This document shows, one piece after another, positions 1 to 64,000 of a stretch of DNA of 64,000 bases. The notes under the pieces are model-generated. The model worked only from the letters and a program-made list of their open reading frames with translations. It searched no databases and had not been told where the DNA came from. A program made the position numbers and the translations under genes. Every line of letters starts with the position of its first letter. Position 1 is the first letter of the stretch. The stretch lies in the IMG/VR virus record IMGVR_UViG_3300033177_000258. One strand, written 5' to 3'. The DNA is from a virus. Taxonomy: Duplodnaviria > Caudoviricetes.

Positions 1-79
1 CTTCCAACTGGGTGCGCGAACACCACATGTGGGCGCACCGCGCCAAGGTTCTCAACGCCTGGATGGAGGGCTTGCTCTG

Positions 80-922
80 ATGGTACCCGGCCGCCTCGTC
101 ATCTTGGTGCCCATAGCGGAGCACAAGACCTACGCGCTCCCTTCGCTTCTCGATTCCATCCTGAAGCTCACCCTGCCGCACGACCACTGCTTCTTCTTCC
201 ATGTGAACAGGTCCAAGCCGGCCTTCGCTGAGCATCTACGGTTGGAGCTCCTGCGCCGGGACATCCCCTTCGCCATGGTGTTCAACGACAAGGACTACGC
301 GTCGGAGACTACCCTGCTGCGGGAACGGAACGGCAACGTCCTGGACGACCCTGGGGCCATAGCTGCTCTGTTGGCTATCGCGGAGGCGCGTGAAGCTCTC
401 CTGCGCGGTGCTCTCATGGTCAAGCCCGAGCGCATCTTCTGGTTGGACGCCGACATGGTGCCTCCCCCCGATACGGTATCCCGCCTGATGGCCCACAACA
501 AGGATGTGGTGTCGGCGAAGTGCTTCATGCGCCGGGCCGACATCCCCACCGTTTGTGCTTGGCGGTACGACCCCGCACTGTTGTTGGCCGGCCGCAACCA
601 GGGGCGGGGCCCCATCAACCTGACACTTGAAGAACTGGGTGGCAAGCCCGGTGTAACTTGGCTGCGCGGCAAAACCGACTTGCTGCAACTGACCCAGCGC
701 TTCATTCCTGAAGACAGCACCGGCCTTCAGGAGGTTGATGGCGTCGGGTTGGCGGCAACGCTCTGGAGTGCAGAAGCAGCCAAGAAGGTCATTTTCCACT
801 TGCAGAATCTCACGAGTGATGATATGCTGGCTTCATCGCTTCTGCAAGAAGCCGGTTTCCCCATCTTCGTTGATATGGACCTCCACGTGTTGCACATGGA
901 TTCTGCGCGCGGGGCGGTGTAG
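80..922 (+). CDS. GT-A fold (GT2-like) glycosyltransferase
   Basis: WLDADM DxD motif, 'HNKDVVSA', 'EVDGVGLA', 'GFPIFVD..H'; GGAGGG SD before ATG 80 (ORF track starts at 29). Confidence 0.75.
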   Translation: MVPGRLVILVPIAEHKTYALPSLLDSILKLTLPHDHCFFFHVNRSKPAFAEHLRLELLRRDIPFAMVFNDKDYASETTLLRERNGNVLDDPGAIAALLAIAEAREALLRGALMVKPERIFWLDADMVPPPDTVSRLMAHNKDVVSAKCFMRRADIPTVCAWRYDPALLLAGRNQGRGPINLTLEELGGKPGVTWLRGKTDLLQLTQRFIPEDSTGLQEVDGVGLAATLWSAEAAKKVIFHLQNLTSDDMLASSLLQEAGFPIFVDMDLHVLHMDSARGAV

Positions 923-961
923 ATGGGCATAACCTTTTTTCGTCAATGTATGTCACAGCAT

Positions 962-971
962 GGAATACTTC
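962..971 (+). promoter_or_regulatory. GGAATACTTC motif (putative phage promoter) upstream of tnpB1
   Basis: Motif recurs before nearly all free-standing nuclease genes in the window. Confidence 0.55.
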
Positions 972-977
972 ATGGTG

Positions 978-2126
978 ATGAAGACTACACTCAAGCTGAA
1001 GCTGCTCACAAGCCCGGACCAGCACCAGGCCCTACTCACTACTCTGGAGGTCTTCAATGCCGCCTGTAACTACCTGGCAGAAGTGGCATTCGACAACCAT
1101 ACCGCGAACAAGCTGAAGCTGCAGAAGCTGGCCTACCATGAGACCCGAGAGCGCTTCATGCTCCCGGCCCAACTGGCCGTTCGCGCAATCGCTAAGGTTT
1201 GCGAAGCCTACAAGCGGGACAAGTCAACCCGACCAACCTTCCGGCCGCATGGGGCAGCCATCTACGACCAGCGGGTCCTCTCGTTCAAGGGTCTGGACAC
1301 CGTGTCCATACTCTCCCTCTCCGGCCGGCTCAAGATTCCAATCGTAGTCCACGGTTACGCCCACGACCGAATCACAGCCTACGGCATGCGCGGCCAGGCC
1401 GACCTGCTCTACCAGCGCGGCACGTTCTACCTGTGTGTCGTGGTTGAGCTTCCCGAACCTCCTCCTGGTGAGACTAAGGACTGGCTCGGCGTAGACCTCG
1501 GCATGGTCAACATAGCCACCGACAGCGACGGAGAGAACTTCAGTGGTGCCGAGGTCAACGGCCTCCGTGCCCGGCACAATGCCCTTCGGTCCAAACTCCA
1601 GGGCAAGGGCACGAAGAGCGCCCGTCGTCGTCTCCGTCAACAGAGCGGACGGGAAAACCGCTTCGCCCGAGACGTAAATCACAGAATCTCCAAGAAGCTA
1701 GTCGCGAAAGCCAAAGGCACCGAGCGTGGCATTTCCGTAGAAGACCTGACGGGAATCCGCGAGCGGGTAACGGTTCGCAAGGCACAGCGTCGCGCGCTAC
1801 ATTCTTGGGGCTTCTACCAGTTGGCCTCGTTTGTCGAGTACAAGGCTGCTTTGGCTGGTGTGCCGTTTGTCAAAGTAGACCCCAGGAATACCAGTCGAAC
1901 ATGTCCTTGGTGCGGTCATGTCGCGAAGGCGAACCGTCCTACTCGCGACCAATTCCTCTGTGTGTCGTGCGGTCTCGCTGGGCCGGCCGACCACTTCGCT
2001 GCGGTCGAAATCGGCCGCAGGGCTGCAGTCAATCAGCCGAACGCGGCAGCAGTCATATCGCTAGCTGCGAGCCCTAAGGATTGCAACAGGGTAGTTGACA
2101 AAACCAGCCAAAAACCTTCTGGGTGA
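978..2126 (+). CDS. tnpB: TnpB (IS200/IS605 family RNA-guided nuclease), copy 1
   Basis: RuvC motifs GVDLG, VEDL and ADHFAA; zinc finger CPWC/CVSC; right end GGGTAGTTGAC ending at 2099. Confidence 0.93.
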   Translation: MKTTLKLKLLTSPDQHQALLTTLEVFNAACNYLAEVAFDNHTANKLKLQKLAYHETRERFMLPAQLAVRAIAKVCEAYKRDKSTRPTFRPHGAAIYDQRVLSFKGLDTVSILSLSGRLKIPIVVHGYAHDRITAYGMRGQADLLYQRGTFYLCVVVELPEPPPGETKDWLGVDLGMVNIATDSDGENFSGAEVNGLRARHNALRSKLQGKGTKSARRRLRQQSGRENRFARDVNHRISKKLVAKAKGTERGISVEDLTGIRERVTVRKAQRRALHSWGFYQLASFVEYKAALAGVPFVKVDPRNTSRTCPWCGHVAKANRPTRDQFLCVSCGLAGPADHFAAVEIGRRAAVNQPNAAAVISLAASPKDCNRVVDKTSQKPSG

Positions 2127-2134
2127 GAACGGTC

Positions 2135-5100
2135 ATGAGTAGTTCGCCGAATCACGGGTTTGTGAACCTGCACGTCCATTCCGAGTACAGCGCGATGGAC
2201 GGCGTAAGTACGTGCAAAGAGTTGGTGAAGCGCGTCGGGGTGCTCGGGCAGACGGCCCTGGCTCTCACGGACCATGACGGTCTGTACGGCGCGGTTGACA
2301 TCTGCGAGAGCGCCTTGGCGAAGGATGTCAAGCCCATCGTTGGTTGCGAACTGCGGTTCGTGCCCGACATCTCCGAGAAGGTGCGGGGCTGGCACATCAC
2401 TGCTCTGGCGCTGACGGAGCAGGGGTACCGCAACCTCTGCGACTTGGTGACGGAAAGCTACCGCCCCAAGAACTTCTTCTACAGCCCCCGCATCCCTCTG
2501 CAGTCGCTTCTGGAACGACAGGAGGGTTTGGCGCTGCTCTCTGGCTGCTGGTTCGGGTACCCGGCCCAGACCTACGAGCAGACCGTCCACGGCGGCCGCG
2601 ACCGGATGGCTCAATTCCAGGAAATCACCAGCGCTCTGCAGTCGGCCTACGGCGAGCGCTTCCTCTTCGAGCTCTTCACTGGCGACTACGCCCATTCTCG
2701 CGAGGCCATCACGTTCCTGCTCGACGCCTCGGCCAAGTGGGGCATCAAGACTGTTGCGACCAACGACTCCCACTTCGCCGCCCCCGAGGACTGGCGCAAG
2801 GCGGAGTTGATACGTCGCATCCGCATGAAGGGCAAGGACGAAGAGGGCAATGCCATGCCCCAGCACCAGTACCTCATGGGTGAGCAGGAAATGCGCACAC
2901 TGCTCCCAGAGGAAGCGGTGGACAACACGGTGATGGTGGCCGGCTGGGCGGAGTACGCCTTGGACCTGGCCATTGACCGAGAGGGCCACGTGCTGCTGGA
3001 CAAAGTGCTGCAGCGCCTGCCGAAGCTGCCTCTGGCTGAGGGACAGACGGAGTGGGGCGCATTCATTGAGGCCATCAAGCAGGGGTGGCAGAAGAGGATG
3101 GGCTACCTCACCGAGGAGCAGCGGCCCATCTACCACGAACGTCTACTGCGGGAAATCGAGGTCTTCAAAGAGACCGGCCTGGCCGGCTATATGCTCATTG
3201 TGGCCGCGATGACCGATTACTGCGCGGAAAACGGCATCCTGCGGGGCCCCGGCCGAGGCTCGGCGTCAGGGTCCCTGTGCTCCTTCCTGCTGGGTATCAC
3301 CGACCTTGACCCCATAGCCTCCGGCTTGTTCTTCGAGCGGTTCCTGGACGCCCGGCGCGCCAGCATGCCAGACATTGATGTGGACTACGACCCGGACGAC
3401 CGGGAGCGTGTGTTCGCCTATCTGCAGCGGACGTATGGTGTTGACCACGTGGCGCGCATCCTGACCTTCCAGCGGTTGGTGGGTAGCAGCGCGGTCAAAG
3501 ACGTGGGCTCCATGATGGGGGTCAGCTACGACGAGCTCAACAAGCTCACTTCGGCCATCGAGGACTTCGATGAACTGGATGTGAGCGAAGGCGCCCCGCC
3601 CTCCGACAAGAACAAGGAGGCGCTCGGGGTCATCGCTCAGAACCCGGACCTCGCAGCGGTGGTGCAGCAGGCCAAGCTGATTTCTGCCGACGAGAAGACC
3701 AAGACCAAAGGGGTCATCCGTCAGGTAGGTGCCCATGCGGCCGGCGTGGTTATCGCCCCCGGCCCGGTGCGCTACCTCTCTCCCACCCAGCTCACCAAGC
3801 GCGATAGCAACCTGGAAGTCTTCCAGTGGGACATGGGCGCAGTAGACAAGATGGGTCTGCTGAAGATTGACGTTCTCAACGTCAGGACCCTCGGCATGGC
3901 GCGCGACATCATCAGCCTGGTCAAGAAGCGGCATGGGGTGGAGCTCGACTGGTACTCTATCCCAGTCGAAGACCCCGCCGCCTACGAAATGGCCGGGCGC
4001 GGTCGCACTACCGCCATCTTCCAGCTTGAGAAGCGCACGGCCCAGGAGCCACTGAAGAAGATTAAGCCCAACTCGCTGTTGGACTTGGCTGTCGTTCTGG
4101 CGCTCAACCGTCCGGGCCCCATGGAGTACATGGAAGAGTACGCCATCTGCAAGAACGACCCGTCGCAGATAACCTACGACCTGCGCGAATGGGAGTCGGT
4201 GCTGGCCGAGACTTACGGCATCATGGTCTACCAGGAGCAGGTCATCCAAGCCCTGCAGGCGCTGGGATTCGACTTCACCGAAGCCGACGACTTCCGCCGA
4301 GGGATGGCCAAGAAGAAGCAGGACCTCATCGAGGCGGCCAAACTCAGGGTCGTGCCCAAGATAATCGAGCGTGGGTACTCCGAAGCTCACGCTGAAGCCG
4401 TCTGGGCGAAGATAGCCAAGTTCGGCGGCTACGCGTTCAACAAAGCGCATGCTGTGGCGTATGGCGCGATTTCCGCCCGCATGCTGTACCTGAAGACCCA
4501 CTACCCTGCGGAGTACATGGCAGCCGCTCTGACCTCCCAGGACAAAGAGGAGTTCTTCACCAGATACATCGAGGAAGTCTCGCGCCTGGGTCTGCGCTTG
4601 CTGCCTCCCGACATCAACGAGGCCAGCGAGAGCTTCACTCCAAGCGACGGCGCTGTGCGGTTCGGTTTCTCTCAGATTTCCCACATCGGCGCCGTCGCCA
4701 AGGCCATAGTGGCGGCCCGCCTGGTCCGCCCCCGAGGATGGCGCGGGCCCGAGCCGGAGAACGGGGTGTACCCGTACCAAGACCCACTAGACTTCTGCCG
4801 GCGCCTGAAAGACCACGGCATGAACCGGCGCCAGTTGGATGCTCTGGTCTGGGCTGGGGCGTTCGACGCCTTCTGCCCTTCGCGGGCTTTCCTGGCCGAC
4901 AAGGTTGACCAACTCATGGGCATGGCGAAAGCCGGCCGCACCTCAGTGGAGGCTTTGGTGACGTGGGAGTCTCTGTTGGCGGACGCGGAACTGCGCCCCG
5001 ATGACGAGGACCTGCTGGCCGACAAGGAGCAGGAGTTGTTGCGCTGCTCGCCGCGTCGCATGGCGCAGGACATCAGTTTGCGTGAGCGCATAGGAAAGGG

Positions 5101-5386
5101 TACCGCGCCCCTGTCCCAGCTCGAACCGCAAGCCAAGGGCGTCAAAGTCTGCGGGCGCATCCTCGAAATCGGTAAGCGCTCTGGCAGGAAGAACGACTAT
5201 GCCTACCTGCAGTTGAACGACGGGACGGCCATCATGCGATGCCTGGCGTTCAAAGAAGAAGTCATCCAGCAGCTATCGGACGAAATAGGTCCTCAGGCAG
5301 CAGTGGTGCTACAGGGAGACGTGAGTGATGACGGGACGGCGTTCTTCATTCGCAAAATAGTGCAGTCTGACGCCGGCGCAAGTTAG
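2135..5386 (+). CDS. dnaE: DNA polymerase III alpha subunit
   Basis: PHP motif LHVHSEYS, GPGRGSASGS, MPDIDVD, FNKAHAVAY, C-terminal OB fold (ORF track starts at 2123). Confidence 0.97.
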   Translation: MSSSPNHGFVNLHVHSEYSAMDGVSTCKELVKRVGVLGQTALALTDHDGLYGAVDICESALAKDVKPIVGCELRFVPDISEKVRGWHITALALTEQGYRNLCDLVTESYRPKNFFYSPRIPLQSLLERQEGLALLSGCWFGYPAQTYEQTVHGGRDRMAQFQEITSALQSAYGERFLFELFTGDYAHSREAITFLLDASAKWGIKTVATNDSHFAAPEDWRKAELIRRIRMKGKDEEGNAMPQHQYLMGEQEMRTLLPEEAVDNTVMVAGWAEYALDLAIDREGHVLLDKVLQRLPKLPLAEGQTEWGAFIEAIKQGWQKRMGYLTEEQRPIYHERLLREIEVFKETGLAGYMLIVAAMTDYCAENGILRGPGRGSASGSLCSFLLGITDLDPIASGLFFERFLDARRASMPDIDVDYDPDDRERVFAYLQRTYGVDHVARILTFQRLVGSSAVKDVGSMMGVSYDELNKLTSAIEDFDELDVSEGAPPSDKNKEALGVIAQNPDLAAVVQQAKLISADEKTKTKGVIRQVGAHAAGVVIAPGPVRYLSPTQLTKRDSNLEVFQWDMGAVDKMGLLKIDVLNVRTLGMARDIISLVKKRHGVELDWYSIPVEDPAAYEMAGRGRTTAIFQLEKRTAQEPLKKIKPNSLLDLAVVLALNRPGPMEYMEEYAICKNDPSQITYDLREWESVLAETYGIMVYQEQVIQALQALGFDFTEADDFRRGMAKKKQDLIEAAKLRVVPKIIERGYSEAHAEAVWAKIAKFGGYAFNKAHAVAYGAISARMLYLKTHYPAEYMAAALTSQDKEEFFTRYIEEVSRLGLRLLPPDINEASESFTPSDGAVRFGFSQISHIGAVAKAIVAARLVRPRGWRGPEPENGVYPYQDPLDFCRRLKDHGMNRRQLDALVWAGAFDAFCPSRAFLADKVDQLMGMAKAGRTSVEALVTWESLLADAELRPDDEDLLADKEQELLRCSPRRMAQDISLRERIGKGTAPLSQLEPQAKGVKVCGRILEIGKRSGRKNDYAYLQLNDGTAIMRCLAFKEEVIQQLSDEIGPQAAVVLQGDVSDDGTAFFIRKIVQSDAGAS

Positions 5387-5394
5387 AGAAGCGC

Positions 5395-5404
5395 GGAATA
5401 CTTC
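5395..5404 (+). promoter_or_regulatory. GGAATACTTC motif upstream of tnpB2
   Basis: Exact copy of the motif 41 nt before the ATG. Confidence 0.5.
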
Positions 5405-5445
5405 TATGCGAGCAAGTAGAACATAGTCTCATATATGAACTTCCA

Positions 5446-6555
5446 ATGCAACGCACTCTCTACATCCAATTGGTAGTTTCCCCCGAACAAGGCAGAGCCA
5501 TCGGCGTCACGATGGCTCTGTATACGGCTTGCTTCAACGCGGCCACTCGGTTCGGTTGGGACAACCATACGGTAAATGGAGTGGAGCTACATAAGGGCAC
5601 CTATGCTACCCTTCGCGCCCAGTACCCCGAGCTTCCCTCCCAACTTGTCTGCTCTTCTCGCGTCAAAGCGACAGAGTCACTCAAGTCAGTCCGCGCCCGT
5701 CTCGCCAAGGGCAAGAAAGCATCCTGCCCGCTCTCCCGTCTTCAGTCGGTACGCTACGACGCCCGTTCCTACACCATTTCCCTCACCGAAGGCTGGGCCA
5801 CTCTCGCCACGGTCGCCGGCCGTCAGCGCGTCACATTCGACGCCGGCTTCACCAGGCTCCAGACCTGGAAGCCCACCTCGGCCGAACTCGTCTACCGTCG
5901 CAACCAGTTCTGGCTCCACGTCGTTGTAGAGTCCCCCGCCCCCGTCTACACCGCAACCGGCGAGGTTGTCGGTGTAGACTTGGGCATTGTCCGCCCGGCC
6001 GTCACCTCCGAAGCCCAGTTCTTCGGTGAGCGGCGCTGGCGCAACGTCGAACAGCGGTACTTCCGTCTTCGCAGAGCCTTGCAGGCAAAGGCCACTCGCT
6101 CCGCCCGTCGTAAGCTACGTAAGCTCTCGGGCAAGCAGGCTAGGTTTCGCCGCGACTGCGACCACGTACTGTCCCGCCGCCTTGTAGAGTCCGTTGACCC
6201 AGGAGCCGTACTCGTCTTCGAGAACCTGACTGGAATCCGTGACCGCGCTGACTTCGGCCGGCATGGCAACCGTCGTCTCCACGGGTGGAGCTTCGCCCAA
6301 CTGTTCGCGTTCACGGCCTACAAAGCCGAGGAAGGCGGCAAGACGACGGCGACGGTAGACCCGCGCGGGACGAGCCAGAAATGCTCGCGGTGCGGACACG
6401 TCGCGCGGGGCAACCGCGTCAGCCAGTCAGAGTTCCGGTGCCAGAAGTGCGGCTTTCGAATCAACGCTGACCTCAACGCGGGACGAAACGTGAAGGGGAA
6501 GTACCTGGTCCGAGAGGGCAGCGCCGTCTCGGGCGGGCCGCGTCAACCGGCCTAA
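5446..6555 (+). CDS. tnpB: TnpB, copy 2 (different subfamily from copy 1)
   Basis: GVDLG, FENL, NADLNA; CSRC/CQKC; right end GGTAGTAGTTGA at about 6591-6602. Confidence 0.93.
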   Translation: MQRTLYIQLVVSPEQGRAIGVTMALYTACFNAATRFGWDNHTVNGVELHKGTYATLRAQYPELPSQLVCSSRVKATESLKSVRARLAKGKKASCPLSRLQSVRYDARSYTISLTEGWATLATVAGRQRVTFDAGFTRLQTWKPTSAELVYRRNQFWLHVVVESPAPVYTATGEVVGVDLGIVRPAVTSEAQFFGERRWRNVEQRYFRLRRALQAKATRSARRKLRKLSGKQARFRRDCDHVLSRRLVESVDPGAVLVFENLTGIRDRADFGRHGNRRLHGWSFAQLFAFTAYKAEEGGKTTATVDPRGTSQKCSRCGHVARGNRVSQSEFRCQKCGFRINADLNAGRNVKGKYLVREGSAVSGGPRQPA

Positions 6556-6632
6556 TGCAGCGTGTTGTTTGCGGCTGCAAGCTACCTTTGGGTAGTAGTT
6601 GAATCGTAAGATTGTCACATTGAGGAGCTGGT

Positions 6633-7346
6633 ATGCGTCTTTCTATCCTAACTCCAACAATCAGGGGTAGCCGCTGCGATGCGCTCTCTCGGGTAGTTGG
6701 CGACCTGCGCCAACATTGGGATGTGACTTGGTGGCTCTGCCCCAATGCTCCTGGATGGGACGCCCGGCCGCCGCTGTTTGCTCGGGTTGTGCCCCTGGTG
6801 TTCTCTGGCCCGGTGCCGGTTCTCTCTCGCATCAACCAGGCGCGCGAACTGCTGAGGGTAGCGGCATCGTCGTGGCCGGCCGACGTGGTTGTGTGGCTGG
6901 ACGATGACATGACACCCACGACCGAGCAGCTACACCAGCTTGCGTCCACGGCCATCCGTTCCGATACGCGAGGGCTTCTCGTCTCGCCTGTGATGCGGAA
7001 CCGACATAGCACCGATGACTACACCTGTGCCTGGGTCTTCACCCAGACTGCCGTGGAAGTTCGTGGAGCGGACCTGGACTTGTCCATCCACGGCCTGTCT
7101 TTCCTCCCGTCATCCGTATCCCGTGAAGATAGGGGATTCGTATGGGCCCACGGAGTGGGACTCGGTTGTGTCGCTCACCCCTGGGCCTTCTTGCTTGAGT
7201 TCGCCTTCCCTGCCGCCGAGGTGGCTGACGACGAGTGGTTGTCGCGCGCGTTCGCTGCGAGCGGGCGCACTGGCATCATTGTTGACTACACGCTTGACGT
7301 GGGGCACATTGATGCAGATAAGGAGCACTCATGCCCAGAAGTCTAA
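6633..7346 (+). CDS. GT-A fold glycosyltransferase-like protein
   Basis: WLDDDM, GVGLGC, 'IIVDYTLDVGH'; same motif layout as 80..922. Confidence 0.6.
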   Translation: MRLSILTPTIRGSRCDALSRVVGDLRQHWDVTWWLCPNAPGWDARPPLFARVVPLVFSGPVPVLSRINQARELLRVAASSWPADVVVWLDDDMTPTTEQLHQLASTAIRSDTRGLLVSPVMRNRHSTDDYTCAWVFTQTAVEVRGADLDLSIHGLSFLPSSVSREDRGFVWAHGVGLGCVAHPWAFLLEFAFPAAEVADDEWLSRAFAASGRTGIIVDYTLDVGHIDADKEHSCPEV

Positions 7347-10300
7347 TCATCTACGATGGACAGAGCGGGGAAATCCTGCTGCGTATCGCCGGCTATGCAG
7401 GCGACGCCCCCGAAGACCCGACCGCCATCTTGCCGTTGGCGCCACCAACCGCCAAGTGCAAGATTGTGGGCGATGACCTGCCCGAGCTCTTACCCGCCAG
7501 CCGCGTCAACCCCATGGATGAAACGGTCATCCCTGCGCGCATTGTCTACAGCCCCCCGGTGTCCTACAATGCCACTGGGAAGGTTGTCATCGTTACACCC
7601 CACGGTTTCGTGGCGGGCACGACCAAGTACAACATCGCGCTGGCCCAGGCGCTGCTGCGGCAGGGCAAGAAGACCAGCATCTTCTTTCTCGGCTCCTGTT
7701 CCCCCGATGTGGCTTCCTACCTGGAAGAGTTGGGCGTCCCGTTCGCCGAGGGCTCTCCGGCAGCAGCGGTGCAGTACGTATCCGATGCCGACTCGGTTGT
7801 GTGGCATGGCGATGGCGGGCCGATAGTGGCCTTCATCACCGAGTTCGCCAAACTGAGCTCGCGGCCGCACAGCACCTTGGTCCTGCACATGGAGAGCGAC
7901 TTCCTCATGGCCGCCTATGCGGCGCCAGTAGTGGAGCGCCTGGTGGTTGTCGGTCGCTGGATGCTCAAGCACTTCCCCTACGCAACCTGGTGTCCGCCCC
8001 CCGCCGTCATCGAGCCTCAGGCCGGCAACCGCGACGAGAGGACCATTGTCTATCTCGGACGGTTGGCCGAGCATAAGGGACTGGAGAACCTGGTCAGTTC
8101 GCTGTGCGTGCTGGAGGACTTCAGGCTGGTACTGGTGGGTGCCGGTCCATTGCACGACCCCCTCATTACTCGTGCTAAGGAGCTCGGCTGCGCTGACCGG
8201 CTTACGGTGGTGGATGGCGACCTCCGCGCAACACGGCACCTCAGCCGGGGTGGCATATTCGTGTTGGCCAGTGAGAGCGAGGGGGCCTCTGTCGCCTTGG
8301 TTGAAGCCATCGCGGCCGGGCTCAAGGTGGTGGCCACTCCGGTTGGGGACGCGCCTTGGCTGGCAGAAGAAAAAGGCGTGCCCATCACCATCATCCCCAA
8401 CAACCAGGTGAACAGCATTGTCTCGGGCGTGGTGCAGTCTCACGCCCAGTTCGGTAACGCCCCCTTGCCACCTCAGTATTCCATATCGTACTTCGAACAG
8501 GTATGGCGCCACACCTTGCCGCTCAGTCCGGTCGAAGCGCCGGCCGCGACAACCGCTCGGCCGAAGGTGTCTGTTCTGATGCCGGTCTACGGCTACAAGC
8601 ATCTGATGGATGGCGCCATTGCAAGTGTGCTCAACCAAAGCGACGCCTTGGAAGTTGTGGTCGTGGACAACGGGAACCAAGACGACACTCTGGCTCGACT
8701 CCAAGACTGGCAGCAGCGCGACCCCCGTGTGAAGCCAGTCTCCGTCTTGAACAACGTCGGGCTATCCGGGGCAAGGAACCAAGCACTGCGAGCCGCGACG
8801 GGGGAATGGGTTTGTCTTCTAGACCCCGACGACCGCTACATGCCAGGCTTCATCGAGCCCCGGTTGGCCCTGATGGGCGCCGACCGGCGCGCCGTTCTCT
8901 CCTGCGGCCAGGCCCTGGCCGTTCGCGATGGCCAGCCGCAAGGCATCATGCCCAGCGCTCCCTATGACCGGGCAGTCCAGAGCGGCAACAACCGAGTTCT
9001 GTGTCAGTCAGTCATGATGCCGCACTGGGCGGCAGTCGCGGCAGGCGGCAATGAGCCTTGGCGGTATGCTGAGGACTGGGGGCTGTGGGCGCGGTTGGCG
9101 TCGGCCGGCGAAGTCTTGTTTGACGGCCGCCCGGTATACGAACTCCATGCGCACGCCCAACAGCGCAGCCGCATCACCAGTGAAGGGCTCTGGGACAAGT
9201 ATGCTTGTAACTTGCGCGCCGCATTCCACAACGCCTTCTGCTATGGCTTCACTCGGCCGCTGAGCATTTTGATGGTGCTCCCCGACCTGGAGCCCAATGG
9301 GGCCCAGCACGCGGCTCTGCAGATTGCTCTGCGTCTCAAGGCCGCTGGTCACGGAGTGGACGTGCTTTCTCTGATGCCATATTGGGCACCCCCGTCCGAG
9401 TGGGCGGAAAGCGGTCTCAGTGTTTCCTGCGCCAGCGGTTGGGACAACTTCCTGCAGATGACGAAGAGCGGTCGCTATGATGTTGCTTTCATCCATTGTT
9501 GGTCGGGTTCCGGCATCATTGCCTCTACCCACTGCTCGCTTCCGGCTGTGGTTGTCCATCATTCGGTTGAGGCGGATACGCGGCCTCCTAACGACGACAG
9601 GGCTCTGCGCCTGCACGTTTCGGTCGCTCCCTACGGGCGGGCTAAGTTCTCGTTCGAGCCGGTGACGGACGGCGAGCCGGCGACCAACACCTACATCTGC
9701 AACGGTGTAGACACCGACCGCATCAACAGTGTGCGGGTCGGTAAACAGCAAGCCAGAGAAGAACTGGGCATCCCAATGGACCAGAAATTGGTGGTGTCGG
9801 TGACGCGCGCTGACCGCGAGAAAGGCGCCGACATCCTGATGGATGTTCCACAGCATGTTGCGGATGACGTGAAGTTTGTGGCCATTGGGGTCGCGCCGGG
9901 CCAGGCGCTCTACGAGACGGTTATGTCTAACTTTGTTCTGTTTGGGGTGGAGAGCAAAGGAGTGCTGCCTTGGGAACAGGTCGTGCGTTGGCTGGAAGCG
10001 GCGGATGTGCTGTTGGTCCCATCGCGGCGCGAGGCGCACAGTTTGGTTGTTATGGAGAGTCTGGCGCTCGGTACATTGGTCGTGGGCGCGGCGTCTGCTT
10101 TGCCGTCTGAGGATATACGCGGCTTGTACCGGGTGAGCGCCCCGGACGCTCGTCAGTTGGCCGAAGCGCTCAGCCAGGCCCTGTCATCAGGAGAGACAGT
10201 AGGCCCGCTGCCTGAAGAGTGGAGCTGGGAAACGATTGCTTTCAAGTATGGAGCGGCTCTGCGCTTGTTGGCATTGCGCGACAAGTGGACCAAGTGTGAG

Positions 10301-10972
10301 CGCAACATGGAAGTCCCGCCCCAGCCGCCAATAAACCTGGCTGTCACCCTGGAGCTGCCTGAGACTGCCCGTTTGGTTTCGTTTGGGTTGATGGTTAAGA
10401 TGGCGCTGGAGAGAGCGGGGGTCGCTATTGTGGCGCCCGGCGAGAGTCGGCACCGCTTGGCCCTGTCTGCCGATGGGAGATTCTTGGAGGTCTACGACCA
10501 GCTTAGGCTTGTGGGGCGTGTGTATTTCGACCCAGCGCTTTTTGGGCAAGCTGGGCCGGAGGACAGACTGTGCCCCCCGCCCATCATCCCGGCGCACGTA
10601 ACGCAGGGACCTTCTCCCATCTGCGTGGGTGATGTCCCATTGTTGCGGAACGCCGAAGCGCGCCCCGCCGCAGAGGGGCCCGCCGATTTTGCTCATGCTC
10701 TCTATGCCGTGGTGGGCGACTGGCTGGACGCGGTTTACGCCCAAGCGGCCGGTATCCCAGTAGCATCCGTGGCCAACAGCTATGGCCTGACCTGCAACTG
10801 GTACTCGGGTGTGACGGCTACGCCCGACACGGTAGGAACTGAGGCCGGCCGCATTGACCGCGAGACTTGGGCTTTCTACGCCGACAACATCCGTCGCTAC
10901 GGAGCCAGGTGGCATGCGCCTAAAGGGGAGCTGGCGCGGTGCGTGGCAGCCATGCTGGGTGGTGGGGAATGA
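7331..10972 (+). CDS. Multidomain glycosyltransferase (GT4-GT2-GT4)
   Basis: GRLAEHKG and SESEG..EA (GT4); VSVLMPVY, DNG and LDPDD (GT2); second GT4 motif PSRREA..ES. Confidence 0.9.
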   Translation: MPRSLIIYDGQSGEILLRIAGYAGDAPEDPTAILPLAPPTAKCKIVGDDLPELLPASRVNPMDETVIPARIVYSPPVSYNATGKVVIVTPHGFVAGTTKYNIALAQALLRQGKKTSIFFLGSCSPDVASYLEELGVPFAEGSPAAAVQYVSDADSVVWHGDGGPIVAFITEFAKLSSRPHSTLVLHMESDFLMAAYAAPVVERLVVVGRWMLKHFPYATWCPPPAVIEPQAGNRDERTIVYLGRLAEHKGLENLVSSLCVLEDFRLVLVGAGPLHDPLITRAKELGCADRLTVVDGDLRATRHLSRGGIFVLASESEGASVALVEAIAAGLKVVATPVGDAPWLAEEKGVPITIIPNNQVNSIVSGVVQSHAQFGNAPLPPQYSISYFEQVWRHTLPLSPVEAPAATTARPKVSVLMPVYGYKHLMDGAIASVLNQSDALEVVVVDNGNQDDTLARLQDWQQRDPRVKPVSVLNNVGLSGARNQALRAATGEWVCLLDPDDRYMPGFIEPRLALMGADRRAVLSCGQALAVRDGQPQGIMPSAPYDRAVQSGNNRVLCQSVMMPHWAAVAAGGNEPWRYAEDWGLWARLASAGEVLFDGRPVYELHAHAQQRSRITSEGLWDKYACNLRAAFHNAFCYGFTRPLSILMVLPDLEPNGAQHAALQIALRLKAAGHGVDVLSLMPYWAPPSEWAESGLSVSCASGWDNFLQMTKSGRYDVAFIHCWSGSGIIASTHCSLPAVVVHHSVEADTRPPNDDRALRLHVSVAPYGRAKFSFEPVTDGEPATNTYICNGVDTDRINSVRVGKQQAREELGIPMDQKLVVSVTRADREKGADILMDVPQHVADDVKFVAIGVAPGQALYETVMSNFVLFGVESKGVLPWEQVVRWLEAADVLLVPSRREAHSLVVMESLALGTLVVGAASALPSEDIRGLYRVSAPDARQLAEALSQALSSGETVGPLPEEWSWETIAFKYGAALRLLALRDKWTKCERNMEVPPQPPINLAVTLELPETARLVSFGLMVKMALERAGVAIVAPGESRHRLALSADGRFLEVYDQLRLVGRVYFDPALFGQAGPEDRLCPPPIIPAHVTQGPSPICVGDVPLLRNAEARPAAEGPADFAHALYAVVGDWLDAVYAQAAGIPVASVANSYGLTCNWYSGVTATPDTVGTEAGRIDRETWAFYADNIRRYGARWHAPKGELARCVAAMLGGGE

Positions 10973-13434
10973 GCGTCACATCCATCTTGAAGACCAACGT
11001 CCCGCTCGCCGTGCTTGAAGAGCATGGGCCCCTCGTCTCCGTCATCATGCCGGTCTACCGCTATCGGCAGGTCATGGGACGCGCCATCGCAAGCGTGCTG
11101 GCCCAGCGGGTGGACTTCGAACTCCTGCTGGTAGACAACGGGAACGACGACAACACCTGGCAAGACATGCTTTGGTGGCGTCAGCAGGACAAGCGTATCC
11201 GTCCCATCCGGCTTGAGAAGAACATCTGGCTTTCTGGTGCTCGCAACACGGCGGCCTGGCATGCCAAGGGCAAGTACCTGGCCTTCCTGGACCCGGACGA
11301 TATGTTCTTGCCCGGCTTCCTGGAGCGCCGCCTTGCCTACCTCGAAGAGCACCCGGATATAGTGTTTTCCTATGGGGACGCCGTGCTTGAGTTGGCGCAG
11401 CAGGAGGGGGCGCTCATACCCTGCGGTCGGTGGGAGTACGACCCCGCATGGCAGACTGCGGCCAACTCCGTCCTCTGCCAGTCCGTTATTGTCCCGAAGT
11501 GGGCGTTCGTCGCCATAGGAGGGAACGAGCCTGAGTGGCACTTCGGCGAGGACTGGGGGGCGTGGGCGCGCGCGCACGCGGTGGGGCCATCCTACTACGA
11601 GCCGCGCAAGTCTTATGTGGCGACGCTTCATGGGCAGAACTGGCAATACATCACGCCGTCCAAGGTGCCCGACATCTATGACTGCAACCACATGGTTTCT
11701 TTCCACAACGCTCTTTGTGGCGGGTTCAGGAGCAGGAAGCTGTCGGTGCTCTGTGCCCTCCCCAACATCATCCCGAATGGGGCCCAGCGGCTGGCTCTGC
11801 GCGTGAACCAGCTCCTGCAAGAGCGGGGGCACCAGATAGATGTGGTTGTCCTCGGAGCTCACGAGAAAGACGATACCGACTGGGAAGCGAGCGGCCTGAG
11901 CCCACGCGCCTACGATGGGCGCTACGAGTTGCGGGACGCACTCGGTTCTTCTACGCACGACGCGGCAGTTGTTCATACCTGGCCGGGTCAAGACAAAGCC
12001 CTGCAGACCCACATGGCGCCCCCGGCGCTGGTGGTGCACCACTCCTGTGATGTTGATGTCCAGAACAACGTGCTCGGGTCTCCGCAACTGCAAGCCGTAG
12101 TGGCTAACCCCGAGCGGGCTACGGTGCGCTACTCTGACCATTTGGCGTCTGGCGCGGTCCCGTCCCTTATGCACATGCCCAACACACCGGGCCCCGAGCA
12201 GCCACAGCAGAACAAAGAGGAGTTGGCGGCCGAGTTCCGCCTGCCCACCGGGAAGCCATGGTTGCTTTGCCTGACGCGAGCGGATGCCGAGAAGGGCTGC
12301 GACGTGCTACTGCGCGTGCTCCCCGCCCTGCAGCAGTCTTTCGAGGTAGTGGTGGTGGGAATCACGAAGGGACAACAACTCTTCGAGCAGATTCCGGCCG
12401 CCCTGGCCGAAGCCGGGGCTCATTCGCTTGGTATTGTTCCGCACGATAAGGTCCTGTCGTTGATGGCCGCCAGCGAACTCCTGCTGGTCGTGTCGCGGCG
12501 AGAGGCCAACAGCATCGCCGTCATGGAGGCTGCAGTATTGGGTCTTCCCGTCGTGTGTTCGCGCGGGGCCGCTCCTCATTGGGGGGACGGCGTAACCCAG
12601 ATTGGGGTGTACGACGAAGGCGACGATGCTGGTTTGCTCGCTCTCTGCGGCCGCATGGCTGGTCGCGGCGCCCCCTACTTGCCTGTCGAGTGTTCGGAGC
12701 AGGTCGTCGCACTGCGGTACGAGGGTGCGTTGAGAGCCCTGGCTCTGCGCGGAGCTTGGCAGCACTGCCTTAGGTTCGCAGGGGGTGCGGGCGTCCTTCC
12801 TTTGCCCCACATCGCGGTGGAGCCTGCCACACCCATGGCTGGGCCTCTGGCATCCTGGGTCGCGGCGGACATCAAGCTGGGTTCCACGGAAGACCATCTA
12901 CCGCTGGACGCTAAGTTGCTGGTGCACGAGAACGGCGTGGCCGAATACTCCGAGGCCGGGCAGTCGTTCGGGCGCATATTCTTCAACCCCACGTTGTACG
13001 GCCCGGAAGCGGTCCCCGGCGACCTGTTGTGTCTGCCGCCAGTTGTGGCTGAGGAGCTCACTCCGGGCGGCTGCGTCTTAACGACCCGCGAGAGACCATA
13101 CGCCGAGCCGGCCGCTGTTCTTCAGTCTTTCTTGCCCCTGTCCAATCTGGCCTTTTCTGCAAGAATATATGTTGACTCCTTTGCAGAAATCCTGTATGCT
13201 CTTTCTGTCGGTGTGCCTCCAGTGTCAAGCGGCGGCTCATACGGGTTGTTCACCAACGACTATGATGGCATCGTCACTAGGACCGAGCACGAATTGCAGG
13301 TCACGGTGAAAGACAGAACAGACAATTTCTGGCGTGGGCGGATGGCTCAGTCCATCCATTACTGGCAGAAGCTCTATGCCCCGAACGGTCGCGTAGCCCG
13401 CGCCATAGCGCATCTCAGGTCTCTGAAGCGCTAG
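10969..13434 (+). CDS. Multidomain glycosyltransferase (GT2-GT4), paralog of the upstream gene
   Basis: [17 protein letters not shown]; [15 protein letters not shown]; ATGA overlap with the upstream stop. Confidence 0.9.
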
Positions 13435-13477
13435 AACAACACACAACATCATTGCAGCATGCGTAGAAGGAGCTATC

Positions 13478-14017
13478 ATGTCTCACGATTCTTCCCCTGA
13501 TGTAAAGCCCATGGTTGAAGAGCCGGGCGCCCCCGTTACTGAAGACGCCCCCGAAGCGCCTCCGGCGCAGACCGGCAAGGCCAAGAAGGTCGGCCGGAAC
13601 GACCCCTGCCCCTGCGGCTCAGGCAAGAAGTACAAAGCCTGCTGCATCCATCTTGAAGAAGACGCGGCAGTCGTCAACGCTATTCTGGCCAAGATTCCGC
13701 AGGGCGTCACGGAGAACATGCCGCACTTCATCAACTGGCTGCTGAACACGGGCCAGATTCGCTACCTGGGCTGGGTTAAGCCCGAGGCGTGGGACCTGCT
13801 TCTCCTCCAGACCCTGCACGCCCGCTGCCTGACAGACATGCAGATGCAGGCGCGCCAGCAGCAGGAGCGGCAGGCGTCCAACCCGGAATGGCTCGCCCAG
13901 CAGCGCGAACATCTCGCCGCTCAGCTCGGCAAACTTGACGAGCGGCTCGCTGAGCTGGCCCAGAGCGAAGAGTCTGCACGGCCGCCGTCTCCTGGGAATA
14001 CTTCTCCTGCCACGTAG
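13478..14017 (+). CDS. SEC-C metal-binding motif protein
   Basis: [20 protein letters not shown]. Confidence 0.8.
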
Positions 14018-14052
14018 TTCCCCCACCCGAGAAATTACCCCAGGAGGACCCT

Positions 14053-16161
14053 TTGATAATGGTTGTAAAGCGTGATGGTACTAGGGTCGTTTTCGACCGT
14101 AGCCGCATCGAGGACGCCGTATACAAGGCGTTCTGTGCTGTGGCCCAACACAATGAAACAAGCAGCCGGCAGTATGCCGAGACAGTAACAGAAGACGTAA
14201 CCAACAACCTACCCAGCCTGGACCGCGATGTCGCAGTAGAGGACATCCAGGACGCCGTAGAGCAAGCACTGATGCGCCAGGGCCACCACAAAGAGGCCCG
14301 AGCCTACATCGTGTATCGAGAGCAGCGCAGCACCAGCCGCGACTTCAACCGCATGTTCGTGCAGGTGGACAGACTGGCTGACAGCTACCTGGGCCAGGCG
14401 GACTGGAGAATCAGCGAAAACGCTAACGTGACGTTCAGCCTCCAGGGGCTCAACAACTATCTGGCTGATGCGCTCACGGCGCGGTATTGGATGCACATTT
14501 TGCCAGCAGAAGCTGCAGAGGCGCATCGCGAAGGCATCATGCACATCCACGACCTCGGAATCTTTGCCCCGTACTGTTGCGGGTGGGACCTCAAACAACT
14601 CCTCGATGAAGGATTCGGTGGGGTGCCCGGCAAGGTTCAGAGCCGCCCTCCGCTGCATCTGCGCACTGCTTTGGGACAGGCTGTCAACTTCATATTCACT
14701 CTTCAAGGCGAGTCTGCGGGAGCGCAGGCTTTCTCCAACTTTGACACCCTGCTCGCGCCGTTTGTGAGGGAAGACGGGCTTTCGTATCGCCAGGTCAAGC
14801 AAGCGATGCAGGAGTTTGTGTACAACATGAACGTCGCCACGAGGGTTGGGGGGCAGAGCCCCTTCAGTAACATCACGCTCGACGTAACAGTCCCGGTGAC
14901 CTTCTCTGACGAGTACGCGTCCATCGGCGGCAAGCTGCTGTCCTACAAGTACAGCACTCTGCAGGCCGAGATGGATATGATTAACCGGGCGCTGGCCGAG
15001 GTTCTGGTGGAAGGAGACGCCAGCGGGCGTCCCTTCACCTTCCCCATCCCGACGTATAACATCTGGGGCGGTACCGACTACGAACATGAGCGCTGGGGCC
15101 CCATCTGGAAGATGGCGGCCGAGACCGGCTTGCCCTACTTCGCCAACTTTGTCAACAGCGACATGCGGCCGGAAGATGTGCGCTCCATGTGCTGCCGCCT
15201 GCGCCTGAACCATGACGAGATGAAGCGGCGTTTGGGCGGTTTGTTTGGTAGCACTCCTCTTACCGGGAGCGTGGGCGTCGTCACCATCAACCTGGCTCGT
15301 GCGGCTTTGATGGCGGGCTCCGATGTCGGCGCCTACCTGGAGAATCTGCGCCAGGCCGTGGCTCTGGCTGAGTCGGCGTTGGTGGCGCGCCGCAAAATAG
15401 TGGACGATATGACGCGCGCCGGCCTCTACCCGTACTCCCGGCACTACCTGCAGGGGGTCAAGGAGCAGAACGGCAGCTACTGGTCTCAACACTTCCTGAC
15501 CATCGGTCTCTGCGGCGCGCATGAAGCCGCCATGGAGCTCTTCGGGAAGGGCATCGAGAGCGTCGAGGGATACGAATTGGCGTCCACCACCCTAGACTTC
15601 CTGCGGGAGCAGGTGGATGCTCTTAATGCCAAGTACGGGGAAGAACACTACATGTTCAACCTCGAAGCGACGCCGGCCGAGGGCGCGAGCTTCCGGTTGG
15701 CTAAGGCCGACGCTGAGCGTTACCCGGCCAGCTACGCCGCCCAGTCTGGTGGTATGCCTTATACCGGCAGCACTCTACAGCCGGTGGATTCCGAGTTGTC
15801 GCTGTTCGACGCTCTGACCTTCCAGGCTGAGCTCCAAACCAAGTACACCGGAGGCACGGTCTTCCATGCTTACATGGGCCAGCCTCTGACGAGCCCCGAC
15901 CAGGCCCGCCACCTCGTTTCATACATGTGCTCGAACTTCCGCCTGCCCTACCTAACTCTGTCGCCGGTCTACAGCATCTGTCCGACACACGGCCGGATGC
16001 CGGGCGAACATGAGACCTGCCCTACCTGTGGCAGCGACTGCGAGGTCTGGAGCCGCATCGTCGGCTACTACCGGCCAGTCAGCCAGTGGAGTGCGGGGAA
16101 GCAGAAGGAACACGAGGCGCGGGTCTACTATGAGCCGGAAGGAGTTCTTTCGCAGACATGA
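14053..16161 (+). CDS. nrdD: Anaerobic (class III) ribonucleoside-triphosphate reductase
   Basis: N-terminal ATP cone (VVKRDG), YCCG, SMCCRL, glycyl radical motif RIVGYY. Confidence 0.96.
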   Translation: MIMVVKRDGTRVVFDRSRIEDAVYKAFCAVAQHNETSSRQYAETVTEDVTNNLPSLDRDVAVEDIQDAVEQALMRQGHHKEARAYIVYREQRSTSRDFNRMFVQVDRLADSYLGQADWRISENANVTFSLQGLNNYLADALTARYWMHILPAEAAEAHREGIMHIHDLGIFAPYCCGWDLKQLLDEGFGGVPGKVQSRPPLHLRTALGQAVNFIFTLQGESAGAQAFSNFDTLLAPFVREDGLSYRQVKQAMQEFVYNMNVATRVGGQSPFSNITLDVTVPVTFSDEYASIGGKLLSYKYSTLQAEMDMINRALAEVLVEGDASGRPFTFPIPTYNIWGGTDYEHERWGPIWKMAAETGLPYFANFVNSDMRPEDVRSMCCRLRLNHDEMKRRLGGLFGSTPLTGSVGVVTINLARAALMAGSDVGAYLENLRQAVALAESALVARRKIVDDMTRAGLYPYSRHYLQGVKEQNGSYWSQHFLTIGLCGAHEAAMELFGKGIESVEGYELASTTLDFLREQVDALNAKYGEEHYMFNLEATPAEGASFRLAKADAERYPASYAAQSGGMPYTGSTLQPVDSELSLFDALTFQAELQTKYTGGTVFHAYMGQPLTSPDQARHLVSYMCSNFRLPYLTLSPVYSICPTHGRMPGEHETCPTCGSDCEVWSRIVGYYRPVSQWSAGKQKEHEARVYYEPEGVLSQT

Positions 16162-16988
16162 TGAAAGCGGCTTTCAAGTTCGGTCTGACGCCCGAGAGTA
16201 CAGTTGACTGGCGCGGTCGTTTGGCAGCAGCCATCTGGCTCCCACAATGCAGCTTCAGGTGCCCCTTTTGCCATAACGGTGAATTGGTGAAGGGCAACTT
16301 GGATGTGGCCTATTCTCTTGAAGAAGTGATAGAGGAGGTTATTTCCAAGCGCCAAGGGTTGCTGCAGGGGGTTGTGCTCTCGGGCGGAGAGCCGCTCTTT
16401 AGTGTGGCCCAGTGCGACGCCGTGTGCGAAGCTATCGGCGGTCGCCTCCCCATCAAGTTGGACACCAATGGCAGTTTCCCGGAATCTTTCACCGACTTCG
16501 TTGAGCGCTGGAAGCCAGATTACGTTGCCATTGACATCAAAGGAGCGCCCGAGAACTACGCTGAAGTGGCGGGGCTCTCCGTTCCTCCTCGTATGCTGGC
16601 GTCTTCGGTGATGGCTACCCTGGAGACGGCGCTGGCGTTCGAGGTTCCCCACGTAGAACTGCGCACCACCGTCATCCCCGGCCTCAACGATGAAGACGCG
16701 CCCGCCATTGCCGAGTGGGTTGGGCACCTCGCCCCCTACATCACCGAATACTCGGTGCAGGCGTTCCAGCCGGGGCGCTGTCTCGACCGCTTCTTCAACC
16801 GTGTCCAGGCCACTCCCGCCGACATGCTCCAGCATTTCGCCGGTGTCATCAAGGGCGCCGGCTTCAATGCGCAGATAACACATGGTGCAGTAGCCGATAC
16901 AGACATCGAGGCGCTGGACGCGACAACAGACGCAACTGGAACTGCCGACCCGTCCGGGTCGGCCATCTTGGCCGAAGACCTTGAGTAG
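16158..16988 (+). CDS. nrdG: Class III RNR activating radical SAM protein
   Basis: CSFRCPFCHN, SGGEP, KLDTNG; directly follows nrdD. Confidence 0.92.
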   Translation: MMKAAFKFGLTPESTVDWRGRLAAAIWLPQCSFRCPFCHNGELVKGNLDVAYSLEEVIEEVISKRQGLLQGVVLSGGEPLFSVAQCDAVCEAIGGRLPIKLDTNGSFPESFTDFVERWKPDYVAIDIKGAPENYAEVAGLSVPPRMLASSVMATLETALAFEVPHVELRTTVIPGLNDEDAPAIAEWVGHLAPYITEYSVQAFQPGRCLDRFFNRVQATPADMLQHFAGVIKGAGFNAQITHGAVADTDIEALDATTDATGTADPSGSAILAEDLE

Positions 16989-17003
16989 GAATTGGAGGTA
17001 GAC

Positions 17004-18215
17004 ATGAGTTCTAACCACGGTTACGGGGGCTACCCACCGCCACAGCCGGAGTTCGCTCCGGCCCCGCCGCAACAGCCATACCCTATGCCGGCCCCGCAGT
17101 ACGCCGCCCCCGCCATGCCGACCGATGTCATGGTGCGCGCGCAGCAGCTTCTGGCGGAAGCGCCGCAGCCCAACGACGCACTGCTGCGCTACGTTACCGA
17201 AGCGGCATCGCCTGACAAGAAAGCCCTGCAGGCGAAGTTCGATGACGACGACGTGTTCAAGCTGAGCTGGGGCCGCGTGCCCAAGCACAAGGCATACGTC
17301 AAGCGCCTGTGCGAAGTGGCCCCGACCTACTTCTACACCATCCTCGGGCAGACCATCGTGGCGTTCGCCAATGACATCTGGTACCTGACTGCCGGCCGTA
17401 TGGTCATCCCCGGCGTAGGCGTCTGCGACGCTGTGGGCGCGGCCTCGTTCCGCGACAAGGCGTTTGGGGACAAGAGCACGGGCGCGAACATCCACAGCCC
17501 AGGCTACGGCGGCTACGCCCCGTCCAAGAACGCCAACAAGTCCGAGATGGACAACATGTGGCCGCAGTTCATGAAGCTGGCCGAGACCAACGCTTTCACC
17601 CGCTGTGCCTTCCGCCTGGGTGTGGGCCTCGAAGACGCCGATGACGAAGAAGACGGCGCGGCCGCAGCCACCTACACGCCGCCCCCGCCGCCGCCGAGTG
17701 GTGGCCCCGGCATGCCGCCGCCTCCTGGCGCGGCTCCCGTGGGGCCGCCCCCCATGCCGCCACAGCCCGGTTACGACCCGAGCGCGGCGGGTTGGGCCCC
17801 GGCCCCGGTTCCGCAGCAGCCGCCGATGTATGGGCAGCCGCCGCAAGCGCCGCCCGTGTACCAGCAGCCCGCGATGCCGGCGCCACCAATGGCTCCCATG
17901 CCGCAGGCCCCAATGCCCCAGGCTCCCATGCCGCAGGCCCCGATGCCCCAGGCGCCGCCGCAGGCTCACTATGCGGCCCCGCAGCCGCCCGACATGGGCC
18001 AGGGGGCGCCCACGGTCAACACCTTGACGGGGAAGCCTTCTGACGAGCAGTTGCAGCGCCTGCGCGATACCATTGCGCATACGGGCATCCCCAACGAAGC
18101 GCTGGCCGGCATCCTGGCCAACTTCGGTCTGGCCGACATCTCCGAGGTCAACGTGGCGCAGTTGGGCAGCATCGAGAACCTGGTCAAGCAGTACAAGCCG
18201 GAGGGTGATGGCTAA
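17004..18215 (+). CDS. Rad52/Sak-like single-strand annealing protein with Pro-rich linker
   Basis: 'KLAETNAFTRCAFRLGVGL' resembles the Rad52-family helix; long P/Q/A region. Confidence 0.6.
   Translation: MSSNHGYGGYPPPQPEFAPAPPQQPYPMPAPQYAAPAMPTDVMVRAQQLLAEAPQPNDALLRYVTEAASPDKKALQAKFDDDDVFKLSWGRVPKHKAYVKRLCEVAPTYFYTILGQTIVAFANDIWYLTAGRMVIPGVGVCDAVGAASFRDKAFGDKSTGANIHSPGYGGYAPSKNANKSEMDNMWPQFMKLAETNAFTRCAFRLGVGLEDADDEEDGAAAATYTPPPPPPSGGPGMPPPPGAAPVGPPPMPPQPGYDPSAAGWAPAPVPQQPPMYGQPPQAPPVYQQPAMPAPPMAPMPQAPMPQAPMPQAPMPQAPPQAHYAAPQPPDMGQGAPTVNTLTGKPSDEQLQRLRDTIAHTGIPNEALAGILANFGLADISEVNVAQLGSIENLVKQYKPEGDG
17898..17957 (+). repeat. Four 15-bp tandem repeats encoding MPQAP
   Basis: ATGCCSCAGGCNCCN x4. 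Confidence 0.8.
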
Positions 18216-18862
18216 TGCCGAGGATAGCAGTCTCCGGGCCCATCTGCTCGGGCAAGTCAACCGTCACTCAACCCATCGTCTCAGACTTCGGTTACGAGCA
18301 TGAATCGCTGGCGAAGCCGCTCAAGCAGTTGGCTGCCGCCGCCATTCTCGATACCGTCATGCGCGACAGCACGGTGGCCGTACTGCTGCAGCGCCTCTTC
18401 AACCAGCGGCCAAGTCTCGGGGTCCGTGCCCTGCAGGCGTATGAGACACTGCGCGCAGAGCACGCGGACGAGCTTGAGACACAGCGAGACGGGGGCAAGC
18501 CCCGCGTCTTCCTCCAGCAGCTCGGCTCCGCCTTCCGCGAACTCGATGTGGACGTGTGGGCCAAGGACCTCATCGCTCGCACGTCGGATGGCCGCTCATT
18601 CGTGGTGGACGACCTGCGCTATGAGAACGAGGCTCGCATCATGCGGGCCAATGGCTGGCGCTTGGTCCGCTGCCAGGTGCCGCTGGAGATTCGCAAGGAG
18701 CGCATCCGGGGTCTCTACGGCTCCTACGACGAGAGCATCTTGCAGCACCCGAGCGAAACCGGGCTAGACAACTGGACCGACTGGGACTACCTCATTGACA
18801 CCAGCGTGCCGTTCGAGGACCAGTCGCTCGAAGTGCTGCGCATGATGGAGGCGATGTTCTGA
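18215..18862 (+). CDS. Deoxynucleoside monophosphate kinase
   Basis: SGPICSGKST, LAKPLK, R.FLQQLG, DDLRYENE, HPSE. Confidence 0.88.
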   Translation: MPRIAVSGPICSGKSTVTQPIVSDFGYEHESLAKPLKQLAAAAILDTVMRDSTVAVLLQRLFNQRPSLGVRALQAYETLRAEHADELETQRDGGKPRVFLQQLGSAFRELDVDVWAKDLIARTSDGRSFVVDDLRYENEARIMRANGWRLVRCQVPLEIRKERIRGLYGSYDESILQHPSETGLDNWTDWDYLIDTSVPFEDQSLEVLRMMEAMF

Positions 18863-19278
18863 TGGCGACCGACCAGTATGTCGTAGCCGAGTTGCTGATG
18901 GAAGACAGGGAGCGAGCGCGCCGGCAGAAGGCATGCTTCTCCGCCTGTAACATCTGCACCAAGTGCGAGCACTTCACGAGCGAGTACCCCGAGTGCCGGG
19001 CCTGCTACCCGTCTGACCCGGAGTACCAGGCCGTGACCCATTCTTGGGAGCACTGCCATTGCCGGCAGTTGCCGTGGGTTGACTCCATCGGCGGCCGGCA
19101 GCATAGCAACCTGGTGCTCCCCAGCATGCAGAACCCCAAGGTGCGCGACCAATTCAAGCAGACCATCGCCGAGGCCGACAAGAGCAACCTCGTTGAAGAG
19201 ATGGCGCAAGCTCTTGAAGAGTCGGGCGTTTCCCTGCCCGAGGACGCCGCCAAGACGACTATCCGACAGGCCCGATAA
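18862..19278 (+). CDS. Cys-rich hypothetical protein
   Basis: Translationally coupled ORF with CxxC clusters. Confidence 0.65.
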   Translation: MATDQYVVAELLMEDRERARRQKACFSACNICTKCEHFTSEYPECRACYPSDPEYQAVTHSWEHCHCRQLPWVDSIGGRQHSNLVLPSMQNPKVRDQFKQTIAEADKSNLVEEMAQALEESGVSLPEDAAKTTIRQAR

Positions 19279-19317
19279 GGCGCCTCTGCCGTTCCCAACA
19301 GAAAGGACACCGCACCC

Positions 19318-20469
19318 ATGAAAGTCAACTTCGCTCGCTTGGTCGGTCCCGCCATCCAGGCCAGGGCACCTCAACTGGAGCTGGTGTGCCAGCAGGGAGT
19401 AGTGACCGCGCGCGGTTACTCCGCTGGCGAAATCATCTGCCAGCCCCCCGACCAGGAAGTCTCAGGCGATGACTGGTCCATCACGGTCGAGACCCGCATG
19501 CTGTCCCCCATCAAGGACATCGGTGACGCCGAGCTCTCCATCGGGGAGAACGACGGCGCCCCCTGCCTGAGCATCGTTTCCGGCAAGAGCGAGTTCGAGC
19601 TGCCCGCCTTCGACAGCCAGGTTCCCAAGAACGAGCACATCACGGAAGTGGCCCTCCTTCTGGAAGGCCCGGTGCTCAAGGACGCGCTCCAGTTCCTGGC
19701 TCCGTATCACAACAAGGGCTCCAAGGCCGTTACCGGCGTGGACCATGGTTGCCTCTACCTGTACGCCGATGCCAACAATCGGCTGCGCATGGCCGCCACC
19801 TCCAGCTACGTCCTGGCGCACGTGGGCGGCGACGCCCTGCCGTCCCTGCCCGACGATATGGCGGGCATCATCAGGGCCGGCAAGACGGCCTTCCGCCTCA
19901 TCCCGTGGGAGCTGCTCACCGTAGGCACGCCAAAGTCGCTGTCCATCTGCGGCGATGGTGCCGTGGTTGAGTTCGAAGAAGGCATCAAGGTGGTGGCGTC
20001 CTGGGCTGAGACCAAGGTCCCGGACTGGACCATCCTGACCTGCCCGCGCCGCACCAAGGGCTGGCATGCCACTGTCTCGCGGGAAGAGTTCACCAGCCAC
20101 TTCAAGCGCGTCGCGGCCTACATCAGCGTAGTGGGCGACGAGGCTCTCCCGGTCATCAAGACGGGCAAGAGCGGCCTCGGCATTTCCATCCGTGGTGGGC
20201 GCGGCCGCATCGAGACCGAAGTCCCGGCCGACGTGTCGGCGCAGGCCAGCGCCACCTATGAGACCCCAGCGAGCGGCATCCACCTGCGCGGCTTTGGCCC
20301 CCAGGTTGGCATGGTTGTGCCCAAGGAAGTCGGCTTCCTGCTACCCGAGGACCTGAAAGACGATGCCGAGCCGGAAGTCGCGAGCTCCATGCTGTTCTGG
20401 GAGGATAGCGCCTTGTCGGGCGGCACGCTGGAGAAGAATGTATCGGTCGTCCTGTCCGAGCAGGGATGA
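19318..20469 (+). CDS. DNA polymerase III beta clamp-like protein
   Basis: 383 aa; 'LRMAATSSYVLA' resembles VATDGHRLA; 'VPDW' resembles FPDY; dnaE and dnaX are in the window. Confidence 0.6.
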   Translation: MKVNFARLVGPAIQARAPQLELVCQQGVVTARGYSAGEIICQPPDQEVSGDDWSITVETRMLSPIKDIGDAELSIGENDGAPCLSIVSGKSEFELPAFDSQVPKNEHITEVALLLEGPVLKDALQFLAPYHNKGSKAVTGVDHGCLYLYADANNRLRMAATSSYVLAHVGGDALPSLPDDMAGIIRAGKTAFRLIPWELLTVGTPKSLSICGDGAVVEFEEGIKVVASWAETKVPDWTILTCPRRTKGWHATVSREEFTSHFKRVAAYISVVGDEALPVIKTGKSGLGISIRGGRGRIETEVPADVSAQASATYETPASGIHLRGFGPQVGMVVPKEVGFLLPEDLKDDAEPEVASSMLFWEDSALSGGTLEKNVSVVLSEQG

Positions 20470-20475
20470 TAGACA

Positions 20476-20910
20476 ATGGTTGACGTGACCGTCATCAAAG
20501 AGGGCTGGGACGGAGTAGGCAACTACTGGCCGAAAGAGGCGCTCGTCGCCATGGCCAAGCGCTACACGGCCTGGCGAGAAGAGAACGCCCGAGCGGGTAA
20601 ACCTACCGCCATGCCAATCCGGGTCGGCGGCCCCAACGGCCCAGCCCTCGGTCACGTTGACAGCATGTGGTACGACATCTCGTGGAACGCTCTGCGTGCC
20701 AGCATAGACTGCAGCACCGCCCGGCTGCCCGATGGATGGCAGGGGCCAACGCCTGAAGACATGCTCTCGACGGCTCCCGTAATCGCACTGTACCGGGTCG
20801 TGGATAAGGAAGACTTTGGGGGTCCCGGCTCTGGCTACAAGGTGAAGGAAGGGCACGTAGCGCGGCTCTTCATCAAGCAGATGCCGCAAGGAGTGAAGAT
20901 GCAGCAATAG
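20476..20910 (+). CDS. Hypothetical protein
   Basis: Collinear ORF; its TAG stop coincides with the tnpB3 element end. Confidence 0.65.
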   Translation: MVDVTVIKEGWDGVGNYWPKEALVAMAKRYTAWREENARAGKPTAMPIRVGGPNGPALGHVDSMWYDISWNALRASIDCSTARLPDGWQGPTPEDMLSTAPVIALYRVVDKEDFGGPGSGYKVKEGHVARLFIKQMPQGVKMQQ

Positions 20911-21969
20911 GCTATTGCCTGTCACAGGCAACTCGCAGCTAGCCCAAGTACAGCAGCCGCCGCGTATGGCTGATTGACTGCAGCCCTGCGGCCGATTTCG
21001 ACCGCAGCGAAGTGGTCGGCTGGCCCAGCGAGACCGCACGACACACAGAGGAATTGGTCGCGAGTAGGACGGTTCGCCTTCGCGACATGACCGCACCCAG
21101 GACATGTTCGACTGGTATTCCTGGGGTCTACCTTGACAAACGGCACACCAGCCAAAGCAGCCTTGTACTCTACAAACGAGGCCAACTGGTAGAAGCCCCT
21201 GGAGACTTCATGGTTGACGTGGCGCCCGAAACGACTCTCCCGTCCGCTCTGTTGCTTCAGCCGGCGCGTGGCCGACCTTGTGCCTTTGCTCTGGAGCCTG
21301 GCTCGCAATGACGCATGACGGCGGCGCAAGCCGTTGACTTCGGCCCCGCTGAAGTTCTCGCCGTCGCTGTCGGTAGTTATGTTGACGACACCCATGTCTA
21401 CGCCGAGCCAATCCTTGGGTTGCTTTTGCGGGGGTTCGGGAATGTCAACGACTACGCAGAGGTAGAATTGCCCATCACGGAGCACGAGGTCGGCTTGGCC
21501 TCTGACCCCGTAAGCGGTAATCCGCTCATGGGCATAGCCATATACGACGACCGGCATCTTGAGCCGTCCCGAGACCGACAAGATAGACACGGTATCAAGC
21601 CCTTTGAACGAGAGGTTGCGTTGGTCGTATACCACTGAGCCCCGCGCTCTGAAAGTCGGTTGCTTCTTCTTGTCGCGCTTGTAGACTTCGCAGACCTTGG
21701 CAATGGCGCGAACAGCCAACTGGGCGGGTAGAGAGAACCGCTCTCGGGCCCCCTGGTAAGTAAGACGGTGTACGACATTGCGGTTGGCGGAGCCGTTCTC
21801 ATAGGCTACGCTGGAAATCCAATTACACGCCGTATTGAACGACTCCATGGTATCAACCAGGGCGTGGTGCTGGTCGGAGGAAGGCGCGAGTTTGAGCTGC
21901 AGTGTGGTGTTCATCGGGTAGAAGTATCCCGTGGTGTGCCGGGTTGTGTTTGAAGTTTTTCATCAAACG
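20907..21969 (-). mobile_element. tnpB-only (IS1341-like) element, copy 3
   Basis: Ends shared with 54109..55283: left end CGTTTGATGAAAAACTTCAAAC hairpin, right end ...AGCCTAT. Confidence 0.8.
20922..21914 (-). pseudogene. tnpB: TnpB with in-frame 38-aa deletion removing the RuvC-II Glu
   Basis: Closely similar to 54122..55228 but lacks NHVVAK...VEDL...ALHSW (330 vs 368 aa). Confidence 0.85.
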
Positions 21970-21981
21970 GGGTTGATTGCA

Positions 21982-22611
21982 ATGACCGAGTCTGATACTA
22001 ACCGCGAAATCATCCAGTCCATCTGCGACATCCCCCGCTCCTGGGCTTGGAAGATACCAGATACGTCGCCTATGAACCGCATGACCCAGCGTTACGTGCC
22101 CGCCCGAGCTTTCGACATCTCGGCTTGCATCCACGGTCAGTTCTATGCCATTGAAGGCAAGCTCATTAAGACGCTCGGGGGCTTGTCTACCAATGGCATT
22201 ACCGAGTTCGAGAAGCGTTCTTTGGGTGGCGTAACGCGTGCGGGTGGTTCAGCCCTTCTGGCTATCGCCTACCACGTGCAAAAAGCCACCCCTCAGCAGA
22301 TGCGCAAACACGAACTCGCTTCCCCCAAGGTGCGGCAGCTCTTCTTGGTGCCCTGGGATAGGTGGGTCGAGTTGGAAGCTGCGCTGCCCGAGGGCGTCGG
22401 CACGGTTGCCCGTCCAGACATTGTAGCTGCAGGGGTGAGCGTGGAATGGCTGGGTAAAGGGCGCTGGGACATTGAAAAGGCTCTCTTCGACCTGCATGAA
22501 CGCTCTGACATTATGGTCTGGCCAGTAGGCATTGGCGATGAAAACTGGGTCCCGTTTGACGCCAGTCGCTTTGGGAGAGAGACAGGTGACGCTGAGCATG
22601 CAGAGGGTTAG
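21982..22611 (+). CDS. RecU-like Holliday junction resolvase (PD-(D/E)xK)
   Basis: 'KIPD...AFD.......GQFYAIEGK' and 'RAGGSALL'. Confidence 0.65.
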   Translation: MTESDTNREIIQSICDIPRSWAWKIPDTSPMNRMTQRYVPARAFDISACIHGQFYAIEGKLIKTLGGLSTNGITEFEKRSLGGVTRAGGSALLAIAYHVQKATPQQMRKHELASPKVRQLFLVPWDRWVELEAALPEGVGTVARPDIVAAGVSVEWLGKGRWDIEKALFDLHERSDIMVWPVGIGDENWVPFDASRFGRETGDAEHAEG

Positions 22612-23548
22612 GTCTGCCTACCTGGTGGCCGACAGCCAGTTTGCGCTCTCCGCGCTACCCAGCTCTTCAGTGGGGGCTGTCGTCACCTCTCCGCCCTACA
22701 TGGCTGCCAAGGAGTACGAAGAGGGCTGGACCTGGGAAGCCTACTGGCGGCTCATGTCTTCAGTCATCGCCGAGTCGTATCGTGTCCTGCTGCCGGGTGG
22801 TTGGCTGTGCATCAACATGGGCATGACCCCGATGCCGCTGGAGCCTGGCGAAACAGAGAAGGTGCAGCAGTCAGGTATCCCGCACCGCCTCTGGGCCATG
22901 ATGCAGGAGAGAGGCTTCCTCATGGACGCCGACATCATCTGGCTCAAGGCGGCCCCGAAGGGCCCCGGCCAATGGCGCATGTGGGGGTCGTTCCCTTACC
23001 CCAGCAAGATATACGTGCAGTACGGCCATGAGTACATCCTGCGCGGTCGAGTTCGCGGCCGGCGCGAAGTTCCCGAAGCGGTGAAGGAAGCCAGCCGCCT
23101 GACGAACCCGGAGTTCACTGAGTGGGCTCAGGGCGTATGGAAAGTATTCCCGCTCAACCGCAGCCGCGAACTGAAGCACCCGGCGCCCTGGCCGGTTGAG
23201 ATTCCCTATCGTCTCATTCGCATGCACAGCTTCGTGGGCGACGTGATAGTTGACCCGTTTACCGGAAGTGCCGGTACTCAACTGGCCGCCGCCAGTTGCG
23301 GCCGGCACTCATTGGGAGTGGAGAAACATGAGCAATACTGGCCCGACGCCCGGCACCGCTGCGGAGGCTCTGAGTTCATTGGCTATTCCAACCTCCGGCG
23401 ATTCGATGACCCTGCCGGCGCCGTCCGATATGTCTTCGACGGAGGAGTTGGACCGGGGGCACCAGCAGATGAGGGTGGTGCTGCTCCACTACCGCTTGCC
23501 ACTGCATCAACAGCCAGGGACCCTGGCGATGACATCATCTCAGCTTGA
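22598..23548 (+). CDS. Beta-class N4C/N6A DNA methyltransferase
   Basis: VTSPPY, then HPAPWP and DPFTGS. Confidence 0.9.
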   Translation: MQRVRSAYLVADSQFALSALPSSSVGAVVTSPPYMAAKEYEEGWTWEAYWRLMSSVIAESYRVLLPGGWLCINMGMTPMPLEPGETEKVQQSGIPHRLWAMMQERGFLMDADIIWLKAAPKGPGQWRMWGSFPYPSKIYVQYGHEYILRGRVRGRREVPEAVKEASRLTNPEFTEWAQGVWKVFPLNRSRELKHPAPWPVEIPYRLIRMHSFVGDVIVDPFTGSAGTQLAAASCGRHSLGVEKHEQYWPDARHRCGGSEFIGYSNLRRFDDPAGAVRYVFDGGVGPGAPADEGGAAPLPLATASTARDPGDDIISA

Positions 23549-23858
23549 CGGTCTGCAAACCGAGCTCGAAATGCTCAAGGTCCGGGCCAAGTCCTGGGCC
23601 GCCAAACTGGAAGACGAGTTCAGTGCTGAGAAGGCACGGGCCATGATGAAGGCCCGGAACGAAGAGGGACTCAAGAACGCAGAAGAGCGGCAAGCCTGGG
23701 TTTCAGCCCAGGTCCAGCCGACGCAGGAGCGCCTGACCCGAGCCCAGTCCTGGCTCAACCTCTACTCGGGCGCCTGCAAGGTCATTGAGACGCGCGTAAC
23801 CCTGCTTGCTTTGCAGGCATCTGGTGTGCGCTCGAACGCTTCGCTTGGAGGAGCATGA
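23529..23858 (+). CDS. Helical protein, possible UvsY-like recombination mediator
   Basis: About 109 aa, helical, directly upstream of recA; function is inferred from position. Confidence 0.4.
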   Translation: MTSSQLDGLQTELEMLKVRAKSWAAKLEDEFSAEKARAMMKARNEEGLKNAEERQAWVSAQVQPTQERLTRAQSWLNLYSGACKVIETRVTLLALQASGVRSNASLGGA

Positions 23859-25042
23859 TGGCTCGAAAGTCAAAGAAAACAGAAGAAGAAGTACCAGTGG
23901 TTGAAGAGCCGAAAGAAGGAGCGCGCCCGTTTGCGGACGCGGCCCAGACCTACACGGTCGGTTCAATGGATGACGACGACTTCGTGACGTTCTGCTTCCT
24001 GAGCACCGGCGTGCCGGCTGTGGACCTCATCCTCAAGGGCGGCTACCCCTGCGGCGTGTTCTGCCAGGTCTACGGCGAAGACCGCTCAGGGAAGACGCTC
24101 ATGTCGTTGAGAGCCGCCCGCGAGGCCCTGCTGATGGACCCGGAGGCGTGGGTGCTCTACATTGACAGCGAGCACAGCATCACTCGGGAGCTGTGCATCC
24201 TGAACGACTTCGAGCCCGACCAGCTCAAGCGTCTCTACGTGGTGCACACGGCGGTCCTGGAGGATACCCTGCGCTGGATGAAGACGGCGCTGACGGGTGA
24301 CTACTCGGACTTCCCCGAAGGCGCGCGGCCCCCGGTCAAAGCTCTGGTTGAGCAGCTCAAGCGCCCGCCCGCCCTCATCGTCTGGGACAGCGTGGCGACC
24401 GCCATCACGTCCAACGACTACGAAGCTGACCCCGGCAAGCAGGTGGGCTACTCCGGCGTTGCCAAGGTCATGCCCCGCCGCCTGCCGGCCATCGCGGCCT
24501 ACGCCTTCCACGCCAAGGTCCCCATCCTGCTGACGAACCAGGCGCGCGAGAGCCTGGACATCTTCGACAAGGAAATGAAGTTCTCGGGCGGCAAGCATCT
24601 GCGCCACACGCACTTCACCCGCCTCCTGCTGGACCGCTATCTGGACAAGAAGACCAACATCTCGACCCACAAGGTCCAGGTGTCCAAGAGCAAGCTTGTC
24701 GGCGACGGCATCCAGACGGAGTTCGTGTTCGCGCCCGAGACCGGGTTCGACTACATTGACGCCATCATCAACGGGGTGGCTCTGCCGCTCGGCATCGTCA
24801 CCAAGGCCGGCGCCTACTACCAGTGGCGCGGTCAGTCTTTCTACCTCAAGGATGCGCTCACGAAGCTCGGCGCGCAGATAAAGGACCTGGTAGCGGACAT
24901 CCGCGCCGCCAGCGGCATCCCCCTGCTGGGCGGCCGCAGTCTCGACAGGTTCATTGAGAAGCGCTTGGCTTCCATCAAGGAGGCGGAAGACGGTGGTGGC
25001 GACAACGAGTTCGCCGAAGAGCCAGGAGAGGGCGCCGAGTAG
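23855..25042 (+). CDS. recA: RecA/UvsX recombinase
   Basis: STG..AVD, GEDRSGKT, YIDSEH, IVWDSVA, TNQ.R, SGGK.L. Confidence 0.92.
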   Translation: MMARKSKKTEEEVPVVEEPKEGARPFADAAQTYTVGSMDDDDFVTFCFLSTGVPAVDLILKGGYPCGVFCQVYGEDRSGKTLMSLRAAREALLMDPEAWVLYIDSEHSITRELCILNDFEPDQLKRLYVVHTAVLEDTLRWMKTALTGDYSDFPEGARPPVKALVEQLKRPPALIVWDSVATAITSNDYEADPGKQVGYSGVAKVMPRRLPAIAAYAFHAKVPILLTNQARESLDIFDKEMKFSGGKHLRHTHFTRLLLDRYLDKKTNISTHKVQVSKSKLVGDGIQTEFVFAPETGFDYIDAIINGVALPLGIVTKAGAYYQWRGQSFYLKDALTKLGAQIKDLVADIRAASGIPLLGGRSLDRFIEKRLASIKEAEDGGGDNEFAEEPGEGAE

Positions 25043-25046
25043 AGGG

Positions 25047-25304
25047 CTGAAGCCCCACAAGACGCTTCGCTTCTACCTTTGGCTTGTACAGCAGGGTAGG
25101 TGCATCTGGTGCAAGCGCAATCACCCGTTCGGGACGACGACGTTGGAACACATCCATCCCAAAAGCGAACAAGGGGCACTCGGGGTAAGCAACCTGGCGG
25201 TGGCTTGCCCCGAGTGCAACAGTTCGCGCCGACAACAGCCTTCATCGCAGAAAGGTTCTCCGAATGTCTCAACGTCAACAGCTCCTGGATGCAACCAGGG
25301 CTAA
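25047..25304 (+). CDS. Small HNH endonuclease (start uncertain)
   Basis: QQGRCIWC...EHIHPKS.....NLAVACPECN; only a CTG start is available after recA. Confidence 0.65.
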   Translation: MKPHKTLRFYLWLVQQGRCIWCKRNHPFGTTTLEHIHPKSEQGALGVSNLAVACPECNSSRRQQPSSQKGSPNVSTSTAPGCNQG

Positions 25305-26553
25305 GGTTTTCAACTGCAAGTTGTGCCCGCTTCGCGAGCATGCGAAGCAGACCGTGTGGGGGGAAGGCCCTATTGACGCTCCGGTCTTCATCATCGGTGA
25401 AGCGCCGGGAGCGGACGAAGACGAGCAGGGGCGCCCGTTCGTGGGCCGTGCTGGCAAGGTGCTCGATGACGCGCTGAAGACAGCGGGGCTCGACCGCCAG
25501 GCACTCTATGTGGACAATGTGCTGTCATGTCGTCCTCCGAACAACAGCTTCCCGGATGACCCGACTCCGGTCCAGTCTTGCCTGCCCTACCTCAACGACA
25601 ATCTCGCCGCCGTGCTGCCCGAAGTAGCTGTGGTGCTGGGCGCCAACGCCTACAAGTCCATCTTCGACGGCCGCCCGCAGATGATGATGAGCAAGACGCG
25701 GGGCACCGTGTTCATGCACCAGTTCTTCGCCAACGGCCGACCGCTGGCGCTGCCGATGGTGCTGAGCTACCACCCCTCATACGTCGCACGCCGGGGCGGC
25801 TCAGACACGCGCGAGTACCGCGAGCTGGTCGAAGACATCAAGTTTGCTGCAACGCTAGCGGAGACCAGGCGCCAAGTCCCGGAAATCTTCGCCGGTGTCG
25901 TTACCTCGCTGCCGGAGCCCGTTCAGGCGGTTACGCGCGCGGCGCTGGAGCGGGCCCCCGATACCTTCACCAAAGCCCCCGCGTCATCATCCGGCAAGCA
26001 TCACCCCGCATGGGCCAACGAAGATGGCGGCCTGCTGTCGCATAGCCTGGGCGTGTCCTACATCGCCGGGGAAATCGCCGCCCGGATGGGCGAGGAGCAG
26101 TTCGTTACCATCTTGCGCGCGGCCGGCCTGCTGCACGACCTCATTAAGTGGGGTTACGGGAGCCAGGGGTACAAGAGCGACTACAAGCATCACGAGGCAA
26201 TATCTTCTGGTTTCGTGGCAGCGGTTGCTGACCGGATGGGCCTGTACGAAGACGGCAACGTCTTGCGTCTACTCTGCGCCATCGGCACCCACGCGGGCCA
26301 GTGGGGCGACAACCGCCCGCGCATCTGGTATGAGTTGGCGCTGCATCTCGGCGACTTGCTCATGTCCAACAAGAACATGCCCGACCCCCTGCACATTTCG
26401 GTAGTCACACAGGACGCCAAAGAGGCGCTCACTGAGCTCTCGCGCATCCAGGACTACAGCTCCATACCGCGCTCTGCTGAAGCGATAGATGCTGCGCGCG
26501 CCGTCGTTACCGCCCTGCGGCCGGGCTTTGCTCGTTCGCTACTCAGAAAGTGA
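25264..26553 (+). CDS. Family-4 uracil-DNA glycosylase fused to an HD domain
   Basis: CKLCPL, GEAPG, PFVG.AG, SYHPS; C-terminal HH..GGL..H, LLHD. Confidence 0.88.
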   Translation: MSQRQQLLDATRAKVFNCKLCPLREHAKQTVWGEGPIDAPVFIIGEAPGADEDEQGRPFVGRAGKVLDDALKTAGLDRQALYVDNVLSCRPPNNSFPDDPTPVQSCLPYLNDNLAAVLPEVAVVLGANAYKSIFDGRPQMMMSKTRGTVFMHQFFANGRPLALPMVLSYHPSYVARRGGSDTREYRELVEDIKFAATLAETRRQVPEIFAGVVTSLPEPVQAVTRAALERAPDTFTKAPASSSGKHHPAWANEDGGLLSHSLGVSYIAGEIAARMGEEQFVTILRAAGLLHDLIKWGYGSQGYKSDYKHHEAISSGFVAAVADRMGLYEDGNVLRLLCAIGTHAGQWGDNRPRIWYELALHLGDLLMSNKNMPDPLHISVVTQDAKEALTELSRIQDYSSIPRSAEAIDAARAVVTALRPGFARSLLRK

Positions 26554-26564
26554 GGGCTTGACCT

Positions 26565-27185
26565 ATGCAGTACAGCGGCACCCCCATCATGGCCCTGGAG
26601 GCCCCGAGCCAAGAGCGCCTGATTGAGGCGTTCTGGTCATCCGGCTTGTGTGCGCTTCAGGTGGTGAACCCGAAAGTCTTTGCGCGCCCTTTGCCGGCGC
26701 AAGAGGGCGAGCACAACGCCGTGCACGACGCCGCGTCGGCGGCCCTGCGGTCCAGCACATTGTCTCGCTACGTCGCGCTGGACATGACCCATAACGTAGA
26801 GCCGGAGACGATGGCGGCTGCCGTCGCGCTTTGCATGGTCACGCAGGCCGAGCTCCTCGTGGTCTCCGAGTACGGCCACTTCCCCATGCTCTTCCGGCAA
26901 CTGCTGCAGGTGAATGAAGTCGCCGACGCCGACGCACTCATTGCACTCGCTGGTCAGCTACTAGGTAAGGACCACGAAGAGCGACGCATGAACATCCCCC
27001 TGATGGCGACGCTCTCCCTGCCGGTTGAGGGCGCGGGCGGCGTATCGCTCGGGGACGCGGACAAGGTGATGGAGCTCCTGCGTCTCGCGTTCAACAACGC
27101 GGCGAACATCAAGCCGGCCCCGGACCACATCATCATCCACGCCATGGCCAGTGTGGTCATGCCGAAACCCCTGTTGGAGGGCTAA
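26565..27185 (+). CDS. Hypothetical protein
   Basis: Collinear ORF. Confidence 0.65.
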   Translation: MQYSGTPIMALEAPSQERLIEAFWSSGLCALQVVNPKVFARPLPAQEGEHNAVHDAASAALRSSTLSRYVALDMTHNVEPETMAAAVALCMVTQAELLVVSEYGHFPMLFRQLLQVNEVADADALIALAGQLLGKDHEERRMNIPLMATLSLPVEGAGGVSLGDADKVMELLRLAFNNAANIKPAPDHIIIHAMASVVMPKPLLEG

Positions 27186-27186
27186 C

Positions 27187-28014
27187 ATGGAACTGCACGT
27201 CTTTGGCACCCAAGAAACCATCCACCTCTCGTACAGCGAGATTCCGTGGGATGTAGACACGAAGCAGCGCACCGACCTGGACCCCGGCACCGGCGAACCC
27301 ATGATGGAGTTCGTGCTCGACGCCGATGGCAAGATGAAGCGAGACGAAAACCTCAACCCGCTGATGCGGGCGGCGGACGGTAGCGAAGTCCCGGTGAAGA
27401 CCGACGTGTGGGTCGAGAACCGCGCTTTCACCGTCCCCTTCGGCCCCTGCTGCATCAACCAGGAAGTCAAGCAGACGCAGTACGCCGACCGCCCCGACGT
27501 GCAGGTCTGTCGCGGCACCTGCTGCCGCCAGCCGGTCTCAGTGAAGGTTAGCACCATCGCGGCCATCCTCAAGCACATGGATGGCATCCTCAAGCACATG
27601 CCCCCGGCGAACGCGAAGCTGGCTTCGCTGGCGAGCCCGTTCCGCCACGAGTCCATCCGCCCGATGCCCGATGGCTCCTGTATCTTCTGGAACCCGGTCA
27701 ACGGCCAGTGCGCGCTGTACAACTACGCCCAGGCCAACGGCCTGGATGTGAACCGCCTGCGGCCCATCCCATGCTCGCTGTTCCCCCTGCAGATTCAGGC
27801 CGGCTGGCTCGACCAGACCCCGCGCTACTTCGCGATGTTCATTGACCCCATCGTGATGCAGCAGCACAACATCGCCTGCCCCACGGCCGGCAATGGTGCC
27901 TGCAAGCCGGCGTACCTGAGCCTGAAGCGCGAGTTCGACACCGCCTTCGGGGAAGGCTTCTGGGAGGTCATGGTAGACGTGTATGAGCGGCACTTCAGAC
28001 CAAAGCACGAGTAG
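27187..28014 (+). CDS. Cys-cluster protein (DUF3109/YkgJ-like)
   Basis: C.GTCC, GSCIF....GQCAL, RPIPCSLFPL; GGAGGG SD. Confidence 0.7.
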   Translation: MELHVFGTQETIHLSYSEIPWDVDTKQRTDLDPGTGEPMMEFVLDADGKMKRDENLNPLMRAADGSEVPVKTDVWVENRAFTVPFGPCCINQEVKQTQYADRPDVQVCRGTCCRQPVSVKVSTIAAILKHMDGILKHMPPANAKLASLASPFRHESIRPMPDGSCIFWNPVNGQCALYNYAQANGLDVNRLRPIPCSLFPLQIQAGWLDQTPRYFAMFIDPIVMQQHNIACPTAGNGACKPAYLSLKREFDTAFGEGFWEVMVDVYERHFRPKHE

Positions 28015-28041
28015 GCTCACGGCGCTTTTCAGGTATATTCC

Positions 28042-28307
28042 GCAAGACGACGGCGACGGTAGACCCGCGCGGGACGAGTCAGAAGTGCTCGCGGTGTGGG
28101 CACGTTGCGCGGGGCAACCGCGTCAGCCAGTCAGAGTTCCAGTGCCAGAAGTGCGGCTTTCGAATCAACGCTGACCTCAACGCGGGACGGAATGTGAAGG
28201 GGAAGTACCTGGTCCGAGAGGGCAGCGCCGTCTCGGGCGGGCCGCGTCAACCGGCCTAATGCAGCGTGTTGTTTGCGGCTGCAAGCTGCCTTCGGGTAGT
28301 GGTTGAC
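28042..28307 (+). mobile_element. Orphan 3' remnant of the tnpB2 element (omegaRNA plus right end)
   Basis: Near-identical to 6338..6603; ends GGTAGTGGTTGAC. Confidence 0.9.
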
Positions 28308-28345
28308 GGTGGATGTTTACTACTATTGGCTTTGTGTAGAACGTA

Positions 28346-28783
28346 ATGTTCACAACGGGAATATCCCAATTGTTGGCTACCGCTAGCGAACGCGTGTCCA
28401 CGCCCGAGGGTCTGTTCGCGGCTCTTGGGCGCCTGGAGACGTTCATCGTGGAGCTCTCAGAGTCGCTGAGCGAGAGCAAACCCGAGCACGCCGTCGCCGC
28501 CGCGTTTCTTTCGGACGATGACATCGTGTCGGCTGTCCGCAGTATGTGCGCCGAGTATCTTCTCTCGGCCTGGTTCATGGGCAGCCTCAACGAAGCCATC
28601 AAGTCCAACTCGATTCCGTCGCAGCGCTTCACACCAGACGCCATTGTGAAAGCCATGACCAAGTTGCAGCGTATGGCCAAGCCGGTGGGCGAGACGGGAG
28701 CGAAGGTCGAGCAAGCCCTGGAAGCACTCATGCCCGCAGAAGGCACCGCAGCACCAGTTGCACTATCCGAGAAAGGATTGTAG
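28346..28783 (+). CDS. Hypothetical protein
   Basis: Collinear ORF. Confidence 0.6.
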   Translation: MFTTGISQLLATASERVSTPEGLFAALGRLETFIVELSESLSESKPEHAVAAAFLSDDDIVSAVRSMCAEYLLSAWFMGSLNEAIKSNSIPSQRFTPDAIVKAMTKLQRMAKPVGETGAKVEQALEALMPAEGTAAPVALSEKGL

Positions 28784-28799
28784 CCAGAGAGGAATCGCA

Positions 28800-31418
28800 A
28801 TGTCAAACAAAGTGGATAAGAGCCCGGTCGTCAGCACGTCTGTCCGTAGTCTCGCTGCCGCCATCGGCGTCAAGGAGCTGGATGTCTCGATTGCCAAGAT
28901 GGCGTTCGTGCAGGGCATGAAGCGCGAGCAGATTTCCACCGCGCTCGGGCTCAGTTTCCGCAACGTGCAGGCCCGTCTGCACACGTTCGCGCAGTTCCAT
29001 AAGGCGGCCGACATGCCCCCCGTGGACGCCGTTGATGCGCTGATGGGAATGCACGACGACGACCTTGAGTACACCCCGCCTGCCGAGCGCTACCGCAAGC
29101 GGCTTCAGGCGCAGGCACAGGCCATTGCCCGCCTGCACGAGTCGCTCAACAAGCGACAGGTTGTCATTGACAACGTGGTCGCGGCCCTCGTCGCCGAGCT
29201 GGGCACCTACGACCCGTCTCCCTATACGCCCATCCCGATGGAGGGCCGCAAGGGCCGGCCCGAGTACGCCATGCTGGAGCTCAGCGACTGGCAGTTCGGG
29301 TCGAACTGGACTGGCGAAGACGTGGCCGGTCTGAACGAAATGAGCACCACCATCCTGGAGCAGCGCGTCGAACTGCTGACCCAGCGCGTGCTCCACCTCA
29401 TTGACCTGCAGCGCTCCGCCGTGAACATCCCATGGCTGGTCATCAACGCCCTGGGCGACTTCATCGAGAACGAAATCATCTGGGAGAGCCAGGGCACGTA
29501 CATTGATATGAACGCCTCCGACCAGATGATGGCGTGCCTAGAGTCCATGGAGAAGATGATGGTGACGTTCCTCCAGCACGGCGGCTTCGAGGAAATTAGG
29601 ATGTACTGTTTCCCCGCTGGCACGCCGGTCCTAATGGGCGACCTCAAGCAGAAGCCCATCGAGGATGTGTCGGTAGGGGATGAGGTCATCACGCACACGG
29701 GAGCGAGGAGAAAGGTTACTCGCACCGGCTCCCGTATTGCTGGTTCGGTCGTATCCATCGAAGCGGAGGGTTTGCCCAAGGCCATCAATGCGACTCCCGA
29801 GCACCCATTCTTCGCCATAAAGGGCGACGGGGTGGTTTGTGCTCGCTACCCATCTTTCCAGAAGATGGGACGACGTTGTTGGCTACAAGAGCGCGACGTA
29901 GAGCACCACCCATGTTGCAGTTGCAATTCCAGACCCAATCCCAAGGCGGAGTGGGTGAAAGCGGCCGACCTCGTAGAGGGGGATTACTTGCTGGTTCCCA
30001 CTACGTCGGGCTTGGTGGACAACCCGACCCCAATTGGCCCTGACCACGATGCCTTCTCTGGGTGTGTTGTGCGGCGATACGGAGAGAGGTTTTCGGTTAG
30101 CAACTCGGAGCGCGCAGCCATGCAGGAACGTATGGGTGAGGTCAAGTCCATGCTGCCATTCGAGTTCTCTCCCCGCAATATGCGCATACTTGGTTTGTGG
30201 GTGGCAGAGGGTAGTGTGGGGGGTCCGACTGAGGGACAGCCCAATTCGCTCAGCTTCTCGTTCGGGGCGCATGAGGCGGAAACGCTGGCGCGCGATGTCG
30301 TTGAGTGGGCGCGGGATATGGGGGTGTCTAATGAAGACATCCGGCAGAACCTCCAAAATGAGAATAAATCTGCATTGGTAGTTACCCTGAACAACACGAT
30401 GCTAGCCCGTCTCTTTGTCTACCTGGCCGGGAAGGGGGCAGCGGAGAAGAGCCTCCATTCGTCGCTGCTGATGATGGACCCATCGCTCCAACGGGAGCTG
30501 CTGATGGGCATGTGTGACGGCGACGGGACACGCTATGAGAAGGGGGCTTGTAGGGGTGCGCATCTGCGCTACTACACAGTATCGTCTTCACTGGCTGAAG
30601 ACGCCAGGAGATTGGCTCTTCGCTGTGGTTTCCTGACATCTAATCAGGTGAGTGAGAGAGGAGACGGTCGTCTGCCCCAGCATTCCGTATGCCTCTCCCA
30701 CCCGGATATCCCAGGTTCGGGGGACGGGAACGCGGGGAGGACGAAGCGTTGGGGAGGGTACATCGCGTTGCCCATCAGACAGATAACGGCGGAGACCGCC
30801 GAGACTGTGGTATACAACCTGGAAGTCGAGATTGACCACTCGTATGTGGCAGGAGATGCTGCTGTTCACAACTGCGTGGCAGGTAACCACGGCAGAATGG
30901 GAAAGAAACCAAACTCTATGCACTGGAAGAACAACTGGGACTTCCTGCTGTACCGCTTCCTGGCGCGCCGCTTCAAGAACGAGCCCCGCGTCAAGTTCAT
31001 CATCGGCACGTCGCCCTGGCTCGCCTACCGGCTGCCGCAGGCCCCGCGCTGGAACCACGTCATCCTGCACGGAGACACCATCCCGAACAACCTGGGCATC
31101 CCGTACTACGGCATCAACCGCGAGGTCGCCAAGATGGCAACCCTGACGAACATGCCGGTGCACCTGGTCCACCTCGGCCACTTCCACCAGCCGTCCATCC
31201 TGGACAACACCTACGGCGCCAAAATCATCAACGGCTGTCTCACCGGCGCCTCGCCGTTCTCAGTGGGCAAGTTGCTGATGGGTGGCCTGCCGCAGCAGTT
31301 GCTGTTCGGCGTTCACCCGGAACACGGGCGCACCTGGAACTACCCGGTGCTGCTCGCCAACATGCCGGAAGTCACTGCCGATGACGAAGGCGTCTACTCG
31401 TCCTACGTCGAGGAGTAG
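28800..31418 (+). CDS. Calcineurin-like metallophosphoesterase with N-terminal HTH, interrupted by an intein
   Basis: LSDWQ, LGDFIE, GNHG, LHGD, GHFH. Confidence 0.85.
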   Translation: MSNKVDKSPVVSTSVRSLAAAIGVKELDVSIAKMAFVQGMKREQISTALGLSFRNVQARLHTFAQFHKAADMPPVDAVDALMGMHDDDLEYTPPAERYRKRLQAQAQAIARLHESLNKRQVVIDNVVAALVAELGTYDPSPYTPIPMEGRKGRPEYAMLELSDWQFGSNWTGEDVAGLNEMSTTILEQRVELLTQRVLHLIDLQRSAVNIPWLVINALGDFIENEIIWESQGTYIDMNASDQMMACLESMEKMMVTFLQHGGFEEIRMYCFPAGTPVLMGDLKQKPIEDVSVGDEVITHTGARRKVTRTGSRIAGSVVSIEAEGLPKAINATPEHPFFAIKGDGVVCARYPSFQKMGRRCWLQERDVEHHPCCSCNSRPNPKAEWVKAADLVEGDYLLVPTTSGLVDNPTPIGPDHDAFSGCVVRRYGERFSVSNSERAAMQERMGEVKSMLPFEFSPRNMRILGLWVAEGSVGGPTEGQPNSLSFSFGAHEAETLARDVVEWARDMGVSNEDIRQNLQNENKSALVVTLNNTMLARLFVYLAGKGAAEKSLHSSLLMMDPSLQRELLMGMCDGDGTRYEKGACRGAHLRYYTVSSSLAEDARRLALRCGFLTSNQVSERGDGRLPQHSVCLSHPDIPGSGDGNAGRTKRWGGYIALPIRQITAETAETVVYNLEVEIDHSYVAGDAAVHNCVAGNHGRMGKKPNSMHWKNNWDFLLYRFLARRFKNEPRVKFIIGTSPWLAYRLPQAPRWNHVILHGDTIPNNLGIPYYGINREVAKMATLTNMPVHLVHLGHFHQPSILDNTYGAKIINGCLTGASPFSVGKLLMGGLPQQLLFGVHPEHGRTWNYPVLLANMPEVTADDEGVYSSYVEE
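29607..30872 (+). mobile_element. Intein with LAGLIDADG endonuclease (422 aa)
   Basis: CFPAGT start, TPEHP block B, LGLWVAEGS and GMCDGDG, VYNLEV...VHN/C. Confidence 0.93.
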
Positions 31419-31421
31419 GGG

Positions 31422-31450
31422 TTGACGGCCGTCCTTCTTTGTGGTAGAGT
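31422..31450 (+). promoter_or_regulatory. Sigma70-type promoter
   Basis: TTGACG-17-TAGAGT with TGn extension, intergenic. Confidence 0.65.
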
Positions 31451-31483
31451 GTCCAAAGCAACTTAACACTCCGGGAGGGAGTA

Positions 31484-32518
31484 ATGAGCATCTGTGCAGT
31501 GCCATGGTTCAGGATGGAAGTTCACGAAAACCGTCTGTGCCCGTGCAACCTCATCCATCCTCAGCTCTTCTGGCACGCTAAGCGGAGCCGTTACTGGGAC
31601 TTCCTGGAAGACGGTGTGAAGCCGCTGGTGAACAGCTTGCAGTACCAGCAGTTCAGGACCAGCATGGCAGCGACCGAAGCGGAGGGTGCCTGTGGCGCCG
31701 AACGACGTTGTGGCGCCCCCTCCGCCTTTCCCAACCTTCCCGTCCACGCGCTCCCGTCTATCGCGGAGAACTACCGCCTCGTCAAAGAGGATTGGGAAGC
31801 GCGCAGCCCTATTCTGCGCGGCGTCCCTCCGGTGTGGACAGTCTCTACTGGCGCGCGTTGTGACATGCGCTGTGTAATGTGTCCCATTGACCACAGTCTG
31901 GACATCCCGCCGCTTACGACAGATGCGGCGACGCAGCTTCGAGAAGCGGCCGAACTAGCGCTCAACTGGACGGTAGTTGGGGGCGAGCCACTTCATTCCC
32001 CTGCGGCTGTCCTGGATTCGATTCTTCCCACACCTCACCCCTGCCGGAAGGTGATGATGCTCACGTCTCTTTCGGCGCCGACAGATGTGGTCGCGGCCAT
32101 CATTGACCGGCTCACGCACATCACGGTCTCGTTGTGCGCCCCCTCCGAGCGCATCTACAACAAGGTGCAGGTGGGCGGGAACTTCCGTTGGGTCATGGAC
32201 AACATCCAGCTTGCGGTCCCCCGGACCATAGCCGACTGCTCTCAGATTATCATGGCCTCCACCCTGCCCACCCTGGCGTACATGGGCCCGTTCCTGGACG
32301 ACCTCGGGTTCCAGTTCTTGACCCCGACGCCCATGGTTAACATCAAGGGGCCCGATGAGGAGGACATCTTCGGCAAAGCTGCGACGGACGCGACGACCCG
32401 AGAACTCATTCGCCAAAGAGAGCTGGCTGAAGAGTTGACGGCGGGGCGGAACATAGTCTGTAATTGGGGCATCTTCGATTCTGCCCTATTGAGACTCAGG
32501 ACACGGTTCAACCTATGA
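31484..32518 (+). CDS. Radical SAM protein with N-terminal SPASM-like segment
   Basis: C.VPW N-terminus; CDMRCVMC; GGEP. Confidence 0.85.
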   Translation: MSICAVPWFRMEVHENRLCPCNLIHPQLFWHAKRSRYWDFLEDGVKPLVNSLQYQQFRTSMAATEAEGACGAERRCGAPSAFPNLPVHALPSIAENYRLVKEDWEARSPILRGVPPVWTVSTGARCDMRCVMCPIDHSLDIPPLTTDAATQLREAAELALNWTVVGGEPLHSPAAVLDSILPTPHPCRKVMMLTSLSAPTDVVAAIIDRLTHITVSLCAPSERIYNKVQVGGNFRWVMDNIQLAVPRTIADCSQIIMASTLPTLAYMGPFLDDLGFQFLTPTPMVNIKGPDEEDIFGKAATDATTRELIRQRELAEELTAGRNIVCNWGIFDSALLRLRTRFNL

Positions 32519-33240
32519 AGCGGGCTTTGATGGCGGAGCAAACCAAGACGTGGTTCGACGCGCAGTGGAAGCGAGGCGTCGCCAATGTTGCCGGTCGCGT
32601 ATTGGACTTTGGCTGCGGCACTTCTACTGAGCCGGTATGCCTTGCTCAACTTCCTGGGGTGGACCACGTATATGCTTACGACATCGGCATGGACCGCCAG
32701 TGGGTCCAGTCTGCTATAGAGGAGTACGGGTGCGCCGACAGGGTGACGATAGTCATTGGGCCAGACGAACTGGAGCGACTGGCGTCGGCCTCGTTTGACA
32801 CGGCCTTCTGTTGGAACGTGACGGAGCACCTGGAGTGCCCCATTGCCGAGTTCGAGCGCGTCGCCAACCTGCTCAAGCCGGGCGGGCTTTGGTCCATCAG
32901 GCACCACTGCTACTACTCGTACATGGATGGACACCACCTACTCATTCCCTTCTACCTTGACCATGAGAACGAGGAGTGGCGTCACCGCCTGCAGTTTGGT
33001 GCCCACCTGTCGGACAGTGACGCTTTCATCAGGACTCACCGTCATCAGATACGCGGCATGACTCTCAACATGATGACGCTCTTCCAGGTCCGTGCCTTTC
33101 TGATTCTGGCCGGCTTTGAGATTGTGGAGTGGGAAGTACAGCATTGGCCAGACACAACGGGCATCCCTCGCTCCCTCGACATTTCGGAGCTTGACGCCAC
33201 CGCTGCGCACCTGCATGTTGTAGCTCGAAAGGAGCCCTGA
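32515..33240 (+). CDS. Class I SAM-dependent methyltransferase
   Basis: VLDFGCG, SFD....NVTEHL, LLKPGG. Confidence 0.88.
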   Translation: MKRALMAEQTKTWFDAQWKRGVANVAGRVLDFGCGTSTEPVCLAQLPGVDHVYAYDIGMDRQWVQSAIEEYGCADRVTIVIGPDELERLASASFDTAFCWNVTEHLECPIAEFERVANLLKPGGLWSIRHHCYYSYMDGHHLLIPFYLDHENEEWRHRLQFGAHLSDSDAFIRTHRHQIRGMTLNMMTLFQVRAFLILAGFEIVEWEVQHWPDTTGIPRSLDISELDATAAHLHVVARKEP

Positions 33241-33244
33241 AGCC

Positions 33245-36076
33245 ATGCCGTTGACAGGTCTAACGCCCGAGCAGTTTGCCGCCGCGACCGCGCCTCCGTC
33301 GCCCACCATCATTGTCGCCGGTCCTGGAAGTGGGAAGACCCGCACCATCGTCGCGCGGGCTCGCCACTACTCACAGGTGATTGACCCTCGCCGCATCCTG
33401 CTTGTCACATTCACCAACAAGGCGGCCCGTGAGGCGGGGGAGAGGCTCGCCAGCTACGGCGCGGCCGGCTTCCACACGTCAACCTTCCACTCCCTTTGCG
33501 CTCAGAACCTGCTGGCGCGGACCAAGTTCTCCATCGCCGATGAAGACGCGGCCAAGTCCATCATCAAGGAAGCCATCGAAATGGGCGGGCTGGGCCTGGA
33601 CCCCGGCCGGGTCCGAGACTGGATTAGCTGCGAGCGCAACAAGGGCTTCACGCTGACGGAGCCGCCGCCCCAGGCCGTTGACGAGTTCATGGAAATCTGG
33701 AAGCAGTATGATGCCCTGAAGGCCCACTACAGACTGCTAGACTTTGACGATTTACTGTCTGAGTTCGTCTCGACAGGCATCGTGGATGAAGTGGCGCAAT
33801 TCTTCCAGATGGTGCTGGTAGATGAGGTGCAGGACACGAACATTGGCCAGTATAGGATAGTAGAGCGTCTTGCTGCGCCCCATAGAAATGTAACCATGGT
33901 AGGGGACGTTGACCAGTGCGTAGCCCCTGAAACCATGATACGCATTGGAGGCTCGGGGCGTAGGATAGACCAGTGCCGCCCTGGCACAATGGTTACGGCC
34001 ATTGGGCGGGAAGGCGCCCATCGCAGCATGATTTCCGACAGAAAGGAATTGTGGGGGCCGCGTTTGCGTGTGACGCTTTCCAATGGTTCGAGCCTCGTTT
34101 GCTCCCCGTCCCACAAGATGTTTGCCAGGATGCCTCGCGAGAGCGCCGGGAACGATGGGTTGGTCTACCTCATGCGCGACGCCACAGGTCAGCGATGGCG
34201 CGTGGGCCGCACTAAAATGCGCTTTCGCAGCAATAGCCCAGGAAGAACATGGACTGGCCTCCATAATCGGCTTCATTTCGAGAAAGGCGATTGCGCCTGG
34301 ATTGTAAAGTCGGACCTGACTGCCTCTGAAGCGGCTTCTTGGGAGCAGATAACGGCTTGTCGCTACGGCATACCCACAGCATGTTTCTCTGCGAAACCAG
34401 GAGCTATGAGCCAGGAAACAATTGACGCGATTTATGATGGCCTGGAAGGGGGGAGGGAAGGGGCGGCTCGTTTACTTGCTGACTTGGGTTATGACACCGC
34501 CCACCCACATGCCACCACTAACCGCGCCTGGCGCGAAGCGGATTATGCCCCGATGTTGAACCTGGTCATGAATTGCGCTCGGCCGAGGCGGCGCCATCGC
34601 ATTCAGTTGGAAAGTCGCTGTAGGAAGACGGCGGAACGGGTTGCCTCGGTGCTTGGGGCGAGTGCTATCCGTATAGGTGACGCGGGTTGGAGAGTGGCGA
34701 CGGAATCGTCCAGCTTTGAGCTTCTTGTGGAGCAGGCGGCTCTAATCAGGCGCACGATGGGGGACGGAGTAGATTTCCGTGAAACGGCAAACTTTCCTCA
34801 AGGGCGTTTCGACGTGATGCCTGCGTCCAACCTGTGCGTTGGGATGGAAGTTCCGGTTATAGTGGGGGAGCATCACGTAGTAGCAGTAGTTTCGTCAGTA
34901 ATCCCTGTCGGGGATGGGCCGCTGGTTGACATATCCATTCCTGAGTATGGCAATTATGTCGCCAATGGCATCGTGACCCACAACAGCATCTACGGCTGGC
35001 GCGGGGCACAGCCCGGTAACTTGGAGAAGTTCGCCACCGAGTTCAACGCCCAGGTCTTCGAATTGACCTACAACCACCGCTCCACCAGTCGCATCGTGGA
35101 CTTCAGCCGGAAGGTCATTGACCAGTACCCCGCCCCGATGCGGACTTCCGCTCTGCAGTCCACCCGGCCCGAGGGGCATCACCCGTCAGTCTACGTCTAC
35201 TATGACAACGAGGCGGAAGCACGTGCCATTTCGACCTGGTGTCGCGACCTGATGAACCAGGGCGTCCCGGCGCGCGAAATCGCCGTGCTCTTCAGGACCA
35301 ACGCCCAGACCCAGCCGGTCGAGGAGGCTTTCACGGAGAGCCGTCTCGGCTACACCGTTGTGGGGGCCATGTCGTTCTACGACCGCAAAGAGGTGCGCGA
35401 TGCGCTCTCGTTCGTGCGGGTCCTGGTCAACGACATGGACGTGCCCAGCTTCCGGCGTAGCCTGCTGTGCGTGCCGGGCGTCGGTGACGGCAGCGTCCGC
35501 GACCTCGTGGGCATCATGAACCAGGAGAGCTGTGGGCCGCTGGCGGCCATCGCGCGCTACTGCTCGGGCAAGTCCGGGGACCGCGCCGAAATGCTCCAGC
35601 GCTATGCCGATGCGATGTACCAGATGCAGCAGATGCGCCCCGAAGAGGGCATCAAGCTGGCCGCCGACGAGTTCCTGACGGCGAAGTACGCTTCGGACCA
35701 GCGGGCCCAGGACCGCATGGAGAACGTTGAGGCGCTGTACAATGTGGCGGCCAAGTTCGCTACGGCCAGCCAGTTCATCACCTCCGTCTCGCTCGTGTCA
35801 TCTTCCGATGAGGAGCACCAGGGTGTCTGCCTGGCCACCTGCCACGCGGTCAAGGGCCTGGAGTTCTCGGCGGTCTGGGTGGCCGGCGTCGAAGACGGGC
35901 TCTTCCCTCACGTCAAAGCCGATAGCGACGAGGAAGAGAACCGCTTGCTCTACGTCGCCTGCACCCGCGCCAAGGACATCCTGTCCCTGAGCTGGTGCCG
36001 GATGCGCAAGCACTGGGGCAAGACCTCAACCACTGACCCGAGTCCATATCTGGTAGCCATGGGAGCTGCGAAATGA
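33245..36076 (+). CDS. uvrD: UvrD/PcrA helicase, interrupted by an intein
   Basis: AGPGSGKT, TFTNKAA, DEVQD, GDVDQ|SIYGWRGA, KGLEF, YVACTRA. Confidence 0.93.
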   Translation: MPLTGLTPEQFAAATAPPSPTIIVAGPGSGKTRTIVARARHYSQVIDPRRILLVTFTNKAAREAGERLASYGAAGFHTSTFHSLCAQNLLARTKFSIADEDAAKSIIKEAIEMGGLGLDPGRVRDWISCERNKGFTLTEPPPQAVDEFMEIWKQYDALKAHYRLLDFDDLLSEFVSTGIVDEVAQFFQMVLVDEVQDTNIGQYRIVERLAAPHRNVTMVGDVDQCVAPETMIRIGGSGRRIDQCRPGTMVTAIGREGAHRSMISDRKELWGPRLRVTLSNGSSLVCSPSHKMFARMPRESAGNDGLVYLMRDATGQRWRVGRTKMRFRSNSPGRTWTGLHNRLHFEKGDCAWIVKSDLTASEAASWEQITACRYGIPTACFSAKPGAMSQETIDAIYDGLEGGREGAARLLADLGYDTAHPHATTNRAWREADYAPMLNLVMNCARPRRRHRIQLESRCRKTAERVASVLGASAIRIGDAGWRVATESSSFELLVEQAALIRRTMGDGVDFRETANFPQGRFDVMPASNLCVGMEVPVIVGEHHVVAVVSSVIPVGDGPLVDISIPEYGNYVANGIVTHNSIYGWRGAQPGNLEKFATEFNAQVFELTYNHRSTSRIVDFSRKVIDQYPAPMRTSALQSTRPEGHHPSVYVYYDNEAEARAISTWCRDLMNQGVPAREIAVLFRTNAQTQPVEEAFTESRLGYTVVGAMSFYDRKEVRDALSFVRVLVNDMDVPSFRRSLLCVPGVGDGSVRDLVGIMNQESCGPLAAIARYCSGKSGDRAEMLQRYADAMYQMQQMRPEEGIKLAADEFLTAKYASDQRAQDRMENVEALYNVAAKFATASQFITSVSLVSSSDEEHQGVCLATCHAVKGLEFSAVWVAGVEDGLFPHVKADSDEEENRLLYVACTRAKDILSLSWCRMRKHWGKTSTTDPSPYLVAMGAAK
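33917..34984 (+). mobile_element. Intein (356 aa) in helicase motif III
   Basis: CVAPET start, SPSH block B, NYVANGIVTHN/S; removing it restores GDxDQSIYxWRG. Confidence 0.92.
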
Positions 36077-37113
36077 GTATCCCGCTTTCCGAACATGTAG
36101 CCGAGCGCGGGGCCTTCTCCGAGAGCGACTTTGAGGCCCTGTCCGCTTTACTGGCCCAAGTCGAATCCAACGATGTGCTGGCCGACGACAGCGATGGGGT
36201 GGCCATCAGGCCATTGGGCCCGCTCGCGGTCTCCAGCCTGACCACGCTCTCCATCACCCAACAGCTCAGCACCAGGCAGTTCCCTGCTTGGTTGGCTGCG
36301 CAGAAGACCACGCGCGAAATCATGCGCCTCATCCTGCACCACACCCAGACCCTGAGTTCTACCTGGAAGGGCGAGGAGAGCATCCGCGACTGCTGGAACT
36401 GGCATGTGTTGGAGCGTGGCTGGCGGCATATCGGCTACCACTTCATCATCGCCCCAGATGGCAGCATCTGGGTCTGCCGGCCGCTCAACTGGACGGGCGC
36501 CCATGCCGGCCCGACCGGCAACCCCATGTCCATAGGCGTCTCTCTGTGGGCCGACCTGACCCAGGAAGAGCCAACCGAGGCGGCGCTGGAAGCGCTGGGT
36601 ATCGTGTGGGCTTCGGCAACCGACTTCTTCGGCATGCGGCCCGAAGTCTTCTTCCACCGCGACTTCATGCAGACGGACTGTCCCGGCAACATCGAGAAGG
36701 GGGATGTATCCTACTACGCGGCGGATGCAGAAATGCAACTCGGCAAAGGAAGCGCCGAGCGCCGCCTGCATAACGGCAAGTGCGGGGTCTCGGTCAAGGG
36801 CCGCGTGTACGCAGACGCGGGCTGGTGCCAGGACGGTATATGCTGGCTTCCCGCCAGTCTCGTCTCCGGCCTGGGCTACCAGGTGCAGTGGGATGGGAAG
36901 CGCAAGCTGGGCGTCATCTACAACGACAACCGCGTCTTCCACTCCATCCCCGCCGTGCCGGCGCTCGCCGGCCGGCCGCAGTGCTTCGCGGTCAACAGCT
37001 ACATCCCCTGCTTCATCAGCAGCGAGAACAAGCTGTATGTCGCCGCTCGCCCGCTGGCGCAGGCGCTCGGTGTCCAGGTCGGGTGGGAGAACAACACACT
37101 GACACTCGGTTAG
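36073..37113 (+). CDS. N-acetylmuramoyl-L-alanine amidase (Amidase_2)
   Basis: ILHHT, GW.HIGYHF, GAHA, HRDF..TDCPG; C-terminal V.WD/E repeats. Confidence 0.9.
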   Translation: MSIPLSEHVAERGAFSESDFEALSALLAQVESNDVLADDSDGVAIRPLGPLAVSSLTTLSITQQLSTRQFPAWLAAQKTTREIMRLILHHTQTLSSTWKGEESIRDCWNWHVLERGWRHIGYHFIIAPDGSIWVCRPLNWTGAHAGPTGNPMSIGVSLWADLTQEEPTEAALEALGIVWASATDFFGMRPEVFFHRDFMQTDCPGNIEKGDVSYYAADAEMQLGKGSAERRLHNGKCGVSVKGRVYADAGWCQDGICWLPASLVSGLGYQVQWDGKRKLGVIYNDNRVFHSIPAVPALAGRPQCFAVNSYIPCFISSENKLYVAARPLAQALGVQVGWENNTLTLG

Positions 37114-37135
37114 GGCGCGCAACCAGGAGGCCAGA

Positions 37136-37333
37136 ATGAAGCCAACCAAGAAAGAGCTCCCGCCCGAGCCATTGTACTCCATCTGCCGAGACTGCGCGGA
37201 GAAGCGCGGGTGGGAGCCTGTTAGCTTCCCCGTAGGTGTCTGGACGGGGGAGTGCGAGGTGTGTGGTGAGACCAAACTGTGCACGGCACAGCGCGACTAC
37301 AAGCGGTCTCCGACTAACCCCTACGGCCGGTGA
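37136..37333 (+). CDS. Small zinc-finger protein
   Basis: AGGAGG SD; CRDC...CEVC. Confidence 0.7.
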   Translation: MKPTKKELPPEPLYSICRDCAEKRGWEPVSFPVGVWTGECEVCGETKLCTAQRDYKRSPTNPYGR

Positions 37334-37373
37334 CCTGCCGTACAGATAGATGGGTTACGAGCAAAGATTCTCC

Positions 37374-37402
37374 TTGACTTCTCCCAAGAAGCTCTGTAGA
37401 AT
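37374..37402 (+). promoter_or_regulatory. Sigma70-type promoter of the tRNA region
   Basis: TTGACT-17-TAGAAT, 12 nt before the tRNA. Confidence 0.8.
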
Positions 37403-37414
37403 AAGCTCCAGTGA

Positions 37415-37490
37415 CGCGGGGATAAGCCAGGCAGGCTACAACGTCTCATTAGCGTTGAATGACCGGGTTGGAGTCCCGGCCCCGCTACCA
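37415..37490 (+). tRNA. Atypical initiator-like tRNA-Met(CAT)
   Basis: CGCGGGG/CCCCGCT acceptor, AACGT-CTCATTA-GCGTT, CCGGG-TTGGAGT-CCCGG, ACCA end. Confidence 0.7.
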
Positions 37491-37548
37491 AAGTACCTTG
37501 ACATCTGAAACTTTTCCAGTGCTACCCATGACGTGGGTTCGATTTTGC

Positions 37549-37558
37549 GGAATACTTC
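37549..37558 (+). promoter_or_regulatory. GGAATACTTC motif upstream of the LAGLIDADG-like gene
   Basis: GGAATACTTC-N5-GGTGATG-ACCA-ATG. Confidence 0.65.
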
Positions 37559-37574
37559 TCTCTGGTGATGACCA

Positions 37575-38267
37575 ATGGCTAAGCCGGAATTGAGAGAGAA
37601 GGCCCGAGCGCTCAGGCGTGAGGGCAAGTCCGTGAAGTACATCCAGAAAGCACTCGGGGTATCTTCGTCATCTGTCAGTAGATGGGTGAAGAGCGTTGAG
37701 CTAACTGAAGAGCAGAAGCAAGCACTGCGGGATGCCAGCGGCGGAGACCGGCGTGCGCTTGTAGGCGAAGAGGCATTGGCCAAACGCAGGGAGCGCGCCG
37801 AGCAGCGGTGGAAGCAGGCAGAAGAAGAGGCGGAGAAGCAGTGGCCCGAGCTCGTCAAAGACCCGCTCTTTGGTATCGGGCTGGGCTGCTACATCGGCGA
37901 AGGCACCAAAGGCAACGGCGTAGTGACTATCTGCAACTCCGACCTGTTTGTTGTCAAGAACTTCATCGAGTTCAGCCGGCTAATCGGCGCCGACATAGAC
38001 AGGATGAGGCTTACGGTGCACATGGCCTACGACCCGACCCCGGAGCAGCGAAAAGCTGTTCTTGAGCACTGGCTCGCAGGCTTGGGCGTCTCTCCTTCGC
38101 AGTTGGCTCCTCAACCAATAATACTGAAGCGGGGAGCCGGTCCACTCCGCAATGGCGGTGAAGGTTCTCGGCGTAGCCTGCTGTATGGAGTTGCGCGTTT
38201 TGGTTGCACAGACGTTCAACTCAGTAAGAAGCTGCACTGGTGGATGCGTAAAGCACTGGGAAAGTGA
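37575..38267 (+). CDS. HTH plus LAGLIDADG-like putative endonuclease
   Basis: N-terminal HTH (GKSVKYIQKALGVSSSSVSRWV); 'GLGCYIGEGTK...ICNSD'. Confidence 0.65.
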   Translation: MAKPELREKARALRREGKSVKYIQKALGVSSSSVSRWVKSVELTEEQKQALRDASGGDRRALVGEEALAKRRERAEQRWKQAEEEAEKQWPELVKDPLFGIGLGCYIGEGTKGNGVVTICNSDLFVVKNFIEFSRLIGADIDRMRLTVHMAYDPTPEQRKAVLEHWLAGLGVSPSQLAPQPIILKRGAGPLRNGGEGSRRSLLYGVARFGCTDVQLSKKLHWWMRKALGK

Positions 38268-38278
38268 AGATGTTAGTA

Positions 38279-38353
38279 CGCGGGGAGCGTGTTGGCTCGC
38301 CAGCGTGGCCCATTACCACGCCTACCCACGTTCGATTCGTGGCCCCGCTCCCA
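38279..38353 (+). tRNA. Atypical initiator-like tRNA-Met(CAT)
   Basis: CGCGGGG/CCCCGCT, CGTGG-CCCATTA-CCACG, CCACG-TTCGATT-CGTGG, CCA; irregular D arm. Confidence 0.7.
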
Positions 38354-38458
38354 TATTTCGACTGAGGCAAACCCATGTCCGCGCTGCTTAGCCCAGGCCC
38401 GCTCCTGGGCGAGCGATAGACGCAACCATCTGCACAAGGGAAGGAGAGCACCAAGACA

Positions 38459-38689
38459 ATGAAGACCACCAAGCAGGCAGTCGTGTTGTCGGATACCGCA
38501 ATGAGCATCCTGCGGACCCTCAATGACGGCGGCACCATGAGCAAGGACGCAGTTCTGGCCAAGATGCGCGGTACCTGCCCGGCCGGCCCCACGAGCCGCT
38601 CACTGAGCACTCTGGTCGGCAAGGGTATGGTCAAGGAGACGAGCAAGGGCTTCAGCATCATGGCGGCGGGCCGCAAGGCCATCGCGTAG
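38459..38689 (+). CDS. Small basic winged-helix protein
   Basis: 'SRSLSTLVGKGMVKE....FSI...GRK'; AAGGAG upstream. Confidence 0.65.
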   Translation: MKTTKQAVVLSDTAMSILRTLNDGGTMSKDAVLAKMRGTCPAGPTSRSLSTLVGKGMVKETSKGFSIMAAGRKAIA

Positions 38690-38714
38690 GACCGGCAGCA
38701 CCGACAAGAAGGTA

Positions 38715-38740
38715 CGGGGCGCCCCCTGCGGGGCGCCCCG
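38715..38740 (+). terminator. GC-rich hairpin, possible terminator
   Basis: CGGGGCGCCCC-CTGC-GGGGCGCCCCG; weak U tail. Confidence 0.5.
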
Positions 38741-38768
38741 TTGCATTGTACAGATAGAGTGGGAGAGT

Positions 38769-38844
38769 GGCTGGGTAGCTTAGTTGGCAGAGCAGACGGC
38801 CCATACCCGGAAGGTCGCGGGTTCGACCCCCGCCCCAGCTACCA
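38769..38844 (+). tRNA. tRNA-Met(CAT), elongator-like
   Basis: GGCTGGG/CCCAGCT, canonical D and T arms, loop CC-CAT-AC, only 3 anticodon-stem pairs. Confidence 0.8.
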
Positions 38845-38864
38845 ACATTCTTCTGGAGCGCGCG

Positions 38865-39458
38865 ATGAATACCACAGAGTACCTGATGCGCTACTTTTCG
38901 GCGGCCGGCAAGCTGGCGGCCGACGAGAACCTATGGGACAAGGTGAAAGCCTTTGTGGGGGTGCTGCGGCGGGTCAAGCGCAACGAAGGCCGGGTCTTTG
39001 TCATCGGCCTGGGCGGCAGCGCCGCCAACGCTTCCCATGCGGTCAATGACTTCAGGAAGATTGCCGACATCGAGACCTACGCCCCCACCGACAATGTGGC
39101 GGAGCTGACGGCTCGCATCAACGACCAGGACTTCGACACGTCGCTGGTGGAGTGGCTGAAGGGCTCCAGGCTCAGGACCAACGATGTTCTGCTGGTGCTG
39201 TCCACCGGCGGAGGTTCGTACAAGTTTGGCAAGCCCACCTCGGCGCCCCTCCTTATGGCGGCGCAGTGGGCCAGACAGCAGGGCGCGGAAGTGGTCTCCA
39301 TCCTGGGGAACCCCAAGGGACTTCTCAACCTGCCGTCCTACTCTTCGCTGGTCATCGTCACACCCGCGCCATCCGGTTTCATGGTCCCGCTGGCCGAGTC
39401 CTTCCAGGCGGTTGTGTGGCACGCGGCCTGCAACGCCGTGGCCCAGGATGAAGACTAA
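38865..39458 (+). CDS. gmhA: SIS-domain phosphoheptose isomerase-like protein
   Basis: G.GGSAANASH, LTARIND, LSTGG, ESFQ. Confidence 0.75.
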   Translation: MNTTEYLMRYFSAAGKLAADENLWDKVKAFVGVLRRVKRNEGRVFVIGLGGSAANASHAVNDFRKIADIETYAPTDNVAELTARINDQDFDTSLVEWLKGSRLRTNDVLLVLSTGGGSYKFGKPTSAPLLMAAQWARQQGAEVVSILGNPKGLLNLPSYSSLVIVTPAPSGFMVPLAESFQAVVWHAACNAVAQDED

Positions 39459-39883
39459 TGTACCAGAACTGTCACGTGCCTTGGTTCACTACGTTCATCG
39501 AGCCGTTCACGCCTCCCGTCTGTTGCCTGATGGACCTCCAGGAACGCGCCATCATGCGTCCGCCCCCGGATGCGGCCCCCGCCGCGTGGGTGTACATTGA
39601 CGAAGACCTGACGTGGTGGCGCGAAGGCCCGGAGTTCCAGCGGGCGCGCGAGTTGGTGACCGGCCGCCTCTGCGGCTTCCAGGGCGTCATTACGGCGCAC
39701 AGCGAGTACCTCAACGGCTCCGTCCGGTACACCATCGAGGCCGACACGCTGGACAAGGACGGCAAGGTCCGCGATGGCGAGACGTTCGATGAACTGATGC
39801 TCGACCCCATCGAGACGCCGAAGGAAGAGCGCGTCAACCCCGGCCGCAAGGGCGGCCCGGCGCCGAACCCGCCGAAGATGTAG
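39458..39883 (+). CDS. Hypothetical protein, apparently chimeric
   Basis: SPASM-like N-terminus (C.VPW..CC) joined to 'GFQGVITAHSEYLNG...FDE'. Confidence 0.55.
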   Translation: MYQNCHVPWFTTFIEPFTPPVCCLMDLQERAIMRPPPDAAPAAWVYIDEDLTWWREGPEFQRARELVTGRLCGFQGVITAHSEYLNGSVRYTIEADTLDKDGKVRDGETFDELMLDPIETPKEERVNPGRKGGPAPNPPKM

Positions 39884-39891
39884 TGAGTAGT

Positions 39892-40166
39892 GTCCGTGGA
39901 CTTACCGGGGCCCTGGGTAGGGCGCGCGCCTCGGTCTGAGGAACACCGGCTGCCAACAAGCCCAGGGCCCTGACAACCCGGTAAGTCCACGGACGAAAGA
40001 TGTGGGGCCTTCCCGCTAGGGGCGGCGCGCACCGCTCGGCCCCACCTGACCCGCAGGAACCTTGGGAATGTCATGGACGGGGAGTAGCCGGTTCCCACTT
40101 AGTGCTGGTGGCCCCACCTTATCACGTGTGAGGGTGGGTGCACACCTTGGCAGGCGCTCCTGCGGG
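39892..40166 (+). ncRNA. Structured intergenic RNA(s) of unknown class
   Basis: Perfect 18-bp stem 39892-39909/39977-39994; stems 40002-40009/40038-40045 and 40050-40058/40158-40166. Confidence 0.55.
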
Positions 40167-40170
40167 CTGT

Positions 40171-40248
40171 GCATCGTTAGCTCAGTTGGAAACGAGCGCT
40201 GCCCTGCGGAGGCAGAGGCCCCTGGTTCGAGTCCAGGACGGTGCACCA
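40171..40248 (+). tRNA. tRNA-Arg(GCG)
   Basis: Full cloverleaf, CTGCC-CTGCGGA-GGCAG, ACCA. Confidence 0.92.
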
Positions 40249-40256
40249 TAGTTTTC

Positions 40257-40332
40257 GGGCTCGTAGCTCAGGGGACAGAGCCGGGGTTTTCTAAGCCTTG
40301 GGGCGGGGGTTCGAATCCTCCCGAGCCTACCA
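40257..40332 (+). tRNA. tRNA-Arg(TCT)
   Basis: GGGCTCG/CGAGCCT, loop TT-TCT-AA, TTCGAAT, ACCA. Confidence 0.88.
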
Positions 40333-40396
40333 ACATCTTCTGTACTCGAACCGTAGAGCGCGAAATACTTTAGATGTGCTTGACGGATGTTCGAGA

Positions 40397-41053
40397 ATGA
40401 GCAAAGTTATGGAGCATTGGGCGCGGGTTAGGGCTGATTACGACGCGAGCCCCAACCTATGTACTGCACCGGGCTGCAATAAGCCGCTGCCGTTCGAGAA
40501 GCGCAACAACAAGTTCTGCGGTTGCTCGTGTGCTGCCAAGGTGAATAACGCTGGTCGCTGCAAGAACCCGCAGGGTTGTAATGGCCATCCTCGTCGCTTG
40601 ACCCCAGGCCCGTGCCCGGTCTGTGGCGGGGACGTACCCAGGGGCGCAAAGTATTGTTGCTCCGACTGCTATAAGGTTGGCCAGTGGAAGGAAAGGGTAG
40701 CGCTCATAGAAGCTACGGGCGTGGCGCCCGAGCTGAACGAGAACCACCAGCGCAAGGTGATGCGCCGCTACCTCATCGAGAAGTACGGCCACAGGTGTTC
40801 GGTTTGCGGCGGGAGAAAGTGGCGGGGTGCGCCCATCCCATTGGTGGTAGACCACATTGACGGTGACCCATCCAACCGAGCGGTAGCCAACTATCGCATG
40901 GTCTGCCCCAACTGCGATGCTCAGTCGCCTACGTACTGCGGTCGCAACAAATGCAACGGGCCGTCAAGAGACTGGCGGTACGGCAAGACAGACCCCCGTA
41001 CCCATCGCGTAAATAGCCCTCGTGGCCGAGAGGACCAGGTGCCCGCCTCCTAA
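40397..41053 (+). CDS. HNH endonuclease with N-terminal zinc fingers
   Basis: CSVC..W.G.PIPL.VDHIDG...N....CPNC; TAA stop lies in the tRNA-Arg(CCT) anticodon loop. Confidence 0.88.
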   Translation: MSKVMEHWARVRADYDASPNLCTAPGCNKPLPFEKRNNKFCGCSCAAKVNNAGRCKNPQGCNGHPRRLTPGPCPVCGGDVPRGAKYCCSDCYKVGQWKERVALIEATGVAPELNENHQRKVMRRYLIEKYGHRCSVCGGRKWRGAPIPLVVDHIDGDPSNRAVANYRMVCPNCDAQSPTYCGRNKCNGPSRDWRYGKTDPRTHRVNSPRGREDQVPAS

Positions 41054-41101
41054 GCGGGGCTCTTCGGAGCAACGTAGGTTCGAATCCTACCGAGGGCACC
41101 A
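41016..41101 (+). tRNA. tRNA-Arg(CCT) with long variable arm
   Basis: GCCCTCG/CGAGGGC, CCCGC-CTCCTAA-GCGGG, V-arm GCTC-TTCG-GAGC. Confidence 0.88.
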
Positions 41102-41144
41102 TCATTGCCACACACGCAGCTTTCATCACAGTGAGGTTCGCAGC

Positions 41145-41726
41145 ATGAAACTAGGGTTTGACCTGGATGGAGTCGTCTTCAACTCGACCCCCGCGTTCGT
41201 GGCCGAAGGCGTGCGACTCGGCCTCATTCCCCCCGAGGTAACGGCTGGAGACATCACGCATTGGGACCTGGGAGACCAGTTCGGCCTCCAGCCGGAAGTG
41301 GCCTGTGCCATGTGGGCACCGGAGGTCTATGGCCGCGCCGTCATCTACAAGGAGGCTTTGCCGGCCCTGCGCAAGCTGAAGAGCATGGGCGCGGAGCTCT
41401 GGTTCATCACCGCGCGCTGTGGCCAGTTCCACGATGCGGAGGCGGTCCAGGAAGTCACCCGCGCGCAGCTTGGCCAGTACGGCCTGCTCGACGGTAGCAA
41501 CATCATCTGGTCGCCAACGGCCGACAAGGCCGCCGAGGTGGACCGGCACAAGCTCGACCACTACGTGGACGACCATCCCCTGCCCATCGAGTTACTCTAC
41601 GAGAGCGGCTACCAGGGCGCCTGGCTCATGGCCAGGCGCTGGAACGAGAACGTCTATGGGCTCCCGCGCACCAACTGGCATGCCTACTTCCAGGCGGTGC
41701 ACGCCCTCCTGAAAGGGGCTCAGTAG
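41145..41726 (+). CDS. HAD-family 5'(3')-nucleotidase
   Basis: GFDLDGV, FITAR, DK, YVDD, WN. Confidence 0.85.
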   Translation: MKLGFDLDGVVFNSTPAFVAEGVRLGLIPPEVTAGDITHWDLGDQFGLQPEVACAMWAPEVYGRAVIYKEALPALRKLKSMGAELWFITARCGQFHDAEAVQEVTRAQLGQYGLLDGSNIIWSPTADKAAEVDRHKLDHYVDDHPLPIELLYESGYQGAWLMARRWNENVYGLPRTNWHAYFQAVHALLKGAQ

Positions 41727-41727
41727 C

Positions 41728-42147
41728 ATGACCGCCGAGGTCAGTTACGACCCCAAGTTCGACCGGACGGATGAGGAGCTCCAGGCGTTCATGCTGTTCG
41801 CCATGATGGAGCCGGTGAAGCCCATGTTCGCGGACTTCGATGTCAACCAGGTCCAGCTCAGTCTGGAGTTCCGCCGCGTCAAGGCCCGGCCTTCTGACGA
41901 GTTGATGGCGCGGGCCCAGGCCATCATCCTGGAGCAGGCGGAGCGGGAGCTGTTCTCGATGTTCGCCCTGCCGGCCGATGCTCTGCAGATGACCTCGGAC
42001 AGAGGCGGGAGCTACGTCACCGCGCAGGCAATGCGCGAGCAGATAGAACGAATGCGAGGCCTCCGAGCCCGCGAGAAGACTGCCCCTTTCGATGGGCTCA
42101 GCCATGACGAAGCAATGAAGCGGCTCTTAGATGTTGCTGCCGGATAG
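41728..42147 (+). CDS. Hypothetical protein
   Basis: Collinear ORF; TAG stop lies inside the tRNA-Gln stub. Confidence 0.65.
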   Translation: MTAEVSYDPKFDRTDEELQAFMLFAMMEPVKPMFADFDVNQVQLSLEFRRVKARPSDELMARAQAIILEQAERELFSMFALPADALQMTSDRGGSYVTAQAMREQIERMRGLRAREKTAPFDGLSHDEAMKRLLDVAAG

Positions 42148-42162
42148 CCAAGTTGGTAATGC
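42138..42162 (+). pseudogene. 5' stub of tRNA-Gln
   Basis: TGCCGGATAGCCAAGTTGGTAATGC vs TGCCGGATAGCCAAGTGGTACGGC at 42730. Confidence 0.85.
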
Positions 42163-42210
42163 GCTGCTCAAGTATCCCGAATAGTGTCTTACCACAACCA
42201 TAGCCAGCAC

Positions 42211-42220
42211 GGAATACTTC
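42211..42220 (+). promoter_or_regulatory. GGAATACTTC motif upstream of HNH
   Basis: GGAATACTTC-N5-GGTGATG-GAA-ATG. Confidence 0.65.
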
Positions 42221-42235
42221 ATGTTGGTGATGGAA

Positions 42236-42739
42236 ATGCAGAAGCGAAGCATTATCTGGCGCTTGCCGTCGAACGAGTTCCGAGAATTGGTTGCGTCCTG
42301 CGACACGTATGCGGAAGTGCTGCGGCATTTTGGCATGCTGCACAAGGGCGGGAACCACAACACCCTCAAGAGACGTATCCAACATGAAGGCATAGACGCG
42401 TCCCATCTTGAGGAAGGCGGTGCCCGACGTTCCAGAGAAGCGCTTGGGCGCTCCAGCAAGGGGCTTAGGCTTTCAGACGAAGATGTCTTCCGCGAAGGGT
42501 CCACCTACTGCCGCTACAATCTGAAGCGGCGTATCTTGGAGCAGGGTCTCATACCTTATGTGTGCGGGGTATGCGGCATGGGGCCAGAGTGGAATGGCAA
42601 GCCCATCTCTCTACCATTGGACCACATCAACGGTGTGTCTGACGACCACCGTTTGGAGAATCTGCGTTTTCTGTGCCCCAATTGCCACGCCCAGACGGAG
42701 ACGTTTGGGAGGCGAAAAAGGGGTGGTGTTGCCGGATAG
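42236..42739 (+). CDS. HNH endonuclease
   Basis: CGVC..EWNGKPISL.LDHING...ENLRFLCPNCH; stop inside tRNA-Gln. Confidence 0.92.
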   Translation: MQKRSIIWRLPSNEFRELVASCDTYAEVLRHFGMLHKGGNHNTLKRRIQHEGIDASHLEEGGARRSREALGRSSKGLRLSDEDVFREGSTYCRYNLKRRILEQGLIPYVCGVCGMGPEWNGKPISLPLDHINGVSDDHRLENLRFLCPNCHAQTETFGRRKRGGVAG

Positions 42740-42803
42740 CCAAGTGGTACGGCAATCGGCTCTGGACCGATGACCGCTGGTTCGACCCCAGCTCCGGCAA
42801 CCA
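42730..42803 (+). tRNA. tRNA-Gln(CTG)
   Basis: U1-A72, ATCGG-CTCTGGA-CCGAT, ACCA. Confidence 0.93.
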
Positions 42804-42860
42804 TTTTGTCTGGTAAGGCCATATTGCGCGAACCAACAATATGTCCTCCAGAGACAATAT

Positions 42861-42954
42861 GCTCGCGTAGTCGAATTGGTTTCAGACGGCAGCCTTTCAA
42901 GCTGCGGCATGGTGGAAACACCCAATGCGGGTTCGAATCCCGTCGCGAGTACCA
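42861..42954 (+). tRNA. tRNA-Glu(TTC) with long variable arm
   Basis: GCTCGCG/CGCGAGT, GCAGC-CTTTCAA-GCTGC, 21-nt variable region containing GGTG-GAAA-CACC. Confidence 0.85.
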
Positions 42955-42958
42955 AAGT

Positions 42959-43123
42959 TTGGGTCGGTGGCGCAAACGTGATGCGACACGAGGGTCACTG
43001 CCGGAGGCCGGCGCCGGCTGAAAGGCGAGACGGGCGGGTGCATACTGCCCGGATGAACAGCGCATCATAGACGCAAGGCTACAAGCCCCGACAAGTGCAG
43101 GTAGCCAGTCCTGCCCGACCCAA
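42959..43123 (+). ncRNA. tRNA-framed structured ncRNA (~165 nt)
   Basis: TTGGGTCGG/CCGACCCAA closing stem, adjacent T-arm-like GCAGG-TAGCCAGT-CCTGC, internal stems. Confidence 0.65.
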
Positions 43124-43190
43124 CCCATAGAAACGAACCCAGGTCCTATGTGTGTCGTACAACAATTCTTGATGCGTTCGTGTTCAGCAC

Positions 43191-43200
43191 AGAATACTTC
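43191..43200 (+). promoter_or_regulatory. AGAATACTTC motif variant upstream of HNH
   Basis: AGAATACTTC-N5-GGTGATG-AACA-ATG. Confidence 0.6.
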
Positions 43201-43216
43201 ATTCTGGTGATGAACA

Positions 43217-43966
43217 ATGGCATTTAGACGCAGCAAGATATGGCTTGTACCGGAAGACGAGTTCCGGCGCTTGGTGGCAGACGCCGCATCGCGTTCTGAC
43301 ATCCTGGTATCACTCGGTTTCGCTGTTGGCTCGGGGGGGTATCGGGTCCTCAACGACCGCATCGCAGAGTTGGGGTTGAGCACAGAGCATTTCGCGGAGC
43401 GCTCCTACGAGAAGCGCAAGTCAGCTCTTCTGGCGGCTTCTAAGCCGAAAAGACCTATAGAAGAGTTGCTGGTAGAGGGCGCGAACAACCACTCTGCCGG
43501 CCTAAAGAAGAAGCTCATCGAAGAGGGCATCTTACCTAACATGTGTTCGGAGTGTGGCGCCCTGCCAGAGTGGAACGGGAAACCGCTGTCGTTGCAATTG
43601 CACCACCGCAACGGCAGACGGGGCGATGACCGAAAAGAGAACCTCTGTCTGCTCTGTCCCAACTGTCGCAGCCAGACGCCCAACTTCTCGGGGCGCGGCA
43701 AGAGGCAAGAGACTAAGCGCTGCGCCTGTGGGACGCCCATCCATAAGTCATCACTGCGCTGCAGGAAGTGTGCCGGTGCGGACCTTAAGCACCACCACCG
43801 CAAAGTAGAAGAGCGGCCATCGAGTGGGGTTCTCCTGCAAGAAGTGTCTGCCGCGAACTATGAAGCCGTGGGGCGCAGATATGGGGTGACAGGTAGGACC
43901 ATCAAGGACTGGCTCATTGCCGATGGCATAGAGCCTCCTCGGAAGCACAAAGCTCGCGTGGTGTAG
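43217..43966 (+). CDS. HNH endonuclease with C-terminal zinc finger and HTH
   Basis: EWNGKPLSLQLHHRNG...ENL..LCPNC; stop inside tRNA-Glu(CTC). Confidence 0.9.
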   Translation: MAFRRSKIWLVPEDEFRRLVADAASRSDILVSLGFAVGSGGYRVLNDRIAELGLSTEHFAERSYEKRKSALLAASKPKRPIEELLVEGANNHSAGLKKKLIEEGILPNMCSECGALPEWNGKPLSLQLHHRNGRRGDDRKENLCLLCPNCRSQTPNFSGRGKRQETKRCACGTPIHKSSLRCRKCAGADLKHHHRKVEERPSSGVLLQEVSAANYEAVGRRYGVTGRTIKDWLIADGIEPPRKHKARVV

Positions 43967-44039
43967 CGGCCGAACATCTCCGGTTCTCAACCGGAAGACC
44001 GAGAAGGTTACGCGGGTTCGAATCCCTCCGCGAGTACCA
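43952..44039 (+). tRNA. tRNA-Glu(CTC) with long variable arm
   Basis: GCTCGCG/CGCGAGT, TCCGG-TTCTCAA-CCGGA, V-arm GACC-GAGAA-GGTT. Confidence 0.87.
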
Positions 44040-44055
44040 TCTTTCACCAGTCGAG

Positions 44056-44769
44056 GTGCCAGTTATGATACCCGAAACCATGGTTGAGCGCTTCAAAGCC
44101 TGTGTGATGGCGGCCCAAGACGGCAGTAGCCATCTCAGCGATGATTCGTCATGGGTGGAGAGATTGGGGAGCTTCATCGAAGCCATCCCCCCCTGCAAGG
44201 GGCCGGCCCTGGTGGTTGGCCCCGGCGCCGGTTACGAGTGCCGTCTGCTCCAGCGACGGGGCTATGAAGTGCACGCTGTGGACATCGAGCCCAAGGTGAC
44301 CGAGCACCACATCCGCATGCGAGGGGAAGGCGTTCACATTCTCAACAACGTGCCGATGGAGAACATGCCTTATGGTCCGGGTGAGTTCGGCATAGTGTCG
44401 TCGCACCACTGTCTGGAGCATAGCCTCGCCCCTCTGGCGGCGCTATGCGAGTGGAATAGGGTGTTGCGGGTGGGCGGCTTTCTGGCTCTCGGCGTGCCGC
44501 CAGTGAGCACCGCCAGCGCCGTCGCGCTGCACATCTGCAACTTCTCGCGTCCCCTGGTCGCTTACCTATTGGCTGCCACGGGCTTCGACGTGCGGCGCGG
44601 GCTCCAATTCAGCCAGGACTATGACGAGTGCTTCATAGTGAGGAAGGTGGCGGACCCCTTGCAGACGATGCAGCTCCGTGACCTGGTACCACTGCTGCCT
44701 GAGGGGATGTACCGTGAGTACCCGAATGGGAACTGCGAGCTTGCGGATACGTTCGGTGGTTGCGGGTAG
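44056..44769 (+). CDS. Class I SAM-dependent methyltransferase
   Basis: VVGPGAG, SHHCLEHS, RVLRVGG. Confidence 0.85.
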   Translation: MPVMIPETMVERFKACVMAAQDGSSHLSDDSSWVERLGSFIEAIPPCKGPALVVGPGAGYECRLLQRRGYEVHAVDIEPKVTEHHIRMRGEGVHILNNVPMENMPYGPGEFGIVSSHHCLEHSLAPLAALCEWNRVLRVGGFLALGVPPVSTASAVALHICNFSRPLVAYLLAATGFDVRRGLQFSQDYDECFIVRKVADPLQTMQLRDLVPLLPEGMYREYPNGNCELADTFGGCG

Positions 44770-44812
44770 CCCTTCCGCCATATTCTTCAGAGAAGCACCC
44801 GAGAAAGAACGG

Positions 44813-44841
44813 TTGACAGCGAGCCGTAGAGCTGCTAAGAT
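44813..44841 (+). promoter_or_regulatory. Sigma70-type promoter
   Basis: TTGACA-17-TAAGAT with TGn extension. Confidence 0.75.
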
Positions 44842-44881
44842 AGCGTCATTGGGAAACATCACGATGCGGAGCCGAGGCCCA

Positions 44882-45109
44882 ATGAACTTGTGGGAACGGC
44901 ATGAGCAGTACAAAGAGCGTGAGAGACGTAGAGAACAGAAACGCCGGCGTAACCGAAAGCGCTGGTGGTACCAGGGAGACCACCTGGAGAACCTCTGCGA
45001 CTGCCACGACTGCCGCAAGCGACGCAAGCATGGGGACGTGGTGATACCGAGCCCCCAGGAGTTGCGCCAGCGAGAGCGCGATAGAGAGAACATTGAGTCG
45101 GTCAGATAG
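44882..45109 (+). CDS. Small basic hypothetical protein
   Basis: GAGG SD, downstream of the promoter; Arg-rich, CDCHDC. Confidence 0.55.
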   Translation: MNLWERHEQYKERERRREQKRRRNRKRWWYQGDHLENLCDCHDCRKRRKHGDVVIPSPQELRQRERDRENIESVR

Positions 45110-45143
45110 AAGCAGTACACCACGCTACGCCGAGGTCACGCTA

Positions 45144-46016
45144 ATGTCTGGTATCCACACACAGCCACACCCCAAAGGCATCATCACTCCCCCACCGCAT
45201 AGTGGTTTTTCCATCCGGGCATCTCTTCATTCATTCTTCTCTCCCCGTGCCGCTGGCTTTGCGTCCATTCACCCCAAGATGGAGGCTGCATTGCGCTCGG
45301 TTGGGATTCGTGATGACCAAGTTAGCCAAGGGTTCGGTTGGGCGCCCGCTTCGGCTGGCTACCATAGCCCGGTCGGCTGGGTCAATGGTCACCGATACAG
45401 CACGTGTGTGGACCTGCGCACTAGCATCGGCTGCACGCCCGAGATGCGCTCCCGGCTGGTAGCGGCCGGCTTTGCTCCATTCTTTAGGCTCGATACGAGC
45501 TGGAGGGGCAATGAGCACGTGCATTGTGTCTACGTCGCCGACCTACCGCTGCTGCCTGGCCCGTTGCAACAGGCGTATGACTACGCGGCCGGCCTGAACG
45601 GCCTGGTAGGCCACGGGCGCTTGAAAGGCCCGTTGGCGCCGACAGATGAAGAGCGCAAGAGCATCGCCTACGCCCTGCAGACCAAGGCCCGGCATGTGGC
45701 GGTGAAGGTCCTGGCCCCTAACGGGAAAGTCATCCCGTGCTATGCGTTTCTGGAGCGCTTCTGGTACAGCAAGCAATACAAGGTGCGTTGTGAGGTGCGG
45801 CCCTTCGTGGAGTATTGGGGGGCCGTCATCCTGGACCAGAAGACGTTCCGCTTCAAGGGCGGCAACGTTGTGATGACCTCAGCCCAGACCATGGTCTCGG
45901 GGCAGTTCCTGCGGGGCAACCTGCGCGAGCTGGCCGGGCTCCTGGGTCTCAAGGTCGTGAAGTTCGAGCTCACCGCCGATGGCACCAGCGCCACCGTGCG
46001 GCTAGGCTACAAGTAG
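45144..46016 (+). CDS. Putative M15-like Zn peptidase (cell-wall hydrolase)
   Basis: SAGYH...CVDL...EHVH pattern. Confidence 0.5.
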   Translation: MSGIHTQPHPKGIITPPPHSGFSIRASLHSFFSPRAAGFASIHPKMEAALRSVGIRDDQVSQGFGWAPASAGYHSPVGWVNGHRYSTCVDLRTSIGCTPEMRSRLVAAGFAPFFRLDTSWRGNEHVHCVYVADLPLLPGPLQQAYDYAAGLNGLVGHGRLKGPLAPTDEERKSIAYALQTKARHVAVKVLAPNGKVIPCYAFLERFWYSKQYKVRCEVRPFVEYWGAVILDQKTFRFKGGNVVMTSAQTMVSGQFLRGNLRELAGLLGLKVVKFELTADGTSATVRLGYK

Positions 46017-46028
46017 GAGTGTTGTCCA

Positions 46029-46160
46029 ATGCAGTCAGCAAACGGAGCCCGGCGCAGCCCTTGTGGCGCATGCGGCGGCTCAGGCAAGAAGGAAGGCGCG
46101 ACCTGCCCCACCTGTAAGGGTTCGGGCAAGGCTTCGCCGGCACGCTACAACAAGGAGTAG
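46029..46160 (+). CDS. 43-aa DnaJ-type zinc-finger miniprotein
   Basis: CGACGGSG...CPTCKGSG; AGGAG upstream; shorter than the ORF track cutoff. Confidence 0.65.
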   Translation: MQSANGARRSPCGACGGSGKKEGATCPTCKGSGKASPARYNKE

Positions 46161-46164
46161 TGAC

Positions 46165-46461
46165 ATGAGTTTCAAGGCGACCCGCAACCGCATCATCGTG
46201 GAGTTCGTCAACCCCGAGCAGAGGAAGAGCGTCATCGTCATCCCGGACAAGGCCAAGCCGCTCCCCACGGCCGGCGTCGTCGTCAGCATCGGCGAGTGTC
46301 GGACCTGGGGTGACGGCATCCCGTTCGACCCCTGCATCGAAGTAGGCGACGTGGTGCTGTTCCCGGCGCGCGCGGCGCAGTACCTGGACGACCAGTTCAT
46401 CCGTGGCTCCATCCTGGTCCAAGACGTGATGGCCAAGCTGAAGCCTGGTGGAGTCGAGTAG
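46165..46461 (+). CDS. groES: Co-chaperonin GroES
   Basis: NRIIVE, IVIPDKAK, GVVVSIG, IEVGDVVLF, DVMAKL. Confidence 0.85.
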   Translation: MSFKATRNRIIVEFVNPEQRKSVIVIPDKAKPLPTAGVVVSIGECRTWGDGIPFDPCIEVGDVVLFPARAAQYLDDQFIRGSILVQDVMAKLKPGGVE

Positions 46462-46464
46462 CCA

Positions 46465-47505
46465 ATGGCGCCCCCGTGTTCTCTTCCGTGGATTAACCTC
46501 CAGACCACCAGCGACCTGCTGTACAACTGCTGCTACCAAACAGAATTGAGCAGCAGCCGGTCTTGGCATAGCGGTCACTGTTGGGAGTACGCTGAAGGGC
46601 GCGAGCCGCTGGAGCTGGTCAACTTCCCAGAAGGAGTGGCCCTACGCAGGAGCATCGCGAGCGGCGGCGTACTCGGTGCCTGCGGCGGCAACCGGCGTTG
46701 TCCCCGGCCTTCAATGGACGTGTACGACGGCCGCCGTCTCGATGGGCAGAGCCCCGACTACTACAGCAACTACGACCGTCTTAGGGCAGAGTGGGAAGCC
46801 GGCCAGGATGTCCTGACCGCTTTCCCCACTACCTACAGCTTCGTACTAGGGGGTAACTGCAATCTTGGCTGCCCCATGTGCCCCTCCGACCGGGCGACGC
46901 CTCGGGACTACCCGTGGATGCCGCTGGAAGTGGCTGAGAAGTTCCGGGTCTTCTTGCCTTACGCGTCGGAATGGTCGGTCTCGGGCGGCGAGCCCCTGTT
47001 GGCCCCATTCACCCTCCTCGACACCATGCTGCCGCCCCCGGCTGAGCGCGAGAAGTCGTACATCAACACGAACCTGTGCATCGGTAGCGGGCGGGTCGAA
47101 CAGCTATCGCAGCGCATCGGGTTGTTCGTGGTTTCGCTGCACGCGCTCGACCAGGCGATGGCCAGCTACATCCAGCCTGGGGTGGACCTTGCTTTGGTCC
47201 TCAGGAACATCAGGACCGTCTCCCAGCTTTCCCAGGTTTCCGTCGTGACGGTGGTTCGGGCATGCAACCTTGGCCAGCTCCGTTTCTTCCCAGACATGCT
47301 GAAGCAGATGGGTGTACGCGACTGGTGGGTTACACCGATGGTAGACTATGGACGGCTCGACAAGTCCGAGTTCGCCATGGGGCCCAACGTCAGCCATGAA
47401 CAGACCGAGCGCACTGAGAAGATACTCCTGGACGTACAACATCACTGCGAAGAGCTAGGGCTCCCATGTATACTGATGGGTGTTAGAGGCTCAGGAGACG
47501 GCTAA
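46465..47505 (+). CDS. Radical SAM protein (paralog of 31484..32518)
   Basis: CSLPW..CC N-terminus; CNLGCPMC; SGGEP. Confidence 0.87.
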   Translation: MAPPCSLPWINLQTTSDLLYNCCYQTELSSSRSWHSGHCWEYAEGREPLELVNFPEGVALRRSIASGGVLGACGGNRRCPRPSMDVYDGRRLDGQSPDYYSNYDRLRAEWEAGQDVLTAFPTTYSFVLGGNCNLGCPMCPSDRATPRDYPWMPLEVAEKFRVFLPYASEWSVSGGEPLLAPFTLLDTMLPPPAEREKSYINTNLCIGSGRVEQLSQRIGLFVVSLHALDQAMASYIQPGVDLALVLRNIRTVSQLSQVSVVTVVRACNLGQLRFFPDMLKQMGVRDWWVTPMVDYGRLDKSEFAMGPNVSHEQTERTEKILLDVQHHCEELGLPCILMGVRGSGDG

Positions 47506-48182
47506 TGTTCGAACCGAAGAACCTACGAGGCGTAGATGTATACCGTGGGGATGGCGTCATCAACTGGCAGAAGGTCTACAATGACGGGGTGCGCTTCGCC
47601 TGCATCAAGGCGACCGAAGGCGTCACCATCACGGACGCCAGGATGTTCTACAACCTGACGGAGGCGCGCAAAGCCGGCCTCTACTGCGGTCTTTACCACT
47701 ACTTCCTGCCGACCGGGAACGCGTGGGCGCAGTCCGAGTATTACATGGAGGCGGTGCGGAAGGCGGTGGGGGCGAAGACGAAGAAGGAAGCATTCAGCAA
47801 CCTGCTGGTGCCTTTGCTGGACCTGGAAGACGCCGGCGACATGGAAGACGAGGCCCTGGTCAACTCAGCACTGGCCTTCATCAAGCACGTGCAGGAGACC
47901 ATCGGGCGCGGGTGCATCGTGTACACGTACCCCTACTTCATCACCGAACACCTCGTGGAAGCCAGCAAGGCACGCTACCTGGCCGGCTACCCGCTGTGGA
48001 TTGCCAGCTACCCGAAGGATGGCCAGCCGGGGCGCCCCTACATCCCGGCGCTATGGAAGACGGCAACGATGCAGCAGTACACGGACCACGGCTCGCAGCC
48101 GGGCATCCCTCGCAACGGTGGCGTGGACCTGGACGTGTTCTTCGGCGACGCGCAGGCCATGGAGCACTTCGTCGTGCACTAA
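47505..48182 (+). CDS. GH25 muramidase (endolysin)
   Basis: GVDVY, IKATEG, YHYF, LDLE, LWIASY, QYT, VDLD. Confidence 0.92.
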   Translation: MFEPKNLRGVDVYRGDGVINWQKVYNDGVRFACIKATEGVTITDARMFYNLTEARKAGLYCGLYHYFLPTGNAWAQSEYYMEAVRKAVGAKTKKEAFSNLLVPLLDLEDAGDMEDEALVNSALAFIKHVQETIGRGCIVYTYPYFITEHLVEASKARYLAGYPLWIASYPKDGQPGRPYIPALWKTATMQQYTDHGSQPGIPRNGGVDLDVFFGDAQAMEHFVVH

Positions 48183-48191
48183 GGAGAAGAC

Positions 48192-49007
48192 ATGGGCATC
48201 CTGAAGTGGGACAAACCACAGCCAGTCAGAGCCAAGATGAAGCTCGAACAGCTCCATCCTGAGCACCCAGGGGACTACATCCCCAACATGTCTGAAGAAG
48301 ACAAACATGCCTGGAAGGCCAAACTGGTTGGCCACAAGTCAGGAGACCCGCGCGTCGAGATTCGTAAGACGACCGATGGTGGGCACCACGCATCGGATGG
48401 CTTCCGCACTGTTGGATGGCCGACCGAGCGCGAGGTGCCCGTCATCGAGGGTGTCGCCCAGGTGTTGATGGTCGTCTGGCCGGATGGCAGCGTGCGCTTA
48501 TCCATGAACTCCAAGGCGGAGTTCAGCATGGAAGAGCTCACCGCCGCCGTCTCCGAGGCCCTTGACTTCCTGCATGCCTACATCCGCGAGGCGGCGGTCC
48601 AGGCGGCTAAGCCGGCGCCCATCACTCTCAAGTGGCAGCGGTTATACCGGGTAAAGCACCACGACTATTTCTACCAGACCACCTACGGCAAGAACTGGAT
48701 TATCAACGTCCAGCATCATCCTGATGGGGGTTGGCAGTGGGCCATTCTCCGGCGTGAGCGCCCAGGTAGGCCGGTGGTCAACCACACCGAGTGCGACGCT
48801 CCTTGCCGTTCCCTGCAGGCCGCAAAGACGGAGGCCAAGGACTGTCTCGAACGACTTATCAACTCGACTGAGGAGCATCATGGCCAAGCTGTCGCCGGCC
48901 TTTGTGGAGCGCCAACTGATGGTCTACTATGCGGTGCTGAGTGCCCAGGAACTGAAGGCGCTGTACCCGAGCATGGGGAAGACCCAACTCCGCCAGCATC
49001 GCCGTAG
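48192..49007 (+). CDS. Hypothetical protein (3' end overlaps the next ORF)
   Basis: AAGGAG SD; 128-nt overlap makes the 3' end uncertain. Confidence 0.6.
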   Translation: MGILKWDKPQPVRAKMKLEQLHPEHPGDYIPNMSEEDKHAWKAKLVGHKSGDPRVEIRKTTDGGHHASDGFRTVGWPTEREVPVIEGVAQVLMVVWPDGSVRLSMNSKAEFSMEELTAAVSEALDFLHAYIREAAVQAAKPAPITLKWQRLYRVKHHDYFYQTTYGKNWIINVQHHPDGGWQWAILRRERPGRPVVNHTECDAPCRSLQAAKTEAKDCLERLINSTEEHHGQAVAGLCGAPTDGLLCGAECPGTEGAVPEHGEDPTPPASP

Positions 49008-49092
49008 TGCTCTGCGGTCCTTGGCCCAGCACAGAGACTGTGGTTCGATGTACCACTGGGCCGAGCGGACCATTCGGGAGTTGTTGTCGTAG
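48880..49092 (+). CDS. Hypothetical protein
   Basis: GAGGAG SD; stop overlaps G1 of the tRNA. Confidence 0.55.
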   Translation: MAKLSPAFVERQLMVYYAVLSAQELKALYPSMGKTQLRQHRRSALRSLAQHRDCGSMYHWAERTIRELLS

Positions 49093-49168
49093 GGCCCTTA
49101 GCTCAGAAGAGTAGAGCAGCGTGCTCATAATACGCAGGCCGCTGGTTCGAGTCCAGCAGGGCCCACCA
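49092..49168 (+). tRNA. tRNA-Ile2(CAT) (Met not excluded)
   Basis: GGGCCCT acceptor and Ile2-like body; GCGTG-CTCATAA-TACGC. Confidence 0.85.
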
Positions 49169-49172
49169 TTGA

Positions 49173-49192
49173 GCCGGTATAACTCAGTAGGT
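49173..49192 (+). pseudogene. 5' stub of tRNA-Thr
   Basis: GCCGGTATAACTCAGTAGGT vs GCCGGTGTACCTCAGTAGGC at 49911. Confidence 0.8.
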
Positions 49193-49248
49193 GATACAGC
49201 CATTGCGGCCCCCACGGAGCAGTTTTTTGTCATTGAGTTACACAGCGC

Positions 49249-49258
49249 GGAATACTTC
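49249..49258 (+). promoter_or_regulatory. GGAATACTTC motif upstream of HNH
   Basis: GGAATACTTC-N5-GGTGATG-ACCA-ATG. Confidence 0.65.
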
Positions 49259-49274
49259 CGTTAGGTGATGACCA

Positions 49275-49928
49275 ATGCCAGATTGCTTGAAGTGTGGGGC
49301 CCATTTCCCTAACTGGGTTTCCATAGACGGAGTCAAGAAGAACTTGGCTTCCCGTAAGTATTGTCTCGACTGCTCTCCTTGGGGCGAACACAATACCAAG
49401 CCGCTGCACGGCAATACGGGACCCACATCTAAGATATACCAGGTTCCAGAAGAAGAGTTTAGGAAGATTGTTGCTAAGAGCCCGTCGTACTCAGCCGCCA
49501 TCCGCTCTATCGGGATGTTCCCGTACCCAGGGCACTACCGGACGCTGAAGCGACGCATAGCCGAGTGCGGCATAGATGTCAGCCACATGGTTGAGGGCCG
49601 AGCGCAGATTAGTAGAAGCATCTCGCGCGCTGCCGGCGCAAGACGGCGCCGGCCGATTTCCGACTACTTGGTTGAACATAGCTCTCTGCCGGGTGTCACG
49701 CTCAAGAAAAGACTCATTGCTGAGGGTTTCATAGAGGAGAAGTGCGACGAGTGCGGTATGGGCCCAGAGTGGAACGACAAGCCGCTCTCTCTCCATCTAG
49801 ACCACATCAACGGAGTGCACGACGACGCGCGCCCAGAGAATCTTAGACTACTTTGCCCCAATTGCCACTCGCAGACCGATACCTATGCGGGACGTAATAG
49901 GAAGAAAAGGGCCGGTGTACCTCAGTAG
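49275..49928 (+). CDS. HNH endonuclease with N-terminal zinc finger
   Basis: EWNDKPLSLHLDHING...ENLRLLCPNCHSQT; stop inside the tRNA-Thr D-loop. Confidence 0.92.
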   Translation: MPDCLKCGAHFPNWVSIDGVKKNLASRKYCLDCSPWGEHNTKPLHGNTGPTSKIYQVPEEEFRKIVAKSPSYSAAIRSIGMFPYPGHYRTLKRRIAECGIDVSHMVEGRAQISRSISRAAGARRRRPISDYLVEHSSLPGVTLKKRLIAEGFIEEKCDECGMGPEWNDKPLSLHLDHINGVHDDARPENLRLLCPNCHSQTDTYAGRNRKKRAGVPQ

Positions 49929-49986
49929 GCAGAGGAGGGCACTTGTAATGCTCGCGCCGCCCGTTCGAATCCCTCTGCCGGCTCCA
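49911..49986 (+). tRNA. tRNA-Thr(TGT) with mismatched T stem
   Basis: GCCGGTG/TGCCGGC, GGGCA-CTTGTAA-TGCTC, T stem GCCCG/CCCTC. Confidence 0.75.
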
Positions 49987-49997
49987 TCCGTTTCCTC

Positions 49998-50026
49998 TTG
50001 ACACCATTCTCCCTTATTGGTACCAT
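49998..50026 (+). promoter_or_regulatory. Sigma70-type promoter
   Basis: TTGACA-17-TACCAT with TGn extension. Confidence 0.75.
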
Positions 50027-50050
50027 GCCCCCAACGGAGAAACCCCACCA

Positions 50051-51829
50051 ATGCAGCTTGACCTCTTCGGAGAGAAGAAGCAACTCACCTATACTTTCAC
50101 CCACCACACCGTGGTGCTCAACCCGGTCGAGCCAGACCTCATCAAACTCACCGGGGGCCGCGTCACTGCTGCTGGTTTGGAAGTCCCCTACTTCCGCTGG
50201 CCCGAGGTCTCCAAAGCATTGGGCTTCGGGCTCCCCCAGGTAGACCAATTCCTTGGCGTCCTGAGCTCTGCTAAGCAGCAGGCGCCGGATGGTCTCAGCA
50301 TCCCCCAGACCCCCTTCTACCACCACCAGAAAGTCGGCATCAACTTCATGTACTCAGCCCTGTCGTCCATGGGCTATGTGGCCAACCACGACGAGCAGGG
50401 GCTGGGCAAGACCCTCCAGGCCATCGTGACGGCCGACATGGGCCGTGTGGCCTGGGGCGCCAGCAAGGTGTTGGTGCTGTGCCCGGCCTACCTGGTGCGC
50501 CAGTGGGCACGCGAAATCATCAAGTTCTCGTACAGCCCGGTGCTGGCTGTGCCGGGGGATTTCGAGGCTAAGCGCAAGGCGGAGTACCTGGGGACGCTGG
50601 GCTACATCACCAGCATGGACAACAAGCGCCGGCTGCGCTGGGAGAAGGGCGAACCCTACTTCGTTGTGATGGGCTACGACAGCCTGCGCAGCAAGCCGAT
50701 GCTGGCGGCCGCGCTGTCCCATACCTGGGACCTGGCCATCCTGGACGAAATCACCTGCGCCTACAACTACAAAACCCAGCGCGGCAAGGGTACCCGGTGG
50801 GTTCTGGGCCGAGCTCTCAAGCGCATCGGCCTGACGGGTACGCCCGTCATGAACCGCCCTATGGATGTTTGGTCGGAACTCGACCTGCTGTCGGGCATGG
50901 CCCCGCCTGAGCCCTGGTTCGTGGACCGCTACTGCGTGGTGCGCAAGACCAATGTGGAACTCAAGGGGCGGCAGGACGCAGACGGCAACCCGGTCAACAT
51001 TGACATCAGCTACATCAAGGGCTGGAAGAAGCGCAAGACGCCCGAGCTGGCTCCCGCCATCGAGCGCGTGAGCATCCGGCGCCGGCGCGCTGAGGCGACA
51101 GACCTGCCTCCCATCCAGTACCGGGTCTTGACGGTTGAGCTGGCCGACAAGCAGAAGTCTGCCTACAACAGCATCGCCGAGAGCGGCATGGCGGTGGTGG
51201 GGAACTGTCAGATAGACGCTACCAGCAGCGACCTGACGAAGCTGACGTACCTGCGCATCGCGGCCGATGGTCTGCAGCACTGGGGGGTTCGCGCCAGCGG
51301 CAAAGCCGACGCGGCCCTGGAAATGCTCAAGGACAGCGAAGGGACCCCGACGCTCGTCTTCACGGCGTTCGAGAAGCTGGCTCACGACATCTACGAGCGT
51401 GCCTGCAAAGAGGGTCTGCGCTGTGGCATAGCCACCGGGGAAGAGACGGCACAACAGCGCGACGAGGTGATGGTGGCGTTCCAGGACCGGCAGGAACTTG
51501 ACGTGGTGGTCACGACATACCAGGCCACCCAGTTCGGGCTCAACCTGCAGCGGGCGGAGCACGTCATCCTCTGCGGTATGATGTACAACCCGAAGATGAT
51601 GGAGCAGTCCATCACTCGCGCCCACCGTCTCGGCGGCTCCAGCAAGACGCTGGTGACCCTGCTGCTGTCGGAGGGCACCGTGGACGACCATATCTTCAAC
51701 AACATCATCGGGGACAAGGCCGAGCTCATTGAGACGCTCAAGGTGGCCGGAGACATCGAAGCCATGATGAAGCAAGAGCCGCAAGCCTACATCCCCGAGC
51801 CCAAACGGAAGCGAAAGACCAATGGGTGA
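50051..51829 (+). CDS. SNF2-family helicase
   Basis: DEQGLGKT, ILDE, LTGTP..N, GLNLQ, Q..RAHRLG. Confidence 0.92.
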   Translation: MQLDLFGEKKQLTYTFTHHTVVLNPVEPDLIKLTGGRVTAAGLEVPYFRWPEVSKALGFGLPQVDQFLGVLSSAKQQAPDGLSIPQTPFYHHQKVGINFMYSALSSMGYVANHDEQGLGKTLQAIVTADMGRVAWGASKVLVLCPAYLVRQWAREIIKFSYSPVLAVPGDFEAKRKAEYLGTLGYITSMDNKRRLRWEKGEPYFVVMGYDSLRSKPMLAAALSHTWDLAILDEITCAYNYKTQRGKGTRWVLGRALKRIGLTGTPVMNRPMDVWSELDLLSGMAPPEPWFVDRYCVVRKTNVELKGRQDADGNPVNIDISYIKGWKKRKTPELAPAIERVSIRRRRAEATDLPPIQYRVLTVELADKQKSAYNSIAESGMAVVGNCQIDATSSDLTKLTYLRIAADGLQHWGVRASGKADAALEMLKDSEGTPTLVFTAFEKLAHDIYERACKEGLRCGIATGEETAQQRDEVMVAFQDRQELDVVVTTYQATQFGLNLQRAEHVILCGMMYNPKMMEQSITRAHRLGGSSKTLVTLLLSEGTVDDHIFNNIIGDKAELIETLKVAGDIEAMMKQEPQAYIPEPKRKRKTNG

Positions 51830-51838
51830 CGCTGCCGC

Positions 51839-52790
51839 CTAAGCGGCTTCTCGCTTGCGCGAGCTACGTGCTGGGCGTCCCCCGGAACTACCTGGAGCGA
51901 TGACCCCAGGATACTTGTAGGTCCAGACGTTGGGCACGTCACAGCCTGGAACAAGCGCACCTTGACTCCCGATGCAGCGGATGTTGGCGGAGCCTACCAC
52001 GTCACGTGGGGCGGTGAAGCCACACTGCTTGCAACGGTAGGTCCGCTGGCACTTGTTCCTAGTTCCGCAAACGGGACACGTTTGGGAACTGTACGCCTCG
52101 CCTACGGTGATTGCTCCCGCAGTCTTGTAGTCGAGTTGCGTAATGAGCCTGCGGTTGCAGGCTTGCGATACTTGTTGGGTAGTCTTTCGAGACATCTTCT
52201 GGGACGCGTCATTGAACGGCTCACCGACGTAGCACTTGGCACCAGGGAAGGTGTCGGCGACGATGCGGGTGGCCTTGTGGGTGAGGTCTTTGACGCGATT
52301 CTCGCTCTTCTTCAGCAGCTTACGTTTACGGCGCTGGAGTCTGCCATACTGGCGAGAACCCCGGTGACAGTTCGACTGCTTGCCGCTGAGCGACGCGAGA
52401 CGCTTGTTGCGCCACTGGACCGTGGCTTTGAGTTCGCGGCCCGAGACGAGCACGGCAGTCTCGCCGTCTGTGGCGGCGAGGAGGGTGTTGACACCAAGGT
52501 CTATGCCGAGGGTGGGGCCGCCTGATTGCAGAGCCATTTCGCAGTCCCATATAAGCTCCAGTTTGCCGTAGGACAGGCGAGCCTCCATGAGGCGGCCAGC
52601 GGGCCATAGCATACGGCGCGGGATACGGATAAAGAGCGCCCCGGCACTTCCGTTAGGGAGCCTCAATTCGTAGCCGTTGATGTTGGTAACGGCTTGATTG
52701 GTGTAGATGATGTCGTGGAACTCGGGTTTGCGCCAAGGGTACTTGACTTCACGCCCATTGCGGCGCAGGGCGGCCGCAGCTCCAACAAAA
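51839..52790 (-). pseudogene. tnpB: 5'-truncated TnpB, copy 5 (third subfamily)
   Basis: GIDLG, EAYSSQTCP.C, RDVVGSANI; no recognisable N-terminus; right end GAAGCCGCTTAGGCGGCAGCGTCAC to 51826. Confidence 0.8.
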
Positions 52791-52805
52791 TAGGTGAGAT
52801 GCCCA

Positions 52806-53327
52806 ATGATGGATAATGTACCTGCCGATGTGGACCTGGTGGAGAGCGGCGCGACCTGCCCCATGTGTGGCCGAGCCACCCGCGTACTGCTTAGCTGTTC
52901 TCTCTGTGAGACGGAAGTGTGCGAGCTTTGCATGGTGGGGCACTCAGCCCGCCACGCTCTAGAGAGCGCGCAGAACCCGGTGCCGGCAGGCTACCTGGTG
53001 CCGCGCCCCATCTGGGCAGCCATGGTTCACAAGACCCACCCCGACGTGGTGGTATGTTCTTCAAGATTCTCTGCAGCACTTTCCCCCTTGCATGTTCTGG
53101 ACGGACCTGCTATTATGGGTGAGGTCGCAACGGGGGCATCCAAGCTGTACCAGGTGGCGACCATCGTTGCGCCTAACGTGGATGATGGGCCGGAGTTCAT
53201 TGGAGCCTGCGAAGTCATGGCCAGCGACACGTTCATCGTAACACGCACCGCAGAACCAATCGAAGGCTATACGCAACAACAGGAGCACGACGGATGGTTT
53301 CTTCTAAAGAGGGAGCTTGCCCCCTAA
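52806..53327 (+). CDS. Hypothetical protein with N-terminal zinc finger
   Basis: CPMC, CSLC, CELC..H. Confidence 0.55.
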   Translation: MMDNVPADVDLVESGATCPMCGRATRVLLSCSLCETEVCELCMVGHSARHALESAQNPVPAGYLVPRPIWAAMVHKTHPDVVVCSSRFSAALSPLHVLDGPAIMGEVATGASKLYQVATIVAPNVDDGPEFIGACEVMASDTFIVTRTAEPIEGYTQQQEHDGWFLLKRELAP

Positions 53328-54112
53328 CCGACGCCCAGCGGCTTGAGGTCTTCAGGCGCTATCACAAACCGCTTGTGGACTGGGCCAAACGCTTCCGTGG
53401 TGCCTCAATGGACATGGAAGACCGGGAGGCTGAGGCTCTCTGCGTGCTGTGGGAGTTCTCCGCACAGTACGACCCCAACCGCTCAGACACCTTCTTCGCT
53501 CTCTGCACCAAACCTCTCGGCGAGCGTCTCCTGAACGCCCCGCGCAACAACGAAATGGGCGAGAGCGCCCGACAACGGCGCTACGTTCGCCGCGCCATGG
53601 CTCTCCTTTCCGAGGAAGAGCTGGCGCTGCCCCTCGGCGAACTGGTCCCCATCCTGATGAAGAAGCTCAAGTGCGACAAGGACTCCGCGTTCTCCGTGTA
53701 CAACATCATCGTCTGCGGCAACGCGATGATGGGCGAGCTCGATGACGCTAAGGGCGTCGGCCAGCGAAATACGGAGACCGACCGCTACGTCGAGAACGAT
53801 TTTGCCGCGCTCTGCTTCACTGAGGCTCAGCGCCAGCTCTGCCGCTACAAAGGTCGCACCGACTGCCCTTACTGCAACGAAGCCGTCCGATACCAGTGCC
53901 CGTTCTTCTGCCTGCTCTACGCCATCGGGGCTGATGGTTGGTGGTGCGACGGCGACCGCAAGACAGGCGAGGGCATGGAGGCAACGCGCAAGGACGAGGA
54001 CGAAGCGGCGAAGCAGTTGGGACTGGACCCGGCCGCCTACCGGGCGATGGTCGCCAAGGCGCGTCGGGTCATGGGGGAAGTCCAGAGGGCGCTGGCAGGC
54101 GAGCAGATATAG
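53294..54112 (+). CDS. Divergent sigma70-family sigma factor
   Basis: Region 2-like 'LVDWAKRF..MDMED..EA...L......YDPNR..F'. Confidence 0.65.
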   Translation: MVSSKEGACPLTDAQRLEVFRRYHKPLVDWAKRFRGASMDMEDREAEALCVLWEFSAQYDPNRSDTFFALCTKPLGERLLNAPRNNEMGESARQRRYVRRAMALLSEEELALPLGELVPILMKKLKCDKDSAFSVYNIIVCGNAMMGELDDAKGVGQRNTETDRYVENDFAALCFTEAQRQLCRYKGRTDCPYCNEAVRYQCPFFCLLYAIGADGWWCDGDRKTGEGMEATRKDEDEAAKQLGLDPAAYRAMVAKARRVMGEVQRALAGEQI

Positions 54113-55283
54113 GCTGTTGCCTTACTGGCAACTCGCAGCTAGCCCAAGTACAGCAGCCGCCGCGTATGGCTGACCTATAGCAGCCCTGCGGCCGATTTCG
54201 ACCGCAGCGAAGTGGTCGGCCGGCCCAGCGAGACCGCACGACACACAGAGAAACTGGTCGCGAGTAGGACGGTTCGCCTTCGCGACATGACCACACCCAG
54301 GACAAGTCCGACTGGTGTTCCTGGGGTCTACCTTGACAAACGGCACGCCCGCCAAAGCAGCTTTGTACTCGACAAACGAGGCCAACTGCCAGAAGCCCCA
54401 AGAGTGAAGTGCGCGACGCTGTGCCTTGCGAACCGTTACCCGCTCGCGGATTCCCGTCAGGTCTTCTACGGAAATGCCACGCTCGGTGCCTTTGGCTTTC
54501 GCGACTACATGATTGGAGACTTCATGGTTGACGTGGCGCCCGAAACGACTCTCTCGTCCGCTTTGTTGCTTGAGCCGGCGCGTGGCCGACCTTGTGCCTT
54601 TGCTCTGGAGCCTGGCTCGCAATGACGCATGACGGCGGCGCAAGCCGTTGACTTCGGCCCCGCTGAAGTTCTCGCCATCGCTGTCGGTAGCTATGTTGAC
54701 GACGCCCATGTCTACGCCGAGCCAGTCTTTAGGCTGCCCGCGCGGTGGCTCTGGAATGTCAACGACGACGCACAGGTAGAAATGTCCATTGCGAAGTACG
54801 AGGTCCGCCTGGCCTCTGACGCCGTAAGCAGTGATGCGGTCGTGGGCGTAGCCATAGACAACCACCGGCATTTTGAGCCGGCCGGAGACTGACAAGATAG
54901 ACACTGTATCCAAGCTCCTGAACGAGAGGTTCCGTTGGTCGTAGACGACCGAGCCGTGGGGCTTGAACTTCGGTTGCTTCTTTTTGTCGCGCTTGAGAGC
55001 CTCGCAAACTTTCGCGATGGCGCGGACAGCAAGTTGGGCCGGCAAAGAGAACCGTTCTCGGGCTTCCTGGTAGGTAAGACGGTGCACGATATTGCGGTTG
55101 GCAGAGCCGTTCTCGTAGGCTACACCGGCAATCCAATTACACGCCGTATTGAACGACTCCATGGTATGGACCAGAGCCTGATGTTGGTCGGCTGACGGCG
55201 CGAGTTTTAGCTGCAATGTGGTGTTCATCGGGTAGAAGTATCCCGTGGTGTGCCGGGTTGTGTTTGAAGTTTTTCATCAAACG
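54109..55283 (-). mobile_element. tnpB-only element, copy 4
   Basis: Shares both ends with 20907..21969; no tnpA in the window. Confidence 0.8.
54122..55228 (-). CDS. tnpB: TnpB, copy 4 (intact)
   Basis: GVDMG, VEDL, ADHFAA; zinc finger. Confidence 0.93.
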   Translation of the reverse strand: MNTTLQLKLAPSADQHQALVHTMESFNTACNWIAGVAYENGSANRNIVHRLTYQEARERFSLPAQLAVRAIAKVCEALKRDKKKQPKFKPHGSVVYDQRNLSFRSLDTVSILSVSGRLKMPVVVYGYAHDRITAYGVRGQADLVLRNGHFYLCVVVDIPEPPRGQPKDWLGVDMGVVNIATDSDGENFSGAEVNGLRRRHASLRARLQSKGTRSATRRLKQQSGRESRFGRHVNHEVSNHVVAKAKGTERGISVEDLTGIRERVTVRKAQRRALHSWGFWQLASFVEYKAALAGVPFVKVDPRNTSRTCPGCGHVAKANRPTRDQFLCVSCGLAGPADHFAAVEIGRRAAIGQPYAAAAVLGLAASCQ

Positions 55284-55297
55284 ATTGGGGAAGTCGT

Positions 55298-55921
55298 ATG
55301 AAGTGGGTCGGGCTTGATTGGGATTGGGTCACGGGCGACTGTGCCCTGCTGCTTGACCATACCGTTGCCTGTGCCAGGATGTGTAGGTTCTGCGCCGGCA
55401 AGTTCGAGTTTGGGCGCGGCATCCGGGACCCGCAGGACGAAAGCTGGAAGCCCAAGCTGGAAGCCATCCGGGCCAAGCTGCACGAGTTGCGCATCATCCC
55501 TCCCATCATCATGCGGGACAGCCATGCCCAGATTCTGAGCCATGTTGAACGCGGGGATGTTGTTTACCACATTGACGAACACGACGACTGGCCCTGGCAC
55601 AAGTTCATGTACGACCTGGACTCGGAGGACGGCACAGACGACGGCATGAAGCGAGCCATTATGGAACACAGCCGTCTGGGTAGCCGCCGGCCCTGGTCTT
55701 ACCCAACCTGTGCTAATTGGCGCAGTATCGCCCTGCACAAGGGTGTAGACACCTTCCAGTCTGAGCCCTGCGAAATCCGGGATGGCTTGACCTGCCGCCT
55801 GTTCGTGTGTCGCTCTGCACCGTATACCTCGGCCGACCTTGACGGCAAGCTGCTCGAACTCGTGACGGGTCTCGGGCTTCCGATTGACCTCTACTTTGGA
55901 CCTGATGGTAGGAGAAGCTGA
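55298..55921 (+). CDS. Hypothetical protein, possibly UPF0489/arginase-like fold
   Basis: D.DW, DSH, HIDEHDD, RS..YT. Confidence 0.45.
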   Translation: MKWVGLDWDWVTGDCALLLDHTVACARMCRFCAGKFEFGRGIRDPQDESWKPKLEAIRAKLHELRIIPPIIMRDSHAQILSHVERGDVVYHIDEHDDWPWHKFMYDLDSEDGTDDGMKRAIMEHSRLGSRRPWSYPTCANWRSIALHKGVDTFQSEPCEIRDGLTCRLFVCRSAPYTSADLDGKLLELVTGLGLPIDLYFGPDGRRS

Positions 55922-56907
55922 TGCTTTACAAAATGTACAAGCCGAAGAACTTTGCCGACATGCTGGGCGACGCACCGGCTTTGGTGCACGCCATCGCCAA
56001 CCGCAAGCGCGCCGGCTACAACGTTCATGCGCTACTCTTCTACGGTCAGAAGGGGACGGGCAAGACTGCCTCGGCCCAGATACTGGCTCGGGCCCTGAAC
56101 TGCGAGAAATACGACGAGGCCATCGGCCCCTGCAACGCCTGCAACGGTTGTCGGCTCTCGGAGAACGAGCCCATACTCCACCAGTTCGACGCCGCCGCCA
56201 TGTCTGGCGCCGAGCAGGCGCGCGAGGCCACCGCGTCCATGCGCTCCATCCCATCGGGTCGGAATGTCACGTACATCTTCGATGAAGCGCACAACATGTC
56301 GGACAAGGCCAAGGACGTACTACTGCTCCCCATCGAGGACCCCCGCGACCGCTTGACCATCGTGCTCTGCACCACCGAACCTCAAGCCATCAAGGACACC
56401 ATCTTCAGCCGCTGTGCCCGCGTCGCGTTCCATGCTGTGCCGGCCGACCAACTCTCCGGCCTGGCCCGGCGCGTTCTGGCTGAGCAGGCGCCCGCCCTGC
56501 AGTACACCGACGCTGACATCGAGCGGGTCGTGACCCTATCGGGCGGCAGCCCCCGCGACCTGCTGTCGCTGCTGGAGACCCCCATCGCCGTGGGTTCCAT
56601 GAGCGCCGCCTTGAACAACCTGGGGACGCCTGTGGCTGATGACCTGCTCCGCAACCTGCGGACTGGCGACCTGATGGCGGCTGCCAAGCTGATGCGGGAC
56701 CGCCGCAATGAGTTCAGCAACCCCGTCCAGCAGTTGACCGAAATCTTCGGCAAGCTCGTGGACGAGTACGAACAGACCAAGGACCCTACCATCGGGCGCG
56801 GAGCCGATGCGCTGATGGAGGGGCTCGTGAAAGCCGGCCGCGTGGGCAACAAGGGGCTTGCCTCGTGGCTTATCCACTACGCGCTCCTGGGAGCCGCTAC
56901 GCGCTAA
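55921..56907 (+). CDS. dnaX: Clamp loader, DNA polymerase III gamma/tau
   Basis: Y.P.NF, G.GKT.SA, LNC..PCNAC.GC, DEAH, CTTE, SRC, GSPRD. Confidence 0.92.
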   Translation: MLYKMYKPKNFADMLGDAPALVHAIANRKRAGYNVHALLFYGQKGTGKTASAQILARALNCEKYDEAIGPCNACNGCRLSENEPILHQFDAAAMSGAEQAREATASMRSIPSGRNVTYIFDEAHNMSDKAKDVLLLPIEDPRDRLTIVLCTTEPQAIKDTIFSRCARVAFHAVPADQLSGLARRVLAEQAPALQYTDADIERVVTLSGGSPRDLLSLLETPIAVGSMSAALNNLGTPVADDLLRNLRTGDLMAAAKLMRDRRNEFSNPVQQLTEIFGKLVDEYEQTKDPTIGRGADALMEGLVKAGRVGNKGLASWLIHYALLGAATR

Positions 56908-57185
56908 TGTCTAGAGTACCCGAGTGGGAACCCAAGCGCCTGACGGCCTTTGAGAAGGCCCTCATCGCTACCGGCCGCGCCCACATCGCCTTCGACATGG
57001 TGATGAAGCGCTGTGACGTGGAAATCAGACTGCTATGCACCGAGACCCAAAAGGCAGTGGCTATCCGCACCGTGGCCACCCAGTGCATGAACAAGGTCGG
57101 TCTGTACCACAAGCTGGGCAAGTCTTGGGACGAAGCCCATGACGCGCTCTGCGACCTACTGAGGATGCCTCATGCCACCCGCTAA
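56907..57185 (+). CDS. Hypothetical protein
   Basis: Translationally coupled ORF. Confidence 0.6.
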   Translation: MSRVPEWEPKRLTAFEKALIATGRAHIAFDMVMKRCDVEIRLLCTETQKAVAIRTVATQCMNKVGLYHKLGKSWDEAHDALCDLLRMPHATR

Positions 57186-57807
57186 GGCCCGCTGCAAAAT
57201 CATCACAGGTGACCCCGCCGCCATCGAGGGCTACATCATCTTCCACGGTCTCATGCGAGTGGGGCCCGAGGAAGCTATGGAGCTGATGGTCTGCAACTTG
57301 GCACCACCCAACCTGGCTGTGGTGGGGTCATCCAAAGAGGTCGCGTCTGTGGGACGCCGGCGTCTCTCTCACATACCGCTGGTCCTGTGTTGCGCTAAGC
57401 CGGGGGACGAGCTCAAGAAGCTGGGCATGCTGGAAGAGCTCAAGAAGCCGAAGCCGGGGCCGGCCCTGGCGCAGAAGTGGCTCAAGAAGTACGGGCTCGA
57501 CAGCCGTTACGTGCCCTACCTGCAGCACCTGGACGAGCTCAACCTGAACGCCGCCATCCTCTCCGGGTTGGCCACCGGGCGCTTCGACATCGTGCCGCCC
57601 ATGCCCACCCCAGAGGCGTTCCACCAGGCCCTGCGCACCGGGACCCCGCTCCCTGACGGTTGGCAGAAGATGGAACACCTCTACTTTGCTCTGTCCTACT
57701 TCGACGGGCTCTCTCCGCGCGCGGCCCGCATCCTGAGCGTCGCCCCTGACCTGCCGCTTGACCTGCTGGGGGTCATGGCGACATATGTCCACAGAAGGTT
57801 CGGATAG
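57172..57807 (+). CDS. Hypothetical protein
   Basis: Collinear overlapping ORF. Confidence 0.6.
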   Translation: MPPAKARCKIITGDPAAIEGYIIFHGLMRVGPEEAMELMVCNLAPPNLAVVGSSKEVASVGRRRLSHIPLVLCCAKPGDELKKLGMLEELKKPKPGPALAQKWLKKYGLDSRYVPYLQHLDELNLNAAILSGLATGRFDIVPPMPTPEAFHQALRTGTPLPDGWQKMEHLYFALSYFDGLSPRAARILSVAPDLPLDLLGVMATYVHRRFG

Positions 57808-57809
57808 CC

Positions 57810-58382
57810 ATGTCTGCCGCATACCACTTCAAGACCCAACACCCGGCCATCCGCGAATGGGAGCAACGCTTCGCTCTACGCCTGGCCCAGATGGACATTC
57901 TCTTCGGATGTCTCAAGCTGCTGGCGGTTGACCACATAGATGACCGTGAGCTCAACAAAGCATACGGCGACCTGCTGGTCTGGTACCGCTCACTCAAAGA
58001 CACTCGGGTGGACTACATGGTGGCCGACCTGAAGTGCGACATCTGGGAGCTGCGCAACCGGGAGACCGGCAACCTGGCCATCGAGACCGGGACGACCTAC
58101 CCCGATGGCACCCACGTGCCTCGGAACCTCGACATGATGGTCTGGCACTGGCGTGCGCTGGATGACACGGTGTACCTCTACGTGCCGTCACGGTTGGACC
58201 TGACGGGTAAGCCTACCATTGACACCGTGAACAAAGACAATACCGGGCAGGAGCTCTACCGCTCCCACAATGCGCTGTACCCTGCAGCCCAACTCTGCGT
58301 CCCCCGCATCACTGGCTTCTTCGGGCAGTCTTGGGCTGGCGAGACCACGCGCCTCAAGGAAGAGACAAAGGACTGGGCCTGA
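57810..58382 (+). CDS. Hypothetical protein, possible PD-(D/E)xK fold
   Basis: 'GDL...DLKCD....TGNLAIE'. Confidence 0.45.
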   Translation: MSAAYHFKTQHPAIREWEQRFALRLAQMDILFGCLKLLAVDHIDDRELNKAYGDLLVWYRSLKDTRVDYMVADLKCDIWELRNRETGNLAIETGTTYPDGTHVPRNLDMMVWHWRALDDTVYLYVPSRLDLTGKPTIDTVNKDNTGQELYRSHNALYPAAQLCVPRITGFFGQSWAGETTRLKEETKDWA

Positions 58383-58508
58383 AATGAGCGATATAGTTGG
58401 AGAGCTTCTTCTGAGAGAGGCCGAACTGTATTCGCAGCAGGTGTTGGCAGGGAGTAAGCCGGTTGCTTCCATGCAGTTCCACTCTAGACATCTGGACGCG
58501 GTAACGGA

Positions 58509-58590
58509 GCAGGGCTGCTATAGGTCAGCCATACGCGGCAGCGGCCATATCGCTAGCTGCGAACCCTGGGGTTGCACCATGGTAGTTGAC
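58509..58590 (+). mobile_element. Orphan omegaRNA/right-end remnant of the tnpB1/tnpB4 family
   Basis: Homologous to 2017..2099; ends GGTAGTTGAC. Confidence 0.85.
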
Positions 58591-58627
58591 CAAGAGCTGG
58601 GACACCGGCGCAAGGGAGTGTTGTTGG

Positions 58628-60640
58628 TTGGCTACTAATCGTCTCAATGATTTAAGTAATACGGAGTGGGTTCGCTTTACGAAGAGTTGGGAAATCATCA
58701 ACCCATCCCAGCGCAGCAAGGACAAGCGCGCGCACCCGGCCGCCTACCCCGAGGAGCTTGTGCTCCCCTACATCAGCTTCTTTACCAAGCAGGGCGGCTG
58801 GGTCTTGGAGCCGTTCCTGGGGAGCGGCAGCACCCTCATCGCCGCCATGAAGCTCGGGCGGAACGCGGCCGGCATCGAGCTCAACCCCCACTTTGCCGGC
58901 ATCGCGCGCGACCGCATCCGAGACGCCAGGAAGCGCCTGGACGTGTCAGAACGGGTCGCCCTGGCCACCGGGCCCCAAGTGGACCAGCACGTGCTCTGCG
59001 GCGATTCTCGCTTCGCTGTGGACATCCTGGGCAAGTCCCTGCCCGGCCAGCAGTTCGACTACTGCATCACCAGCCCGCCGTACTGGGATATGCTACACCA
59101 GAAGGGCGCCGAGAACCAGCAGAAGCGGCGCGACGAAGGCCTCCAGACGGTCTACAGCGACAGCACCGATGACATGGGTAACATCCATGACTACGACCAG
59201 TTCGTGACGGAGCTGGTGCAGATGTTCGCCAGGCTGGCGCCCCTGTTCAAGCCGAAAGCCTACCTGACCGTCGTCCTGCAGAACGTCCGCAAGGGCCCCA
59301 AGGTGTACCCGCTGGCCTGGGACTTCGCCATCCAGCTTGACAAGACCGGCGCGTTCGACCTGAGCAACGAGAAGTTGTGGTGTCTCCCACCAGGGGAGAA
59401 GGTTTGGACGACGCGCGGCTCCCTACCCATAGAAGATGTCAACGAAGGCGATGAGGTGCTGTCACACGATGGGGCTCTGCACCGAGTCACTTCCACTATG
59501 TCCCGCCCATGCGAAGGTCCGGTGGTGTCGCTGAAGCCCAAATTGCTCAATCGCGCAGTACGGCTCACGCCCGAGCACGAAGTCTTGGCTATGCCCAGGG
59601 CGACTTACTTTCACGCCAACGGCAAGCGTTTCTTCGAGCCGTTCGCCAACGCTTATCGGCGGGGTCCGCGATGGGTGCCTGCGGGGGAGCTCAAAGACGG
59701 CGACCTTGTGGCTTTCCCGGTTCCTACCGACGAGCGAGACGCAGGACCGATTGATGTGCTGGCCCATATGATGGAGCCCGAAAGGTGGGCTATTGATGGG
59801 GACAGGCTACGCCTGGACAGAGTTGGGGGCAGGGTTTCGACGCTGCCGAGAACCATCGAGCTCACAGACGAGTTCATGGAGTTGGCTGGATGGTATATCG
59901 CCGAAGGTAGCTCCGGCGTTTCTGGGGTTTGCATCGCGAACCATGCGGAAGATGTGAATGTCCGGGTCGCTTGCCTAGTCAGGAAAGTGTTTGGCCTCCC
60001 CGTCAACACCACCCGGCGCGGTGTCTGGTGTTACAGCCGCATGGCTGGTCAGTTGCTGTCTTCGTTGTTTGGGGCAGACTCATACACCAAGCGCATCCCC
60101 GCCGCCTGGCTGCACCTGCCGGTTGACAGGCAGAAGCATCTGCTGCGCGGGATGTGGGGAGGTGACGGGCATAGCCGCCACGACATGGTGGGTTACACCA
60201 CCGCGTCAGAAGAGCTGGCCTTGGCAACTATGTATGTCTCAGCCAGGTGCGGGGCTGTTCCCTCCATTCGGGTCGAGTCGGGCAAGTACCACCACCTCCA
60301 GTTTAGGGCTACCGACGCCCACAACATGCGGTCGCAACTGGCGCTTCCCGAGGAGCAGGAGGGCGAGTTCCGGCGCAGCCAACATTGGTTCAGGGATGGA
60401 TTGGTATGGATTCCTCTCAGTCGCGTCTCTCTTGAGACCTACTCTGGCCCGGTCTACAACCTGTCGGTACAGGAAGCGAACAGTTATACCACATCGGCTT
60501 TCGTCGTCCATAATTGCCAAGACAACAAGAGCCTCTTCCCATTCGCGGTGGGCTCGGCGTTCGTCGCCAACCAGCATCACCACTACTGCCTGAACTTCCG
60601 CAGACCCGTACCCAACACAGCAGAGGTAACAGACGAATGA
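58628..60640 (+). CDS. N4C/N6A DNA methyltransferase (alpha motif order), interrupted by an intein
   Basis: HPAAYP, EPFLGSGST, then ITSPPY; probable TTG start after GGGAG (ORF track starts at 58586). Confidence 0.9.
   Translation: MATNRLNDLSNTEWVRFTKSWEIINPSQRSKDKRAHPAAYPEELVLPYISFFTKQGGWVLEPFLGSGSTLIAAMKLGRNAAGIELNPHFAGIARDRIRDARKRLDVSERVALATGPQVDQHVLCGDSRFAVDILGKSLPGQQFDYCITSPPYWDMLHQKGAENQQKRRDEGLQTVYSDSTDDMGNIHDYDQFVTELVQMFARLAPLFKPKAYLTVVLQNVRKGPKVYPLAWDFAIQLDKTGAFDLSNEKLWCLPPGEKVWTTRGSLPIEDVNEGDEVLSHDGALHRVTSTMSRPCEGPVVSLKPKLLNRAVRLTPEHEVLAMPRATYFHANGKRFFEPFANAYRRGPRWVPAGELKDGDLVAFPVPTDERDAGPIDVLAHMMEPERWAIDGDRLRLDRVGGRVSTLPRTIELTDEFMELAGWYIAEGSSGVSGVCIANHAEDVNVRVACLVRKVFGLPVNTTRRGVWCYSRMAGQLLSSLFGADSYTKRIPAAWLHLPVDRQKHLLRGMWGGDGHSRHDMVGYTTASEELALATMYVSARCGAVPSIRVESGKYHHLQFRATDAHNMRSQLALPEEQEGEFRRSQHWFRDGLVWIPLSRVSLETYSGPVYNLSVQEANSYTTSAFVVHNCQDNKSLFPFAVGSAFVANQHHHYCLNFRRPVPNTAEVTDE
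59381..60514 (+). mobile_element. Intein with LAGLIDADG endonuclease (378 aa)
   Basis: CLPPGE, TPEH, AGWYIAEGS and RGMWGGDG, VYNLSV...VVHN/C. Confidence 0.93.
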
Positions 60641-61008
60641 CACAGCACGCCGTCCAAGAGTTCCTGGTCCGGGGCTTGACTGACCTGGGCAAGCGCATCA
60701 GCACCTTCGTGTCCACCCGAGGCTTCTTCACCCCTCGGTCCATCAACACAGACCTTTGCCCGGTGGCGCTCACCAACGGCGACGCCATGCTGGGTAAGCT
60801 CATGCTCGTCAACACCGAGCTCTGCGAAGCAGCAGAAGCGGCGCGCGACGGAGACATGGAGAACTTCAAGGAAGAGCTGGCGGATGCCGTCATCCGCATC
60901 CTGGACATCTGCGGCGCCTGCGGCATTGACATTGAGGAAGTTATTGCTCAGAAGATGCTGGTGAACGTGGGCCGGCCGCCGAAGCACGGACGCAAGACCA
61001 CCTTGTAG
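60637..61008 (+). CDS. MazG-like NTP pyrophosphohydrolase
   Basis: TELCEAAEA, EELADAVIRILD, K..VN..RP.KHG. Confidence 0.88.
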   Translation: MTQHAVQEFLVRGLTDLGKRISTFVSTRGFFTPRSINTDLCPVALTNGDAMLGKLMLVNTELCEAAEAARDGDMENFKEELADAVIRILDICGACGIDIEEVIAQKMLVNVGRPPKHGRKTTL

Positions 61009-61018
61009 GAGGCGCGAC

Positions 61019-61315
61019 GTGGGGCAGATACACTTTGCGGTGACGGAATACGCTCTGTTGCACAACACATCGGTAGCTTCTATGCCGGTGGGCCAAACAC
61101 TCAGCGATGCTGAGGCGGCCGAGTACCTGACCAAGAAGGAGCGAGCGGTCATCTGCTGTGCTGGAACCCAGCCGCTCTGCGTCTTGGCTCACCACAAGGT
61201 GGTGGCGTCAACCGGCCGCCACCCTCGGCTTCGCGACACCAAGTACGCGGTGGCCGAGACCCGCAGCATCTACACACGCTGGTTCGCAATCGTTGCACAT
61301 CTTGAGGGAGAATAA
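61019..61315 (+). CDS. Hypothetical protein
   Basis: AGGAGG SD, GTG start. Confidence 0.6.
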   Translation: MGQIHFAVTEYALLHNTSVASMPVGQTLSDAEAAEYLTKKERAVICCAGTQPLCVLAHHKVVASTGRHPRLRDTKYAVAETRSIYTRWFAIVAHLEGE

Positions 61316-61932
61316 TGACAGCCAAAGAAATGGCCGCAGCCAATGGTCACAACCTCATCGTCGGCATTGCCGGCGCCTCCAGTTCCAGGAAGACTACCCT
61401 GGGTCGGGCGCTCTGTCGCCTGCTGTCCCCAGGGGCGGAAGTCGTGGAAGAAGTGCCCCGGCACATGTTCGAGCACGGAGCGCCGAAGGGGGCGGACACG
61501 CTTCTCCTGCAGCACTACTTCATGGCTCAGCAGATGCACGAGGAAAACATCAAGAGCCAGGTCTATCCCATCACCATTTCCGATGCGCCGGCCCTGGCCA
61601 TCATCGCGCACTCGTTCCGGTGCAAGGAGCACGGGCTCCCCGAGTCCAAGCTCTTCGCCGACATCATGAAGATGGCGTGGCACTCCATCGGGCGCTATGC
61701 GGTCATCTTCGTGGTCGAGCCCTCGGACTTCCGGCAGGACGGCCTGCGCGACCGCTCGGGCGAAGCCAACAGTCGCGGCATCTACAGTGCTCTGGCTGGG
61801 TTGGGGGAGGTAATGGGGTGGGAGCAGCATGACCCGCCCATCGTCCACCTGACGGGCGAGTACGAGGTGCGGGAGAGGCGGGCGGTCGAGGTCTTGGAGA
61901 AGCTGGCGGCTGGCGCCGAGTTGGTGGAGTAG
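61315..61932 (+). CDS. NadR/AAA_28-like P-loop protein
   Basis: AGASSSRKTT, EVPR, ISD, QDGLR. Confidence 0.7.
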   Translation: MTAKEMAAANGHNLIVGIAGASSSRKTTLGRALCRLLSPGAEVVEEVPRHMFEHGAPKGADTLLLQHYFMAQQMHEENIKSQVYPITISDAPALAIIAHSFRCKEHGLPESKLFADIMKMAWHSIGRYAVIFVVEPSDFRQDGLRDRSGEANSRGIYSALAGLGEVMGWEQHDPPIVHLTGEYEVRERRAVEVLEKLAAGAELVE

Positions 61933-62760
61933 ATGGGAGACACGCAAAACCTGGGACACCAGGCAGGGCGCTGTTACTTCAAGCGGGCTGACGTTCTAGA
62001 CGGTATCCGCGAGTTCGGGTCCTTGGCTGACCTGGTGGTCACCAGCCCGCCATACAACGTCGGCAAGAGCTACGACTCCTGCAACGACCTGTTACCAATC
62101 GGCGAGTACACCTCCTGGTTCGGGAACTGGCTCTTCGCCCTGCACGAGCGGGCCAAGTCGGGTTGCCGCCTGGTCGTCAACGTGCCGGCGCTGGTCAAGG
62201 GCATTGTGGACGAGGACGGGACAGTTGGGACATTCTCCGTCAACGAGGTTCTCTTTCCGTTGTTCTTCAGGTCTGGGTGGAAGCTGTGTGGGGAGGTCAT
62301 CTGGTCGAAGTACGGGGGGAAGGAACAGGAGCGACCGGCTCCGGGGACCGCCTGGGGGAGCTTTGGGAGCCCCTCGGCTCCCTCGATACGCACACACACC
62401 GAGCGCATCTGGTTCTGGTACAAGGGGGACTGGAAGGTGCCGCCGCCGTCGCCCGACCTGGCCGGCGAAATCATAGACCGCACGGACTTTGCCAGGGCGA
62501 CCCACGACATCTGGACCATCCACGGCGAAATGAGCAAGCATCACCCGGCCGTCATGGCCCATGAAGTGGCCCGGCGCGCCATCGCGCTCTGCAGCTACCC
62601 CGGCGCTGTCGTCTACGACCCATTCAACGGACGCGGTACAGTGCCCATCCAGGCTGCGCTAAACGGCCGTATAGGCGTTGGGACGGACCTATCTGAGGGG
62701 TACGTTACCTTGGCGAAACGCGAGGCCCTGGGAGCCCATGTGCCAGCTTACGTGCTGTAG
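61933..62760 (+). CDS. Beta-class DNA methyltransferase
   Basis: VTSPPYN, HPA, DPFNGRGT. Confidence 0.9.
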   Translation: MGDTQNLGHQAGRCYFKRADVLDGIREFGSLADLVVTSPPYNVGKSYDSCNDLLPIGEYTSWFGNWLFALHERAKSGCRLVVNVPALVKGIVDEDGTVGTFSVNEVLFPLFFRSGWKLCGEVIWSKYGGKEQERPAPGTAWGSFGSPSAPSIRTHTERIWFWYKGDWKVPPPSPDLAGEIIDRTDFARATHDIWTIHGEMSKHHPAVMAHEVARRAIALCSYPGAVVYDPFNGRGTVPIQAALNGRIGVGTDLSEGYVTLAKREALGAHVPAYVL

Positions 62761-62787
62761 GCGAAAAGCGCCTGTCTGAGCCCTTCT

Positions 62788-62813
62788 GAGAGACCCCTGC
62801 GGGTCTCTCTTTT
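62788..62813 (+). terminator. Intrinsic terminator
   Basis: GAGAGACCC-CTGC-GGGTCTCTC-TTTT. Confidence 0.75.
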
Positions 62814-62820
62814 GCTTCGC

Positions 62821-62830
62821 GGAATACTTC
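62821..62830 (+). promoter_or_regulatory. GGAATACTTC motif
   Basis: Lies between the terminator and an AAGGAGG SD, a position expected for a promoter. Confidence 0.6.
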
Positions 62831-62869
62831 CCCAAAATGGGGTTTGTTCGCACCCCAAGGAGGTGCCGA

Positions 62870-63082
62870 ATGTCCGCCAAGCAGCCCAAGCGCCCGGCTG
62901 TGCCGGAGCGTCGCACCGCGCCCACCGTCCTCAAGGGCATTCCCATCGAGCAGTGCCCCAGCGGTTGGTGCTACTGCGAGTCGTGCCAGACGTGCTTCAC
63001 GGTTCAGGAATCCATGAAGAATGACAACCGGGATGATTCCTGCCCCGAGTGCGGCAACACGTCACTGACGTATCCGTTGTAG
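62870..63082 (+). CDS. Small zinc-ribbon protein
   Basis: AAGGAGGT SD; CESC...CPECG. Confidence 0.7.
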   Translation: MSAKQPKRPAVPERRTAPTVLKGIPIEQCPSGWCYCESCQTCFTVQESMKNDNRDDSCPECGNTSLTYPL

Positions 63083-63117
63083 TTTTCACTGGTTTTACAG
63101 CCCTGGAGGACGCGCTA

Positions 63118-63693
63118 ATGCCCAGAGCCGCTAAGAACAAAGAAGAGAAGGTGGTGCAGGAGGAGAAGGTGGTAGACGACCGGGAGAGAGTGGGGGAATT
63201 GGTTGAGTTGCTGGTCCCGCTGTTGTCGGTGCAGGGTTGGGACTTAACCATCGAGTACCGTCAAGAGGTCGTCATCAACGGGGAGCCGGCAGAGGCCGCT
63301 ATCGCCATCTTCCCGGCACTGTTGGAAGCGGTCATCTTCGTGGACGAGACCCTTCCGCTAGCACGTAAGATGATGGCGGCCGTTCACGAGTTCGTTCACC
63401 TCTCGCAGCACGAGCTTATCTACGTCGCCCAGGAGTTGGACATCTACCTGCGAGAGCCGGAGCTATCCATCCTGGAGCGCAGGCTTTCCAAGGCTCTGGA
63501 GCCTGCCTGCATCCGCGTCTGCCGGCCGCTCTATGAGATGCTTGGCGGGACATTCCCAGAGCTTCTGGAGGATTGCGAGGCTCCGCTCCTGACACAGGAA
63601 TCGGCGTCCCGCAACCAGACAGGCATCAACTCCATCAGCAGCAAAGAGTTGCGTCAACGAAGCCGGGGCACACCTTACACAGTCCTGGTATAG
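63118..63693 (+). CDS. HExxH-motif protein
   Basis: GGAGG SD; VHEFVH. Confidence 0.6.
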   Translation: MPRAAKNKEEKVVQEEKVVDDRERVGELVELLVPLLSVQGWDLTIEYRQEVVINGEPAEAAIAIFPALLEAVIFVDETLPLARKMMAAVHEFVHLSQHELIYVAQELDIYLREPELSILERRLSKALEPACIRVCRPLYEMLGGTFPELLEDCEAPLLTQESASRNQTGINSISSKELRQRSRGTPYTVLV

Positions 63694-63713
63694 GCGTCGG
63701 GGAGGAGCAACAA

Positions 63714-63741
63714 AGAGGGGGCGGCCAGAGCCGCCCCCTCT
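63714..63741. terminator. Hairpin between convergent genes
   Basis: AGAGGGGGCGGC-CAGA-GCCGCCCCCTCT. Confidence 0.7.
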
Positions 63742-63745
63742 GCTG

Positions 63746-64000
63746 TTACTCTTGGGGGTCGGTCCCGTGTAGCAGACCGCGCCCGATGTCGGTGATTTCT
63801 CGGCCGCGCGGCCCCCGTAGGATAGCTCCGACCTCCTGCAGGTATCGCTCAGCGGCGCAGATGTTGTCTGGGCTCTCGCCCAAGTACGCCGCCATGGCGT
63901 CTATTCCCACGGGCTTGCCGACCTGAACCAACTTCCGCAGGAGCCGGCGCTCCAGAGCGCCCAGCCCGTGGCGGTCTACCCCCATTAGGTCGGCCATCAC
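63746..64000 (-). CDS. ruvB: RuvB Holliday junction helicase, C-terminal part
   Basis: GVD..GL, PVGI..A..LGE, E.YL...G.I.R.PRGR. Confidence 0.85.
   Translation of the reverse strand: MMADLMGVDRHGLGALERRLLRKLVQVGKPVGIDAMAAYLGESPDNICAAERYLQEVGAILRGPRGREITDIGRGLLHGTDPQE

What the first reader, a model, noticed from the sequence alone, without database searches (positions are those of the whole stretch)
37415..49986. Five endonuclease+tRNA cassettes that appear to invade tRNA genes and supply a replacement tRNA
Seen: five nuclease genes (37575, 40397, 42236, 43217, 49275) each sit directly upstream of a tRNA. Upstream of each lies a tRNA or 5' tRNA stub for the same amino acid: Met/Met, Arg/Arg, Gln stub/Gln, Glu (with an ncRNA between)/Glu, and Thr stub/Thr. 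All four HNH ORFs run into the downstream tRNA and end there: TAA 41051-53, TAG 42737-39, TAG 43964-66 and TAG 49926-28. All five follow a GGAATACTTC-type motif. Known: free-standing homing endonucleases occur in phage tRNA clusters (T4 SegB). Inference: the mobile unit is promoter + nuclease + diverged tRNA. It cuts a conserved tRNA gene in a co-infecting phage and restores function with a resistant allele that is physically locked to the nuclease ORF.
Basis: partly seen in the sequence, partly recalled or inferred. Interest (0 to 1): 0.9.

Follow-up and report, generated by a model that had tools for sequence, protein, structure and literature searches.

The report
Homing nucleases colonising phage tRNA genes
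Five selfish nuclease genes sit at or inside the 5' ends of tRNA genes in a large sludge phage, and closely related strains lack individual copies, which shows they are mobile; this is a well-documented new example of a known phenomenon, not a new kind of element.

Summary
The anatomy is real. Four HNH genes (PHROG 10822; relatives include T5 F-TflIV) and one HTH+LAGLIDADG-like gene each lie directly 5' of a tRNA or tRNA-like gene. All four HNH reading frames end on a stop codon inside that tRNA.

Contigs of closely related strains show the cassettes come and go:
- HNH#3: empty site, intact tRNA-Gln and no stub in L105.
- HNH#4: clean 822-nt absence in L092.
- HNH#5: absent in L106, L107 and run X3.
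- HNH#2: another gene in its place in L105.
- L092 has an extra LAGLIDADG cassette before tRNA-Met 38769 that the window lacks.

In IMG/VR, 51 of 52 non-redundant HNH homologues lie in phage tRNA arrays. Twenty-two end inside a tRNA or within 10 nt of its start.

The "replacement tRNA" idea holds only in part:
- The tRNAs after HNH#3 and HNH#4 are identical to those of the empty alleles.
- The upstream Glu and Arg tRNAs are ordinary isoacceptors that exist without the nuclease.
- The Gln and Thr stubs are true insertion scars.
- The tRNA-Thr after HNH#5 is a chimera with a broken T stem.

T4 SegB and the T5 F-Tfl enzymes are prior art, including a stop codon at the tRNA boundary. I rate this a new variant of a known kind, of moderate interest. 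Other first-reader notes of this scan describe the same stretch.

The parts
37416..37486 (+). Aberrant tRNA-like gene with anticodon CAT, upstream of nuclease 1
   Evidence: ARAGORN; no Rfam tRNA hit at E<=10; A-G mismatch in the acceptor stem and odd T loop
37575..38267 (+). Nuclease 1: N-terminal HTH plus a single LAGLIDADG-like domain, preceded by the GGAATACTTC motif at 37549-37558
   Evidence: Pfam HTH_23. LAGLIDADG_3 hits in 3 of 40 relatives. AF2 model pLDDT 93.5. Best structural matches for residues 85-230 are LAGLIDADG enzymes, with modest Z of 6.9 to 4.5. L092 carries a copy with a 161-168-nt internal deletion
38279..38353 (+). Weak tRNA-like sequence (CAT), 11 nt after the stop of nuclease 1
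   Evidence: Found by ARAGORN only at threshold -ps95; not found by Rfam
38757..38844 (+). Empty site (38757/38766) for a second LAGLIDADG cassette, followed by canonical tRNA-Met 38769-38844
   Evidence: L092 has 777 extra nt here. They encode a 209-aa paralogue (54% identical to nuclease 1) whose TAG lies in a repeated GTAYAGATAG
40257..40332 (+). tRNA-Arg(TCT), an ordinary isoacceptor upstream of HNH#2
   Evidence: It is also present in L105, which has no HNH#2
40397..41053 (+). HNH#2 (start 40397 or 40409). It reads 38 nt into tRNA-Arg(CCT) and stops at a TAA in the anticodon loop
   Evidence: phrog_10822 E=2.8e-20. ORF. In L105 a 270-aa R2K-domain gene occupies this position
41016..41101 (+). 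tRNA-Arg(CCT), 86 nt, with a long variable arm; the allele linked to HNH#2
   Evidence: The HNH-less L105 allele (77 nt) shares nt 1-21, then diverges and lacks a 10-nt variable-arm insert
42138..42158 (+). 5' stub of tRNA-Gln; the first 16 nt are identical to 42730-42745. ORF 41728-42147 ends on the stub's TAG
   Evidence: In the empty allele L105, the homologous ORF ends on nt 8-10 of the intact tRNA-Gln
42154..42745 (+). HNH#3 cassette, a 592-nt insertion relative to the empty allele. It holds the leader with the motif at 42211-42220, the ORF 42236-42739, and a second copy of tRNA-Gln nt 1-16
   Evidence: The L105/X7 contig joins the upstream flank directly to an intact tRNA-Gln. phrog_10822 E=4.6e-48
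42730..42803 (+). tRNA-Gln(CTG). U8-A9-G10 serves as the stop codon of HNH#3
   Evidence: Sequence identical to the tRNA-Gln of the empty allele
42861..42954 (+). tRNA-Glu(TTC), 94 nt; an independent isoacceptor whose allele is swapped between strains
   Evidence: Three different alleles occur in the window, L092 and L105
42955..43129 (+). Conserved non-coding stretch between the two Glu tRNAs. Its 3' end abuts the HNH#4 insertion point
   Evidence: 94.7% identical in L092, where it directly abuts tRNA-Glu(CTC). No Rfam hit. Fold z=-1.5
43130..43951 (+). HNH#4 cassette proper: 822 nt inserted exactly between the -1 and +1 positions of tRNA-Glu(CTC). It holds the leader with the motif at 43191-43200 and an ORF without its own stop
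   Evidence: Absent in L092 and run X6, with clean junctions
43217..43966 (+). HNH#4 ORF. The last four codons and the TAG are tRNA nt 1-15. The catalytic motif is atypical: DH->HH, and final H->R, unique among 76 sequences
   Evidence: Frameshifted by G7->G8 in L105 and run X3
43952..44039 (+). tRNA-Glu(CTC), 88 nt; identical in the filled and empty alleles
49092..49168 (+). tRNA with anticodon CAT (Ile2/Met type), upstream of the Thr stub
   Evidence: Present in L107, absent in L106
49173..49191 (+). 5' stub of tRNA-Thr (17 of 19 nt match 49911-49929)
49275..49928 (+). HNH#5, with the motif at 49249-49258. Its stop TAG is tRNA-Thr nt 16-18
   Evidence: No contig cover in runs X3, X6 and X7; present in X4
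49911..49986 (+). Chimeric tRNA-Thr(TGT). The 5' part, through the T-stem 5' strand GCCCG, is L094-like. The T-stem 3' strand CCCTC and the acceptor 3' strand are resident (L106-like). Only 2 of 5 T-stem pairs form
   Evidence: Rfam only 31 bits. ARAGORN drawing. L106 homology resumes at 49965, in the T loop

Best explanation
The region is the tRNA array of a large (about 200 kb or more), high-GC phage from sludge and anaerobic digesters. Free-standing homing endonuclease genes of two unrelated families have colonised it: four HNH genes of one family and one HTH-LAGLIDADG-like gene.

Each cassette is a short leader with a phage promoter-like motif and a Shine-Dalgarno sequence, followed by a nuclease ORF. 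Each is inserted at the 5' boundary of a tRNA gene (HNH#4, the LAGLIDADG copies) or a few nucleotides inside it, in the D arm (HNH#3, HNH#5). The HNH ORFs have no stop codon of their own. They read into the tRNA and stop there, typically at the conserved U8-A9-G10 = TAG.

Shown here:
- the nuclease families;
- the precise insertion junctions;
- presence/absence and decay of individual cassettes among closely related strains;
- the family-wide residence in phage tRNA arrays.

Inferred:
- The enzymes nick or cut the cassette-free tRNA locus of a co-infecting relative, and repair from the cassette-bearing genome copies the cassette in (homing).
- Where flank homology was missing on the left, a one-sided or illegitimate repair left the resident 5' tRNA fragment as a stub.
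- The same kind of repair joined donor tRNA sequence to the resident 3' part. This gave the intact tRNA-Gln and the defective chimeric tRNA-Thr.
- tRNA 5' maturation may cut the nuclease mRNA ahead of its stop codon and so limit expression, as proposed earlier for T4 segB.
For: Nuclease identity:
- phrog_10822 E from 1e-20 to 5e-48 for HNH#2-5.
- The HNH motif is conserved in #2, #3 and #5.
- Nuclease 1 has LAGLIDADG-like fold matches and Pfam hits in relatives.

Mobility:
- L092 lacks the 822-nt HNH#4 cassette, with clean junctions and an identical tRNA.
- L105 lacks the 592-nt HNH#3 cassette and the stub, and has an identical intact tRNA-Gln.
- HNH#5 is absent from L106, L107 and run X3.
- L105 has another gene at the HNH#2 position.
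- L092 has an extra LAGLIDADG cassette before tRNA-Met.

Decay:
- Nuclease 1 carries an internal deletion in L092.
- HNH#4 is frameshifted in L105 and X3, and its catalytic motif is atypical.

Family behaviour:
- 75 of 80 IMG/VR loci, and 51 of 52 non-redundant clusters, have tRNAs within 2.5 kb.
- 12 clusters stop inside the downstream tRNA (mostly 10 or 15 nt in), and 10 stop 0-10 nt before it.
- HNH lineages track tRNA identity: Gln, Leu-TAA and Trp groups.
- All six scanned loci (seven found) of nuclease-1 homologues lie in tRNA arrays.
- An independent 5' stub occurs in L051.

Chimeric tRNA-Thr.

Prior art for the mechanism: PMC2330249 and PMC13096335.
Against: - No cleavage data exist for any of these enzymes, so their targets and cut sites are unknown.
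- The tRNAs behind HNH#3 and HNH#4 are identical to the empty alleles. Self-immunity must therefore come from the altered 5' flank or from something not visible here.
- HNH#4 may be catalytically dead.
- The strain comparisons rest on metagenome contigs, although these come from independent runs and studies and agree with each other.
- Close abutment to tRNAs is not unique to this family. Other ORFs of 100 aa or more in the same arrays end within 10 nt of a tRNA start, or inside the tRNA, in 24 of 64 cases, against 22 of 35 for this family (p=0.02). Those other ORFs were not classified.
- How the stubs formed is inference only.
Confidence: 0.85

Rival explanations
1. The mobile unit is promoter + nuclease + a complete, diverged, nuclease-resistant tRNA. 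The same-amino-acid tRNA or stub upstream is the invaded resident gene, so each invasion leaves the phage with a working replacement tRNA.
For: - The Gln and Thr stubs are significant.
- tRNA-Thr appears to carry donor sequence up to the T loop.
- The Arg(CCT) allele linked to HNH#2 differs from the HNH-less allele from nt 22 on.
- Several IMG/VR loci show Gln/HNH/Gln.
Against: - The HNH#4 cassette carries no tRNA, and tRNA-Glu(CTC) is identical with and without it.
- tRNA-Gln is identical with and without HNH#3.
- Glu(TTC) and Arg(TCT) exist independently of the nucleases.
- Same-amino-acid flanks are not significantly enriched across the family (8/34 against 25/197, p=0.11).
- The 'replacement' tRNA-Thr has a broken T stem.
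- Stubs are rare elsewhere: one clear case, L051, among the 39 IMG/VR loci tested.
Confidence: 0.15
2. Nuclease-driven segmental duplication within one genome, as shown for SegB in T6. Breaks in tRNA genes are repaired by unequal recombination. This creates the tRNA paralogue pairs and partial copies (stubs) in situ, rather than by invasion from another phage.
For: - SegB amplifies tRNA+segB segments and truncates copies (PMC13096335).
- The window's tRNAs stand in isoacceptor groups.
- The two Glu tRNAs share acceptor and T arms.
Against: - The Glu/Glu and Arg/Arg pairs are present in strains that lack the intervening HNH.
- The cassette-free alleles are single-copy and clean.
- The stub and the intact copy differ (3 differences in 27 nt for Gln), while the flanks are 94-99% identical between strains.
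- The T-stem halves of tRNA-Thr match two different alleles seen in other strains.
Confidence: 0.1
3. The nucleases are retained because they serve the phage, for example by excluding co-infecting relatives or by diversifying or amplifying tRNAs against tRNA-cleaving host defences. On this view they are not purely selfish elements.
For: - SegB provides such a benefit in T6.
- tRNA alleles next to the cassettes are unusually variable: there are three Glu(TTC) alleles, and Arg(CCT) occurs with or without a long variable arm.
Against: - Individual cassettes are dispensable in closely related strains.
- Several cassettes are decaying, by deletion, frameshift or an atypical active site.
- One insertion damaged a tRNA.
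- No defence context was tested.
Confidence: 0.2

Closest known systems
Phage T5 HNH endonuclease F-TflIV (hegA) and the other F-Tfl enzymes of the T5 tRNA region
   Same: It belongs to the same HNH family as HNH#3: tblastn gives 40% identity over the HNH half. It is a free-standing gene inside a tRNA cluster, starting 23 nt after tRNA-Ile2(CAU). It is listed as a site-specific endonuclease of the T5 tRNA gene cluster (cited in PMC2330249).
   Different: - Only the C-terminal half aligns.
- The T5 gene is followed by small ORFs, not by a tRNA, so its stop does not lie in a tRNA.
- No stubs or chimeric tRNAs are reported there.
Phage T4/T6 SegB (GIY-YIG free-standing homing endonuclease in the tRNA cluster)
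   Same: - It lives in the tRNA array.
- It cuts inside tRNA genes of relatives that lack it.
- It spreads with flanking tRNA genes.
- The boundary of the next tRNA falls between its last codon and its stop codon, which has been proposed to limit expression (PMC2330249).
- It is widely associated with tRNAs, and it reshapes tRNA loci (PMC13096335).
   Different: - It has a different nuclease fold (GIY-YIG); there is no homology.
- Its target is the T-psi-C arm, whereas here the insertion points and stubs are at the tRNA 5' end and D arm.
- The window holds five cassettes of two other families.
- None of the enzymes here has been tested.
HNH endonucleases in mycobacteriophage tRNA arrays
   Same: These are HNH genes embedded in phage tRNA clusters. 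They have been suggested to diversify or spread tRNA repertoires (PMC6409571).
   Different: The prior description is at the level of gene content only. No junction-level evidence, stop-in-tRNA anatomy or empty alleles are given in the text I read.
Integrase-type genomic islands that target tRNA genes and carry a replacement tRNA end
   Same: Insertion into a tRNA gene leaves a displaced partial copy, and the element restores the gene with its own copy of the displaced segment.
   Different: - Those elements use tyrosine integrases and replace the 3' end.
- Here there is no integrase, the duplicated part is the 5' 16-21 nt, and the element is a ~0.6-0.8-kb nuclease cassette.

Membership tests
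Free-standing phage homing endonuclease genes | Encodes a nuclease of a homing-endonuclease family | tested here: met
   - HNH#2-5 match phrog_10822.
- Pfam HNH hits reach the curated cutoff for #3 and #5.
- The motif is conserved in #2, #3 and #5 and atypical in #4.
- Nuclease 1 is LAGLIDADG-like.
Free-standing phage homing endonuclease genes | Sporadic presence/absence between close relatives with conserved flanks (empty alleles) | tested here: met
   - HNH#3 is absent in L105.
- HNH#4 is absent in L092.
- HNH#5 is absent in L106, L107 and X3.
- L092 has an extra LAGLIDADG cassette.
- Flanks are 94-99% identical.
Free-standing phage homing endonuclease genes | Site-specific cleavage of the cassette-free allele near the insertion point | not testable with these tools
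   This needs purified protein and the L105, L092 and L094-type substrates.
Free-standing phage homing endonuclease genes | Biased (non-reciprocal) inheritance in mixed infection | not testable with these tools
   The phage is uncultured and its host is unknown.
HNH family PHROG 10822 (includes T5 F-TflIV-like genes) | Profile match over the HNH core, with the DH...N...CPNC(H/N) motif | tested here: met
   E values are 2.8e-20, 4.6e-48, 9.9e-40 and 7e-43. The motif table is. #4 deviates at two otherwise conserved positions.
LAGLIDADG homing endonucleases (nuclease 1) | LAGLIDADG helix with a terminal acidic residue and the alpha-beta-beta-alpha-beta-beta-alpha core | tested here: inconclusive
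   - The motif GLGCYIGEG is conserved as LxLYxGEGxK in relatives.
- VIA-align top hits are LAGLIDADG domains, but Z is only 6.9 to 4.5.
- Foldseek against the PDB found nothing at E<=0.001.
- Pfam LAGLIDADG_3 hits occur in 3 of 40 relatives.
SegB / GIY-YIG Seg endonucleases | GIY-YIG catalytic domain | tested here: not met
   No GIY-YIG hit in Pfam or PHROGs for any of the five proteins. They resemble SegB in lifestyle, but they are not members.
Intron- or intein-encoded homing endonucleases | ORF embedded in a self-splicing intron or intein that interrupts the host gene | tested here: not met
   No group I/II intron family was found at E<=1. The tRNAs downstream are contiguous, and the stubs are dead ends rather than exons.

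The most novel reading that the evidence does not exclude
HNH cassettes of this family are specialised for the 5' end of tRNA genes. They use the tRNA's own conserved U8-A9-G10 as their only stop codon, so RNase P maturation of the tRNA turns the nuclease mRNA into a non-stop message. This would be a built-in brake on a toxic enzyme. Their one-sided homing events (stubs, chimeras, swapped alleles) would also be a main engine of tRNA allele turnover in large phages, including the odd long-variable-arm Arg and Glu tRNAs linked to them.
Probability: 0.25. Interest if true: 0.7.

Novelty: new variant of a known kind. Interest (0 to 1): 0.55.

Why it matters
This locus gives a junction-level natural record of how homing endonucleases invade, persist in and decay within phage tRNA arrays:
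- filled and empty alleles for several cassettes in one phage population;
- two unrelated nuclease families that use the same niche;
- scars (5' stubs, a chimeric tRNA with a broken T stem) which show that invasion can damage tRNA genes as well as reshuffle them.

It also yields concrete substrate pairs for mapping the specificity of a very large, mostly uncharacterised HNH family (more than 7,500 database hits). It extends the SegB observation of a stop codon at the tRNA boundary to another nuclease fold. That makes the idea that tRNA processing controls nuclease expression testable across families.

Tried and rejected
- INPHARED megablast of 37300-50100 found no match.
- IMG/VR scans with HNH#5 alone and with the 193-aa neighbour gave no close relative.
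- The JGI metagenome scan with the SNF2 gene gave only one distant locus (L093, 52% identity), which was too far for allele comparison.
- L005-L011 are near-identical copies of the same phage and add no alleles.
- Foldseek against the PDB gave no significant match for nuclease 1. The LAGLIDADG reading rests on VIA-align and the sequence motif.
- Rfam found nothing for the 42955-43129 RNA or for the two weak CAT tRNAs. The fold of the 176-nt stretch is no better than shuffles (z=-1.5).
- My first idea was that the GGAATACTTC motif marks the cassettes. I rejected it because the motif also precedes TnpB and ordinary genes.
- I also considered that the GTTCGATT stretch before nuclease 1 is a tRNA fragment. 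I rejected this because it is part of the conserved cassette leader, also present in the L092 paralogue.
- The idea that the Gln stub is kept only to supply the upstream gene's stop codon is weakened, because in L092 that gene stops 18 nt earlier.
- The HNH tree is poorly resolved at depth (35 of 60 inner forks open). I make no claim about the order of transfers.
- RNA runs were listed but only as contigs.

Full report
**Observation**

ARAGORN and Rfam place tRNAs at the following positions:
- 40171, 40257 and 41016 (Arg-GCG, Arg-TCT, Arg-CCT);
- 42730 (Gln-CTG);
- 42861 and 43952 (Glu-TTC, Glu-CTC);
- 49092 (CAT) and 49911 (Thr-TGT).

The ORFs 40397..41053, 42236..42739, 43217..43966 and 49275..49928 each run into the next tRNA.

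Local alignment against shuffles confirms two 5' stubs and none for cassettes 1, 2 and 4:
- Gln, 42132-42158 against 42724-42749: score 37, null maximum 25.
- Thr, 49173-49191 against 49911-49929: score 28, null maximum 25.

Three weak points remain:
- Both CAT 'tRNAs' around the first nuclease are marginal. Rfam finds neither, and one needs a lowered ARAGORN threshold.
- The motif before HNH#2 is degenerate.
- GGAATACTTC is a phage-wide promoter-like element. There are 13 sites against 2.7 expected, and some precede three TnpB genes and ordinary genes.

**What the genes are**

HNH#2-5 all match PHROG 10822, 'HNH endonuclease', with E from 3e-20 to 5e-48. #3, #4 and #5 are paralogues about 47% identical to each other. 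The family is huge, with more than 7,500 database hits.

In a 76-sequence alignment the core DH...N...CPNC(H/N) is kept in #2, #3 and #5. HNH#4 is the only member with HH instead of DH and with R at the last metal-ligand position.

The first gene, 37575-38267, is not an HNH. Its features are:
- an N-terminal HTH;
- a conserved LxLYxGEGxK helix;
- a confident AF2 model, pLDDT 93.5;
- best structural matches for residues 85-230 to LAGLIDADG endonuclease domains: 7qsu Z 6.9, I-DmoI 5.8, E-DreI 5.2, WhiA 5.0;
- Pfam LAGLIDADG_3 hits in 3 of 40 relatives.

The Z-scores are modest and Foldseek found nothing. I therefore call it LAGLIDADG-like with moderate confidence.

**Behaviour of the families elsewhere**

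A profile of HNH#3-5 retrieved 80 IMG/VR loci at 34-49% identity. Seventy-five of them carry tRNAs within 2.5 kb.

After clustering at 80% identity, 51 of 52 clusters are in tRNA arrays. Of these:
- 12 have their stop inside the same-strand downstream tRNA, eight of them exactly 10 nt in (TAG = U8-A9-G10) and three 15 nt in;
- 10 more stop 0-10 nt before the tRNA.

On a poorly resolved tree, lineages still track tRNA identity. One large group, which includes HNH#3, sits next to tRNA-Gln, either upstream or downstream. Sub-clades sit next to Leu-TAA or Trp.

Cultured phages carry the family too. Examples are T5 hegA/F-TflIV, directly after tRNA-Ile2, and Gordonia and Pseudomonas phages where the match lies over an annotated tRNA as well as the ORF. 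Seven IMG/VR loci of nuclease-1 homologues were found. The six scanned all sit between tRNAs.

One control tempers this. Other ORFs of 100 aa or more in the same arrays also end within 10 nt of a tRNA start, or inside the tRNA, in 24 of 64 cases, against 22 of 35 for this family (p=0.02). Tight abutment is therefore enriched but not unique, and those other ORFs were not classified.

**Strain comparison: the decisive evidence**

Contigs of closely related phages were fetched through variant neighbours. Contigs of four other runs were also laid on the window. Shared blocks are 94-99% identical.

1. **HNH#4.**
   - In L092 the conserved non-coding stretch runs ...CCCAACCCAT and is followed at once by GCTCGCGTGG, the start of tRNA-Glu(CTC).
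   - The window has 822 extra nt (43130-43951) at that point, with no duplication.
   - The tRNA is identical in both strains.
   - The cassette is therefore leader plus a stop-less ORF. Its last four codons and its TAG are tRNA sequence.
2. **HNH#3.**
   - In L105 the homologue of ORF 41728-42147 runs directly into an intact tRNA-Gln and ends on its nt 8-10.
   - There is no stub and no HNH, and the tRNA is identical to window 42730-42803.
   - The window differs by a 592-nt insertion bounded by a 16-nt perfect repeat of tRNA nt 1-16 (42138-42153 and 42730-42745).
   - As a result, both the upstream gene and the HNH end on a copy of the same TAG.
3. **HNH#5.**
   - Runs X3, X6 and X7 give no cover of the gene, while their flanks are covered.
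   - L107 has a TnpB-like element after the CAT tRNA.
   - L106 has neither the CAT tRNA, nor the stub, nor the HNH. It keeps only a 3' remnant of tRNA-Thr, with a paired T stem GGGGG/CCCTC. Homology to the window (99.4%) resumes at 49965, in the T loop.
   - A more distant relative, L094 (SNF2 73% identical), has an intact HNH-less tRNA-Thr with T stem GCCCG/CGGGC directly upstream of SNF2.
   - The window's tRNA-Thr combines GCCCG with CCCTC, so only 2 of 5 T-stem pairs form. Its Rfam score is 31 bits.
   - It is a chimera whose right-hand crossover lay in the T loop.
4. **HNH#2.**
   - L105 has a 270-aa R2K-domain gene in its place.
   - Its tRNA-Arg(CCT) shares nt 1-21 with the window's allele, then diverges.
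   - It lacks the 10-nt variable-arm insert.
5. **Extra cassette in L092.** L092 has a 777-nt cassette about 10 nt before tRNA-Met 38769. It encodes a 54%-identical paralogue of nuclease 1, and its TAG lies in a repeated GTAYAGATAG. The window is the empty allele.
6. **Decay.** Nuclease 1 has a 161-168-nt internal deletion in L092. HNH#4 is frameshifted in a G run in L105 and X3.

The core idea is right. These are mobile nuclease cassettes that home to tRNA genes, and the stubs are scars of insertion inside a tRNA gene. An independent stub (tRNA-Leu, 29 nt) occurs with a family member in the unrelated AT-rich locus L051.

The stronger claims do not hold as a rule:
- Two of the four linked tRNAs are identical to the empty alleles, so they are not diverged resistant copies.
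- The HNH#4 cassette carries no tRNA.
- The upstream Glu(TTC) and Arg(TCT) are ordinary isoacceptors, present without the nuclease.
- Across the family, same-amino-acid flanks (8/34) are not significantly above the array background (25/197, p=0.11).
- The tRNA-Thr was probably damaged rather than rescued.

Only HNH#2, and in part HNH#5, show a nuclease-linked tRNA allele that differs from the nuclease-free one.

**Most likely mechanism**

*Shown:* the insertion junctions lie at or just inside tRNA 5' ends. Cassettes are gained, lost and degraded among co-circulating strains. The ORFs borrow tRNA sequence for their C-terminus and stop codon.

*Inferred from established homing biology* (T4 SegB, SegE/G and MobE; PMC2330249): the enzyme cuts or nicks the cassette-free locus in a co-infecting relative, and repair copies the cassette in. 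Immunity of the filled allele must come from the changed 5' flank, since the tRNA itself is unchanged for #3 and #4.

*Also inferred:* stubs and the chimera arise when the first invasion of a lineage has homology only on the tRNA side, so the left junction forms illegitimately. The uneven identity of neighbouring blocks between strains (81-99%) fits co-conversion tracts, but it could equally be general mosaicism.

The notion that tRNA maturation severs the mRNA before its stop codon is not new. It was proposed for segB and tRNA-Arg. Here it would apply to a different nuclease fold, with the stop up to 38 nt inside the tRNA.

**Comparison with the known, and novelty**

The following are published:
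- free-standing homing endonucleases in phage tRNA clusters;
- their cutting of tRNA genes;
- their wide association with tRNAs;
- a stop codon at the tRNA boundary.

The sources are SegB (PMC2330249, PMC13096335), T5 F-TflI/II/IV (cited in PMC2330249), and mycobacteriophage HNH genes (PMC6409571).

To the extent of my limited literature searches, the following appears new:
- the junction-level picture for this HNH family;
- insertion inside the D arm, with a cassette-borne copy of the tRNA 5' end;
- the recurrent use of U8-A9-G10 as the stop codon;
- a chimeric, defective tRNA as a record of the crossover;
- two further nuclease families sharing the niche in one population.

I class it as a new variant of a known kind, with interest about 0.55.

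**Earlier notes of this scan**

First-reader notes on the same window had already proposed the chimeric tRNA-Thr and the shared TAG of the duplicated Gln 5' end. I tested both against other strains and they hold, with one exception. The upstream gene's dependence on the stub's stop codon is not universal, because in L092 that gene stops 18 nt earlier.

Noticed in passing
window 960-2126 (+), 20922-21914 (-), 54122-55228 (-), 51839-52933 (-), possibly 5446-6555 (+); L107 4420-4767: There are several TnpB / IS605 OrfB-type genes in this phage (Pfam OrfB_IS605 on two of them). Three are preceded by the same GGAATACTTC promoter-like motif as the nuclease cassettes. In strain L107 a TnpB-like ORF with this motif sits right after the CAT tRNA, where the window has the Thr stub and HNH#5.
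   Followed up: partly
window 41016-41101, 42861-42954, 43952-44039; L105 4641-4717: The Arg(CCT), Glu(TTC) and Glu(CTC) tRNAs have class-II-like long variable arms (86-94 nt). The Arg(CCT) allele of strain L105 is a normal 77-nt tRNA that lacks a 10-nt variable-arm insert. Over-long Gln, Lys, Cys, Asn and Arg tRNAs also appear in many IMG/VR arrays.
   Followed up: partly
window 42804-42954 vs L092 11247-11336 vs L105 6600-6687: tRNA-Glu(TTC) is a different allele in each of three otherwise 94-99% identical strains, and the window has an extra 57-nt spacer. This looks like whole-gene replacement next to the nuclease cassettes.
   Followed up: partly
window 42955-43129: A conserved ~175-nt non-coding stretch between the two Glu tRNAs has a 9-bp closing helix. 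It is 94.7% identical in L092. It has no Rfam hit, and its fold energy is not better than shuffles.
   Followed up: partly
window 39664-40170; L092 4941-6792; L105 902-1306: Relatives carry a phage tmRNA (tag ANADMTPRSAVFAARFGAPASQPVAMAA) and a radical-SAM gene in a 1.85-kb block that is missing from the window at 39664-39675. The GC-rich stretch 39885-40170, upstream of the Arg tRNAs, has long inverted repeats, is shared by the strains and is unannotated.
   Followed up: no
L092 12749-13609 and 13577-13666: A third paralogue of nuclease 1 (286 aa, 33% identical) overlaps tRNA-Tyr by 33 nt in strain L092. The window has an unrelated 307-aa ORF (45093-46016) at the corresponding place.
   Followed up: no
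L092 1-261 (UvrD); L009 19354-20654 (= window about 58586-60640): Precomputed Pfam hits suggest an intein in the UvrD helicase of strain L092 (weak hit) and a LAGLIDADG_3 segment in the N6/N4 methyltransferase (faint hit). If real, these are further selfish elements in this genome.
   Followed up: no
L093 2159-2911 and 2914-3010: In a distant relative (SNF2 52% identical), a 250-aa ORF that follows two tRNA-Gln genes ends 2 nt before a tRNA-Ser. This may be another tRNA-abutting cassette. It was not classified.
   Followed up: no

Follow-up and report, generated by a model that had tools for sequence, protein, structure and literature searches.

Free-standing homing endonucleases are already known from phage tRNA clusters, as in the cases of SegB of phage T4 and F-Tfl of phage T5. 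SegB belongs to the GIY-YIG homing endonucleases and is encoded by a free-standing gene within the T4 tRNA gene cluster. It targets the tRNA genes of nuclease-free relatives with co-conversion of the flanking tRNA sequence, and its recognition requires the T-arm motif GGTTCRANTCC (PMC2330249). Co-conversion tracts of this kind are standard in homing, and the SegB stop codon lies at the start of tRNA-Arg (PMC2330249), so that processing of the tRNA cuts the SegB mRNA. The segB gene sits between intact tRNA genes, and it has not been described with a 5' stub, a duplicated tRNA end or a mismatched tRNA. The genes of the T5 F-Tfl nucleases, which are of the HNH family, lie inside the phage tRNA cluster, and it has been proposed that tRNA processing controls how they are expressed (2004 work as cited in PMC2330249).

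In the open literature, we found no description of a nuclease cassette that combines a 5' tRNA stub with a replacement copy of the tRNA, and no tRNA whose stem mismatch marks a recombination joint. The locus described here lies at positions 49173-49986 of the window (the whole stretch of DNA that was analysed, 64,000 nucleotides). Its sequence supports its interpretation as a free-standing HNH cassette that overwrote a tRNA-Thr gene and would have brought a full copy of the tRNA with it. The tRNA-Thr copy is damaged in its T stem and may mark a recombination joint.

Organization of the HNH cassette

The window has a G+C content of approximately 60% and comes from a large (jumbo) uncultured phage, the SNF2-type helicase of which occurs on a 215-kb contig. 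A tRNA array spans 37.4-50 kb according to ARAGORN, and the unit at 49173-49986 is the last one in this array. The features relevant to the analysis are as follows.

49092-49168, + strand: tRNA(CAT), called Met by ARAGORN; Rfam 63.2 bits; ends in CCA; upstream resident neighbour
49173-49191, + strand: tRNA-Thr-like 5' stub, GCCGGTATAACTCAGTAGG; 17/19 identical to 49911-49929 on direct reading
49227-49258, + strand: promoter-like site TTGTCA-18-AATACT (49227-49256) from a promoter scan; includes the conserved motif GCGCGGAATACTTC
49275-49928, + strand: HNH homing-endonuclease gene, 217 aa (ORF list; Pfam PF01844; PHROG 10822)
49911-49986, + strand: tRNA-Thr(TGT), i.e., a tRNA-Thr(UGU) copy with a defective T stem (ARAGORN; Rfam 31.0 bits)
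49959-49963, + strand: GCCCG, which forms the 5' side of the T stem and is the unusual one (0/346 phage tRNAs)
49964-49975, + strand: T loop TTCGAAT and T-stem 3' strand CCCTC, ordinary; the same 12 nt occur in tRNA-Glu(CTC) at 44016-44027
49998-50026, + strand: Sigma-70-like promoter from a promoter scan (10/12 match)
50051-51829, + strand: SNF2-type helicase gene (ORF); resident downstream flank and query for relatives
42138-42153 (to about 42158), 42221-42739 and 42730-42803, + strand: stub, HNH gene and tRNA-Gln of the comparator cassette

The tRNA(CAT) carries C4-G69 and C5-G68, which fit a lysidine-type tRNA-Ile2 according to the TilS determinants. A spacer of 4 nt, TTGA, separates it from the stub, in agreement with the sequence-only reading, which had placed the start of the stub 4 nt past the CCA of this tRNA. 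The stub comprises the acceptor 5' strand, U8-A9, the 5' strand of the D stem, and the D loop through G18-G19. It shares 17 of 19 nt with the beginning of the tRNA-Thr, where 0.01 such matches would be expected by chance in the whole window, and the similarity stops at around position 20. The two differences are A7 in the stub vs G7 in the tRNA-Thr, and A10 vs C10. The latter is compensated by G25 in the full copy, and the maintenance of this C10-G25 pair indicates that the 5' part of the full copy (at least positions 1-25) is coherent and represents another allele than that of the stub, with its A10.

The HNH protein matches the Pfam HNH family PF01844 with 23 bits (cut-off 21.4) over residues 157-200, as well as PHROG 10822 (E 7e-43). 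The alignment with its homologues (17) shows invariant C157, C160, H177, N179, N189, C194, and C197, and the N-terminus contains a CxxC...CxxC zinc-ribbon-like region. Only HNH families were matched in Pfam and PHROG, with no GIY-YIG catalytic domain in the protein. The protein is on record, in identical form, for three Logan/ENA contigs (the longest of 61 kb), and the tested neighbours of its gene are found on four contigs, including the 215-kb JGI contig. Alternative starts and antisense ORFs of the HNH stretch were also looked up, and none is on record.

The final 18 nt of the HNH reading frame are at the same time positions 1-18 of the tRNA-Thr, with the TAG stop codon at positions 16-18. 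With the stop codon placed inside the tRNA, processing by RNase P would separate the HNH mRNA from its stop codon, as has been proposed for segB. Another three HNH genes of the window, as well as many loci in IMG/VR, share this layout, in which a nuclease gene of a phage tRNA array terminates at or within the tRNA that follows. Within the HNH clade in IMG/VR (relatives with 34-48% identity), 79 out of 80 loci have a tRNA within 1.5 kb, and in 36 of the 80 the HNH stop codon is accompanied by a tRNA on the same strand, whose first nucleotide lies at -20 to +132 nt relative to it, mostly within 10 nt. Homologues in cultured phages are likewise located in tRNA clusters, i.e., in Pakpunavirus LCK69, Schiekvirus EFDG1, and cyanophage S-CRM01.

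The HNH gene thus resembles segB in being embedded among phage tRNA genes and in having its stop codon in the next tRNA, but it differs in its nuclease fold, which is HNH and not GIY-YIG; it would work like SegB while belonging to another family. Its likeness to the T5 F-Tfl nucleases lies in the HNH family and in the position within a phage tRNA cluster, and to our knowledge neither stubs nor chimeric tRNAs have been reported for the latter.

The flanks of the cassette were compared with those of relatives. Close relatives among cultured phages were not found by BLASTN and TBLASTN against 50,697 phage records, which returned only generic tRNA and HNH matches, and IMG/VR contained no helicase relative above 28% identity. 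The protein database contains a helicase relative with 73% identity (P0002), and the JGI metagenomes contain a second one with 52% identity (L066) in addition to a fragment. Contig L066 has retained the tRNA(CAT) (4902-4978) together with the small gene upstream of it and the helicase gene, and is devoid of the HNH gene. The gap between its tRNA(CAT) and the helicase gene is 10 nt, with no tRNA-Thr there; consequently, it is the stub alone that points to a resident tRNA-Thr at this site.

Structure of the tRNA-Thr copy

The two strands of the T stem, GCCCG and CCCTC (49971-49975), form two out of five pairs (49-65 and 53-61 only), the mismatches being C.U at 50-64 and C.C at both 51-63 and 52-62. 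This unpaired T stem had been noticed from the sequence together with a G7-U66 pair, and the ARAGORN structure agrees on both. The acceptor stem contains U6.G67 and G7.U66, the latter being a wobble, whereas with A7 of the stub, U66 would be in a Watson-Crick pair. The direct reading is therefore in line with the earlier proposal that the stub, GCCGGTA, suits the 3' strand better. The D stem is intact (4/4), and so is the anticodon stem, with four Watson-Crick pairs and one G.U. The conserved bases U8, A14, G18-G19, U33, G53, and C61 and the T loop TTCGAAT are all present on direct reading, and shifting the register of the T stem, also checked by direct reading, did not recover any pairing.

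With 2/5 T-stem pairs, the tRNA-Thr falls short of a four-stem cloverleaf with a 5-bp T stem. It obtained 31.0 bits with the Rfam model RF00005 (gathering score 29), the lowest value of nine, the other eight ranging between 46 and 63 bits. The cloverleaf is predicted at -14.9 kcal/mol vs -22.6 kcal/mol for a non-cloverleaf minimum free energy (MFE) structure, and the replacement of either T-stem strand alone restores the cloverleaf, at -28 to -31 kcal/mol. The tRNA-Thr was compared with the phage tRNAs of 80 related loci, 307 of which are distinct, and T stems with zero, one, two, and three mismatches were found in 293, 13, 1, and 0 of these 307, respectively. The T-stem defect is real in the given assembly and lies far beyond the normal range of tRNAs. 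Considering these fold predictions, the tRNA-Thr gene probably does not give a cloverleaf and is non-functional or poorly functional, i.e., dead or crippled.

The two strands of the T stem are not equally unusual. While CCCTC is the commonest T-stem 3' strand (29 out of 346 phage tRNAs) and its partner GAGGG is also common (19 out of 346), neither GCCCG nor any other 5' strand with CCC at positions 50-52 occurs among these 346 tRNAs. The positions 18-25, GGCAGAGG, are perfectly complementary to positions 62-69, CCUCUGCC, and this helix of 8 bp forms the core of the MFE structure. A non-canonical helix as long as this one was found in 2 out of 348 phage tRNAs, and the stability of the fold shows no gain over shuffled sequences (z = +0.8). 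An origin of the 3' strand by a quasi-palindrome or template switch, as this complementarity might suggest, was considered and dropped, given that CCCTC is the normal strand and GCCCG the odd one.

Related cassettes in the window and in cultured phages

The window contains a second cassette with a similar anatomy. The 16-mer TGCCGGATAGCCAAGT occurs at 42138 and at 42730 (16/16 identical; chance expectation 0.02), flanking a paralogous HNH gene whose product is 48% identical to the HNH protein of the tRNA-Thr unit. Here, the tRNA-Gln at 42730 is intact and its T stem is fully paired. The similarity of the tRNA-Gln stub extends to around position 21 if one inserted base is allowed, and with the tRNA-Thr stub ending at around position 20, both cassettes break in the D loop. 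Two more HNH genes of PHROG 10822 end inside tRNA-Arg(CCT) and tRNA-Glu(CTC).

The break point in the D loop common to the tRNA-Thr and tRNA-Gln stubs gives a slight hint at cleavage near the insertion site.

A comparable arrangement is present in the cultured Enterococcus phage EFDG1 (Schiekvirus, NC_029009), which encodes a homologous HNH protein (47304-47825; 32% identity, E 2e-12). The HNH reading frame of EFDG1 extends 50 nt into the following tRNA, and it is flanked by a 34-nt 5' stub of a long-arm tRNA-Leu(TAG) upstream and a complete short-arm tRNA-Leu(TAG) downstream. Two HNH-free phages carry the corresponding whole genes: the long-arm tRNA-Leu(TAG) is found at the same site in phage vB_OCPT_Ben, and the flanks in EFDG1 are of this Ben-type, while the short-arm allele is found in phage vB_OCPT_Bop. 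The alleles of Ben and Bop show no difference between the start of the T stem and the 3' end. For this homologous enzyme, the comparison shows that the cassette entered a resident tRNA gene, leaving the 5' stub of the latter in place and supplying the 5' part of the other allele. The stub-plus-replacement anatomy thus also occurs in cultured phages.

The EFDG1 locus and the tRNA-Thr locus share a 5' stub upstream of the HNH gene and a full tRNA downstream of it, the latter being composed, in EFDG1, of an HNH-linked 5' part and a 3' part common with the resident allele. On the other hand, the stub of EFDG1 breaks in the anticodon loop and that of the window in the D loop. The tRNA of EFDG1 is also intact, and both parental alleles are visible in the HNH-free relatives of EFDG1 while neither has been found for the tRNA-Thr. 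The lack of mismatches in EFDG1 can be attributed to the identical T arms of its two alleles. Together, the tRNA-Gln cassette and the EFDG1 analogue lend support to the general idea put forward from the sequence, i.e., that an HNH cassette overwrote a resident tRNA.

Origin of the T-stem defect

On balance, we lean towards the T-stem defect being a scar of HNH-associated recombination or repair. Random decay was rejected as the main cause, considering that a single stem contains all three mismatches, side by side, in an otherwise intact gene. The chance for three random mismatches among 21 stem pairs to fall all in the T stem is 10/1330, and their adjacency, together with the intact D and anticodon stems and conserved loop bases, argues for a single block event over slow decay. 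Our leaning towards a scar covers two sub-cases taken jointly, namely a strict chimera joined in the T loop and an alteration of the 5' strand in place.

The strict chimera supposes that two intact tRNA-Thr alleles were exchanged in the T loop, TTCGAATC. Positions 1-53, including G7, C10-G25, and GCCCG, would have arrived with the HNH gene from a donor with the T stem GCCCG/CGGGC, while positions 54-76 would belong to the resident tRNA, with GAGGG/CCCTC, of which the stub would be the 5' end. As an explanation on its own, we regard it as possible although doubtful. It accounts for the distribution of the defects, which bridge the 5' part and positions 61-72 while all the pairs within 1-43 are intact, and for the compensation of C10 by G25, unlike A10 of the stub. 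It also agrees with the ordinary character of CCCTC and the frequency of its usual partner GAGGG (29 and 19 of the 346 tRNAs, as above), with the joining of an HNH-linked 5' part to a 3' part common with the resident in EFDG1, and with the co-conversion known from homing (PMC2330249). However, the 5' strand with C50-C51-C52 that the donor should have had is the one found in 0/346 phage tRNAs; with GCCCG absent and CCCTC the commonest, the odd half of the stem is precisely the one that is ascribed to a working donor. In addition, the identity in the exchange region amounts to just about 9-13 nt.

The searches for the parents of such a chimera do not favour it either. Exact scans of IMG/VR gave no match for the predicted donor T arm GCCCGTTCGAATCGGGC with the matching acceptor strand, no match for the D arm, and, with the resident-type 3' end, one tRNA-Tyr but no tRNA-Thr. 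In the GTDB genomes, an exact scan for the 5' end of the tRNA-Thr yielded two chance matches. The fetched loci comprise 366 tRNAs, and not one of them resembled the predicted donor or the predicted resident parent. Neither parental allele was thus found in IMG/VR, the GTDB genomes, or the fetched loci.

In the second sub-case, the 5' strand of the T stem was altered in place from GAGGG or GGGGG to GCCCG, with the loss of tRNA function. This could have occurred through a multi-base repair error near the cut site, or through selection for an allele no longer recognised by the HNH enzyme, GGTTCGAATCC having become CGTTCGAATCC. In its favour, the abnormal strand is the 5' one, and its 3' counterpart is the commonest known. 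The requirement of T4 SegB for GGTTCRANTCC (PMC2330249) provides a precedent for T-arm recognition by a nuclease of a tRNA cluster, and the corresponding motif in the tRNA-Thr reads CGTTCGAATCC. Moreover, paralogous HNH genes precede both the tRNA-Thr and the tRNA-Glu(CTC), whose T arms are identical at 15/17 positions and share C50 opposite U64. The rarity of GCCCG, the likeness to tRNA-Glu(CTC) and the SegB motif together make the in-place change a serious rival, even though we consider it, by itself, rather unlikely. A single event rarely produces three adjacent transversions, and there is no local template for them: the search of the window gave no second copy, and the best inverted match is 4 bp. 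The tRNAs following other HNH paralogues (Gln, Arg) retain the normal GGTTCGA, and the T stems are normal in all 36 tRNAs next to an HNH gene in IMG/VR, which indicates that such scars are no regular product of this nuclease family.

A further version, which we judge unlikely, is that the HNH-borne tRNA-Thr was a pair-flipped allele immune to the nuclease, with C10-G25 in place of the usual G10-C25 and C50-C52/G62-G64 in place of a G-rich/C-rich stem, and that the present gene is a half-converted hybrid between this allele and the ordinary one of the resident. If this were true, the reading of the target by the nuclease (D arm and T arm) would be shown directly, with a co-conversion tract of approximately 35-40 nt, and selfish nucleases would have a general route by which structured RNA genes can be recoded and still survive.

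An artefact of assembly or sequencing, by which the true T arm would be paired and the window would hold wrong bases or a join of strain variants, is improbable in our view. The window does stem from an uncultured assembly, and the HNH protein is absent from the records of the 215-kb JGI contig that carries all its neighbours. This absence may mean an HNH-free strain, so that strain variation at this locus is possible, or a gene call that was missed on what is probably the record of the window itself. However, three specific substitutions within a stretch of 5 nt are an unusual type of error, the T-loop identity between the supposed variants is far below the k-mers of assemblers, and the HNH protein occurs in identical form on the three other contigs (Logan, ENA). 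Lastly, it is highly improbable that the RNA functions in a non-cloverleaf or re-wired fold, e.g., by pairing GGCAGAGG with CCUCUGCC, with the mismatch as a design feature, since the perfect 8-bp helix, rare as it is among phage tRNAs, brings no stability over shuffled sequences, and an exact scan of IMG/VR found the same broken T arm in no tRNA but in three matches that are all non-tRNA sequence without a tRNA call.

Proposed formation of the scar

For the reading of the defect as a recombination or repair scar, we propose the following scheme. The HNH enzyme would cut or nick the tRNA-Thr genes of HNH-free genomes, and the break would be repaired from an HNH-bearing genome, which would copy the cassette. 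The left joint would fall within the D loop, matching the break point of the paralogous tRNA-Gln cassette, while the T arm would contain either the right joint or a repair scar. The three mismatches would then represent either the T-loop end of the co-conversion tract or a 5' T-stem strand that was damaged or altered at or after the insertion. The damaged tRNA-Thr could persist by its linkage to a self-propagating nuclease gene and by the dispensability of phage tRNAs.

The mismatched tRNA would be a local by-product of the cassette process, which makes this a modest result at the level of one locus. If the mismatch is a true crossover, it would document a homing event of an uncultured phage at the level of single bases, and would imply that selfish nucleases can kill, and not just shuffle, the tRNA genes that accompany them. 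For annotation, the case is a warning, as the tRNA-Thr is probably a pseudogene.

Nuclease promoters and tRNA-Glu(CTC)

The nuclease genes are all preceded by a common promoter-like and ribosome-binding motif, GCRCRGAATACTTC...GGTGATGA..ATG. The promoter-like motif GCGCGGAATACTTC has 10 matches in the window vs 0.97 expected, five of which lie just upstream of nuclease ORFs. Since it is also present elsewhere in the window, it looks like a phage promoter.

The tRNA-Glu(CTC) had been noted in the sequence-only reading for a smaller T-stem mismatch, GCGGG/CCCTC, and ARAGORN recovers it as one C.U. A single point change accounts for this mismatch equally well as a common origin with the tRNA-Thr.

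tRNA fragments and tRNA pairs around genes of the array

The tRNA-Gln locus provides a second stub case, in which an exact repeat of the first 16 nt of tRNA-Gln was found upstream of a paralogous HNH gene, and U8-A9-G10 of the intact tRNA-Gln constitutes the stop codon of that gene. The upstream ORF (41728-42147) terminates at a TAG within the stub, and P0137, a protein from a sister contig, has the same ending. Paired tRNA sequences and an internal complementarity were detected at the following places in the window:

42138-42803: tRNA-Gln stub, paralogous HNH gene and intact tRNA-Gln
42861-42954 and 43952-44039: tRNA-Glu(TTC) and tRNA-Glu(CTC), with an HNH gene between them
37415-38354: two initiator-like CAT tRNA-shaped sequences flanking ORF 37575-38267
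49928-49935 with 49972-49979: GGCAGAGG/CCTCTGCC complementarity (tRNA-Thr positions 18-25 and 62-69)

The two tRNA-Glu genes are identical in their first 8 nt and in 32 of their last 34 nt (T arm and acceptor), with no relation between them in the D arm, the anticodon arm or the variable region, a pattern that looks as if a foreign core had been placed in a common frame. The CAT sequences have the acceptor stem CGCGGGG/CCCCGCU in common. For the second copy (ca. 38279-38354), neither ARAGORN nor Rfam gave a normal tRNA call; in intron mode, the ARAGORN call was instead a tRNA-Asn with an intron of 495 nt, which is doubtful. The ORF between them encodes a helix-turn-helix domain at its N terminus. 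Besides, a LAGLIDADG-like motif was read in it by eye only. In tRNA-Thr, GGCAGAGG in the D arm is perfectly complementary over 8 bp to CCTCTGCC in the 3' T/acceptor strand, and this helix is among the two longest non-canonical ones in 348 phage tRNAs.

Long variable arms and tRNA-Leu alleles

A long variable arm is a defining trait of leucine tRNAs. Long arms were detected in class I tRNAs of 83-94 nt (isotypes Arg, Glu, Thr, Gly, Cys and Ile), which recur in this phage as well as in unrelated phages of IMG/VR with the same HNH clade. The HNH-linked tRNA-Leu(TAG) allele has only 74-76 nt and no such arm. The long arm is present in the alternative tRNA-Leu(TAG) allele of phage Ben (L080).

41016-41101, 42861-42954, 43952-44039: long-arm class I tRNAs, this phage
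L089 1127-1212, L139 1223-1308, L136 1175-1259, L104 899-982, L126 3400-3490: long-arm class I tRNAs, loci of other IMG/VR phages
L077 1663-1736 (Enterococcus phage EFDG1), L079 534-609 (Enterococcus phage vB_OCPT_Bop): HNH-linked tRNA-Leu(TAG) allele

Putative promoters and distribution of the HNH protein

The conserved motif GCRCRGAATACTTC matches 10 times in the window (0.97 expected):

958, 5391, 37545, 40358, 42207, 43187, 49245, 62817 (+): motif GCRCRGAATACTTC
21934, 55248 (-): motif GCRCRGAATACTTC

The motif probably represents a phage promoter class, with AATACT as the likely -10 box. Nuclease genes in the tRNA array are driven by five copies of this putative promoter.

P0007, the HNH protein encoded at 49275-49928, is on record for three contigs from Logan and ENA (the longest of 61 kb), whereas all neighbouring proteins tested are on record for four, including a 215-kb JGI contig; the gene may have been missed in gene calling, or the strain may lack the HNH.
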